From Trichosphaerium sp. ATCC 40318 (lineage: Eukaryota > Protista > Tubulinea), in contig JALMLS010000220.1 in NCBI GenBank assembly GCA_038496445.1, forward strand, positions 124,001-188,000: a stretch of DNA of 64,000 nt. Reading direction: 5' to 3'. Shown in pieces: positions 1-64,000 of this stretch (its first letter is position 1; each line of letters starts with the position of its first letter). A program made the position numbers and the translations under genes. The notes below the pieces were generated by a model that saw nothing but the letters and a program-made list of their open reading frames with translations, ran no database searches and was not told where the DNA came from.

Positions 1-2608
1 AAATAACTACAATTAAAGCTTTTATTCACTGAAAATTTCTCATCTTCACCGTAAATTTACGTGTCAGTTTAATTGTTTAGTACATTGTCTATAATTTAAA
101 GTGTTAATTTATTGTATTTTAGATGTTATAGATAATAATACAAAAACAGTTTTAAGTATTCTTTGGAGTATTATCCAAGTTGCTTTGTTGAATAACGTAG
201 TCGTTGACTCATTTACGGGGCAAGTGGCTCTACTAAAGTGGACTCAAAACGCTCTTAAAGAATTTAAAGGTATTGACTTTAAAGCTATTATAGCCGTAGT
301 AGTGCGTCCTCCTTAGGTATTTACATAGGTTGTCAAGTGCAGTCTTTTAATTCACCTTTATGGGCAACTGGATTACCTTTTATTGGACTGATTCACAAGT
401 TTTGTCCTGCAGCTATGCCTAGAATTGTTTTTGATGCTCTTTCAGCTAATGAGAGCGAGACTCATATGCAAGTAGCAATGGCAATAGCTAAAAAAGTACG
501 ATCTTTGTCCACAATTTATTTTTCTGACGTACTTTTAATCAGGCTTTCAATGTTCCACACCTACTATTTAAGGAAGATATAGTTTCTCCTGATAAAAAAA
601 TAGTGGGCTTGTGGGTAGCAGAATTCTACTGGGCAACATCTAGAGTAGATACAAAGGACGTTGCAGTAGCAGTACGCGGAAAACCCAATTTTATTTCTTC
701 ATTGAGCTCTTACACTTTATCAAGATAAGCTCTCCCAGCTCACTTACGCGTGAAATTAAGCACGTAGAGACGGTTCAGGAAGCGACACCTGTAAGTAGGG
801 AGTTGAATGAGGTAAAGGTGCCTGAACCAAAACAAGACGAAGTAAAAACTAGTGAACCAGAAACTGATAACCAAAAAGTATCCTCTAAGAAGCCTCTTGT
901 TCATCGTAACAAGCAACCTCTTACAGAAAGTACTGGTCACGCACCACGTTCTATAATACCTCAAGATGTGATGAATCAAGTGAGGATAGACATGTCACCT
1001 AATACAAAAAAGCAAGGTAGAAGACATGCAAGGAAACAGCTCGATTTGAGGCAGCCAGCTATAAACAAGAAAAAAAAGCGCAAGAGTGTCTCAGCAGTTG
1101 CAAGAAATAGAAGAATTAGGAGTGATAATAATGTAGTAACAGCTAAAGTTACTCTATCAGATAGCAAAGGAAATAACAAGGTTGCTGTACAACAAGAAGT
1201 TGTTGTAAAGCAGAAAAAAAAAGCTAAAAAGAAAGGTTCTGAAGCTGGTTTCTTTAATCAAGTTGATAGTCTACTACTATCTGAAGTATCAGATGCTCTA
1301 AGAAATAGAGATGATGCAAGTACGTTAAGAACTTTTATTATTGCTTTTAACAGAGTACTAAACGAAAAAAACCAAAAAAAATAGGTTTCAATGGATCATG
1401 TAGTTTGAGGAGTATTGACGAGATATCTCTTGCTGAAAGTAGTTTTGGTGAAACACAAAAGACTATGGAAACCGCTGTTCAATCATCACTTGATAATATG
1501 GATGTATCAAAGCAACGTGTTGTAGAAAAGTATGGTTCAAAACCAGAAAAAAATGAGAATGTGCCTTTATCAAAGAAGATTGAGAGTCCTTCCCGGTCGC
1601 AAAAGATAGAACAACTAAGAAGTGCTTTAGTATCACAAGTTTCAGGATTAGCAGTTAACGTAAGTTTCTAGCTAGTCTACAATTCACAAAACAAGATTTC
1701 GTGCTAACACTTTTATTTTTTTGTTCAAGCCAAGTTGGCATGCTGACTGTTTTAGGTTCCTAACTCTTACTCTAAAGGAAAATCAAAAAAGCATAAAAAA
1801 CCTTCTGTGGATAATAATAAACGTCTAGCATCATCAAAACGACCACTGCCAGAGCTTTTAAATAACACAGATGTGCGTCAAATACGACAACTTAAACTGA
1901 CTTTTTGATTGATAGGACGAGGTTGAGCAGTTGAAAGTACACTTCTCGAAGCACCTTGTTCAATTGAATGATTTCATATCATATTGCAACAAACTAATTG
2001 AAAGTAAAGAGAAACTACCATCACTCTCTGATGAGTTTCACGTACACAGACGGAAATTCTTAAAACTCAATGAGATTATGAAACAGCTTCTTTCTCTTAG
2101 TGTACAAGGTCCTCAAGCTTCCCAATATAATGAAGTGAAGAAAAATTGGACACATGTACTTCGTGAATATAGGAGAAGGCTTTCAGAGGCACAAGCAGAG
2201 AAAAAAGAAAGAAATCAGGACAAGGTGCGTCAAAAAAAAAAACTTACAAAAACTTCTTTTTTTTTGCTCACTTATGTTGATAGAACAACATTAAAAATAT
2301 AACAGAGCGTATTTTGGATATAAAGAAAAACGTAGGAGCTTTTGATAGTATAATCAATAAGATTGAAACAATGGTAATGCCTACACTTTAATCAAAAAAA
2401 CCCCCTTTATTTTGAATCTTTTTGACACTTTTTTTGTAGCTTGATGATAGTTTCGATATTAGCAATAAGGAGTTATATGCAAGTAAATTCCAGGAGGCAA
2501 TTTTAGCATTAAACCAAACACGATCTATTAGTAACGAGTACGTCAAAAGTAATGTGCAACGAGAAAATAGTGCATCTTTCTTATTTTTTGTAGACTTGGT
2601 GCTATAAA
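1..2608 (+). CDS. Calponin-homology (actinin-type actin-binding domain) protein with long low-complexity/coiled-coil tail; 5' end outside window
   Basis: Spliced exons give DVIDNNTKTVLSILWSIIQ (end of CH1), ALLKWTQNAL and SFNSPLWATGLPFIGLIHKF (CH2), then Lys-rich and helical exons; probable stop TAA near 2606-2608. Confidence 0.7.
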
Positions 2609-3174
2609 CTCTTCTCAAGCCCGAAGAGCTACAAAATACGCCAAACAAACAACAAACATGCTAGCTCATCGATGGAAGGCTGTAGTAAGACGCTATAAAA
2701 CATCAATACAACAGGAAAGTCAATTTCTTTGAAACCACAGAATGTCATCAAAATCTTGTTACAACTCTCTTCTTTTTTTGTTGGTATGTTTTTTCCTAAC
2801 ACTGCGTAGGCTAAAAGCACACAAGATACTCAAAAGTAGTAAAATAGAAACCAATTACAGGCGTTTTTTGAACCTGTTCCAAAAGTGGCACAAGTGTACC
2901 GGCCGATGTAAATAGTTGTAAAAGGGAATAGTAGAGCGTGTGGGGGTGGGGTGGGAAAGTACAGCAGAAATAATACGCAAGAACTCTTTGTTACCTGTCG
3001 TAAAAACAATAAAACCTTTTTTTGTCCGCTATCTTGGCTACAACTTGGTTTAATTAGGCAGCTTGTGACAGAAGTCATTTTACGTGGTTGTATATTTTTG
3101 TACATAATGAAATGAAAAGACCAAATAAATACTCCACTGGGCGTTAATTGGGTTGCTAGAGCTGAAACGGACGT

Positions 3175-6100
3175 ATGGCACAACGTATAAACCAGTTGCG
3201 GTCAGAAGCCTTTCAATGGTGGGACCAATGCTTTAAACAAGCCCAGGTTTGTATTGAACGGTCTCTTGCTGTTATAACCGCGTATTTAGGAGGTTCCGCT
3301 TAGTACGTTTATGGCCCAGGACCCTTGTCTTGCACGCAATGACGTATGGGCGTCGTCGTTGATAGCATACAACGTGTGTGCAGGTACGTTATTATTTAGG
3401 CAATTACACCAAAATCCCTTCAAAGTAAAACACGCAAGCCCTTAGACGTTTAGCAGTATTTTTCCGGTTTATTAACGTTTTTGGAAGGCAATTACAAAAG
3501 AATTGTGAAAGTCGAAACGTGGGCTACTTTATATCAGTGTTATGGTAGTGGAGCGAACTGTATTGCTTCTGTACGTCCTATAGGAAATTTAGACGTTGTT
3601 TTACATTTAAACCACACAGACGTTATTTACTATGAATATATGGTGTATAACGCTAACGCTAGTTTATAGTTAAAAAACTTGTACAGTTTACCTTATTTTC
3701 ATGGCTTTCTTTGTCAAAAAGACGCCATAAAATTGCTTAACACGCAGTGGTGCGAAAAACCACCTCAACCAGGCAATTTTTTCGCATACACCGAAACTGG
3801 AAAACAAATAACCCTGGGTACGCATTAAAAGTCGTAATAGCACTGTACGAGCCACAGGATGCGAAAACCAAACGTTTCGTAGTTTCTTTATTTGACTGTT
3901 TTCTTTTTTTGCTTCAATCTACAAATCGGTTTACGTGTTATGAGCATATGCTGTGGTTTTAGTTAACCTGAAAACGGAAATGGTTTACACCTATTTGGGT
4001 TTTGAAGTTTATTTTTGGTCTTTTTTTAGCATATTTGGATAGAGATATGATTGGACAAACATGGGAAATACCTATGGTTAATGGTTATTTTCTTGGTAAT
4101 GCGTCAAAGTATTTTTCTTCTCTTGATGAGCTAGTACAAGCAAACATGACGGAATTACTTTATTCACTTGAGTTTCCAATAGTAAAACACAGGTACACCT
4201 TCTTTTAAACGCTTATTTTTCTTCTCTACATAACCTTTATATGGTCGGTATGTTTGTACTATCATTTGCTTGTGACTGTATCGTTTAGACGCTAACATGT
4301 GTCCAAAAAAAAATTTATTGCATTTTTTTTTGTTTCACGTTCGAGCTCTTTCTGAGATTCTGTGTTTTTCTTAGGCTATTTTTCACAAACCTTACACGTC
4401 AGAAAGCTGAAGAGATTGTATCAAATGACCCAGAATCTGAACCACGTGTAACAGTATTTAGATTCAGTTCAAGAAAAAGCTCAATAGCAATTACATTCAG
4501 AAACGGAGATTCACTTGGCCATAGTTTATTCTCTTATGAACCTAGAGATCAAAATGGACTAATGACAGCTCTTCAGCTTCAATATGTACCTCTAGAAGAC
4601 CTCATATTCCCATTCTCTATCGATCATCTGCTGTCTTTTGTCGAAAAGTCTCCTTTACATCGAGAGATTGCTACTATTGAGTTACTTGATTATTTAATGA
4701 TTCAGTTGGATGTTACTACATTACAACGTGTTACATCTGCTCTTGCTACATTATCTGAGGGTCAAGCTTGTATACGTGTATTTAGAGATAGACAAGATTG
4801 GATACGAAAGCGTTGTGAGTTTCAAGATCCTCTGTTAGATGAAGTTATGGGTGATATGGAGGATATCATAGAAAACTTATTGGTACACAGAAAACAGTTA
4901 TTGCAAAAATTCATGAATTTTTTTTTGGTTCTATTTTTCTTGCGCTTATACTTGTTTCTTTCGTATAGGCTGGTACTCCAAAGATAACTAATATGTTGGT
5001 TGAATTGAATAACGTTTATCCTACATTTAAATCTGCAATTCAAAGAGCTGAAGAAGCAGGTAACCTTTTTATTCTTATCGACAAAAAAAACCCTGTAATT
5101 GACCTACAACATGCACTGTTTTCTTCTGTATTTACATCTTTTTTAGGAAGGTACATACACGTATCTGATTGCGCTACTGCGCATGCACAGCAACTTCAGA
5201 TAAAAGCAAAAGAAGCAGCTGCACAAGGTGGGAATAGCCACCCGGATGAAGCACATATTCTAATAGATGAAGAAGCAAGAATTAAAGCTGCACTTCTTCT
5301 TGCTCAAGAGAAAGAGCAAGACGCAAAAAGTAAGCGTGAACTTGCTAAGAATGCAGAACACGCATTGAGAAAGGCTTTGGATGATCTAAAAATAAAAGAA
5401 GACGAATATGAACGCAAAACAAAAGAGCTAGCCATGGTACTTACCAAACTTTATTTATTATTTGTCTTCTTCTCACTTATGATAAATAGCTTGCACGTGC
5501 TGAACATACAAGAGGTATTGCACAAGATCAATTGGACAACCACCTTGCTGGTAAGGTTATTGCTTCTTTTTCTTATGAATTGTATTGATTTCGTGGTAAA
5601 TTATAACTTCCTTTCCACAGCTGATACAGCAGTTTTACAACAAGCAAAGTCCACCTTTTTTGCGGCTATGGCATGTGCTGAAAAGTCACGTAAACTAGCC
5701 GATGAAGCGAGTGCATCAGCGCAAGAGAGGAGAACTAATCTACGTAATGTGCGGTTATCAATAAGTAGAGCAAGTGAAACAAGGAGACGAGAAAGAGAAT
5801 CATTTCAAGTCCAAAGAGTATGACTAAGCGCCTTTACACATTAAAACTTATTCTGTTGTACCTTTTGCTTATCATCTTTAGGATGCTCCAAGTGTTGTAC
5901 AAGCAAATGAGGAAGCTCAAAGAGCTCACTCACAAGCAACAAAAATGTGTAAAGAAGCAGTTAGTGCTATGGATCTTGTTCATGCACATTTATTATCTCT
6001 TGAAGGAAAACTAATGGAAGCAAAACAAACGATTGAACATGACTTTGGCCACGTAAGTTCTTATTTTCAATACCTACATACAAAAAAAACTGACACCTTG

Positions 6101-7968
6101 AGTCAACTTTGACCAACTCGAGTTTGTTTTGGAGTACATTTGCAATGAGAGTTTCTTCCCAAAAAATCGAAACTTCTTTTTTTTGTTTTTGTTTTAAAAG
6201 AAACATCTGCTGGTTCCTTGTTACTTAAAGATGTATTAGTGGTGGTTGGCTAAAGAATACAATAAAATCAAGACATATATAACAAACAACAGCCCTGATC
6301 CTTATGCTCTTGCAAAAGAAATGAAACCACGTGTTCTAGTACATAACATAGATGTACCAACTCCAAACGCTATTCAAGATAATTATCAAACATCTACTCA
6401 AGACAACAACAGTGGTTACATAAACTTCCGTACAACCTCAGAGTTAACTGCTCCAAATCCACATAATCTCCCACCCGCAAATCCTTTGGCAGGAAGCACA
6501 GATATACAAGGACGTGAGAGTAAGTCAAGTGAACCACTGAGAAGAGAACTTTCAGCTGAGAGAATGGAAGCACTTTTGGGTTCTCTTAAGGATAGTGATT
6601 CATGGTCTGATTCTGGTGATTCAGTAGGTAGTTTACCTGGTACTCAAAAAACAATAGGATATGAACCAGTAAACGTAAACAACGTACGTACACATACAAA
6701 CGTTAAAAATTTTTTAATTTTTTTTTCCTTCTTTTTTCTTACTTTCTAATCTTCTATTTTAGGCACCTGTACCAGGATCAAGTGAAGCTGTACCTAGATT
6801 ACCAAGACTTCACCCATTAAGCTCAGAAATGATAAGTGATGAAAATAGTAGATTATCACCACACGAAGGATTAAGGTCTTCCCGTACCATTAATTCTCGT
6901 GTTTCAAATCAGAATCTATATGATACCCCTCCAAATAACTATGAGCAACCAAGCCATTTCAACGACAATAGAATCGGTGATACACCAAGGATGCAGCAAC
7001 AGTGGCAACGTCAAACTAGTGGTTATAATAATACAAGAGGTAATCAAACAGGTGGTGCCGCAAGCGTTATGAGCAGTAGTAGTGGGAGTACAAATGACTT
7101 TAATAGTCATTTAAAAATAGATAAACATCCTCACGAGAACTCAACGTATTCAAGCAATAATAGGTTACACAGCTCAAGCAGTGCAAGTAATAGACTTGCT
7201 ACAAACACTGGCGCTTCATCAAGCACGCCATTACATAGAAACGACTTCAACAGAAGCCGAGAAGATAACCCTTCTTATCCTTCTAACTCTATATCTAGTC
7301 CTAGACCTACAGGTCCTGAAGATGAATCAACGTGGCAACACGGTGTACCTAACTTATCTCTAAAAGCATCTAGATTGGAAGCATCAGATTCTAGTGAAGC
7401 TAATCTTCACGGATACTCTGATGTACTTCATACTGAAGTACAAAGCAGGAGTAGCAGTAAAATGGGATTCGATGAGATGTCTCATGACTTAACAATACCT
7501 GCTGAACTCGCATCAGATGGTGCACCAGTTAGACCGACTTACTTTCGTGCTGCATCTGTCTCAAACGTCCAGCTACCTGGTCAACCACTTGGCACTGCAG
7601 ATTATAATAACAGGACTCTGAGTTACTCAGCTCGTGCTGGTGGCTCTGCTATATCACCTGGAGGTGTATGCATTCCTGAAGAGAGGTCTGTAAGTTCATC
7701 AGGAGAGGAAGAACTCTATCAGACGTTGAACGCTAGTCAGCATGGTTCTGGTGAGGTTAATACAACATTGAGACCTCTTGGTACTTCACCTGAACCTTCT
7801 TATCCTATTCAACATCGCGCAAGACAACCAGAGCCTTTGGGTTTAAGAAAGGACTCTTATGGTGATAGTGGTGATGATAGGAAGAAGAAAAAGAAGAAGG
7901 AAAAAATTAAGAAAAAGAAAATAGGCAAGAAGAAGAACTCGAAGCTTGCAAAGTTTTTCAAGGTGTAA
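3175..7968 (+). CDS. Multi-exon protein: Cbl-like EF-hand + two SH2-like domains + 34-kDa actin-bundling-type C-terminal domain + Ser/Asn-rich tail with polybasic end
   Basis: MAQRINQLRSEAFQWWDQCF; PYFHGFLCQKDAIKLL; YFHKPY...TVFRFSSRKSSIAITF; ALDDLKIKEDEYERKTKEL...QDQLDNHLA...GH|WWLAKEYNKIKTYI; ends KKKNSKLAKFFKV at TAA 7968. Confidence 0.6.
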
Positions 7969-8290
7969 ACAGCCAAATGAGTTATTACTCTCTTGTGTAT
8001 ATATTACCATATACACTTGTGTCAACAATTTCTGTACACTATCATTATAAAGAAACCCAACAGCTTGTACTTGTATCAATAGAAAAAAAGTAAAAAAATA
8101 ATACACTTTCTTGTTACGTTTTTCAATCACTTTTTTTCATAAAAACACTGTTTTGTTAATAGTGTTTGTACACTACGCCTTTAACGAATTGCTTGTGCTG
8201 GTCTAGAGCTTTAAGTCACAAACCTCGTTTAAGCCATGTTTAGGAAAGTTAACCGTTGGAGGAGCTTCTTGTATTCAAGTTCATATCAAA

Positions 8291-11189
8291 ATGTCGACTG
8301 AGAATATGAGAACAACGCTTCACTCTGTATTGTTAGCGATAATTTTCAGCATTTCAGTTTTATTCTTGTTTAACATAAAATACACTCTATTCGCTGATGA
8401 CTCTGTACGAACAAGACCAGTTTAAACTTTTAAAATTACCAATCTTTTTTATTGTTTCAAAAAAGTCGCTTACTTTTCAATCAAATGTAGGCCGCTTATT
8501 TTGTACGATCTGGTAGAACCAATTACGCAAAAATCTCGCGACAATATATTCATACTTTAGCATTCTTGGGATTACTCACTCTTCTATGCTGTGGTGTTGT
8601 CTATGAACCAAATACGGCGAAAGCGAGAATAGCCAGAATGAAAAGAGAGCTCGCCGAGTTTAAATCAAAATCACGTGCGGTACGTATGAATACATTTTAT
8701 TTTTGCTAAATCACGTGTTTTTAACCGTCATTTTGTGGTAACTGAAATTTTAATCATAGAAGAGGAACCAAGACGAAGATGGAAAAGAAGAGGTAGAAGA
8801 AGAAGAAAAAGAACAAAAAGAACAAAAAGTTGTTTTGAAACCGCCACCTAAGAAGAAAAGAATGCCAAAGGGTCTGAGAAGGGTTACTTCTATGAGAGCA
8901 CCAAAACGTACACGTTCTGTAACTGTACCAGATGAAAGGGTACCTAGCTCTGGGTTTACATCTCCTTCGGTTTTATTGGAGCGTGTGATGGCAAAATCTT
9001 TGGATAAACGTCTTGAAACATTTATAGTGCGGAATGTTTCCTTTTCGCTTGTCTTACAGTTTGAATTTTAGACTGAGGTATATCATTCAGATACAACAAA
9101 TCGAGATGAATCAACGCATGAATACAAAACAGAGATAGGTATGATACTTTGAATACTTTGAAGTGAAAACAAACTTTCGATTACTTACTTTTTTTCCTCA
9201 GAGAGGTGGAGAACAATCATTCCAGATAGCTTCTTTAAGGTAATTTACAGTTGTATATCCTAAATTCCTCTTCCCGTTGCAGAAATATCTTGTGTTTTAT
9301 TTCGGTTTGAGAACAGTAACAGGGAATTTGGATGAATACTGTGAAAGGTGAAAGTTTTTTTACTAATTTTTTCAAAGGAGAATGGACCTTTCCACGTGAT
9401 GATGCATGTTCTCGAAACGCATGATGAAAATTACACATATAATAACTTACACGAGCTGTTACCAGGTGGTGGTTCATTTGAAATGTACGACAAAGGCGAA
9501 AACCAAAAAAGAAAAAAAAACCAAAAGAAGAACAATTCTCATTTTTTTCATCTCGACGTGTTGATAACTAACTTCGTTCTTGCTTTTTTCCAGAACAAAA
9601 CGTGATATTTTTGGTGTGATGATACAAGCATTTCTAAATAAGTTACTTCTTCATGACACAGATAGAAATCTAAAAAGATTGGGTGTTTTTGATCCAAGTC
9701 ATTCTCTTGTTGCTCCAAAAAACAGACAACTCCTTATGACTTTTATCAACTACTTCACGTGTATTTCAGATTGTGCTACTTGCGATGAAACTTTTCTTGA
9801 TAAGAAAGTAACATACGAACTCGCTCTGATTAAAGAAACAACAGAGTGGTCGGAAGACAACTCAAATTTCAGAGAGTTGAACTTTTGCGAAGAAAAACGT
9901 GGAGTTGAAGCTTTTTAGTACGCAGAAAATTACCCACCTCATAGATTTTGTGTACTCACCCCTAACCTTCCATAGCGATGCTACGAAGGTTAACTTTGCT
10001 GATTCTAACCCTGGCGGAACTATTTTGGAATCTGGAATTGTACGTAAAACCAAGGATGGTTTTGTTGTTGACTCTCTGACTTAACAATGCTAACTTTTGC
10101 TTTTGTAGCAATGGCTACGAGAGGAAATTCTACATTGTATTTTCCCTGAGCTTCTTCTTACTACACTGATAGTATCCAGGATTCATGATGAGTACGTGAT
10201 ATGGCTTTTTCTTAATCTAAAGCTTAAGGATGCGGTCACGTGACGTATCGAGTGGAGCGTTAGACACTCTAAAAGTCACGTACTAAACGTCATTGTTGTC
10301 GCCAAAAGCTATAAGGTAGTGTGTGACCGTTTCCTTAAGCTTCTTGTGTTTGAGTACACTGTCGTGTATGAACTGGTATCAACACTTTTTATTTAGTGAA
10401 GCTATTATTGTGAATGGTCTTACACGTGTAAGTGATTACACTGGATTTAATAAGACTTTCAATGTTGGGCGTGTGTACTCAGACAGTCAACACTCATCAG
10501 AAAGCGTTCTGTACATTGATGGTGCCTTCACTTTGTTAAGGAGATAAAATGCTTACCTTGTTTACTTAGCGATAATTGGTGGCGTTAGGAATGTTACTGA
10601 TCTTGATAGGGAGCTCAATAAAGCATTCATTGGGTTTTCTAAGTGTAAAACTGAGTCTATTGCAACTGGAAATTGGGGATGTGGAGCATATTGTGCGCTT
10701 TATTCTTCCCATCAAGAAATCCTTCATTTAAGTGTTTACAAACAAAAATATCGTTTCATGATCACGTGAAAACGAAGGTATTAATATATATTAGCTGGAA
10801 ATAGGAACCTCAAGGCTATAATACAACTAATGGCGGCTGCAAAAGGTACTTAAAATTAAAAAATGAAAACTTCAAAACAAAAATCAAAGTTCTGTGAAGT
10901 GCTTTTATACACCTTGTTTGGATATATTCGTTCATGTAAAGGCGTTTATTTGTCTAATATTGGTTGTATAGCGGGTAAAAATCTAGAATACGCATCTTTT
11001 GGTGACGAGAAATTGGAAATCAAGCAATTGAATGACTTGCATCAATTGCTTCTAAGCAGAGATATCAAGACTTCTCAAGTGTATGATGCTCTTAAGTCTA
11101 TTGCTGACAAAGGTGACATCACTACTGAAAAGCGTACAGTATTTAGTGTAGTTGAGTATTTGATGAACCAACAAAGCCAAAAAAAATAA
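8291..11189 (+). CDS. Divergent poly(ADP-ribose) glycohydrolase (PARG family) with two predicted N-terminal membrane segments
   Basis: VNFADSNPGGTILESGI|QWLREEILHCIFPELL; EAIIVNGLTRVSDYTGF; RELNKAFIGF; IATGNWGCGAY; LKAIIQLMAAA; N-terminal VLLAIIFSISVLFLF and AFLGLLTLLCCGVVY. Confidence 0.85.
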
Positions 11190-11358
11190 GAGCTGATCTT
11201 AACAACAAAATGTGAAAAGAGATCTCATAAAATAAAATGCTGGAAAAAAGTTACAAGACCCAAAAAGTGAAACAGTGTAAGCTCACGGCCACTCTATCAT
11301 GCACGTGAATAAAAAGACATCGTCGAACCAATACAAGTTCAACAATATGATGCCTAGG

Positions 11359-11444
11359 GACTGACTAAATGTGACCTATCACAAAATCTGTACCTGAACA
11401 AAATTATTCCCGTGACTGACTAAATGAGACTTGTCAAAAAATCT
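11359..11444. repeat. Imperfect direct repeat, ~31 bp x2 at 55-bp spacing
   Basis: gactgactaaatgtgacctatcacaaaatct versus gactgactaaatgagacttgtcaaaaaatct in intergenic DNA. Confidence 0.7.
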
Positions 11445-11584
11445 ATATTAATAGCAGTTGTCATCAACTTATCGCTTAGTTTATTATAATGCAAGAAACA
11501 CCTGAGTGGATATTACTACAACATTATGACGCTCTAATTCACGTTTGCATGTTCTTGGATGTAAAAGCCGCCTGCACGTTTGCA

Positions 11585-13368
11585 ATGGCGTCTAAAACAA
11601 CTAAAAGCGCGTCTGGAGAAAATATTGTTTGGCGCAGGTAACAAAACGTCAACTTCTTGCCTACAACGTGTAATTGTATTAGAATACATCGGAAAACGCT
11701 CGAAACTCAGGCGTGGGCACCACACGTAGCTCGCTTCTTTGTTTCGGACTTCAAAACCACAGTACAAGCTTTAAAAACGGCTCAATCGTATATGTGGGGA
11801 CTAACAGGTACGTACATTGTGTCAAGGGCTTGTGTTTGTAGCTACCATAAAATACGTGTTTCTTACGTGTTAAAATCGACGTGGTAGCAAGCCCTGGCTA
11901 CGTTGTGAGCGATTGCTAACACTGATTAAACAAAAGGTTGCGGCAGACTTGCAGCAGCTCTAGATCACAAAAAAATACAGGGAAAACAACAAAAAACTCC
12001 GCTGTTGGTAGAAAAATACAAATTCGTTAAATTTGGCAAGTGACAACCTACTTTTTTTGGAGGAATTTGCTGTTCCGTTTGCTTTTTTTTTCTTGAAATT
12101 TGACATGCTTTTATTCTTCTGTTGTATGGACGTAATACGACCTAATGTATCTAACAGGTATAACACACGAACATGGTGGATGTGCCATTGACCAAAAGGG
12201 CCGTGCATGGACATGGGGACTAACGTAAGTGACTTCAAATGGAAAAAAACCCCAAAAAGACAAAAAAGAGTGTAACTGTTTATTTTAAGACGATCACCAG
12301 TAGTTGTTGATATTGGTGAAGATACATTCAAAGTAAAAGAGATAACAATGGGTCATGACCGTTATTTACTGGTGACGACTAATGGACGTATGTAACACAA
12401 ATAGTAAATGATGACATAGTTAAACTTCATACTAGGCGTGTATAAGGTTAACAAGTCTGGAAAATGGGTCCTAAAGTATAACCTCCTCATCTCTTGAAGC
12501 ATTGTTTTTACATTCTATAATAATTGTATTCTAGGTACAGTGGAGGCAATGCTGTATCTTGTTGTAGCAAGAGCTTTGATCACTATTTTTTAACAAGTGA
12601 CGGTTCAGTTTTTGATGTTTCAAACAGCAACACTCCTATAAATTCTCAAGTGTACAAAAAATTATGTTCTACTTATAGAACTGGTCTTATGATGATAACA
12701 GAAAGTGGAGATTTTCATTATAACACTGACACAAAATCGGATATACCAGAAAGAGTAGAAAGTGTACGTTATCGTTTCAACTAAAAACCTTTCTTACAAC
12801 TGATTTCTACAACAAAAATACTTTCTTACACCTGTATTTCTACAGATGTCAGGAGGCTCCTGTCACTATGGTGCTGTCACTAGCAATCACAACTTATACT
12901 TATGGGGTGACAACTCAATGGGTCAGGTATTTATCCATAACATGAATAAGATATCAAAGATTCTAATACTTTTCAAAGGTAGGAAAAGATGCAACTGAAG
13001 TACCTACAAAAAGTGACTATTTCAAAGAAAATGTCCTTAAAGTGACTTGTGGGGCAGGAGTCTATGGTGGAGGTAATTAAAAATCTCATTATGATTGACG
13101 TCAATGCAGTTTAATCACTGACACTATTAAATAGGTGGTACAAGTGTACTTACAAAGGACTGGCAAATACATAACTTTGGATGGTCACCTGATAAAATAC
13201 ATACTAAACCAAGTCATGTCACAGAGTTCTCAGATAGGTACACAAGCTATAATTAAACCTATTTAATGGTATAACACTCTACATAGGTATGTTTTGGATG
13301 TTGTACGAGGAGAGGACTATATGACAGCGATAGTGACAAGTAAAACAAGACAGCAACTTAACTTGTGA
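11585..13368 (+). CDS. RCC1-like repeat (beta-propeller) protein
   Basis: GCAIDQKGRAWTWG; SGGSCHYGAVTSNHNLYLWGDNSMGQ|VG; VLKVTCGAG; VLDVVRGEDYMTAI; many short introns; 5' exons tentative. Confidence 0.7.
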
Positions 13369-13530
13369 AAATGAAGTTTTTCGCCAAAGTTGTAAATAAA
13401 GTTATCTATTTGACACATTTCCAAGTTCCATCTAAAGGTTCTTTAATAACCATTTTGTGGCCAAATTTACTAGGACGGAGCACAATTGAGACTTTCTATC
13501 ACCAATGATAACTACTTTATTGTACACCCT

Positions 13531-15303
13531 TCAATCTACAACATCCATGTCTACAAGTACCGTGTGGACACTTGCCAGTGCGTTCATACCTTTGTCTGTT
13601 ATATAGGTGGATATTAATTCAATCTTATGTACACCTGACAATTCTTTGATGCCTTTATCTGTTATATTAGTGTGGGATATATTAATTCCATGTACACCTG
13701 CCAATGCCTTCATACCCTCATTTTTTTTTTTTTTTTTTTTAAGTCTATGGTTTTTATTGGGATGTCTCACCATCCAGTATACAACATTGATGTTTTTCAA
13801 TCAGGTTTTACAACTTTACACAACTACAATGAAATTATATTTGTGGAGCACATTTCTGTGTTAAGGGTTTGAACCTTTCCATTCCAGCACCATGTATTAA
13901 TTTTCAAATGGCAGTCTATTTTTCTATTTGTATTTGAATCATCCATGTATGAGGGGGCTGACAACCGTATATTTTACCTTGCCTCTAGTCTGGAGATTGC
14001 TAGTTGTTTTTGTGGGTGGTCACCCAGGCACAGCATGCCTGGTCGTTCCCAAGAATCAAACCAACATCACTAGTCAATATCAACTCATTTATAAGCTTTC
14101 ATCCCATCATACCTGCCGCAACCCACTCTTTTGGGGGTTATCCGGTGGAATTTGGAATTGGCCAACAGCTTTTTAAAATGAGAAAGAATTTTCTCTTGAA
14201 GGGACTTGAACCAGGGACTCAATCAATTTAATTAATAGGAAAACCATTTAACTACAGGGACTGAACCTCTTCATACCCTCATCAGTTATTGATTCACAAC
14301 TCCTCAAGCAGATAGTGTGTACTCCTGCTAAAGCCTTCAAACCTTTGTCTGTAATATGAGTACATCCAATATCAATCTTATGTACACCTGCCAATGCCTC
14401 TATACCCTCGTCTGTTATTGACTTGCAATTTGTCAAGTTGATAGTGTGTACTCCTGCTAAAGCCTTCAAACCTTTGTCTGTGATATATGTACATGCCAAC
14501 TTAATCTTATGTACACCCGCCAATGCCTCTATACCCTCATCTGTTATTAATCTACAACTACTCAAGGAGATAGTGTGTACTCCTGCTAAAGCCTTCAAAC
14601 CTTTGTCTGTGATATATGTACATGCCAACTTAATCTTATGTACACCCGCCAATGCCAATATACCCTCATCTGTTATTGATCTACAACTACTCAAGGAGAT
14701 AGTGTGTACTCCTGCTAATGCCTTCAAACCCTTGTCTGTAACATGAGTACATCCAATATCAATCTCATGTACACCTGCCAATGCCTCTATACCCTCATCT
14801 GTTATTGACTTACAATTCCTTAAGCAGATAGTGTGTACTCCCGCTAATGCCATTATACCCTTGTCTGTTATTGATTTACAATTACTAAAGTAGATAGAGT
14901 GGACTCCTGCTAATGCCTTCAAACCCTCGTATGTTATTGATTTACAATTCCTCAAGTAGATAGTGTGTACTCCTGCTAAAGCCTTCAAGCCTTTGTCTGT
15001 AATGCGAGTACCTTTATGATTGATCGTATGTATACCCACCAACCAACTGTCTACAGGACGTGGTCCATTTAAGAAAATAATGGTATTCTGAAGTAAAGGA
15101 CTGCCAGAAAGAATTTTAAGTTCCTCATCGCTTTCAACATTGATTCTACGATATCCAATGTGTTTATGTACGATATTATGGAGTAAGTGGCACGTTTGTG
15201 CTGAACGGAGGGTAAATGTCCCAACTTTAAGAATATGAACTATTAATTCAACTGGGAGCGCTACAAGGCCGAATATGTACTTTTCTTTGCCGGCTCCTTC
15301 CAT
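13531..15303 (-). pseudogene. Intronless F-box-like/LRR gene (copy A), split by a SINE-like insertion
   Basis: LVALPVELIVHILK F-box-like start, then 21/22-aa LAGVHxIxLxxCxxITDxG repeats; removing 13708-14268 joins the 14248..15303 ORF in frame (EGMK|ALAGVH) to the 13531-13707 repeats, giving 403 aa. Confidence 0.9.
13721..14268 (-). mobile_element. tRNA-derived SINE-like retroposon (~550 bp) with poly(A) tail and target-site duplication
   Basis: TSD cttcataccctca(t) at 13708-13720 and 14269-14281; minus-strand A box TAGTTAAATGG (14254-14244) and B box GGTTCAAGTCCC (14212-14201); AATAAA (13758-13753) then A20 (13740-13721). Confidence 0.85.
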
Positions 15304-15565
15304 TTTGTTAGAAAAACCAATTAGTCTGTGTAATTGAAGGCAGCTAGCCTCCTGAATAAATACGAAGGTGTAACTCTATAAACAACTTAAAGTTGTGCCT
15401 TAAGCTGACTTAGTTCTTATCGATACATGTTGTCTTTCTGATACGTAAGTAGTCTTGCTTCTGGTGTGGCAGCTCTCGTACTTTAACGTCTATAAATTTT
15501 AACTGAAAAGTGGTATCTTGAATGTTACCAGCTGGGAAAAACAGAAAAGTTGAAGAAGAATTTAA

Positions 15566-17080
15566 ATGTCAAATTCCGCTTTTTGTTTCTTACGGACTAT
15601 TCAAAACTTACCTAATATGATACGACACACACCTAGAGAGCTCTCCGTAACGATACCAAATGGTTTAACCATAGGAGGACGTATTTGGGGCCAATCTACA
15701 GCAACAAATAAAGTATTATGCATACACGGCTTTTTAGACAACGCCGCAACGTTTGATGTGCTTATACCGCGCTTGTTAAACATCCTAGATGGTACGTATC
15801 AGTTTCCCGAATTATTTACCCGACGCTTTTCCGAAAACTACTTCAAACGCATATAAAATGCAGGGTTTGTGTTTCCAAGCGTATTTGCGGACAAATTGGT
15901 AAATTGGATTGTACCTTTACATAATCGCCTCAAATTACATGCTTACGCACTCGTAGAGCCTACAGAGTTTGTGTGCATGGATTGCGCAGGCCACGGAAAT
16001 TCCAGCCACAGATCAAAAGATGGGCAGTATTGTTATACCAATAGAGCTATGGATGCAATACAAGTCGCTACAGCGCTAGGATGGGATAAATTTTCACTCA
16101 TGGTAAGCAATAAATGCAAAAACTTTTTGCCAATTTTTTCTTTTTACACTTTTTTTTTCAACTGTTTAACTTTTTGATGAATAGAGTCATTCTATGGGTG
16201 CCAATACAAGTGTTTTGATAGCTGGTATTGTTCCCGATCGTATTATAAAAACAGTATGCATTGATTGCATAGGACCACCTACAAGAGAACTTGAAGAAAC
16301 AACAGGTACTTGGAATCAATTTATTTTTTTTTACACAATCGAATTGTTTTCTGTGAATTCTTGTCATATGATGCTTAGGCTACATTGTTTATTATTCATG
16401 CTTTAGTAATTTTTGTTTTATACTATTCCATATGTTCTATTGTCAGCAAACCGATTAATTATTGTTAGTGCTACTAAGGAAACACATTGAAATGCAAGAA
16501 AAAATGCTTAACAGAAAACGTAGACTATACAAAACAAGAGACGAAGCAGTTAGTCGTATAACTTCATTAAACCCATTCTTGAAACCAAGCTCAGCAACAT
16601 ATCTTTGTAATTATGGTATGAAGGAGGTTGAAGGTGGTACGTTAAACCTTTTCAAAACACGTGCAAAGCAACAATGAACGCAACTAATTTTTTTAAACAG
16701 GTTTCATGTTTAAGCATGATTTAAGACTTAGTTTCAGATTTCCTCCAAACCAAGGATACTCTCGCGAACAAACAGACCAATTTTTAAAAGCAATAACATG
16801 CCCTTTACTTCTATTTTGGGCTTCTCCAAATAAGCGTAATTATAAAGCCAACGAGCAACGGTACAGCATCAACTTATAGCTTTTTTTTTTCAATTGGTTC
16901 CTACCACTTTGATTTTCTTTCTTCTCGACTTCTCTGTGCTTACTTTTTTATAGTGCTCTTGAATATCAAGCTCTAATTAAAGATTTCAGAAAGATAAATG
17001 TAGATGCAGGCCATCATTTTCATCTTGATGAGCCAGAACTTTGTGATGAACACATTGCAAAATTTTTCTCAACCAAATAA
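15566..17080 (+). CDS. Serine hydrolase-like (SERHL-type) alpha/beta hydrolase
   Basis: CIHGFLDNAATF; MDCAGHGNSSH; nucleophile elbow M|SHSMGA; GHHFHLDEP; stop at 17080. Confidence 0.85.
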
Positions 17081-17652
17081 AATAGCTGTACATAAACTGA
17101 TTGAAAAATAAATTAAAACCTTGAAAATGTACACAGTACAGCATTTCAATAACTTATCTTGTAAGATTAGTTCACACGTATTGTACTATTTCAGAACTGT
17201 CGTATGTAATGATGTAGGGAACTGTTCCATATTCCAAAACGTAAGCTTTGTTAAAAATGCCAAGGCGATTTTGAGTCAGCTTCACTATCAAACTGCTTGT
17301 TACTTTTAGCTAGTTATTCCGGACTTTTTTTGCAATTATTCTTGTAACAAAACGTCCTAGTTTCCTTGTTTTGAAGAGTGCACTTTCACTTTATGTTTCA
17401 ATTTACATTTGCCTTTACTATTTTGTCACTTATTCTCCAGGTTTACCGTAAAACTGAGTTGTATTTCATTGAAATTGTTGTTTACACTTCTCGTCTTAAT
17501 CATAGTTTTCGCCAAAGGACGTTTTGTTTCAAAAATAATTGCAAATGTTGAGTGGTTGTGAACTAAACGAATGGAATTACTACAAGAGTTACGGAGAATT
17601 ATTTATTAGTACTGATGAATAGCGGGTAAATGAGAACACAAAATGGCATCCT

Positions 17653-18470
17653 TCAAAATATAAACGGAACTAATCTGTACTTCACAGTCTGTGTGTAATC
17701 CTTATATCCAGGCAACTCACGTTGAAGTGTAGTATCTTCCAAGTATGTTCGTAGAAGCAAAAGAAATAGAGAAACAGAGCATGCTATCCACCCATAAAAG
17801 CTTTGGAATAAAATAGCTGTCGAACAAAACTGCATAAACAAAAGCACATAACCTGGGTGTCGGATATACGCATAAGGACCTGATCTACAAACCTAGTAAT
17901 CTTTGTTAAACATGCGAACTGTTTTACATTAAAAAAAAATCACGTGATGTACAAAAAAGGTAAACGTCATACCTGATGGTTCCTGTCTTTCTGAATTCTT
18001 ACATAGGAGCTGAAAAACTTATTGATACGCATCAGACCATAAAACATTCCTTGTACAACTACAAACATAGCTCCACCAAAAAACTGTACATCCATAGTTA
18101 GTTTTAGAGCTTAACAGAAGAATTTGAACGTACTGCGATTGTTTTATCGTGTCCTTTGTTTGAATCAAATGCTGAGGCTATCGGTATCCCAATAAACCAG
18201 TTTACCATCTAGTTGTACAGTAGTAAGTACGTTAAAGGTATTTAAGGTTCAAAAGGCTTACCATGTAGTAAGCAAGGCTCAAATCCCATCTTTTTGTTGT
18301 TTTGTCTGTTGCACTATTCTTCCTCTCTTTTTTGACATCCGGAGGAACAATCTTTGCTCGGAGTATCTAGCACAAGCGTCAAACATGAAAAAAAGAAAAA
18401 AGATGTTCATCGTTTTTTTGCCATTTTTGTACGTACAAGACACACGCAGAAGCATGCTATATACGTCCAT
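17653..18470 (-). CDS. Isoprenylcysteine carboxyl methyltransferase (ICMT/PEMT-like) family membrane protein
   Basis: NKFFSSYVRIQKDRNHQ|VCRSGPYAYIRHPGY; RTYLEDTTLQRELPGYKDYTQTVKYRLVPFIF; start uncertain. Confidence 0.8.
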
Positions 18471-18599
18471 AGTGATTCCCAGAGTAATAAAGAATAGAGA
18501 AACTCTTGCATTGCGTTTGTTTGGTGTTAGTTGGGATAATGGCAATTGAACATCAGATACTAAATTGAGGAAATAGTCAAAGGAGTTCAGAGTTTTAAG

Positions 18600-18688
18600 T
18601 AGACAGGGTACAAAAACTAATGTTCAAATAAAACTCTTCAATAGACAGGGTACAAAAACTAATGTTCAAATAAAACTCTTCAATAGAC
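18600..18688. repeat. Perfect 42-bp tandem duplication
   Basis: tagacagggtacaaaaactaatgttcaaataaaactcttcaa x2 plus partial tagac. Confidence 0.95.
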
Positions 18689-18942
18689 CTGGAATCATAT
18701 TTCAAAGAGGTATTTTCCATGCCGATTCATATACCCGTATTTTGATTCGTAGTACAGCATCTCGCTCTGTGGCTTTTTTTAGTTAATCATTGATCGATTC
18801 AAATTAATTCGAACAGGTGGGATTTTTTAACACGTGCTACACTATGATACCAATTTGAAAAAAATTTGTTCGCTTTTGTTTGGCTGAAGTTTTTTTTAAA
18901 TTCTTGTTTACAATTCTCTAGTTTACAAAGAGAGTATATTAT

Positions 18943-21900
18943 TTACACCCTGAACGCAGCACAAGTTGTATGATCCATCTTTCCTGGGTACGCAGTATAA
19001 TCTTCAGGAACTTTATCACCTGTAGATTGCATAAACTCTCGACTCTTCTTTGTCAAGTCCCTTTTTTTAAAACATCAGTTCACGTGGACGTTTATTTTTT
19101 TTTGATTGAGAAAAAGATCAAAATAATAATAATAAACAGTTCGTACTCGCAATGTCGCATTAAGATATCTGTAAGAGCTTTAGGATTCTTTGCAAGACTA
19201 ATACGTTTGGATATGACTTTAATTCTTGCTGCTTCTCTGACATGGTCAGGAACATCTACAACGAAAATAAGGTTCAAAAGTAACGAACAACGAGGAGGAA
19301 AAAAAAAACCAGACTAAAAACAGAACAGAACTCTCACCTTCCCAATTGTCATAGTCAGTATATTTTTTAGGATCCAAACCCATGTAATGCGGATCAAAAT
19401 TATCGTGAACACCGTCCGATACAACAAATATGATATCCCCTACACAGAATTTAAAAAAACAGCAAAAAACGCAACACCATAAGTAGAAGCAAGCGTTACC
19501 TTTACGGCAGGGTGTGTAGTAAAGTGACAAGTTCGATAAATCAGCTTTATCACCATCATAAGGTCCAATACGTCCACCACTATCCTTACAATCGACACTT
19601 CCACGATTATTCAAGGTTATTTCGTGTACTTGTTTGTCTGAATGTCAAATGTCAAAACAAAGCGCCTTCTGAGTAAGAATTTGTGTACGTACCTTTGCCT
19701 TCAGGCCACAAGAACGCTTTGCAATCACCAACACTAATACATAAGAAAACAAGTTCAGGCAAAAACGGATCTCTACAAAAAAATTAGAAGGAACTAAACG
19801 CTGCAGCGAGCGTACTCTGCACGATTAAGACTAAGAATTAATCCTCCACATAATGTAGTCTGTCCTACGCGATTTACATTTGGATCATTCAAATCAGCTA
19901 TAACTGCTTGGTGTGCACAGCTGAGAGCTCTACAAGAGGCTTTAGGAACAAATTAGAGGCTTGCACTGTACTTACTTAATTAGCATTAAGGAAGCGGCGT
20001 GAATATCATCACATTGTCCTTGCTGCTCAATAACATAATTTGTAAACGCCCTGTTCGCTTTCTCAGAAGCAACCTTTGGTCCAACACCCCAATTACAGCC
20101 ATCTACGCGAAAAGAACAATTAAAAACAAACACCGCAAAACCTAACATGAGAGTTCACTACGTACCCGTTACACATATTATTGTTCTATTCTCGTATAAT
20201 TTTACTTGATACCTATCACAAACAGGATCACCAAATCGGCTTGATTTACCTAAGTGGCTTATCAACAACTTTGTTGGCGATTTTATACAAAAACCACCAA
20301 TATTATACACGTACCAGGTAAAAGTGGGTATGTAGATATCGTAGCAGCAGCAGCACGATCTTGAAAGTAAGAAAATATTTGAGTATCAGTTGGTCCCCAT
20401 AGAGACATGAGCTCGTGCCCAGCTTGTTCCTTCAAAGAGTTAGGCATGAAATAGGCTATAGAGCAAGTAGAACCTGAGAAAGTTGGTGGTTTGGTATGTT
20501 AACTAACAGGTGATCTATTGTGAATGTATACGCTGCAAGCCATTCATTGACATTACGCATTAAGAGTGTTTTCTTTTTGTTCATCTTTTTCCTTGGCGCT
20601 AAGAACCATGTAAATTACATGAGCGATAGACAAAAAAAAAAAAGAAAAGAAGTGAGCACCTTGCTTTTTTCTACTACCCTTTACACCTCTTGGCTTTGTA
20701 GGACTAAGAACTTGTTTTGTTGGTTGTTTATCACGTAGTCCTTGCGCCTAAATACAAACAAGCGGTGAGAATACGTCACTAACAGTTTTTATCCTTTTTT
20801 GTTTTCGTGAAAGCGCAAACCAAGAGTAAAATAAAAAATGAAAATCGTAAATCTCAAATCACGTGGAACGCACTTCGTCAACTGCGAAGTTTATTGCTGA
20901 GTCTGCTCTGCTATCTACTTCTTTTATCCTTTCCCCGATATCAGTAATTGTTGTAAACAAAAAAAAAAGCGTACAGTGCGGAAATAGAGTTCAACTTCTG
21001 TTTTAACCTATTAGCGAGTTTCTCCCATGATTCTGCGCGTTGCTTGTATTCATGGCTTTTAGCTTCCCAGTTTGTTGCTGAAAAATACCACCTAACAGTC
21101 TGTTAGCCAATATACACACGAGATGCCATATTTTGGTTGGTTTACAACGGCTTTTTTTTTTTGTTGTTTTTTTATGGTTGCCACGTTCGTACAACAGTAC
21201 GTACTTTTCTGCTTGGTCTTTCCAGTGTGTCACTTGTTCCTTTAGCGGTAGAGATGATACACCTCTTTGCCCAGGAGGTGTTGAGGTCTGTGAGGATGCG
21301 CTAGTCTGCTTTGAGTGACCATTAGAAGCGTTTGAGTCTTGTAGTGGTCGTGGTGAGGCTCTAAAATACATTATAAATAATGAATCGCTTAGCGTTTGCT
21401 TTTTAATTGAAAGAAAGCGTTCTAAAGCTAATCGGTGCGACTGTAAAAACAAAAAACTTCCATCAAAAAAATAAAATAAAAATAAAACAATTAACCCACT
21501 ATGTCGTAACGACACATACGGCGGAAGGTCAGACAAGTCCGGGGGTTTTGTTAATACTCCTAAAGGCGAGCTGGATGATGATACTCCTTTTCTTTGATGG
21601 CGCTTGGAACGCTGTACGTCTTCGTTAAACATCAATCCGAGACGGCGCTTTTTATTCTCAGACGTCGCTAGAGTCCTTTTAATAAGACCTGACTCTTGTA
21701 GCGTCAACTCATCACCACTAATCGGTGTATTGGCCATAGCGTTTTTTAAATAGTCAACTAAGCGTTTTGTAGAGTCACATTTGAGATTACGGCAATACTT
21801 GACACTACACAATGTATTCCAGCTACATCATTACCAACCCAGCTCACCCTTAGGACAGAAAAAAGCACGTTTTTGGTCTTACAAGTTTTTTGGCTTTTTT

Positions 21901-22834
21901 GCACAAAATTAAATAAACCGGAAACAGCAAAATTGACTTAAACACGCACGTAAAAGATCGAGACGTAGATACTTCTGCAGCCAAGAACTTTGTAAAGCGT
22001 GATTCCAGACGCACTTGTATTTCTCCTTCTGCCCAGTCAAAGAAATCTGATGTTAACGGCTTATCGCTAGCTAAACCATTCTTTACTTGCTGTATGAGCG
22101 ATTGATCAAATCCAACAGAGTCTGTAGCGCTATCTATTTGAGAAAAAAGTTAATCGAACAAAAAGTTTTCAATTCAATCAAAGCCTGTAACTGCTCATGA
22201 TAGGGTTACCTTTGATATACGTATGGTAAATATTACACGCCTTAGATTTCACTGCAGCTTCGTCCGAAAAATCGAATTTACGATAAGCAACAAGCGCTTC
22301 GTAAGCGTCAAATAGCTCCTTACTACGACACTGCTTCAAATACGCTATAAAATCATCTAAAACGACGTTGTGAATACTGCTCAGAAAATGACAATAAGGT
22401 ATCATACTCTTTTGGGGTGTTTGTTCCAAAACTGATCGGAACGACTTTAATCCTGGTCTTGGAGAGGACTTCACGACTTCATCTATTGGTCTAAAGACAA
22501 TTGGTTGATGGAAAATTGACGTAACAATAAAACAAAAGAAGTGTGTACATCAAAAAGCCTTTCGGGGAATCAGCAGACGTGCTAGGCTTTGTTTCCGAAG
22601 AGCTTGTTGGTGTAAGTGGCCTAACCCATTTCTGGTTTTTGTGAATAAGACCCCTGTTTAGTAAAGCAGCGTGTAACTCACTTGTTCAGACGTTATAGAA
22701 GAAGATCTGTGTTTAGAGAGTAAATTTGGGCGTGTGCTCGGTGATCCAACGATAGAGTCAAGTTCCGGTGAACCACTCATCCCAAGAGGCCTCGGAGAGG
22801 TTGCAATAGCGTTTATATTGATAGAGTTGTGCAT
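18943..22834 (-). CDS. RGS domain + coiled coil + PP2C-like phosphatase (CG9801-type) fusion protein
   Basis: RGS: FIAYLKQCRSKELFDAYEALVAYRK...ACNIYHTYIK; PP2C-like: DGCNWG, CISVGDCKAF, GGRIGPY, VSDGVHDNFDP, PGKMDHTT; linker exons join in consistent phase (AEK|WYFS...SAL|IKEVD...VDE|AQGL). Confidence 0.7.
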
Positions 22835-23073
22835 TTGAAGCAATTACTGTTTGTAATGGTTGCTATCACTATGTAGTTGGCATTATATTCCGGCGAACAG
22901 TCACACAATAGGCCTTTGTTATCTAAAACGGAATTTAGAAACGGAAAGTCGCACTAGGTAAATACGAGAAGAAAAAACAATCAGTCTAGCCTAAAAAGGA
23001 GTTTAATTCGTGAGCAACCTATCGCGATGTCATAGACTGTAAGTCTAGCCTCATCGTAATAAAAACAGGCGGC

Positions 23074-26000
23074 ATGACTTCGCTAAATGATAATGTATCT
23101 CTTGCGAATGTGAAACATTACGTTAGTGATGGAGAGGCTAATTTGACGCGATTTGTGCAAGGTACAATAAAATTCGATAACGCTATCACTTCTTACTGTA
23201 CAACTTAGAAAAAGGCTTGAATATTACGCCAGAGACACTGCCGCTACTAGTAAAAACAATTGTAGCTCTCAAATTGCCCAAACAATTACATTCCATAATT
23301 CTGGCTGAATGTCACCTGGGCGATGAAATTGTACAGTGTCTATTAGATATTCTATGCGCCAATCCCTCTGTGAGTAGCTTAGACTTGAAACGCAATCTCT
23401 TCACTGCAACCGCTATCAAAACGTTCAGCGATGCGCTAGAAGGCCATAACTTTACGTTAACGTCATGTGGGATGCAAGGAAACGAGACAACAGAAATGTA
23501 CGCAAAAGCCTTTGAGCGTTGGACGTAAAATAATTACTCTGACGCTTGTAGGGTCATGTCACCTAGGCTCAAATCGAGAAGACGTACCATTACGTACGAA
23601 GAATCACTTGAAGATCTAAATCGTATTTTGAAGTCAAACAGCGCTTGTACAAAGGTAAATCGTAACGAAAACGAGTTTTACAATAATTCTAACTAAAACA
23701 AAAAAAAAATAGTGCATCAACGCCAAACTGCCTGTTCTTCGATTCAGAAAGCGTCAAAACTTGAACGCCGACCGCTTAGCTGAATTATTTCTTAAAGTGA
23801 CACATATCACAAAACTCAACATAGACCACTGTAGCATGCCTGAAATATCTGGTCTGAAGCACTTGACGAACCTCAAAGAACTCACGCTAATTGGTAATAA
23901 TCTTAAGGTTATTCCAGGTGAGCTTGGGCAACTAACAGCTTTAACTATGCTTGATATTTCACATAATAAGCTTGAAGCTCTTCCTTGTAGCCTTGTTTTT
24001 TTAAATGAGTTAACGGTTCTCGATGCGTCTTTTAACGCTTTGCGTGACCTACCGTTGTACCTCAACTGCTTACCTTCACTCAATCAATTGGTACAGAAGC
24101 ATTATAGACGTTAGAGCGACTTATTGATTATTTTTATTGTAGATTGTAAACGGGAATAGACATGCGTCTGGAAAGCCTAGTATAAATGTACCCCTGGAGT
24201 ATGTATCAGATGCTACTGGGAAAGCACCTTTGGCGTATCTATCAAAGATGTTTATGCGTCAAGAAATGCTTCCATCTCATTGTAGGATCGCACTAGTTGG
24301 ACCTTCTCTGGGTGGTAAATCGTTGTTGGGTAAGTTTTTTTTTCTGAGCATCTTTTTTCTTTTTTGTTTATCTTGTATAGCATCTGCCTTGGCTAATGTT
24401 GCGAATAATGGTATAAAGAAAGCCTCATCATCTCGTTTAGTTCAATTTGTACCATCTAAGGTTCGTTTGATCAGATATATGTACTTGTTGGTAACAGGAA
24501 TGATTAGGATATTGTAATTAAAGAGTTTGAACGAAGGGCGAAAGTCAAAAGTTCTTCAAGCTCTAAGAAGTCATTATTTAAATTTACTCTTTGGGATTTT
24601 CCTGGAGGCAATGATAACGCATTGAGATGGTAAGTACTTTCAAAAAAAAAAGCCTTCATAACATGCTGTTTAATTCTTTTTGTAACTAACTCACTTTTTT
24701 TCAAGCTACATTCAGTCCTACTTTCTCTCCAAAGAGTGTATTTATATTGTGTGTGCAAACGCCAAGCATAACGGAGATGATGACATAGAAGCTCTAGAGA
24801 CGTGGTTTCAAACTTTACAAGCCCGTTTACCTCGTGATACTCGCGTTATTGTTGCATGTAAGTTTTTCTCTCTTTTTTTTTTTTCAGTTTAACAAAGAAC
24901 TTTCTAAATAATCTTTAGTGACACATTGTGGATTCAAGAAGGATAAAGTAAAAGGCTTTGTTGGAAAATTAAAGAATAAGTTTGGGTTACAATATCCTCA
25001 GATAATAGGATACTATCCTATTGATTCAGTTCTTCTTAAAGGAGTTCAAAATCTACTAAAAGGAATAACTGAAATGAGTATAATGTCAAGGTATCGGTAT
25101 GGTTCTGAACAGACTGTACCTTTACGTTATATTGTTCTTCAACAAATTGCACAAGGTACTTGTCTCTTCGGTCTTGTTGTATTGTTTGTATATTCTTGAA
25201 TGCCTTACTTATTAATATTAGGCTACAATGAACAGCAAGTGCTACCTTTAGTTCCTTATGATCAATGGCGCAAGTTAGCAGTCAATAAGGCTAAACTAAA
25301 ACCTGAAGAAGTAAACGAATGTACAAGTTATCTCCACTATGCTGGTACGTATATTCGCATCTCTTCTGTTCTGTCGCACTGTTAGCTAATAGAGTATTTA
25401 ACGAATAGGGCATCTTATGTATTTACCACTCATGAAAACAAACAAAGTAGCCCTTGTTATATTGGATCCAAAGTGGTTCCATAAATTTTTATCAACAGTT
25501 TTATTGAGTGACTGCACATCAACAGGTACGCTATCCTCATCCATACTAGTTAGTACAACCATTTGTTGTTTCTCAATACACAAACCTAGGATTCTTTGAC
25601 AATAACGAAGCACCAAGACTGTTCGCACCGTTTGTTACTCAAGACAAGAAAGTAACTAGAATCCTAACAACAATGATAACACATTTCCAACTTGGATACC
25701 AGGTATCTTCAGACGAGAACATAAATGGTCGTAGATATCCTTCTCATACAATTGTTCCAACACTACTACCACCAATCCGTCCTGATACCGAAAGTATATC
25801 AAGATACTGGCCATACAAAAGCTCAAAGGCACAACTGTTTATAGCAGTATACAAGCTACCTTTTTTGCCAACATCTATCCTACATTACTTGGTTTCAGCA
25901 TTAGCAAGTGAATCATGGATACCAAAGCTAGTATGGCGTCTAGGCGCTTTATTAAAGCTAAGCAAGACTGGTGTTATTCTATGCGAAATAAAAAATCATG

Positions 26001-28883
26001 CGCTTTGTATTCGTGGTAGTACTGTCAACAGTGGTACAGAAGCGAATGTTAGGCAATTGATGAAAGGAATAACAACACAATGGTACGCTTTTAAACGATT
26101 TTCTTCTTCATATTTAAAGCTCTCTTGACTTAATGGCTACTTAAGGTTAAGTTCACCTCCAGAGATCCATATTGTGAGTGGAAGCCTTACGCAACAACAA
26201 ACTTCAGATATTTCATCACCACGTGCACCAGCACGTACATTATTAGTAAGAAAACGGAAATTAAACCTTCCTATTCGTGATCATCGTAAACCTACATCTC
26301 CACGTTCTGGCATGAAACTTTTAAGTTTCCGTAAAAACTCGGTACGTTTTCTCTTGAAATTTGTTTATTTGATTGTTATTTATGACTTGTTCTTATCAAC
26401 AAAGTTGTTCCAAGATTTTTTTTCTCGACTTTTTTTTGATTTTTTTCCGTTGTGTAGGGCAGAAAGCTATCTAGACAAGGTTCATTTTCTACACCACGTG
26501 GTATGCGTAGTCGTTTTAAAAAGAAACATAAAAGACCAAGAAGCATAACAGTAGGTAGTGGAGGTATTGTATAAGATCAAAGCAAGAAACTCACTCTTTT
26601 TTTTTTCAAAAACAGGACGTTCAAAAACTCTACGAAGACAAAGTTCAAAGTCAAATGTATTTGAGAGATCATGGAATACATTATTTAGACGAAAAGAACC
26701 TAAGGGTAGTAGACAAAGGTATGAAAGAATACGAAACAACCAGTCTGGTTCTAAAACAACTACTTTAGGGAGAGACCAACTACTATTGAAATGTCTGATA
26801 TTGTACAAGTACGTATTTGTTTATTCTACACGCAAAATGTGGTTGCAATGTGCTTACTGTTGTTTCTCGTTTAGACTGAGTCTAGAGCTGCTACAATGAG
26901 GCACACACACGAGGATAAGAAACGTTCAAGGAGTTGGCAAGGTTCTTCTAGTATTAGAAGAAAACGTCATCAATCTTCAACGCAACGTTCACGTATGTGG
27001 TCGTTATTTCCGTGGTTTATTAACCAATAAATTAACACGTGATATAGATAGATGGTTGATTACTCCAAAGCATCTTAGATTAGGTGGTGTCCTGGGAACT
27101 GGAACTTTTGGTGTTGTCACAAAAGCAAAGTGGAGAGGCAATCCTGTTGCTGGTACGCTCAGACAGGTTTCATAATCCTACGTGTGTCTAATTTTTTGAG
27201 TATAGTTAAGCGATTGAAAGCTACTGTTGGTGATGAAGATGCTGCATTTAGTAAACTACAAAAGGAAGCATCTATTTTGATGTAAGTAACTTTTCTTTTT
27301 CTTCTTTTGTTCTACTTCTGTTTTCTTATCTTCTTTTGCAGCCAAAGTAGACCTCATGAGAATCTTGTAAGGTTGATAGGTATAGTAAGAGAACCTTTAT
27401 CAATTGTTCTTGAATATTGTGTACACGTACGTTGTGATGTTTTCGTAGAACGAAATCAGGTTAACATGATTTCTTTCTTTTAGGGATCACTGAAGTACTA
27501 CATCCAAAATAATCCAGTTATTCCAAAGAAAGTCAGTTCGGATGTTCTTAAAGGAATAGCTGCTGGTATGATACATTTACATGGAGAAGGAATAATACAC
27601 AGGCGGTTATCTGCAAGGAGTATGTGTTAATATCTTTCTTCTTTTTTTCTTACTTTTCTTTTAGATATTCTCGTACGTTCAAAAGTTCAGTACTTGACTT
27701 GGCTGAGCTCTAGCCTTGTTTATTACATATTGATATACTTTATTTTTTTGGTTATGCTTATTATTTTACTAGTTGTCTTCAGGGCTTGCTGTTAAGATAT
27801 CAGATTTTGGGTTTAGTTCTCATAGCCTTCAAGGAGTAAGAAAGGATTGCAACCAAAAGAATGTTGCATTTAGTCCACTAAAGTGGATGGCTCCTGAAGA
27901 GCTTCGAGGTGATCCCTCATCCCCATCATCAGGTATTTAATTTTTAATCAAGCATGAGTATGCAAGCGTTAAACTTTTTCTGAAGTAAAACAACCTCGCA
28001 AAAAGAAAAAAAGTAAACTTGCAGTTTGAGCTATTTTCTTTACCACTTAGCAACTGGAGTTACTAACGTGTATATAACTAGATGTATGGAGTTTTGGTGT
28101 AGTACTTTATGAAATGCTTCTAAGAAGAAAGCCATACCCACTTCACAGAAGTCCAATGGTACGCCTTGCGTTCATCTTGTTCTTTTGCAATCCAAGTTAA
28201 CTTTGTGTCTTTTTTTTGAAGGTTGCTGAATTGGTTTCGCAAGAAAAGCTCAGACCGTATATTCCCCCTAATATACATATCCTTACTGATGTTATGACAA
28301 AGTGTCTTTGTTTTAAACAAGAGGATAGACCAAGTTTTTCTTATATTGCCGAAAGACTTGATCATTTAAATGAATCTGATGTTCCAGAGCATGCTATTAT
28401 AGAACCTATGAGATCTGGTTCTTCATCAAGGCCTATATCTGGTAATAGACCTAGAGCAAGTACATTAGGCTCTGGAAGCTCTAAACACAGTCCGGTATGA
28501 TATTTGTTTTGTTTTGTATTTTTTTGTTTTATTTTTAAGTCTTGAACAAACTTGAGCGTATAATATAAGTTTGATGGATTAAACACCTCAAAAACTTAGT
28601 TTTCGGCTTGTTAAAAAATACGAGAAACGCTGCACATGTTGGTTTTTGGTTTTTTTAGGGCACACTCCCTGTAAAGAAAAAAAGTTGATTCTGATGTTGT
28701 TTTTTTTTTTAGCCTCAAGATGGTTTTATCAGTGCACGTAGTGCATCTCCTACTTTGGATGATATACTATCCGATCATTCTGCATACTCTGATTTTAGCA
28801 GCGACCAGATGATATCATCACGTTGGAGGAGTGGTGATGACTTGGACTCTTCATTTAGTGATGGCACTTCAACTATGTTTTAA
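23074..28883 (+). CDS. Roco protein (LRR-ROC-COR-TKL kinase); probable pseudokinase
   Basis: RI-type and typical LRRs; P-loop LVGPSLGGKS; TLWDFPGG; COR motifs YLHYAG, VILDPKW, IVPTLLP; kinase LGTGTFGVV, VAVK, HRRLSARN, ISDFG, KWMAPE, DVWSFG. Confidence 0.9.
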
Positions 28884-29082
28884 AAAAAATAAATAATAAT
28901 ACTTGTACAAAAATATGATATTGTGTTTAAATAACATAAAGCTTCTGCAGTGCCATAATAACACTAAGACCGCTACACGAGAACAATGCGTGTTTGCAGT
29001 TGTGCTAGTAAGCGCAACCTCTCGTAATAAGGCTACTCTACAATAATTATACAACTATTTCATCATCTTCTTTTGTTTCTTC

Positions 29083-32000
29083 TTATGTTTCTTCTTTTTG
29101 CACTTGTTCTTCAGTTGCAGTGTTGCATTCGTTGGATGCTGGTGCTTCTTTCGTGGGAGGCTCTTCCACTTGAGGTTCATATATAGGTACTTTAATTCCT
29201 AGGAGGGTTAAGGATTAGTTCACAGGATTATAGATATCACATGGGTAGCAGTAGTATAATTGTGTACCTCTCTTCTGAGCAATAAATTTAATGCAATCGT
29301 TGAATACTTCATTTTGGACTTCATTGGGTTTATACGCCAGTAATGATTCGAACACATCTTTAACATTTATGTCGTTTGTAACACAGAATGAACCAAAACC
29401 TTCAAGAGCCTAAAAGAAATATATAAGTATGAGAGCCAACAAAAAAGTTCAATTGATGTTTTGTTTGCTGCTTGGATTCACACTCACACGAAAAGTGTTG
29501 TAGTGAGTAGTGAATGTATAATGGTTCACAGAGCTTCAATTGTAAATCCAATTATTTATCACGTGATAAAAGAATTACAGCGTAAAGTGAACACATAAAC
29601 AAAAATAAAAGTTACCTTCGCAAACTCAGGTTTGATAAACGTGTGGTACATTAAAGGTATACCAAGCTCTGAAGCTGCAATATACTGTTGTATTGCCTTA
29701 AGTTCCAAGTTGCCTCCTTATAGTACATTTAAAAAAGTGTTAAGTAAGCGTGAAGTACCAAAAGCGCCACAACCCTACAAAGGAAACAAAATCAGTGATT
29801 TGTTCAAAGCCAACAAAAAAACCCCCAAGTTTCGTACCCAGTTTCCTGTTGAAGCAATACAATCATCACCAGTGTGATATTCCTCTTTTCTAGATAATCC
29901 AACATATGCTTTGTTTATATCACGAAGTAACTTTCTGTGAACAACGTAAACGGCTACAAGCTAAACAAAAAACCTTTGGCTTACTCTTTGACGAATTGCA
30001 TGTTTCCAAAGTTTACTATTGCATCAATGCCTGTGCAAGTCAGTAAATAGATAGCTCGTGTAAATAAGTAACCGTACAGAAAATATGATTATCAAGACAT
30101 CCAAGCGTTGGATTCAATGGAGTCTTGTCTTCAAATGAATCTAAGAAAAAACTGAGAATTGTTCGTTTGGCTTAGAGTCAAGTACCTTCAAATTTTAAGC
30201 TTCGTGCATATCCACTGTATTGAGAAAACCTCTCAGCACCGCTAATAACTATAGCTTCGTTTTCTTCCATCTTAGGGCAAAGGAGCATAGACTAAAAGAA
30301 GGAACTCCATCAGCAAGAAAAGCAAATTATTAGTTTTCAGAACAGAAAACCTTACAATGTAGCATTCGGGCTTCAATGCAAATAGAATCTCTTCTTGAAC
30401 GCAACCACCTTTTAGATACGTTAATGGTAATTATTTGTCATATACAAGGCCTTATAGACATACCATGCAAAGCGCCACCGCCTATGTATTGATTCGCAAA
30501 GTCGGCATGAAACTTTGCTGGAGAATCTTCAATCTTCATCTCATCATCAACTTTAATAGGCAATAATGGCTTTTCACTTGTACTCCAATCAACGAATTTA
30601 TCACAAACCTGTAAAATAAGGTAAGAAAAGTAAAAAATGGATTAAAACATGAACGAGGAGAGTTACCTTTCGATGTATTATGATGTTACCAGTAGGCATT
30701 TTCTTTTGGCTTTTTTAGCAAGTTAGATACTCCAACAAACGCCCAAGGCGATAAATAATATTAGATTACGTACATGCGTCTGAAGTATTCCATTATACAA
30801 AGTATGATAGACTTTAAATAAATCGTAAGAATCTTGCTTTGAGAAGAAAAAAAGACCTTGTTTGAGGTTGTGCTAGTACGTACTTCTGCAGAGTTTGAAA
30901 ATAGTTTTTCTTTACCAGGAGCTGAAGCATAGTCTGTTATAAACAACATACCAAAATCACAATCATTGAATCCCAACCCACTAAGCAACATGGTTAGTTT
31001 TCGAAAATATCGAGAAAAAAAGAAGCAAGCAAAACAAAGAAAAGCAATTCATCACAACACGTGCCCATGTATTATATTTGGATTTTCAAATGTACAAAAG
31101 AAGTAGTGTGACAATAAGCAAGCAACCTTGTAGGCGATGGAGTAAGTAAAGGCACAGCGTTATGCAAAAAAAAAGAATCCAGGGGTTTTTTTAGTAACGT
31201 ACTTGTTCTCTTGTGAGTACAACCTTTGCGTCCTTTCCTGGTGGCAAGATTCTTATTTTTTTATCAAATAGCTCATCTATCCTCAATGCCAATTTTTGTA
31301 TAAATGGTAAGATAACATCAAAGAATTCATCTTTACAACCGTAAGTACAATTTTCAAATAAATGACGGATAATAAAAAGAAACTAAAAGATGTTGCTCGT
31401 CATTGTCCATTTTTACATGGCATCAACGTGTTAACTTTGATAGCCATACATTATACCGTGAGAGGGAAAATACACCCAAGCGATATAAAGAGCACTTGGG
31501 AAATATGAAGACCAAAAAAACCGAAATTCAAATTGTACACACCTTTCAATGCCTTTCTATCTGGAGACTCGCAATATTCATCACAGTAGTACGCTCTAAA
31601 TTTATGATTTAAAAAATGAGAATAAAAAGCTGAAATCACGTGTTGATAACCACAAACTTACTTGAAAAAGTTTGCATGATTTTTGCTTGTACCCAGACCA
31701 TTCAACAATTCATCAAGCTGATCAAGTGATGTCACTTTAGCTGATAATAACTCTTTTTGTATCTCCCATTTCTTAATGGACATATGTGGTAAATAAGCAT
31801 ACGTGAAAGCAATACCATCTTGGTTAACATTAACAACAAACTAATGAATCAAAAAAACCGTTATTTTTTACCTGTAAGTGAAATGATTGCTTTATCAATG
31901 TCTTCCTGAAAAACCTTCAAGTTTGATAATACTTCAACAGGGGAGATATCAATTTTGTACTTGTCGCCAAAGGGTTTGAAGCCTATTTGACGGTATGTGA

Positions 32001-32400
32001 GGTCTTCCACGGTAACATTTTGTCAACTCTACAAAAGATATACCTATTTTTAAAAGGAGCGAAAAGCAATCTGGGAAGCTTGCAAATGTCTTTGTGAAGA
32101 TGCTGGCCTTTGTATTAACTCTTTGATGCATTTCATCACCAGGGCATGCAATTATGTTATTTATCGTTCTCCGTAACCAAGCCAAGGCGATTAGAGCCTA
32201 AACAAGGGTCAATTAACGAATTATTTATATAACGCGCTTCAGATAAACTAATGTCTTCAGTTTGCTTTATAGAACCCAGTAATTCATCGAACGGCTCCTA
32301 CAAAACTATTTAGATCGCTTTAAATTGTTTAATTTCACTTTACTGTTGGGATGACATGTGGGTCCGGTTTCTCTTCTTCAGTGGCATTACTATTACCCAT
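29083..32400 (-). CDS. PARG with N-terminal PUB domain
   Basis: Intact HADFANQYIGGGALH|GGCVQEEILFALKPE and STGNW|GCGAF; PUB-like ALAWLRRTINNIIACPGDEMHQRVNTKASIFTKTFASFPDCFSLLLKIG; start MGNSNAT. Confidence 0.85.
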
Positions 32401-32469
32401 TATTGCTTTGTGTGCTTTGGTAAGTGACAGCAAGCTTGGCTTATTGTTTGGCTTAAGTCACAGTCACCG

Positions 32470-33225
32470 AATCTATGGCTCAGCAGACGGTTGGTATTCC
32501 AATGGCTGCTATAGAACAGAAAAATGCAGGAACTACGTTTAACGTACTATGTGAATTTGATTCAACTGCACCATCACCTCCAACAACAATACCTCCAGCA
32601 GTACCAACTACAGTTTCTCCTACCACAACAATACCTCCTACTGCTAGCGCACTATCTACATATACAGAAACACCTATTGCAGATACTCCTCAAACACAGC
32701 TCCGATATCAATAATATGGACTGAATTGATAAGAAAAAATAATGAAAGCTAGCTAGAACTCTTAAATGATGCTTCATTGGCGGTACGAAAAAAACAAGAA
32801 AATAATACTAGAATACATCTTCTTAACGTTGTACTTTATAGTAACTCTTGGGTTACCTGAAGGCTCTATAATTGTATTTGGTGAAGGCGAAACAATACTT
32901 CAAGTCGATAAATGTATTGAAGCAGAAAACCTTACTATTGAAGCAATTGACAGTGTACGCTTGTTGGTTTCTTTCTTCATTGTTATCCTGACTCCTGATT
33001 TCTCTAAACACAAGTCACATTATCATTCAGTGATAGTTGCAACGATGTAAATCCATCTATAATCGTACCACCATGCAAGAGGCAATCAAAAGAGGAAATC
33101 AAAGACTTTCGGGAGAACAATACTTATTAAATCAAGTAACAAATGTACTTCAAGTGCAATTCACTTGATATCTCTTTGGAGTTTAACAATCACTGCATTG
33201 CTACTCAACAAAAGAATTTACTCGT
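32470..33225 (+). pseudogene. 5'-truncated degenerate paralogue of the adjacent lectin/mucin gene
   Basis: LCEFDSTAPSPPTT, LPEGSIIVFGEGETILQVDKCIEAENLTI and AIHLISLWSL match the 35.3-36.3 kb exons; in-frame stops after QLRYQ; no signal peptide or lectin exons seen. Confidence 0.8.
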
Positions 33226-33839
33226 ATCTCCATTAAAAATTACTTGATACACAATAAGAGTCTGTCAAGTTTTTACTGCGCTACGTGGTGTCAAAAAGCC
33301 TCACTGGTCGCTCCTCAAAACAACTACGCATTTTAAAACACACCATTTTTGATAAAAAGTGACATTGTTTCGTTTTAGCCGTCATTGAATCTAAGGCTAC
33401 GCACATAAGTAAGTCACAAGCCGTAGTGCCCCTGCTTTCGTTATCTTGCCAATAAACTTTGAAATTGAATACCAGTTCCATAACTGTAAATGATTGTAAC
33501 GCGCACAGTGCTACTATCAATGTACGCGTGCAAAAGAGAATAACGCAATGATAAAAAATAACAAATGAATATAAAACAAAACGCGCTCAGTGCCGTACGT
33601 GTACGGTGTACGCTAATACCGTAACAAAGCCAAACTCGGAAGAACGCATAATAAACCCGGGCTATCCTACAAACTGTCCTAACATAATTTACCACTCTCG
33701 CATCGGTAGAGAAGGTGTTTTAGGGAAGTTATACTTTCTTCGACTTGCCTTAAAACCACTTTAGCAATTCAAGACAATTCACATTTATAGCGCACAGGTC
33801 ATATCACCAAGTTAAAATACACGCAATAACAATCACAAG

Positions 33840-36357
33840 ATGATTTCCAGCTTGTGTTTACGCATCGCAGTTATCGCTTGTGTACTAATTGTACACACTA
33901 CATATGGCGCGCTCGTAAGCACCTGTGAGCAAAACGGAAAGACGTATCGATTATACGATAGCGCAGCTTCAGGATGGGAAAGTACTTGTTCAGGAGGTAA
34001 ATACGACTAAAGGAAGCTCTGTGTATCTACAAACAAGCTAGCTAAACCTTTAAATGCTTTGAGCTGTACACTAAAAAAAACTGCTTTAGATTTCCATCCA
34101 GTAGCTATAACATCAATAGACGAAGCCATTGCCTTATCTAGTTTTCCTGTACGCTCTATTAAGGATGACATTCCTTTTTCAGTTCGAGAACTTCGTCGCC
34201 CAAAAAAAACGCGTTTATTGACGAGAAATAACGCTAATCAAATATTTAAACTACGTTCCGAAACTTCCTGCCAAAAAAGCCTCTTGCAATAACCCAAAAC
34301 AGATTTTAAATTACAAAACGCGTTTTTTCTTCTTTAGCGTACATCATTAAGCATGTTGGGAGCAATCTTCAACTTTTTTGTACCGCTAAAAAAAGGTAGT
34401 AAACTCCCCAAAAACAATCGGACATTTCTCCAACGTATTTTTTGTCATCACTAACTCATTTAAAATAGTATTTCCGCATTTCAGTCGCATCCGGTACCAC
34501 TTGGACACACGGTGGTATTACTATAATACCTGGGGTACATTATCCGTTTGATCCACCTTCCCCTGGTTGCAGTCAGTATGAGAAAGGAGTAAGGCGGATT
34601 TTTTTATTTTCACATACTTACAATTTTCCAAAAGGAAATAGTGGACGCTTGCACTGCAACTCATTTTGTTTGTGAGTCTGATGTATCAATTGGTGCCCCA
34701 AGCTGTATTCAAACTAGTTGGGACTGCACAACGGGAGCTGAAGTAACAGGGACATACAATGGTACGTTTTTTTGTTTTCGTATTCAATTGCTTACTTGTG
34801 TACGTTCTAGGTCATTGTTACTCAGTGTTTGATATACCAGAGTCAAAATATATGAACTTAGCTCTTTTGTGCCAACAGAAAGGAGGCTACCTTTCTGTTA
34901 TTACTGATGCCGCTGAAAACACTTACATTGCCGATGTGTTGCTCCCTCCAGGAGCTCCACAATTTAATGCTATTGGTCTAACTTCTTACGGGAGATCTAA
35001 TGTAGGAGATTTTGCTTGGGTACGCGATTAAAACGACGTAAAACTAAACTCGTGTTATTCCAAAAACGCACTAACACGTGTTTCAGCAAACAAGCCCAGT
35101 ACCTGAGCCTTTGGTATATGGATCAACCCCTAATGTAGCTCCTTGGGCTCCTGGCGAACCAGACGGCGGAAATGAATATTGCGGTTTCAAGTACGTTTTG
35201 TCCTGTTTTGTCGTGGTTTAGTGTACTGTTTTCTTATAGTTACTGATCCTTTTGATTAGATCAGCATGGGGTACCTGGGGAGATTACAATTGCCATTTAC
35301 CAGAGCTTGGTGAGGTAAAAATGCATGCACTTTGCGAGTTTGATTCTACTACAGCACCTACACCAGCTCCAACCACTCTGCCGCCAACCACAAATCCACC
35401 AACTACGCTGCCTCCAACAACTATTCCACCAACTACTGCACCGCCAACAACTATTCCGCCAACTACTGCGCCACCAACCACAAGTCCGCCAACTACGCTG
35501 CCTCCAACAACTATTCCACCAACCACTGCACCGCCAACAACTATTCCACCAACTACTGCGCCACCAACTACAAATCCACCAACCACAAACCCACCAACTA
35601 CGCAGCCGCCAACTACTCTACCACCAACTACATTGCCTCCAGTTGTAATACCAACAACTGCTTCACCAACAGATGCACCAACAACAGTTGCGCCTACAAC
35701 ACAACCTCCAACTACACTGCCTCCGACGACTGCTTCACCTACAACTGAAGCACCAACAACTGATGCCCCAGCCTTTGAATCTAAACCCCTTAGATTCCAA
35801 ACAGCGCCAATTTCAACAGTGTTGACTGACATCATTATGAGTGATTCAGAAAGAAAGCTTGAACTAGCTGAAGACGTCTATGTTGTAGGTACGTTAAAAA
35901 AGGTAGTCATTTTTTTTCCCCTTGTTAACAGTTTTGCGTTTTAGGAAACCTAGAGCTGCCTGAAGGTACTACTATACTATTTGGTGAAAGTGAGACAACG
36001 CTTCATATTGGTAACTGCTTAGAAGCTGAGAACCTAACCATTGCAGCAACTGAGACTGTACGTTCCATATCTGTCACTTATCCTGGTTTGTTGCCTTGAA
36101 AACTGATCTTTGTTATCAATTAGACTAAAGAAGTAACCTTGTCTTTTAATGACCATTGTGAAGATGTAGCACCTACTATAGTAACACCCCCATGCACTGT
36201 TTCACAGAGGAAGACAACACACTCTTTTGCAAGAACAATAGTTGTTTTCCAATTTGATTTATCAAAAAGCGGAGAATGTACTTCAGATACTATTCACTTG
36301 GTAGCTCTTTGGAGTTTAGCTATTATAGCATTACTACTTAACTACAGAATCAATTAA
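33840..36357 (+). CDS. Secreted/surface C-type lectin with Thr/Pro mucin-like stalk and hydrophobic C-terminus (possible GPI signal)
   Basis: Signal MISSLCLRIAVIACVLIVHTTYG; GHCYSVF...CQQKGGYLSVITDAAENTYI; WAPGEPDGGNEYC; WGDYNC; LCE; PPTTx repeats; C-terminal LVALWSLAIIALLL. Confidence 0.85.
35362..35770 (+). repeat. Coding 15-bp minisatellite (PPTTx units)
   Basis: ccaccaactact-type units encoding PPTTL/I/A/N/S/Q. Confidence 0.95.
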
Positions 36358-36916
36358 CATTACCTTATCAATTGACATTGATATCGTACATACACATGTG
36401 AATGAAGATCCTATTATTTTCGCAAATGCAGTACAATTTAATTATATTTAATCAAACCAAAACAAAAAACAACAATCCCTTTTGGTCCATAGAATAGAGC
36501 AATAAATGTAAAGTAGTGTTATTATTATACTGTGTAGTTTTTACATTGTTCGCTTGACAAAGAGAGTTATGGTTTCATTACCTCTACATCAGCGCAAACG
36601 TCACTTTTCTTTTTGTATTAGGGAAAAACCCTTTTGAGTAGATTCATAAAATATGAACAACTCTACAATTGTCGGTATAGGATACGCCGTAGCATCACAC
36701 AAACGTTTTTAGTTTTTTTAAGTTTTTTTTGCAGTTTTTGCACGTGAAAGCAAGTTGAAAGTACCCGAAATGTTGTATTATTGTTATGTGAAACGTGAAG
36801 CATACAACGCATTGTGTATTTCGTCGAAGTTCAATGATAGTAGCTTCGGGGAAATAGTTGTGTACTCTAGATAACTCTGATTCCTGTATTGCTCACATTA
36901 CAATAATTCCACTTAA

Positions 36917-39080
36917 CTCCCTCGCCGTAACAAAAAATTTCCTCGCCGTAACAAAATTTTAACTTCAATTCTGGACCTAAAATATCTTTAAATAATCTGA
37001 ATTTTTACACGTCGTAGACATTATGTTTATCTTGTTATTCTGGATTAGATAGCCACATAGGTGTTTTTGGTGATGTTCTACGGAATGTACAATAAAAGTA
37101 TCAACTTTTTCTTTGCCATATGTTTTTGATGTATGTGATAGGGCACAGTATAAATTGTTATGCTTTTATTATATCTAACGTAGTATTGACTAGGTCCAAG
37201 GGCTCAACTAGCAAAAAATAGTTCATTGCATGAAATGAAGGGTCTTTCAACGAATGTTCCAAAAAAAATAAAGAAACAGCATTTCAAAGGCATGCTAGCA
37301 CAATACACTCTTGAATTTTTTATACTACCTACGCAATACAGAGTTGGTTATACAAACGCTTTTAATAGGCATGTACTGCACAAGGTAACCCAAAAATTGT
37401 TTGATGAACACTTTATCTTTTCTACTCTTTAAACGCTTTTGTAGAGCAATGCAAATGAGTTACGTCTAGTATTTGGTACTTTACAGCGTCTATATATGCA
37501 TGTGCATGTACACAAAACATTAAATGCATGTAAAGAATATACAGAGACTGAATTATGTATGACAATGCATTGAATCCATGAAAAATGAGCATTTTCAAAT
37601 ATTATTGATTAATCCTTTGGATTCAGTGAAAAGTGTCCATTTCTGAGCTGTTTCATTTGCCAGCTATGTTTTCTTTGTACACATCAAACGACAGCAAATT
37701 GTAAATATATCGTAAGCATGTACACATGTAGTATTAATAGTTAAATTTATTGGTTTTCTGAATATACAGCTAAATTAATCATGTTGATCGCCAAGTTCTC
37801 TTATCTTCAAAAAGTTAATTTTTTTCCCTGTAGCATTGTAATCTATGATAGCTTTCAAGTTAGATAATGTTAATTGTCTTATGATTCTTAAATAGCACTA
37901 CTGTAACTCCACCCTTTTTAGCTCCTTTTGCATATTCAACAACCCAGTTTAGAAAGTCAGAATCCATAAACCTGGCATCAAGTACTGCTTGTGGTTTGAA
38001 TGGATAGTGCTTTTCAAACCTAGCTAATAAAATCTTAGCAGCATCTAATGGTTTAATCACTGCCACATGTTTAGCATCTCTCCAATGTGGTACCAATCCG
38101 AGTAAGTATGGACATTGTTTATCTTTGTGTGAATAAACAGCCATTCCATATACCATTAATCCATCTGGATTTGGCTTACCCGAAATATGAACTGTATTTG
38201 TATCTTTTTTAGACCACACCAACATTGTTCATCAATGGCAATGTACTCTCCTGCAAGCCAAGCCTCCATACATGCATCTGATACCAATTCACACAAATGA
38301 TGTACATCAGTGCTGATACTTTGATTCAAAATATTCCATCACAGTGGACTCAAAAAGTCCAGATTACAGTATTTGCTGTTTGTACTCATTTGAGCTAAAA
38401 ACCCTTCATAACTAATAGAAGCTAGTACTGTTAATGAAAGAATTTTTTGCTCTTGTTGCACACCAGAAGTTTGGTCTCGTAACCATTGTGTGCCAAAATA
38501 ACGTAAAATTTCACTAAGTTTAATTTCAACGCCCCACATTTGATTTTTTTTTTTGTTAGCTAGGATTTCACGCTTTTGGTTGGTAGCTATCCGAATGTGG
38601 TCCCATATGTGTATTGGTATCAATTGGGAGTACACTTGCCCAGCTGTACCCATACCTCGTTGAAACACTCCAAGATTAGGCTGAGACACTTGCTCTTCAT
38701 GTGGCAATGAAATTGTTTCATTTTTAAGCACAGTCCATCCCTCGCTTTTAATTTCATTTATGCATCGTTCAAATCCACCCAATACCCATTTTTAGAACTG
38801 TCGCTTTGTTTCCGCTTCCGTTTCCGTTGATTTTTTCTTCGAGCTGCTTCTATTTGGTTGTTGTGGGCTTTTACGTTATCACGCAGCGTTTGCTTCATCA
38901 GCTAGTGCTATTTAGAGTGTTATTGCTTAACCATATTTCAAAAACTACACAAGTTGCTTAAACATAAATTTTATTACTCGGAGTAGATATTAAACAGTGC
39001 GCTCATACATCTTAGCCATGTAATATGGCATTTGGTACAAAAGTGTTACGGCGAGGAAATTTTTTGTTACGGCGAGGGAG
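36917..39080 (-). mobile_element. Decayed piggyBac-like DNA transposon
   Basis: Perfect 37-bp TIRs (36917-36953 and 39044-39080), each with cctcgccgtaaca twice; both ends flanked by CTTAA. Confidence 0.9.
37300..38898 (-). pseudogene. Frameshifted piggyBac-type DDD transposase
   Basis: YSQLIPIHIWDHIRIATNQ; EIKLSEILRYFG; YIAIDE[frameshift]MLVW; HISGKPNPDGL; AVLDARF; HFSWIQCIVIHNSVSVY, all resembling piggyBac transposase blocks; boundaries approximate. Confidence 0.75.
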
Positions 39081-39272
39081 CTTAAGCCAACCCTGAACAG
39101 AATAGTAACTAAAAAACGAAAGTGTACGCTCGGATTGGAAGCAACCAATCTCAATTTTTGTACCAATCAAAAATAACCAGAAAAAGAGAATTTGGGGTCT
39201 ATTTCCACTTTAGACCTCACCGAACCATTACCACGTGTTCGGACACTATTAATTTCAACAGAGGGAGGTAAA

Positions 39273-41193
39273 ATGAGTAAAGGGAACAACGAACCAAAAG
39301 CTCACTCAGCGCACGAAAGACGCAAGAAGCTAATGAAAATACTTCATTTCGACACTACTAATCCTCCGAAACTTCATCAGAGATCGGACTCGTACGCAAA
39401 TAGTCTTCAACTCGCCCAAACGCTTTCTTCGCATATTTTAAATCAAATACAAGACAATCATACACGTAAGGCTTCGAGAGAAACTCATATCGTTCTAAGC
39501 GCTCCATTATCAAAGTTTCTTACTTCAAGCCGTAATATGTCATCAAGAAGATCATTCCTACATAAATCAACTCCATTTGTAAAATCTGCTCTTTTCGGCA
39601 ATGCGTCAGCACGCCATGACGGAAAAGATATGAACTATTGGGACCAATACGTCAATCGTCATAATCAGCCGATAAAGGCACGTGTGGATTTTTTTTGTTT
39701 TTTTTTTTTTTGATGGATAGTTTTCTTTTGTTAACTCCTTTTTTTGGGTTTAGGATATTCGAGTTATGAGTACAATAAGAATATTGGTATCCATAAAATA
39801 GCTTTAAAACAAACAACGATTTTTTATTCGCTCTAACTATTTTTTTGTAGGCCATTGAGTGGCCTGCTGAAGGCAGAATATTACGTGGAAGGTTATATGA
39901 GCCTAAACATAAAAGCGATGAAAATGGTGTTCTGGTCATCGCATTTTCAGGATCTGGTGGTTCTTCTGAGACTCACCTAAAATCTATAGCCGTTGAGTAT
40001 ACTCTAATAGGTTGTAAGGTTAGATACGAAGCTGTGCATGGAAAATTATTTGAAAAAAATTGTATCACGTGATTTATTTTTATAAACTGTTGTATTCAGG
40101 TGCTTGCTCTTGATTACAGAGGATTTGGTGCAAGCTCTTGTCCAAATTATAAGAAAGGATCTCTTTCAGGCAGTTCAAAATACGCCAAGCCAGGTGCGTA
40201 TCCCCTTATTGTTATTAGGTTTTTTTTTTGAAGCTGCTAACTAGTTGTTTATCTGTAGGTGTTAAAAAACTACATTCAATTCACTTACTGCAAGACGGAT
40301 TGGAGTTTTATAATTGTGCTACTACTATAATAACCAACCACAAGAAGAAGGTAACCAACACCGGCAAATATTTGCTTAAATGTTGATTTTTTAAACAGGT
40401 GTACAAGCCAAAAAATATAATTATTCATGGATATTCTCTGGGAGGTCCAATAGCTGCTTATACAGCGTGCAAAGCAGCAAAAAATGATGGGTTTGTACGT
40501 GGTCTAATACTAGACAGGATAATGGCATCTGTGCACAAGGGCGTTGTTGCTAATGGTACGTACCTGTAAACAAACTTCGTGCTGTTTTGCTGTGACACTT
40601 TGGTTCCGGGTTTACAACGCTCAACTAAGAGGTTTAACTAATTGCACAGGGTTTCCATCATGGGGTGGCTCGCTAGCTTCGTTCACACATGGATCTCTCC
40701 ACACAGAAGAATGGCTAAAAGAGCTACGGGAAGTTTATAAAACAATACCCCTTCTAGTCATAGCAGCTGGTCCACAAGATCCTCTAGCGGAAGGAGATAA
40801 GCGACTAGGTACGTATCATTACTCTTCTACTACAATATCTCTTTCGAGCAATCACGGGTTTTTTTCAATGAAGTTCTTTTAAAAGTTTGACATTCTTGAT
40901 TCATTCTTCTCATCTGTTTTATAGGTTTATTCGCGGAGGTTTTGGGGTTTGATAATGCTAGAAGAGAAGTTGTAAAGGAGGCTGGACATAAAGACCATTA
41001 TCTTGTTTTTCAAGGTGTTCTAAAAGTACTGAAACACTTGATCGAGAAACATACAGATAGATTTTCAAATAGACATGTATTATCAGCTTGGTGTGGATAC
41101 CAGGGAAGGAGTCTAAGTCAATCTGCAATATCAAGTGGTTCAAGTTGGCATGGGTGTGATGATGAAGAAAAGAGTAAAAGAGACTCAACTTAG
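39273..41193 (+). CDS. Alpha/beta hydrolase resembling the MARTX toxin ABH effector domain
   Basis: VIAFSGSGGSSE; VLALDYRGFGAS; PKNIIIHGYSLGGPIAA...GLILDRIMAS; QDPLAEG; AGHKDH; several introns. Confidence 0.75.
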
Positions 41194-41947
41194 AACCAAA
41201 CAATGAAAAACAATGTTGTATCTTAGTTTTTGTTTGAAGGGATGTGGGTTAGTAAATGTTAAACACATCACTATCAATCTACATAATGCCTGTCTTTTGT
41301 TTAAATGTTAAAATAGAAGTAGTAATTAAAAGTACTTTAACACGTGACATATGTTAATGTTGTAGATCAGTACTGAGTGATATCTCAAACGAACCCCAGC
41401 AAGGTTTCAAAAAATGTTAACTAAGTAGCTTTTTGCTGTACAGGGTGCTGACACTCAACTAAGCTTATGATGCTTTCCCTGGACATATGATACATGCGAT
41501 CCAAACACCAAGTACATGTTCTCAAACTTGGGAAAGACAGATAGCAAATCGAAGAGTTCTATAAACCAAGCAAAAATTATTTTGGTACAAAAACCATATG
41601 TTTTTATTCGTTAAGTAATTGTAACCATATTACTGATGAATGTATTGAAGCGTTGACTCCACATCAATACTGTCAAGTTGTGGCTGTATTATTAACCTTG
41701 TGTTGCAGTACTCTTTTGGTGTATGTGCATTAATAGACAAAAATATGTTATGAAAAGTTGTACAAAATGTTAGATTCTTATCTGAAACAATAACTGACAA
41801 AAAAACACGTGCAATTTTTTTATGCGCATAACTGAAAGCGTTTATTGTACAAGTATATTTTCACAAGAAGTTTTTTTTACACAAGGTATTTAGGTAACTT
41901 TTTTTTTTATCGGAAGTTACAAAAAAATCGAATAATCAGTACTAACT

Positions 41948-44830
<2,883 letters not shown>

Positions 44831-44989
44831 AGATTGTAATTACTAATTTATTACACTCGATCAGTAATACGTCGATGTGTAAATAAACACCCAAGAGCTG
44901 TTACGATCGACTTTTGAATAAATTTGGACTCCACAAAACCAAATAAGGCAATATTTTACTATTCTACAAAAAACTATTTCTTTACAAAC

Positions 44990-45955
44990 TTATGAAGCTT
45001 CTCCAGCAGCCCTCAATGATATCAAGTCCACCTTCGTAGGCACACTAGTGGCGCCAAGGAAAAAGTCGTAGATTACATGATGTTCAATATTCAATGCCGC
45101 CTCCTGCAGCTCGTCCAGGAACTTGTACCCATCAACTAACGATCTGACTGTTGCAATAGGTACTACAAGCGTTGCATCGTCTGGGTTAATGATCGCAACA
45201 CGCAATTCATAGGCTGTCAGCATCGTTTGACGTTTTTGAAGGACGAAGATATTTTTCCATGTTTTGACCTCGTCTACCCATTTGTATAGCGTCTGGCTCC
45301 CTACTCGTTGCCTCTCCCGTAGTTTAAGTGTTGAAGGCTTGAAATTAAACCAGGATGACACTTTTGTTTCGAATACAGCGCTTGGCATCTTGTCTTCTAC
45401 TACAACTTCGCATTTGCCTTCGGTTACTGATTCACATAAATCCGTCCATTCTTTTGTTGTAATATCATCCAGAGGGTGTATTTCGTACTCTTTTTTATTC
45501 TTTTTGGGCGTCAGGAAAGCGTAAATTATTTTTCCCGTATTTAAAGTACAGCGGACCAAGAATACAGAGAGGATGGTTGGAACAACTACTGGTGTTACTG
45601 CGCACGCTGCTGTCCCAATAGTGACGGCGGTTGGTACGACAGTTGCGGTGAGGGTTGTAGTAGCTGAGGCACCAACCACACCTACCAATGCTGACGCAAC
45701 TAGTTTTCCAACGCCATTTAATAGTGTTGCGCCTACAGGACTGCTCATAACTCGAGCTACAAGCACTGTCCACACCCATAGCGTCAAAGCCGTTTTTTCT
45801 GAGCCGCTAGCTTTGTGTAAATTGAGTTCCTTCGATACTCCAGTAATTTCCCCAGCAGCTGATGCGCACGCGTGTGTGAGGGTTACAGGAACAAGCGTTG
45901 TTCCTATAGTAACCCAAACAACATCGCCGACCGCTGCGGGTAAAGCAAGGGCCAT
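44990..45955 (-). CDS. Intronless 321-aa protein of unknown function with Ala/Val/Thr/Gly-rich hydrophobic N-half
   Basis: Uninterrupted ATG-to-TAA ORF; no motif recognised. Confidence 0.7.
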   Translation of the reverse strand: MALALPAAVGDVVWVTIGTTLVPVTLTHACASAAGEITGVSKELNLHKASGSEKTALTLWVWTVLVARVMSSPVGATLLNGVGKLVASALVGVVGASATTTLTATVVPTAVTIGTAACAVTPVVVPTILSVFLVRCTLNTGKIIYAFLTPKKNKKEYEIHPLDDITTKEWTDLCESVTEGKCEVVVEDKMPSAVFETKVSSWFNFKPSTLKLRERQRVGSQTLYKWVDEVKTWKNIFVLQKRQTMLTAYELRVAIINPDDATLVVPIATVRSLVDGYKFLDELQEAALNIEHHVIYDFFLGATSVPTKVDLISLRAAGEAS

Positions 45956-46185
45956 AATTCAATAGTTTTCTTCCGAAACGCTTTGTTTGGTAGAATTGCA
46001 GTTTAGTTGACTTGACCAACCAAGTTTTAGGTCACCCTAGTAATATTAGACATACAAAAGGTACGTACTCCGTAAGGCTCAAACGTACTCCGAGCACTTT
46101 GTAAGGCGTTTAGCTAAACAATGATCGCCTTTTACATTTCTTGTGTTTTTTATTCGTACCAACATAACTGTAGTACGCAATCGCT

Positions 46186-47811
46186 ATGACATCACTTCTC
46201 CTGGACGCTCTCCCGGTAGAGATTCTAACGATGATCATTGACAATGACGTTGAGAGCTATATTAAATGGCCTGTACTTTGTCGCTACACCGCTTTAACGC
46301 GTTTCGATGACTCATTTCGCAAATGCGGCGTGTTTAAAACAGCTTGGCGTTCTGGAAGTCTTCGTAAACGTTTTAGCTTCAAAGACGGTAAGCCAGATGG
46401 ACTTTGCATTTCGTGGTTCGATGGCGGTAACGTTTCCGAGCGCGTACTTTACAAAAATGGCCAAAAACACGGGGAGAGTACTCAGTGGTCCAGAACCGGT
46501 CAGATGCTTAAACAGGGCTCCTACTGTAACGGAAAGCTGCACGGGGACAGTAAAACGTGGACAGTGGAAGGTAAATTAGAGTCAGAAGGAAAATACGAAA
46601 ACGGTTTGTGTCTCGAGTATTTGGACACTAAAAAGGGAAGGTTAACAAAGAAATCGTATAAGAACAGCGAACTAGAAAAACGAGTCATCTTTGACGCGAA
46701 AACGAACAAAAAATTGTATGAACGTACACGTGTTGGCAGTGATTTATTCCAATCTATTAAATATGATAGCGATGGTTTTGTTGTTCGTAAATATACTGAA
46801 ACAGGGCAAGGTAAGTTTGAAGGAAAGTATGAAGAGTGGTATACAAAAGATTCCCCGAAAGAACAATTTTTCTATGTTGATGGAAGGAAAGAAGGCGAGT
46901 GTAAGGAGTGGTACACAAATGGACAAATGAAACTGTTGTTTGGTTGGTCAAACGAGAAATTTGATGGTAGATACGAGTCGTGGTTTATCAATGGTCAACG
47001 TAATATTAAAACAACCTACAGCAACAACAAAAAAGATGGGGAGTATAAACAGTGGTTTGAAGATACCGGAAAATTACAAGAACATAGTTTCTACAAAGAC
47101 GATAACCTTCATGGTAATTTCAAGACATGGTACCATAACGGACAAATAAGGAGGAGTTGTTTCTATGTAAATAATTGTCTGGAAGGAGAGGATATTGAAT
47201 GGCATGATAATGGTATTATTTACTCGAAAGGTTTTTCTAAAAATAGGTTAAGAAAAGGAAGATTGATAACTCAATACAGGGATGGTTCTCTCACACAAGA
47301 AGAGTTTTATGACGACAACGGGAGAATTACAGGAGAAAAGAAACGCTGGCATAACAATGGCAAATTAGCTAGTAAGACATTGTACAAGGATGGTGATGCT
47401 GTTGGAAAAGTGGTAAGTTGGTATGATAACGGACAAGTACAATGTGTTGAATGTTATTCTGATGGTGAGCTAAACGGGTTATTCCAGAGCTATTACAGCG
47501 ATGGACAGAAATCATGTGAGATTTTTTATCATAACGGAACAAGAGGGTGTGTTACACGTTGGTATCCTGACGGTACTATAAAGCATAAAACTTTTAATAG
47601 TATAGAATGTATCGATACAAGCGGAAAAAATGGACCAAAGTATTGTGATGCATGTGAAGAAGTTGAATGTAAAGAGTATCATCAGAATGGCAAAGTGAAG
47701 ATGGAATACGTTTATTTTAGAGGGTATAAGAAGAAAGGGAGTATTGTAAGTGAGTATGACGCTGATGGATCATTAATAAGCAAGCAAACTTGGAGATACA
47801 GCAATCGTTAA
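46186..47811 (+). CDS. Intronless F-box-like + MORN-variant (YwqK-type) repeat protein
   Basis: LLDALPVEILTMII...LCR at the N-terminus; many GxxxxWYxNGQxxxxxxYxxGxxxG repeats. Confidence 0.9.
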   Translation: MTSLLLDALPVEILTMIIDNDVESYIKWPVLCRYTALTRFDDSFRKCGVFKTAWRSGSLRKRFSFKDGKPDGLCISWFDGGNVSERVLYKNGQKHGESTQWSRTGQMLKQGSYCNGKLHGDSKTWTVEGKLESEGKYENGLCLEYLDTKKGRLTKKSYKNSELEKRVIFDAKTNKKLYERTRVGSDLFQSIKYDSDGFVVRKYTETGQGKFEGKYEEWYTKDSPKEQFFYVDGRKEGECKEWYTNGQMKLLFGWSNEKFDGRYESWFINGQRNIKTTYSNNKKDGEYKQWFEDTGKLQEHSFYKDDNLHGNFKTWYHNGQIRRSCFYVNNCLEGEDIEWHDNGIIYSKGFSKNRLRKGRLITQYRDGSLTQEEFYDDNGRITGEKKRWHNNGKLASKTLYKDGDAVGKVVSWYDNGQVQCVECYSDGELNGLFQSYYSDGQKSCEIFYHNGTRGCVTRWYPDGTIKHKTFNSIECIDTSGKNGPKYCDACEEVECKEYHQNGKVKMEYVYFRGYKKKGSIVSEYDADGSLISKQTWRYSNR

Positions 47812-48415
47812 CTTTTCACTGTAGACTCAAAAGCCGAAGTTTAAGTCAATTGTTTACACATTAATAAATTAGAATTCTACTGTTACAATGTAATGACCAA
47901 CAATTGGATATCATTGTACAACATACTTTACTTTAATCATAACAACAGAAATTCAAAAACAATTATGAGACAATGCTTTGACCAGAGAGAGGGGGCAGGG
48001 ATAATATATATACTACCCTAAATTATATTATTTACTAAAACACTACAACTTTGTAAAAGACCACTCACGTTTGGTAGTAAACACGTGACTTTCTACTCTT
48101 ACCATTACATTAATTAATCAATATTAATATTTCAATCAGATAGCTTGCTGAGTCTCAAAAGGGTTGCCTATACAACAACCCATCTTAAAAGACTAGATTT
48201 AGAATTAGCTAAAAATAGCATTACTTCAACCCAAATTTTGTTTCATTTTATTGCCTCGTTTAGTAGCAGCAAAATAGCTACAAAGTCCAAAAGAAATATC
48301 TAACTCTTTATTGTGATACAGTGATTGGTATCATCACTAAGCGCTGACTTTAACTCATTTTTCACATTGGCAACGAAATCAGTGAAGCTGACACATACCA
48401 TGAGACTTGCAGTAG

Positions 48416-49531
48416 CTAAAAATCGCGCGACCAGTTACAGTCAGCATCATTGCAGTCTAGATAGTCAATCATTCTCTGTGTTATTTGAGTATTTATATAA
48501 TGAATGTAGTCAATGCTTGTTAAATTCCTAACGCCATCATCAGTGATTTGTAAACATTGGTTTAAACATATTTCCTTAACACCAATAAGACTGCTCACTC
48601 CTTTGTCTGTTATGTTTCGACATTCGCAGAGGCTAATGAATTTAACACCAACCAAGTATTGTAATCCTTTATCTGTCACAGATGTATGATCAAGCAAAAT
48701 TGTATGTACTCCAGCAAGTGCCTTTAAAGTACTATCGTCAACACAATCAAGCTCTGAAATATCTATGACTTTTACACCTGCCAATAGTTTTATCCCGTCA
48801 TTTGTTACTGATCTACAACCACACAAGTCAATCTGATGTACACCTGCCAAACATGACAGTGTGTCATCTTTCAGTTGTGAACAATTATACATATCTATAC
48901 AAGGTATACCAGCCAGTAGTTTCAACACATTGTTTGATATCTGAGAGCAACTGTCAAGATTAATTTTTTTGATTTTGTTTGTTGTTTGATTTTGTGTTAA
49001 CAGGTACTTTACTCCTTCGTCTGTAATTTTGCTACATTCACTAAATGATATTGCGCTTGCATTTGTTAGCGCTTTTACACTTTTATCTGTAATATCACAT
49101 CCATCAAGCTGTATTTTGTGTACACTACCTGAAATAGCAATAACACCTTTATCAGTGATGTATCCACAATATGATAAATTAATAGTATGTACTCCAGAGA
49201 GTGCTTCAAGACCTGCATCCGTTACATCTATTGTTGAAATATCAATTGTATGAATGCTACCAGATAGATTTTTAAAGTCATCATCAGCCATTGGAATATT
49301 GATAATAGTTATTTTGGTATTTTTTAAAAGAGGACTTCCGTTCAGCTTGAGTAGATTTTCTCTTGACCTGACATCCACCTTAAAATACCCCAAATGCTGT
49401 AAAATGATTGTAGAAAAGAGTTTACAAACAAATGTTGCAGATATACGGCATTTCTTGCCCAAGAACACCAGAATACAAAATATAATTTCCATTGGCAGAT
49501 ACAGTAATTCTAATGGCCTACGAATACTCAT
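48416..49531 (-). CDS. Intronless F-box-like/LRR protein (copy B)
   Basis: ATG at 49531; LLYLPMEIIFCILVFL...FVCKLF; LxGVxxIxLxxCxxITDxG repeats. Confidence 0.9.
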   Translation of the reverse strand: MSIRRPLELLYLPMEIIFCILVFLGKKCRISATFVCKLFSTIILQHLGYFKVDVRSRENLLKLNGSPLLKNTKITIINIPMADDDFKNLSGSIHTIDISTIDVTDAGLEALSGVHTINLSYCGYITDKGVIAISGSVHKIQLDGCDITDKSVKALTNASAISFSECSKITDEGVKYLLTQNQTTNKIKKINLDSCSQISNNVLKLLAGIPCIDMYNCSQLKDDTLSCLAGVHQIDLCGCRSVTNDGIKLLAGVKVIDISELDCVDDSTLKALAGVHTILLDHTSVTDKGLQYLVGVKFISLCECRNITDKGVSSLIGVKEICLNQCLQITDDGVRNLTSIDYIHYINTQITQRMIDYLDCNDADCNWSRDF

Positions 49532-49624
49532 ATTAGTACTACAAAAAGAGGCTACTAATTTGAGCAACAAACAGCTTAATTTATGGCGCACAATACGTAC
49601 TCTGAAGATTGAAGCATCGCTTTA

Positions 49625-49781
49625 GCTGCAAATGTTGTTCAAGGTCGTGATTTCTACAAACACAACCAAAACGGCTTTCATAGAATACGACAAAACTGTC
49701 AGGAATGGTTTTGAACTAACGATAATCTGGTCAACTCCAGTGTGAACATAATTCAGACCTACCTTGAACAACATTTACAGC
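49625..49781. repeat. 21-bp inverted repeat (1 mismatch) flanking ~115 bp upstream of LRR copy B
   Basis: gctgcaaatgttgttcaaggt (49625-49645) versus accttgaacaacatttacagc (49761-49781). Confidence 0.85.
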
Positions 49782-50165
49782 AATCACGTGATTTCCTACA
49801 ACAATGCTGTAAAAGAGGTTTCGCCATTAGACTGTGTTATTTTTCAAAACGAACAGGCTACTTCAATATTTAAACCCATTCTTTGTAGTGCCCTGTACTT
49901 ACACGTTAACAATGGGCTGTAACAAAAATTGGTTCGTGAACAGCTAGCCTTAAAGTAGTTTAGTGTTCTTATAACATTCGTACATTCTCGGTAACATGAG
50001 AGATCAGTACGTAATGATAAACATCGAAATAATTTGTTTAAGAGACATAAACAAAGTTTGTTCCGATATACAGGTAACATCAAAATGATTGTTATAACGC
50101 TGGCAGTAGCTGAATGTAGTTGTAATTTTATTTATCTCGACAAAAAACAAAACAAATAATACGTG

Positions 50166-53100
50166 CTACCATTGCTTATTACTTCTTCTTCGCTTGGAGT
50201 TGTTATTATACCTTTGTAAAAAAAAAATTAACAAGTGAAACGAATGGAAAAGAAAGACAATAACAACACATACGATCCTCCTGAATACCTCCTTCTCTTA
50301 TGGCTTCTGCGTGTATCAGATGACTGAGGTTTAATATAACTACCATCACTCTGAAGACCACTACGTCTTGTAGGTGGACTTCTTTCTCTACCACTTGAGC
50401 GCCTCTCAACAACGATTTCTCTCTTCCCAGTATTTCCACGTCCACTTCTGGAACTCTCTCTAGAGTCTCCGTTAGACCCACCATGAGATTGATCCTCTTT
50501 ATCGCGCATCGTCAGGCTTATCCTCCCTGCAAACAAATTAGCATGAAATTTTCATCTCGATTTTTTTTTCTCAAAACTCTCACCTCTTTGTATCTTTGTA
50601 ACACGCACAGATAATATCTGTCCAATCTTTAAAACATCACATACATTATCACAATTAGGTTTAACTTGAGAATGATGAAGTAAGCCATCCTGACCAACGC
50701 CAATATCACAAAAAGCACCAAAATCAGTCAAGTTAGTTACTTTTGCTTCAACAACAGCATCAACAGCCAAGTCTTCAACTTTTTTGATTTTCTTTCTAAA
50801 AATCGTCTTTGGAAAGTCAACACGTAGGTCCTCTTCATATCCACTAAGTGCTTTTATCATATGAGCAAAAGTTAAAAGTCCAACATTGTTCTCTGTAGCC
50901 CATTTTACTTCTTTCGCCATGTTTATATTTTTTAGTTTTTCTAACATTTCTCTTCGTTCCTTTGAACCTTCCTCAAATAGTACTGGTTCATACTTACCCA
51001 TAAGATGTTCTAAAAAAGACTCAACCTTGTTGTAAGATTCAGGGTGAATTCCAGTAGCATCTAAAGGATTTGAACCGTTTAGGATACGTAAGAAACCGCT
51101 TGCTTGTTGAAAAACTTTATCATTTACTCCTGATACTTTTTTCAATTGTTCTCTATTCTTAAACTTTTTTATCTTATCTCTGTAGTCAACAATATCATCC
51201 GCTATGTCCTCAGTCATACCTAAAATAAAAAATCTAAGAACAAAAGAAGAACACACAAAAACACGTGACGAAGACGGTCAGACAACCAAAAAAAAAGAAA
51301 ACAAAAACAATAAAAAAGAGCAATACCAGAAATATGTTGAAGTAAACAAGCACTTGCTACGTTCAGGTTGGCACCAACATCATTAACACATTGTACAACA
51401 ACATCATGAGAAGCTTCCTTAAGTGTCTCTTGGTCAACATCATGTTGATACATACCAACACCACAAGACTCAGGTGGAATCTTAACCTACAAGAAAACAA
51501 CATCAACAATAAAACAATACTTTACCACACTTTATCAAAAAAACAAGCGTACGCACCAACTCACTAAGAGGATCTTGAAGTCTTCTTGCAATAGAAATTG
51601 CACCTCTGTAACTTATGTCAATATGTGGAAACTCCTCTTGCGCAATCATACCAGCGGAGTACACTACATAACTCGTTGAATATTTTGACTCTCAAGAGAG
51701 AGCAGAACGCTAAAAATACATACCAGAAGCTCCAGTTTCTGAAACGATTGCGTATTTTAACTTTCTACCCACAGATGTTTTTGCATCACGTATAGCATTA
51801 CTTACAAATTCTTCTGTTTGTCTACAGCCCTGGCCATTTCCAATGGCTATAACATTCACATTATGCTAGAAATAGTACACATTAGACACCAGTTCTTAGT
51901 TCAAGCAAAAAAGCAGCAGGTTGAGAAAAGGAAAAAAACAAACTGAACGCTACCTTCATCGCAAGCTCTAACATCCATGTTGTAGCATATGTAGTATCAC
52001 TCTTTGGCGGCAAAGGAAATATTTTATCAAATCCTAAGAGTTTACCATGTTTATCGACAATGGCTAGCTTGCATCCATGCTTAAAACCTTAAACTAAAAG
52101 TTAAGTTGAAAAAATCAAAAAAAAACATCACCTGGATCTAAAGCAAGAACACATATATCGTGTACTGGTGGTGCTAATAGTATACTCCTTAAGTTTCTTC
52201 CAAAGACTGTAACAGCATGTGCTTCACTTGTAGACCGTAATTCTTTAAATACTTCTTTAGAAAACAAAGGATGAAGGTACTCCGTAAATGCAGTACTAAC
52301 AGCATCTTTTAGAATTTTTGATATCTGAAAAAAATAAAAAAATAAGAACACAGCGAGCATTCGTTGTCATTGTCTAAATGACTTGTTACCTTTGTACATG
52401 ATCTACCTCTTTTAAGTTTATCTACATAGTGTTTTTCAATACTTGTGAGAAGGATAGACTCGTTTACTGTCAAGGTTAAACTTAGTGCTTTCTCTTTTTC
52501 ACTAAATACTTTAGTAATTGCTTAAACAAAGTTATGTGTTGTACCCTCTAAATAGTGCCAATGCTTGATGTGGTGCCACCTGATCTAATGATTTCTTCCA
52601 CTTGAAGTATGCTTTGTAGTTTTGTGCTGTTCTTGATCGTTCATTACTACGCCTACTGCACAGTGTAGCTACATGCACTCAGTTCACAATGCCAACCTTA
52701 CACTTTTGTTATCGTACCTGTACCATAATATCTACGTAACTCCTTCTTAAGATAAGTAGAAGATGCTATTGTCTCAGCTAGTATCATCACTACACCGTCC
52801 ATGATATATCCATCCCTAGTATCTTTTCCAAAATCGGACAGAGCTTTATCAAATTCTTCATCTGATATTGTTGTAGTGTTCCACAACATCTAATTCATGA
52901 ACCTGAATAATCACGTGACAAAATATAAAAAACTATACCTCTGCGAGTTTGTCACAACCTTTTTCTCTAGCAGCAGAAGCCTTAGTTTGTGTCTATAAAC
53001 AGTTAGAAATGACTTTGTTTCAAGTTCGTAAAACCATGTTGAAAGGAGCAATAATATCCTCCAATTCATTCATATTCCACGTATTCGCAATTTCCATGCG

Positions 53101-53435
53101 TAAATCAGGTGTCAGAAGCTGTTTGCGGTCTAGTTTTGACGTTATCTCTAGTTTTCTGTTTCTAATTGTTGCAAAGTGGTTCCATGAGCGTAGTATGCTC
53201 TGAATATCTGCTGGGGCGAGCCCTTGCGTTTCTTCTTTTCTGTATCGCGCAATAAACGGAACTGTGCATTTTTCATCAACCTTGGACGCGTTACCATTGC
53301 ATAAAACGGACTTTTAACGATTTTTACCAGCAATTTTAACGTATTTTCAATTTGCGTGCTTGTATACGACGGTAGGGCGTTATCAATTAATTCTACAACA
53401 GCCCCAATGCTATTGTCGCCTCTGATTGCTGTCAT
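50166..53435 (-). CDS. SRBD1: Tex-like / S1 RNA-binding domain protein
   Basis: FIARYRKE; LALDPG|FKHGCKLA; [10 protein letters not shown]; [11 protein letters not shown]|[17 protein letters not shown]; HhH; [12 protein letters not shown]; S1 [22 protein letters not shown]. Confidence 0.9.
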
Positions 53436-53669
53436 CCTGTAACGCGAGAACGTGCTACACCGTAGATGCAACGAAACGTACTGGCGAGGGTGTATTTTTG
53501 CTGAGCAGCTTTTGTTGATGGTCAATTGTTGGTAAAGGCAATGTAGCCTACTAAGGCTTGAACAAGGTCAGTACAGCGTGAGTACAAAGAGTAGCAGGGT
53601 GTCATTTAAAATCACGTGCTTTATTAAAAAAAGACGTTAAGGCGACATGTACAAGCGATATTATGACTG

Positions 53670-54546
53670 GATATTAATCCAATCGTTGTTTTGGAATCTC
53701 TCGTGTGCCAGAAAACAAAAACATGCTAATGCTAACTAAAAGTACCATACTACCTCCAAACAGAAGCTACATAGTGTTAATACGTATTCTTAAACCATAA
53801 AATACAACAAGAAGCTCGTGAAAGCTATGTTTGTGACGAAATAAAAAAATTATTTGAAAATTTTTTTTGTAACGTATAAATACTGTACCTTGGATGCAAG
53901 TCTCGAAAACCGTGCAAACGCAGCGTATTGCTCAAAAACAGCGCCTTTAGCGACGATAGCGTTCAATAAACCAGAAAAGCATAGAGAGTAAACTATGCAC
54001 TTAGCCAAAAATATGAGGGTGTCCTATACGTGTTAGAGGGTAAGGCGTGGTTGCGGTTTAACCCAGTGGTGTAACGGTTACCCATGAATTATTATAATAA
54101 TTTGAATGGTTCATTATTAGCGCTACGACGCGCACTAGAGTGGTTTTACGCTTACCTTACTATTTTCTGACAAGGTTAGGATTGGAATAACCATTGCTAC
54201 TCCGAGACCAATTATCCATCCTATTACGCTTGAAGTAAACGCCTGCAATGCGTTATTAGCCAATAAAACCAAAAAAATGTCGAAACTAAAGCGTACTGAC
54301 TGCCAATGGTCGCGTGAGAACATCTCACTTACATTTGAGAGGATGGAGTCCGTGTCGCCACTTTAATTGTTTAGATTGGACAACAAAAAATTCCGTACTT
54401 TTGAGGCGCAAGCAATAGCAAGAACAGCACTATACCTTCGAGTCCAGCGAATATAAGCTAAAAAATAAATTATTTTGTAAAAACGCCTTGCTTTTTCCCA
54501 AAAGAGTTACCGAAACGCTCGCATGGTTCATCAAACTGCGTGTCAT
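53670..54546 (-). CDS. Small multi-exon membrane protein of unknown function
   Basis: Hydrophobic exons IGWIIGLGVAMVIPILTL and LIFLAKCIVYSLCFSGLL flanked by GT/AG sites; ends uncertain. Confidence 0.4.
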
Positions 54547-54770
54547 GCTACCAATGTTTTGTAATCACAGAAATAATTAAGTTATAATTCTTTTGAAACA
54601 CAGTATTCTGTTACAGTTTCGCGTAAGCGCATTGCTGTATAGTTCAGGAGTATTCTGTGCTATGGTCATTCACAGTTTGACGCCTTGGACCGTTCATTTT
54701 AGCCGTTAATTTCAAGGCTTTTGGGCGGTAAAACCGTTCTATCCAAAAATTCAAAACTACACAACCACAC

Positions 54771-55078
54771 ATGCCTTCGCATAACATCCAATACTCTGAA
54801 AAATACTATGACGCCGAGTTTGAGTACAGGTACGATGTTGGCTACGTATTTACAAGCTAACTCCCGCCAGACACGTTATTTTACCTGACGAGATAGCAAA
54901 GATACTTCCACAGAACAGGCTATTGTCTGAGAACGAGTGGAGACGTTTGGGAGTACAACAAAGTGTAGGTTGGGTCCACTATGCAGTTCACCGGCCTGAA
55001 CCTCACATTCTACTATTTCGCAGACATTTGGGAGCTGCAGCCGCCAAAAAACAAGCGCCTACAAGGATGCGCTACTAG
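54771..55078 (+). CDS. CKS1: Cyclin-dependent kinase regulatory subunit
   Basis: [15 protein letters not shown]|HVILP...[35 protein letters not shown]; one intron. Confidence 0.97.
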
Positions 55079-55387
55079 AAATGGCGAAATTTTACCTGAC
55101 CGTTCATCCCATATTGTACATATGTAAAACAAAACAACATAAAACACAACTACCGAACAAACGGCTAGTATTCGGAATTATTTTTAAAAGTTCGCGTTTA
55201 GATTGAGGCGTTTTTTTTTGTCTTTTTGGAAAGCGCTACGCCATAACAATGTACTTGCCGTGTAATGTGGCGTACTTTGGAAGAAATTATTTTCAAATTT
55301 TACGTAAAAAATCTTTTTTTCTGTTCAAACAACTTTGACTTTTGGAGTTCACCGATTTCCTTGTTTTTATCCATTCCTTACTTGTGA

Positions 55388-57822
<2,435 letters not shown>

Positions 57823-58004
57823 ATTTGGTTTTCAGCTGCTGTTCATTGAGATTAGTATTCAATTGTTTTTTTTACATCTTTTGCAATGTTTTTCTCTTTT
57901 TTTTTATATTCATTAAGATCGCAAACCTTTTTGCGTAAATGTATGAGAACTGAATAATAATAAAAACAATTGTAATTCCCTTTTTTGTTCAAGTACCTAA
58001 AACG

Positions 58005-58262
58005 TTGTTTACATGCCAATGGCATGACTTTGTCAGTATCTATCACGCTCTGAAGCGGTAAAAGGCTTTGTATATGTTAGTCATGTGATTTTCGAGTAGA
58101 CACCTTACCAGCAGAGATATTAAAGCACTAACTGAGAGGCACAATATTCTACGGTATTCATTTATTATTGATGAGGGTATAAGCGTTGATGTGGCATATA
58201 ATTAGGCCATGTGACATGACAGGTACTGGTGTTAATATGGCTGGTATTCATACAATTAGATT
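58005..58262. pseudogene. Highly degraded LRR-repeat relics
   Basis: gatgagggtata...gctggtattcatacaatt (DEGI...AGIHTI) on +; TDKVMPLAC-like on -. Confidence 0.35.
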
Positions 58263-58337
58263 CTGAGCCCTTTTTGTACACTTTTTCAACTATTTATTTT
58301 GTGTCTTGTACAAAAACAATTCATAGGTAAGTTAAAG

Positions 58338-59450
58338 TCAAAAAGCAGGCCATTTGATTCTGTCCATTGTTTTGCATCCTAGAGATTCAATCATCTCCTT
58401 TGTTATTTGAGTACTTGAATAGTTAATGTAATCAAGACTTGTTAAATTAACAACACCATCATCAGTGATTGATGAACAGCCTTTTAAAGACATTTTCTTA
58501 ACACCAATAAGACTGCTCACTCCTTTGTCTGTTATGTTTCGACATTTGCAGAGGCTAATGACTTTAACACCAACCAAGTATTGTAAGCCGTCATCTGTCA
58601 CAGATGTACTGTCAAGAAAAATAGTATGTACTCCAGCAAGTGCCTTTAAAGTACTATCATCAACACAATCAAGCTCTGAAATATCTATGACTTTTACACC
58701 TGCCAATAGTTTTATCCCATCATTTGTTACTGATCTACAACCATACAAGTCAATCTGATGTACACCTGCCAAACATGACAGTGTGTCATCTTCCAGTTGT
58801 GAACAATTATACATATCTATACAAGGTATACCAGCCAGTAGTTTTAACACATTGTTTGATATCTGAGAGCAACTGCCAAGATTAATTTTTCTGATTTTGT
58901 TTGTTGTTTGATTTTGTGTTAACAGGTACTTTACTCCTTCATCTGTAATTTTGCTACATTCACTAAATGATATTGCGCTTGCATTTGTTAGTGATTTTAC
59001 ACTTTTATCTGTAATATCGCATCCATCAAGCTGTATTTTGTGTACACTACCTGAAATAGCAATAACACCTTTATCAGTGATGTATTCACAATATGATAAA
59101 TTAATAGTATGTACTCCAGAGAGTGCTTCAAGACCTGCATCCGTTACATCTATTGTTGAAATATCAATTGTATGAATGCTACCAGATAGATTTTTAAAGT
59201 CATCAGCCATTGGACTATGGATAATAGTTATTTTGGTATTTTTTAAAAGAGGACTTCCGTTCAGCTTGAGTAGATTTTCTCTTGACCTGACATCCACCTT
59301 AAAATACCCCAAATGTTGTAAAATGATTGTAGAAAAGAGTTTACAAACAAATGTTGCAGATATACGGCATTTCTTGCCCAAGAACGCCAGAATACAAAAT
59401 ATAATTTCCGTTGGCAGATACAGTAATTCTAATGGCCTACGAATACTCAT
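58338..59450 (-). CDS. Intronless F-box-like/LRR protein (copy C), close paralogue of copy B
   Basis: Near-identical to 48416-49531 including 5' flank; diverges in exposed LRR positions and C-terminus. Confidence 0.9.
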   Translation of the reverse strand: MSIRRPLELLYLPTEIIFCILAFLGKKCRISATFVCKLFSTIILQHLGYFKVDVRSRENLLKLNGSPLLKNTKITIIHSPMADDFKNLSGSIHTIDISTIDVTDAGLEALSGVHTINLSYCEYITDKGVIAISGSVHKIQLDGCDITDKSVKSLTNASAISFSECSKITDEGVKYLLTQNQTTNKIRKINLGSCSQISNNVLKLLAGIPCIDMYNCSQLEDDTLSCLAGVHQIDLYGCRSVTNDGIKLLAGVKVIDISELDCVDDSTLKALAGVHTIFLDSTSVTDDGLQYLVGVKVISLCKCRNITDKGVSSLIGVKKMSLKGCSSITDDGVVNLTSLDYINYSSTQITKEMIESLGCKTMDRIKWPAF

Positions 59451-60389
59451 ATTAGTACTACAAAAAGAGGCTACTAATTTGAGCAACAAACAGCTTAATT
59501 TATGGCACACAAGACGTACTCTGAAGATTGAAGCATCGCTTTAGCTGCAAATGTTGCTCAAGGTCTGTCTGAATTATGTTCACACTGGAGTTGACCCAGA
59601 TTGTCGCTAGGTCAAAACATAAATGGTGTTTGTAGAAATCACGTGATTTCCGCCACACAAACAAAACCAAAACGGCTTTCATAGAATCGACAAAACTGTC
59701 AGGAATGGCTAAAAGCGTGCTGGAATGTGACAAATCTGACCGATCTTCTTCTTGTAAGTTCTGCTATTCATACATTTCTTGAATAAAATACCAGTTTGCA
59801 TTTTGTAGATTTTTTCAATTAACAGTGTTTGCGACGTATAATACCTTTTCTCATTCGTTTTTAGCTACCTATGATTTCTGTGGCTTGAATCTACTATTTA
59901 CGCACCTGCTAAGGTAATGGCTAGACAGTGAGCTGACATAGAAAATTTGGTACACGACCTTATGTAAGCCATATTAAATTGACAGTTCAATCAGTCACAG
60001 TATAATAGGCCTAAAACTAATTTGTGGTATCCAAATAAGCGTACAGAGTACTTGTAAGGATCTACAGCGATATAGACATCAAGCGGAGGGCATTGTTTTT
60101 CTAATTAAACACATATTTCCTCAGAGTGTTTTGAAAGTATTGATTCTGCAGCTGATATGTCTGCCTCAAAGGCCTTTCAGCGCTTTACATCACAGGAACA
60201 ATTGGCATAGAGGCTATTAACGCTTGAGCAGAATCCATTCTCTTGCTGTTTAACGACCCCATCCTTTAAAATGATGCTTTCTAAAGATACACTAAAACGC
60301 AAAAGAAATGTATAAAGAACTTGTGAAACTTTAAACTCTTAGTTGGTTTAAGCACGTGGGTTGTTTTGAAGAAGTTGAATGTTTTTTAT

Positions 60390-62315
60390 TTAACTTGCTT
60401 GTAGCACTTGAAATGATGGATACATATCTGGCTTTGCAATAAACCCTGCTTTGTCCCATGTAGCTCCAGGTGCTAAAAATCATGAGTTTTTTAACACACA
60501 GTAAGGTTGATTACCGATAGATTGCTTAATTGCCACTTGTAATTTTGTTGGCGTTTGCGACACAACTGTCATCTCCCAGCTCTTACTTACAGTAACTCCA
60601 TATGCACCTACACAGATTCAGAATCTCGACTTTTCTTTTTTTTTTTCGTACCTTTCCCGAAGTTGATGTCCATTGTAATTGAGTTTATTGTCTTTGACCC
60701 AATATTTTTTATTGCTAAGTAATATGTTGCTCCTGAACTGAAGCATGACTGCTTTTCAACAGATACTGAAACACTACTGCACCCTATTGAAAACATAAAA
60801 TCAGACTCGAAAAAACCAATATTTTTTTGGCGGTACTCCAAAAAGTAAACTTACCTTGACACTCGCACCCACTGCCAGAGTACCCTGAATCGCACTCACA
60901 AACACCTCCATTGCATGTACCCTTATCATTACATCCTTGTGGGCACATTGATTGATCTCCAACACATTTTTCACTATCACGTGATTAGTTTTGATATTTT
61001 AGTTCATTCGCCTCAAATAAAAAAAAGAAAAGTCACGTGCCTTATAGAAAAATCTGTAAAGTATGCATGAACATCTTTTTGTGTTGCCCATGAAGGATCA
61101 CCACCTCCAAAGAAAGTAGAAAAGAAAATACCATTGATTCCCAATCCAGGAATTGTACGCATTTTAAGACCACCTACAAGGGAAAAAATGGTTGGATTAG
61201 GCGTTACACGCACAAACTTGCTCAAAGTAGCTCAGAAGGCTTTGAGGAAATAACTTTTAAACATCCTTTGACGCTGGCTTTGGCGGGCGGTGAGAAGGAG
61301 TTTGCGGCTTTGTTTTTTTTCTTTTTTCTCTATTTAATTATTCGTACCAATGTCTGCTTTCTTAACGCCATCTACCCATACCTGAAATCCTCCATTGGAT
61401 TCATTAGGATCGTTCAAGACTACTTGTTGTTGGACTTGCTGCCATGTTCCTGGCTTGAACCAAAATAAACCTCTTCCCAACGATTGTCCATCTGAAGGAT
61501 TACATACTGTCCAACACTATTGAGATATTGGTTACTATGAGTACGCTCAGATACAGATACTTACTTGATCGCATTGTGTTGAGTTTAGAGGTAGGATATA
61601 ACCATAAACTTCACCTGTATGAGTGGTTAGAAGGACGAGAGTCACTAGACAAAAAACACCGCACCTGCGCCGTCAGTTCTGAACATGAATCGTGACGACC
61701 AACAATCATCTCCGGCGGGCTCCTTACCGCCACGGCATTTATTAAACTCTTCTCCTGGTGCTGTACCAAAGAATCCGGGTAACTTTCCGCCCTTGACGAA
61801 ATCGAAGCCTTTTTCAAACATCAAGTAATAACTAAAGAAAGGTGTCAATTCTATCACGTTGTGGATTCATTTTCTTTTTGAACCTTAGGCATAGCGTTTT
61901 AGGATACGGCTTTATAGGTGAAGATACCCACTGTGTACCTCCCACAATATCACCGTGAGGGGCATAGCTACCTGTGAAGTGTTAGTAAAGTTAAACTTTT
62001 CGAAAGAAAAAGAGGTCACCTTTTGGATAAAGTACACGCAAAACTTGTCCGAATTTATTTAAAGGGTCGCTCACTATGGCTCTATTGGACTCTCCAAAAC
62101 TTCCTATAATTGCTGTTAAGCTAAACCCGACGAGTATAAAAGAATTAGAGGTACCACTACTGCTTATATTCCAATGCTGCTCCCAGTTTCCCGTAAAATT
62201 GCCATTCCATATTTGTTGCGCGTTAGATACACCCAAAACGATAATGATGAACGCCAAATGCTATATGAAGTGTAAACGTAGCGAAAAACTTGCGTTAACG
62301 TACTATTTTGTGCAT
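60390..62315 (-). CDS. Secreted polysaccharide lyase family 14 with EGF-like and probable CBM49-like C-terminal domains
   Basis: Signal MHKI|HLAFIIIVLGVSNA; VLRVLYPKG; FDFVKGGKLPG; WSSRFMFR; GIFFSTFFGGGDPSWA; CPQGCNDKGTCNGGVCECDSGYSG; SKSWE...QVAIK. Confidence 0.85.
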
Positions 62316-63252
62316 TGTTGTCACGTGCTAAAATAAGACAATCTTTTCAAAAAAGTACGCTAAGATTCGGTCAACAGGAGTATGTTTGAATCGTACGCTG
62401 GACAGGTTAGTACCTGTTCAATCAAAGACAATGGGGCCAATAATGGTAATTAAAACAATGGGAGTCCGTGGTTTGCCAAATTGGCTGTTTGAAGTAACCT
62501 AACAAGGTTTGGCTGCAGCGTAAAAAATAGACTTCAACCGTACGGTAGACAACATTTCAAGACAGTAAAAATTGATAATTACAGCATAGGTTTGTACCCA
62601 TTTTCTTTTTGGCCCTAAAACAGCCCAACATTTACGAACTTTTATTGTTTGCACTACAAACGCTTTCCTTGAATGCAAAAACGCGAAAACAAACGTTCCA
62701 GCAATGATTTAAAAACGTGAAGCGGTATTTTATGTACAGTAAAAGTTGAGCCGGCTTTATCACGTGGTAGATCACGTGAGGATGATTTTTAACAAAAAAC
62801 AAAGAATAAAACTATAAAAAGATGTAAAATCGAATACGTACGCTACTGTTTCGTTCCATAAAGGTCTATTAGTATTATCGATAACGCATGGGTCGCTATC
62901 CCCTGTAATGTCCATGTTGGGTAGATTCTCTGTAGCAAGAAGTAAGTTAAAAACTTAGTTCGTACGTCTTCGATAGGATTACACGTGTGTACCTGCAAAC
63001 ATTAACCTAACCCACACATGATACTCTCCTTTACTTGTCATATCGTTTTATAAACGTGTAACAGCTCAGAATGTGTAAATATAGTATGAAAAATAACTTT
63101 TTTTTGAAAAGCGTGGAACACAGATTGTAAAGAATTCCGATAACAGAATCTTAACCGATACTGCAGGCGTGTAAAAACTGATTTTCTTAGCAACTAGTGA
63201 ATCTTATTTATGATGCTACCAAATTCGAAATGTAGTCCAAAGCATAACTTTA

Positions 63253-64000
63253 TTAATAACTCTCAAAAAAACTTGGCCAGAAGCCCCCTGTTTCTACATC
63301 CTCTACTAGATTTTCAACCATCTCGTCTGTTATTTGGGTGTTACTATATTCAATTTGATGAAGGCCCTTTAAATTAACAATACCATCATTTGTGATTTGT
63401 GAGCACCCTCTTAGGTTAATTCTCTTAACACCAATAAGACTATTCACTCCTTTGTCAGTTATAAGCTTACAGTCACAAAGGCTTATGACTTTAACACCAA
63501 CCAAGTATTGTAATCCTTTATCTGTCACAGATGAACCATTAATCAAAATTGTATGTACTCCAGCAAGCGCTTTTAAAGTACTATTGTCAACACAATCAAT
63601 ACCGAAAATATTTATGACTTTTACACCTGCCAATTGTTTTAGCCCATCATTTGTTATAGATGTGCAATAACTCAAGTCAATGTGATGTACACCAACTAAA
63701 CATGATAGAGTATCATCTTTTAGTTGTGTACAACCATACATCTCTATACATGGTATACCTGCCAACAGCTTTAGTGTATCGTTTGATATTTGAGTGCAGA
63801 AATCAAATTTAATATTTTTAATCTTCTTTGTTGTTTGATTTCGTGTCAATAAATACTTTACTCCTTCATCTGTAATTTTCTTGCAGGCATTAAAAGCTAT
63901 GAAACTTGCATTTGTTAGTGCTTTTAAACTTTTATCAGTAATATTACAATAAGAAAGCCGTATTTTATGGACATCACGTGAAATGGCAATAACACCTTTG
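63253..64000 (-). CDS. Intronless LRR protein (copy D); 5' end beyond window
   Basis: Colinear with copies B/C (ITDEGVKYLLTRNQTT...LAGIPCI...); more diverged. Confidence 0.9.
   Translation of the reverse strand, partial: KGVIAISRDVHKIRLSYCNITDKSLKALTNASFIAFNACKKITDEGVKYLLTRNQTTKKIKNIKFDFCTQISNDTLKLLAGIPCIEMYGCTQLKDDTLSCLVGVHHIDLSYCTSITNDGLKQLAGVKVINIFGIDCVDNSTLKALAGVHTILINGSSVTDKGLQYLVGVKVISLCDCKLITDKGVNSLIGVKRINLRGCSQITNDGIVNLKGLHQIEYSNTQITDEMVENLVEDVETGGFWPSFFESY

Follow-up and report, generated by a model that had tools for sequence, protein, structure and literature searches.

RESULTS

Four F-box/LRR genes in the window

The window analysed here, a stretch of 64 000 nt from Trichosphaerium sp. 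ATCC 40318, contains four LRR genes, designated copies A–D, at 13531-15303, 48416-49531, 58338-59450 and 63253-64000; open reading frames (ORFs) and translations place them where an earlier sequence-only reading had put them, all on the minus strand and in the midst of ordinary genes. The family layout is an F-box followed by a conserved linker of ~45 aa and 12–15 cysteine-containing LRRs of 21–22 aa. Copy D is open to the window edge, being cut by the window end alone and not broken. The features are as follows.

13531..13720, minus: 3' part of copy A, with its final three LRRs and stop codon (from translations)
13721..14268, minus: SINE-like retroposon splitting copy A, 548 bp with a 20-nt poly(A) end (sequence read directly)
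14269..15303, minus: 5' part of copy A, with ~12 LRRs behind an F-box-like N-terminus and the GSPLLQNT linker (from the ORF, its translation and LRR_6)
14273-15003: copy A tandem array, unit of 129 bp (two repeats), 5.6 copies, 84% identity
48416..49531, minus: copy B, 371 aa as an ORF, with F-box, linker and 12 LRRs
48416-48574, minus: copy B tract of older or different ancestry, codons 320-371
49518..49617, minus: probable true 5' end of copy B, with ATG at 49615-49617, exon 1 to 49601 and intron at 49518-49600
49601..49810 in B, minus: 5' cassette common to copies B and C, 5'UTR or promoter region
58338..59450, minus: copy C, 370 aa, 89% protein identity to B
58338-58496, minus: copy C divergent tract, codons from ~319 onward
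59437..59720, minus: 5' end of copy C, with the cassette it shares with B, the ATG (59534-59536) and an intron of 83 nt (59437-59519)
63253..64000, minus: copy D, C-terminal 248 codons, 69–71% identical to B

The proposed F-box/LRR (FBXL-type) identity is borne out by profile searches. LRR_6 matches are strong across the family (E-values of 1e-12 to 2.5e-41, the latter for the 5' part of copy A), and the isolated N-termini of copies B and C score 22.4 and 26.4 bits with Pfam F-box, above its cut-off of 20.5; the N-terminus of copy A reaches 19.9 bits with F-box-like, under the cut-off of 24.3, and full-length proteins score only marginally for the F-box (E 1e-3 to 1e-4). From the F-box onward the family profile can be aligned with FBXL2 (E 6e-49), and it also matches FBXL17. 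An AlphaFold2 model for copy B (pLDDT 87.6) has three helices at residues 6–47 and 12 strands, with pLDDT of 60–70 in the F-box region and above 90 in the LRR strands, and its top Foldseek matches are the FBXL2-SKP1 and FBXL17 complexes. Both the F-box motif and the cysteine-containing LRR solenoid of FBXL-type adaptors are therefore present, with an atypical repeat length of 21–22 aa. The family genes in the window have a GC3 of 0.23–0.26, compared with 0.23 in a neighbouring host exon.

No further family copies were detected within the window at E<1e-3, and the relics suspected near 58.0–58.3 kb are not significant (E above 1 in low-stringency tblastn). One LRR-like 24-mer at 41584-41655 (E 0.05) is taken as a chance match or a stray exon. 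Pfam detects no F-box in the neighbouring MORN_2 protein at E up to 1, and the MORN_2 proteins homologous to it are distant, most of them bacterial or unnamed.

Copy A is split by a retroposon

The suggestion that one copy is already disrupted applies to copy A, where the 548-bp poly(A) retroposon lies between the two halves of a target-site duplication of 13 bp (at 14269-14281 and at 13708-13720) and the reading frame resumes in the 3' part across the insertion site. Neither ARAGORN nor Rfam detects a tRNA in the element, and neither supports a tRNA-derived origin. With four copies, of which two form a pair that is young or has been converted, one is older and one has been killed by a transposable element, the window displays the gain and loss of a large multi-copy family, in agreement with the birth-and-death features described previously.

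5' ends and expression

The genes had been described as intronless, which holds only in part: they are probably not free of introns, as RNA contigs point to a GT..AG intron of 83 nt directly behind an upstream ATG. The RNA contig of a paralogue skips 49518-49600 (83 nt, GT..AG) and joins the upstream ATG in frame; in copy B the splice sites and the frame can be read directly, the same sequence occurs in copy C, and the ATG of the copy B ORF reading falls inside the intron. Copies B and C therefore probably carry a short 5' intron, and the conservation of their 5' flank is explained by the intron following the upstream ATG. The cassette shared by B and C contains the remains of an inverted repeat of ~75–85 bp with a CACGTG palindrome, of which the left arm lies in B and the right arm in C.

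Copy C is transcribed. A 648-nt contig of public run X1, one of three runs with no library type on record, carries all 14 B-to-C differences together with the 3-nt deletion and matches C exactly; the RNA nature of this run is inferred from contigs that skip GT..AG introns and from the lack of coverage of intergenic DNA. Exact matches in RNA-like runs were obtained for C only and not for B, and transcription is supported for at least copy C.

Copies B and C are mosaic

The reported near-identity of B and C begins ~200 bp before the ATG and reaches as far as codon 319, but breaks down beyond codon 320, where the two genes are 30% different, compared with 2.8% before it (permutation p<0.001). Synonymous divergence follows the same partition, with a dS of 0.05 before codon 320 and of 0.33–0.58 after it, about 7–10 times higher. 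A recombination breakpoint lies at codon 320 and the two genes are mosaic. All of the B/C/D peptides that had been quoted as examples of variability are present in the alignment; however, the most divergent of the B/C examples lie beyond the breakpoint and do not stand for rapid change in a young duplicate, and since dS is high there too, this striking variable stretch is of different ancestry. Much of the apparent hypervariability is thus mosaic ancestry.

Rates on the LRR face

Amino-acid changes are enriched at the xxLxLxx positions, as had been noticed before, and the ITDxG and LAGVH framework is nearly fixed. Between B and C, 7/50 xxLxLxx positions have changed vs 4/175 elsewhere (Fisher 0.003), and between B and D the figures are 30/50 and 36/175 (Fisher 3e-7); the Fisher values for this enrichment span 0.003 to 1e-7. 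Against pooled dS, the B-C, B-D and C-D comparisons give dN/dS of 0.74–1.10 at exposed sites and 0.17–0.22 in the framework, and the internal repeats of copy A give 0.87 at exposed sites, or 2.7 on very few synonymous sites, all of these site-class values coming from three or four sequences with wide error. Exposed positions have a higher dN/dS than the framework (~0.2, also among the internal repeats of A), but their values of ~0.8–1.1 do not establish an excess over 1. The framework is under purifying selection, and the exposed positions evolve at a relaxed or neutral-like rate, which three or four sequences do not allow to be told apart from neutrality. No homologues above 50% identity were found among 1.8 billion representatives, and in consequence there is no larger codon data set for site models.

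Distant relatives

The best relatives are only ~35% identical; they comprise F-box/LRR genes from giant-virus-like contigs as well as transcripts from a single MMETSP protist. The top-scoring LRR matches come from densely packed, AT-rich contigs, on which a Nucleocytoviricota-like PolB, topoisomerase IB, DUF5889 and several LRR_6 paralogues are also present, and in the ESM Atlas the clusters closest to the family consist for the most part of F-box/LRR_6 proteins from Nucleocytoviricota. Identity to the virus-like proteins is 28–33% and is located in the repeats, which inflate scores. As LRR alignments between proteins with differing copy numbers are arbitrary, the non-repetitive N-terminal region was used as a signature. 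The LPxE(I/L)xxxIL + VCK core is kept from this genome to the ~35%-identical MMETSP relatives, and the full signature (F-box plus GSPLLxNT linker) occurs only in polyadenylated transcripts of that protist and in one environmental contig; virus-like proteins match the F-box core alone, without the linker signature. A pattern scan of IMG/VR with copy B returned no confirmed relative. By N-terminal signature, composition and neighbours, the window genes do not have the character of endogenised giant-virus genes, although a viral origin in the distant past is conceivable.

DISCUSSION

A probable lineage-specific family of FBXL-type adaptors

The window genes probably belong to an expressed family of F-box proteins that is lineage-specific and of FBXL type, with a variable concave face, and that would act as SCF adaptors. 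As an annotation of such an adaptor family this is well supported, but it does not demonstrate an immune system. The N-terminal F-box would dock on Skp1-Cul1, while the solenoid of 12–15 short LRRs would present its variable concave face as the substrate-binding surface; SCF assembly would then lead to ubiquitination of bound targets, which could be endogenous or foreign. Since strand-face residues change at an approximately neutral rate, binding specificities may drift or diversify freely. Turnover of the family may proceed by local duplication of a compact unit of ~1.3 kb (the 5' cassette, one short 5' intron and the coding body), by the formation of mosaic genes when paralogues recombine or convert one another, by amplification of repeat pairs within a gene, and by loss of copies through transposon insertion.

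Animal FBXL2 and FBXL17 (PDB 6o60, 6w66/6wcq), the best profile and fold matches, likewise have an N-terminal F-box followed by cysteine-containing LRRs with a ...C..ITD.G... motif; however, identity is only ~20%, canonical FBXL repeats are ~26 aa long rather than 21–22 aa, the GSPLLxNT linker is specific to the window family, and FBXL proteins are conserved single orthologues whereas the window family is multi-copy with fast turnover. The Caenorhabditis and plant F-box families (PMC8120010, PMC3030570) are also large, clustered and lineage-specific and combine a conserved F-box with a variable substrate-recognition domain, as here, with an anti-pathogen role proposed (Thomas 2006). Their recognition domain is mostly FTH/FBA, kelch and similar instead of LRR, and positive selection has been demonstrated in them, compared with an omega of ~1 at exposed sites here. 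The families of giant viruses (the Nucleocytoviricota contigs described above) and of amoeba symbionts (Neochlamydia NEX1, PMC4209131) have a similar layout, in which an F-box likewise precedes ~22-aa LRRs with an xCxxITDxGLxxL motif, and each genome has many paralogues; in NEX1 a conserved stretch of ~50 aa separates F-box and LRRs, like the linker of the window family. Those proteins are effectors of parasites, to which a hijacking of host SCF is attributed, whereas the window genes are nuclear genes of the host that show an intron, a host-like composition and a retroposon insertion, and identity between the two groups is at most 33%. Ralstonia GALA/RipG (PDB 9j7j) also combines an F-box with a short-repeat LRR solenoid (TM about 0.65) and its chain is matched by the family profile, but the GALA/RipG proteins are type III effectors of bacteria whose GALA repeats measure 24 aa, and no specific sequence relationship to the window family was found.

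Alternative explanations

The sequence-only reading favoured an immune-like repertoire, in which LRR faces diversified under selection, possibly with shuffling of LRR modules, catch viral or endosymbiont proteins and deliver them to the proteasome via SCF. We regard this as unlikely. The concentration of changes on the xxLxLxx face, the mosaic genes and the amplified repeats in copy A are in its favour, and there is precedent for the concept in nematodes and plants (Thomas 2006, as cited in PMC3417536 and PMC8120010); in addition, parasites of amoebae, giant viruses as well as Parachlamydiaceae, use F-box/LRR families that resemble this one (PMC4209131, PMC5753266), which makes an arms race over the same pathway conceivable. 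However, dN/dS at exposed sites is ~1 and not above it, dS too is high in the most conspicuous variable stretch, and any LRR paralogues would be expected to vary at their x positions against a fixed framework once ligand constraint is relaxed. SCF adaptors as anti-pathogen receptors are an existing hypothesis (Thomas 2006, as cited in PMC3417536 and PMC8120010), and the idea is not a new kind of system. An origin from giant viruses is likewise improbable; viral F-box/LRR genes and the neighbouring F-box-like/MORN type would have been endogenised, gained introns and host composition and multiplied, any present role being secondary, with capture of a host family by viruses as the mirror image. 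The best LRR matches on contigs with Nucleocytoviricota-like genes, the ESM Atlas clusters and the 22-aa repeat type common to window genes and virus-like proteins point in this direction, as does the fact that F-box and MORN are the commonest domains among putative viral gene transfers in Trichosphaerium (PMC10521059). Against this stand the low, repeat-borne identity to virus-like proteins, the confinement of the full F-box and linker signature to MMETSP transcripts and one environmental contig, the empty IMG/VR scan, and the host-like GC3, spliceosomal intron, retroposon insertion and host neighbours of the window genes; any transfer could have run in either direction.

It is very unlikely that the proteins are unconnected with SCF, being plain LRR scaffolds or inhibitors with a degenerate F-box, or that most copies are dispensable products of genomic drift, as proposed for plant F-box families (PMC3030570). 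The marginal F-box scores of full-length proteins, the lower pLDDT of the F-box region, the neutral-like rate of the binding face and the death of copy A would fit such a view, but B and C exceed the Pfam cut-off when scanned alone, the profile aligns their F-box to that of FBXL2, the LPxE(I/L)xxxIL + VCK core persists to the MMETSP relatives, and framework dN/dS is ~0.2.

Implications

Expanded F-box/LRR families have been described from giant viruses and from the chlamydial symbionts of amoebae. The family described here, with its mosaic genes and a binding face that changes at a neutral-like rate, adds a gene set on the host side that bears on the defensive use of SCF adaptors by protists and on who borrowed the F-box/LRR family from whom. 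It is quite unlikely that this amoebozoan host maintains a genome-wide expressed SCF adaptor repertoire, its faces re-assorted by gene conversion and LRR-module exchange among paralogues, that tags giant-virus or symbiont proteins for degradation; if so, the host repertoire would be the mirror of the F-box/LRR effector families carried by the same parasites.

Organization and identity of the F-box/LRR genes

ORF listing and tblastn agree with the sequence-only reading on four related genes, and found no further family member in the window:

Copy A: 13531-15303, minus strand, split by a retroposon
Copy B: 48416-49531, minus strand, intact
Copy C: 58338-59450, minus strand, intact
Copy D: 63253 to the window end, minus strand, open up to base 63999

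Copy D has an unbroken frame and is truncated by the window edge, not by mutation; the possible relics suggested near 58.0-58.3 kb in the sequence-only reading are unsupported. A single cysteine-containing LRR-like 24-mer (..SLSNCNHITDECIEAL) at 41584-41655 (plus strand; tblastn E 0.05) may be an isolated exon from an LRR gene with introns, or a chance match.

The proteins give strong Pfam matches to LRR_6 and weak ones to F-box when scanned at full length. Scanned as isolated N-termini, B and C reach 22.4 and 26.4 bits (gathering score 20.5), while copy A stays under the F-box-like cut-off even then. A family profile built from the four copies and the best database matches was matched to human FBXL2, with the alignment starting at the F-box (E 6e-49), and also to FBXL17. 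The AlphaFold2 model of B (mean pLDDT 87.6, pTM 0.80) has twelve LRR strands after three N-terminal helices, and its best Foldseek matches are the FBXL2-SKP1 and FBXL17 complexes. The repeat (consensus LAGVHxIxLxxCxxITDxGLxA) is 21-22 residues long, shorter than the ∼26 residues of FBXL proteins, and the F-box is separated from the repeats by a conserved linker (GY..., GSPLLxNT).

In copy A, a 548-bp insertion at 13721-14268 makes the reading frame stop at 14248, so that the disruption of one copy is borne out. The inserted element is oriented as the gene, has a 20-nt poly(A) at its end and is bracketed by a 13-bp direct duplication of its target, the frame picking up again past the second copy of the duplication; neither ARAGORN nor Rfam recognised a tRNA in it. 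Copy A also contains a 129-bp tandem array (5.6 copies, 84% identity), each unit encoding one 22-aa and one 21-aa repeat, which is a recent amplification inside the gene.

Rates of change on the predicted binding face

The LRR register was set on the strand motif and agrees with the predicted strands of the B model. Amino-acid changes are concentrated at the exposed xxLxLxx positions, as had been noticed from the sequence alone, and this enrichment is real.

Amino-acid changes at xxLxLxx positions and elsewhere in the repeats
B-C, near-identical part (repeats 1-10): 7/50 at xxLxLxx, 4/175 elsewhere, Fisher p 0.003
B-D: 30/50 at xxLxLxx, 36/175 elsewhere, Fisher p 3e-7
C-D: 31/50 at xxLxLxx, 36/175 elsewhere, Fisher p 1e-7

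The ratio of exposed-position dN to pooled dS (Nei-Gojobori) is 1.10 for B-C, 0.85 for B-D and 0.96 for C-D, compared with 0.20-0.22 for the framework, and the internal repeats of copy A show the same pattern. Purifying selection therefore acts on the framework, and this speaks against these being pseudogenes. Change on the face proceeds at a roughly neutral rate; the dN/dS of the face is elevated over the framework, as expected in the sequence-only reading, but falls short of the usual criterion for diversifying selection, and with few sequences the rates fit relaxed constraint or a combination of positive with purifying selection alike.

Mosaic ancestry of copies B and C

The near-identity of B and C, described earlier as including the 5' flank, extends to codon 319 and ∼200 bp upstream; differences affect 2.8% of sites through codon 319 and 30% beyond. 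The maximum chi-square breakpoint lies at codon 320 (0/1000 permutations reached the observed value), B-C synonymous divergence climbs from 0.05 to 0.33-0.58, the level of B or C versus D, and the 3' flanks do not align. Thus, the young or converted tract is a compact unit, and the last repeats and tail have a different history. The most striking example of variability that had been put forward, EICLNQCLQ versus KMSLKGCSS, sits in this older tract and reflects mosaic ancestry. A run of 44 nt identical between B and D (codons 283-297), within a low-dS stretch, hints at further exchange between copies.

Transcription and gene structure

One sample is represented by three small sequencing runs, for which no library type is recorded. 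Between 44800 and 50500, contigs from these runs span the genic parts, whereas nothing covers 47856-48600, which comprises the intergenic gap and the 3' end of B. Short stretches with CT..AC ends, corresponding to minus-strand GT..AG introns, are missing from the contigs; the runs therefore behave as RNA. A 648-nt contig has every one of the 14 substitutions that distinguish C from B over its length, together with the 3-nt deletion of C, and therefore represents copy C, which is expressed, in keeping with the transcription that the sequence-only reading requires. Expression of further paralogues is evident from other contigs, which have ∼10% mismatch. None in the three runs matches B exactly, although contigs cannot show absence.

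The description of the genes as intronless needs amendment. A contig from another paralogue skips 49518-49600, an 83-nt interval that starts with GTACGT and ends with TAG like the other introns seen there; once this interval is removed, an ATG further upstream, at 49615-49617, is in frame with the protein body, and the ATG of the ORF reading falls inside the interval. The B/C type therefore probably has one short 5' intron, and the conserved 5' flank probably consists of 5'UTR, exon 1 and this intron. Immediately before exon 1 in both B and C, at 49625-49795 and 59544-59650, lie remnants of a ∼75-85 bp inverted repeat with a CACGTG palindrome (GAAATCACGTGATTTC), B retaining one arm and C the other; the element may represent a MITE, or else a shared promoter module.

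Copy B lies tail to tail, ∼600 bp apart, with a transcribed MORN_2-repeat ORF (541 aa; 46186-47811, plus strand), whose N-terminus appears F-box-like by eye (LPVEIL) with no Pfam match to F-box. Homologues of this ORF are remote, at 21-29% identity, and most are bacterial or unnamed. A 321-aa ORF (44990-45955, minus strand) has no Pfam family and an Ala/Val/Thr-rich N-terminus. One RNA contig (44938-46556, minus strand) runs from this ORF upstream to 46556 with two short GT..AG introns (46114-46159 and 46225-46276), so that it covers the opening 370 nt of the MORN gene in antisense; it could represent a long 5'UTR, or a longer protein overlapping its neighbour. Elsewhere in the window, an ORF at 35252-35944 (plus strand) has a long mucin-like TTxPPTT repeat run, mirrored by a G/V-rich ORF opposite.

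Relatives and the immune hypothesis

No protein more than 50% identical was found among 1.8 billion cluster representatives, and the best word-indexed match is 32% identical. The full F-box and linker signature recurs at ∼35% identity in several proteins; the two traced both come from one JGI sample, one being also filed as an MMETSP transcript. One signature-bearing contig has a poly(A) end and 38% GC, and the N-terminal signature is also found on an environmental contig. The top-scoring repeat matches come from densely packed, AT-rich contigs (22-23% GC), on which multiple LRR_6 paralogues occur together with a Nucleocytoviricota-like PolB, or with topoisomerase IB and DUF5889. In the ESM Atlas, most of the nearest clusters are Nucleocytoviricota F-box/LRR_6 families. 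The virus-like proteins align to the N-terminal profile in its F-box core alone. Two giant-virus-like metagenomic scaffolds of ENA ERZ23491536 (23% GC) encode PolB, LicD, a family-25 glycosyltransferase and a 1455-aa Eco57I-like protein, as well as at least four adjacent LRR_6 paralogues. The window genes have host-like GC3 (0.23-0.26) and an intron, one copy has taken up a retroposon, and the neighbouring host genes are spliced; they are nuclear genes, neither a recent viral insert nor contamination. An ancient exchange of the family with giant viruses, in either direction, may have taken place.

The proposal that foreign proteins are the targets of expanded F-box families whose substrate domains vary is attributed to Thomas (2006) where that work is cited in PMC3417536 and PMC8120010. 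The immune repertoire proposed for this family is an existing hypothesis, not a new one. F-box/LRR expansions have been described in amoeba-associated Parachlamydiaceae (PMC4209131), amoebal giant viruses are described as having families of repeat proteins, LRR and F-box proteins among them (PMC5753266), and F-box and MORN are the commonest domains among putative viral transfers in the amoeba Trichosphaerium (PMC10521059); our literature search found no description of this particular family. The data speak neither for nor against an immune role of these genes, and we regard such a role as improbable. With corrections for the probable 5' intron, copy D, the relics and mosaic ancestry, the original observation is largely right, and the molecular identity of the genes, an FBXL-type adaptor family with quick turnover, is well supported.
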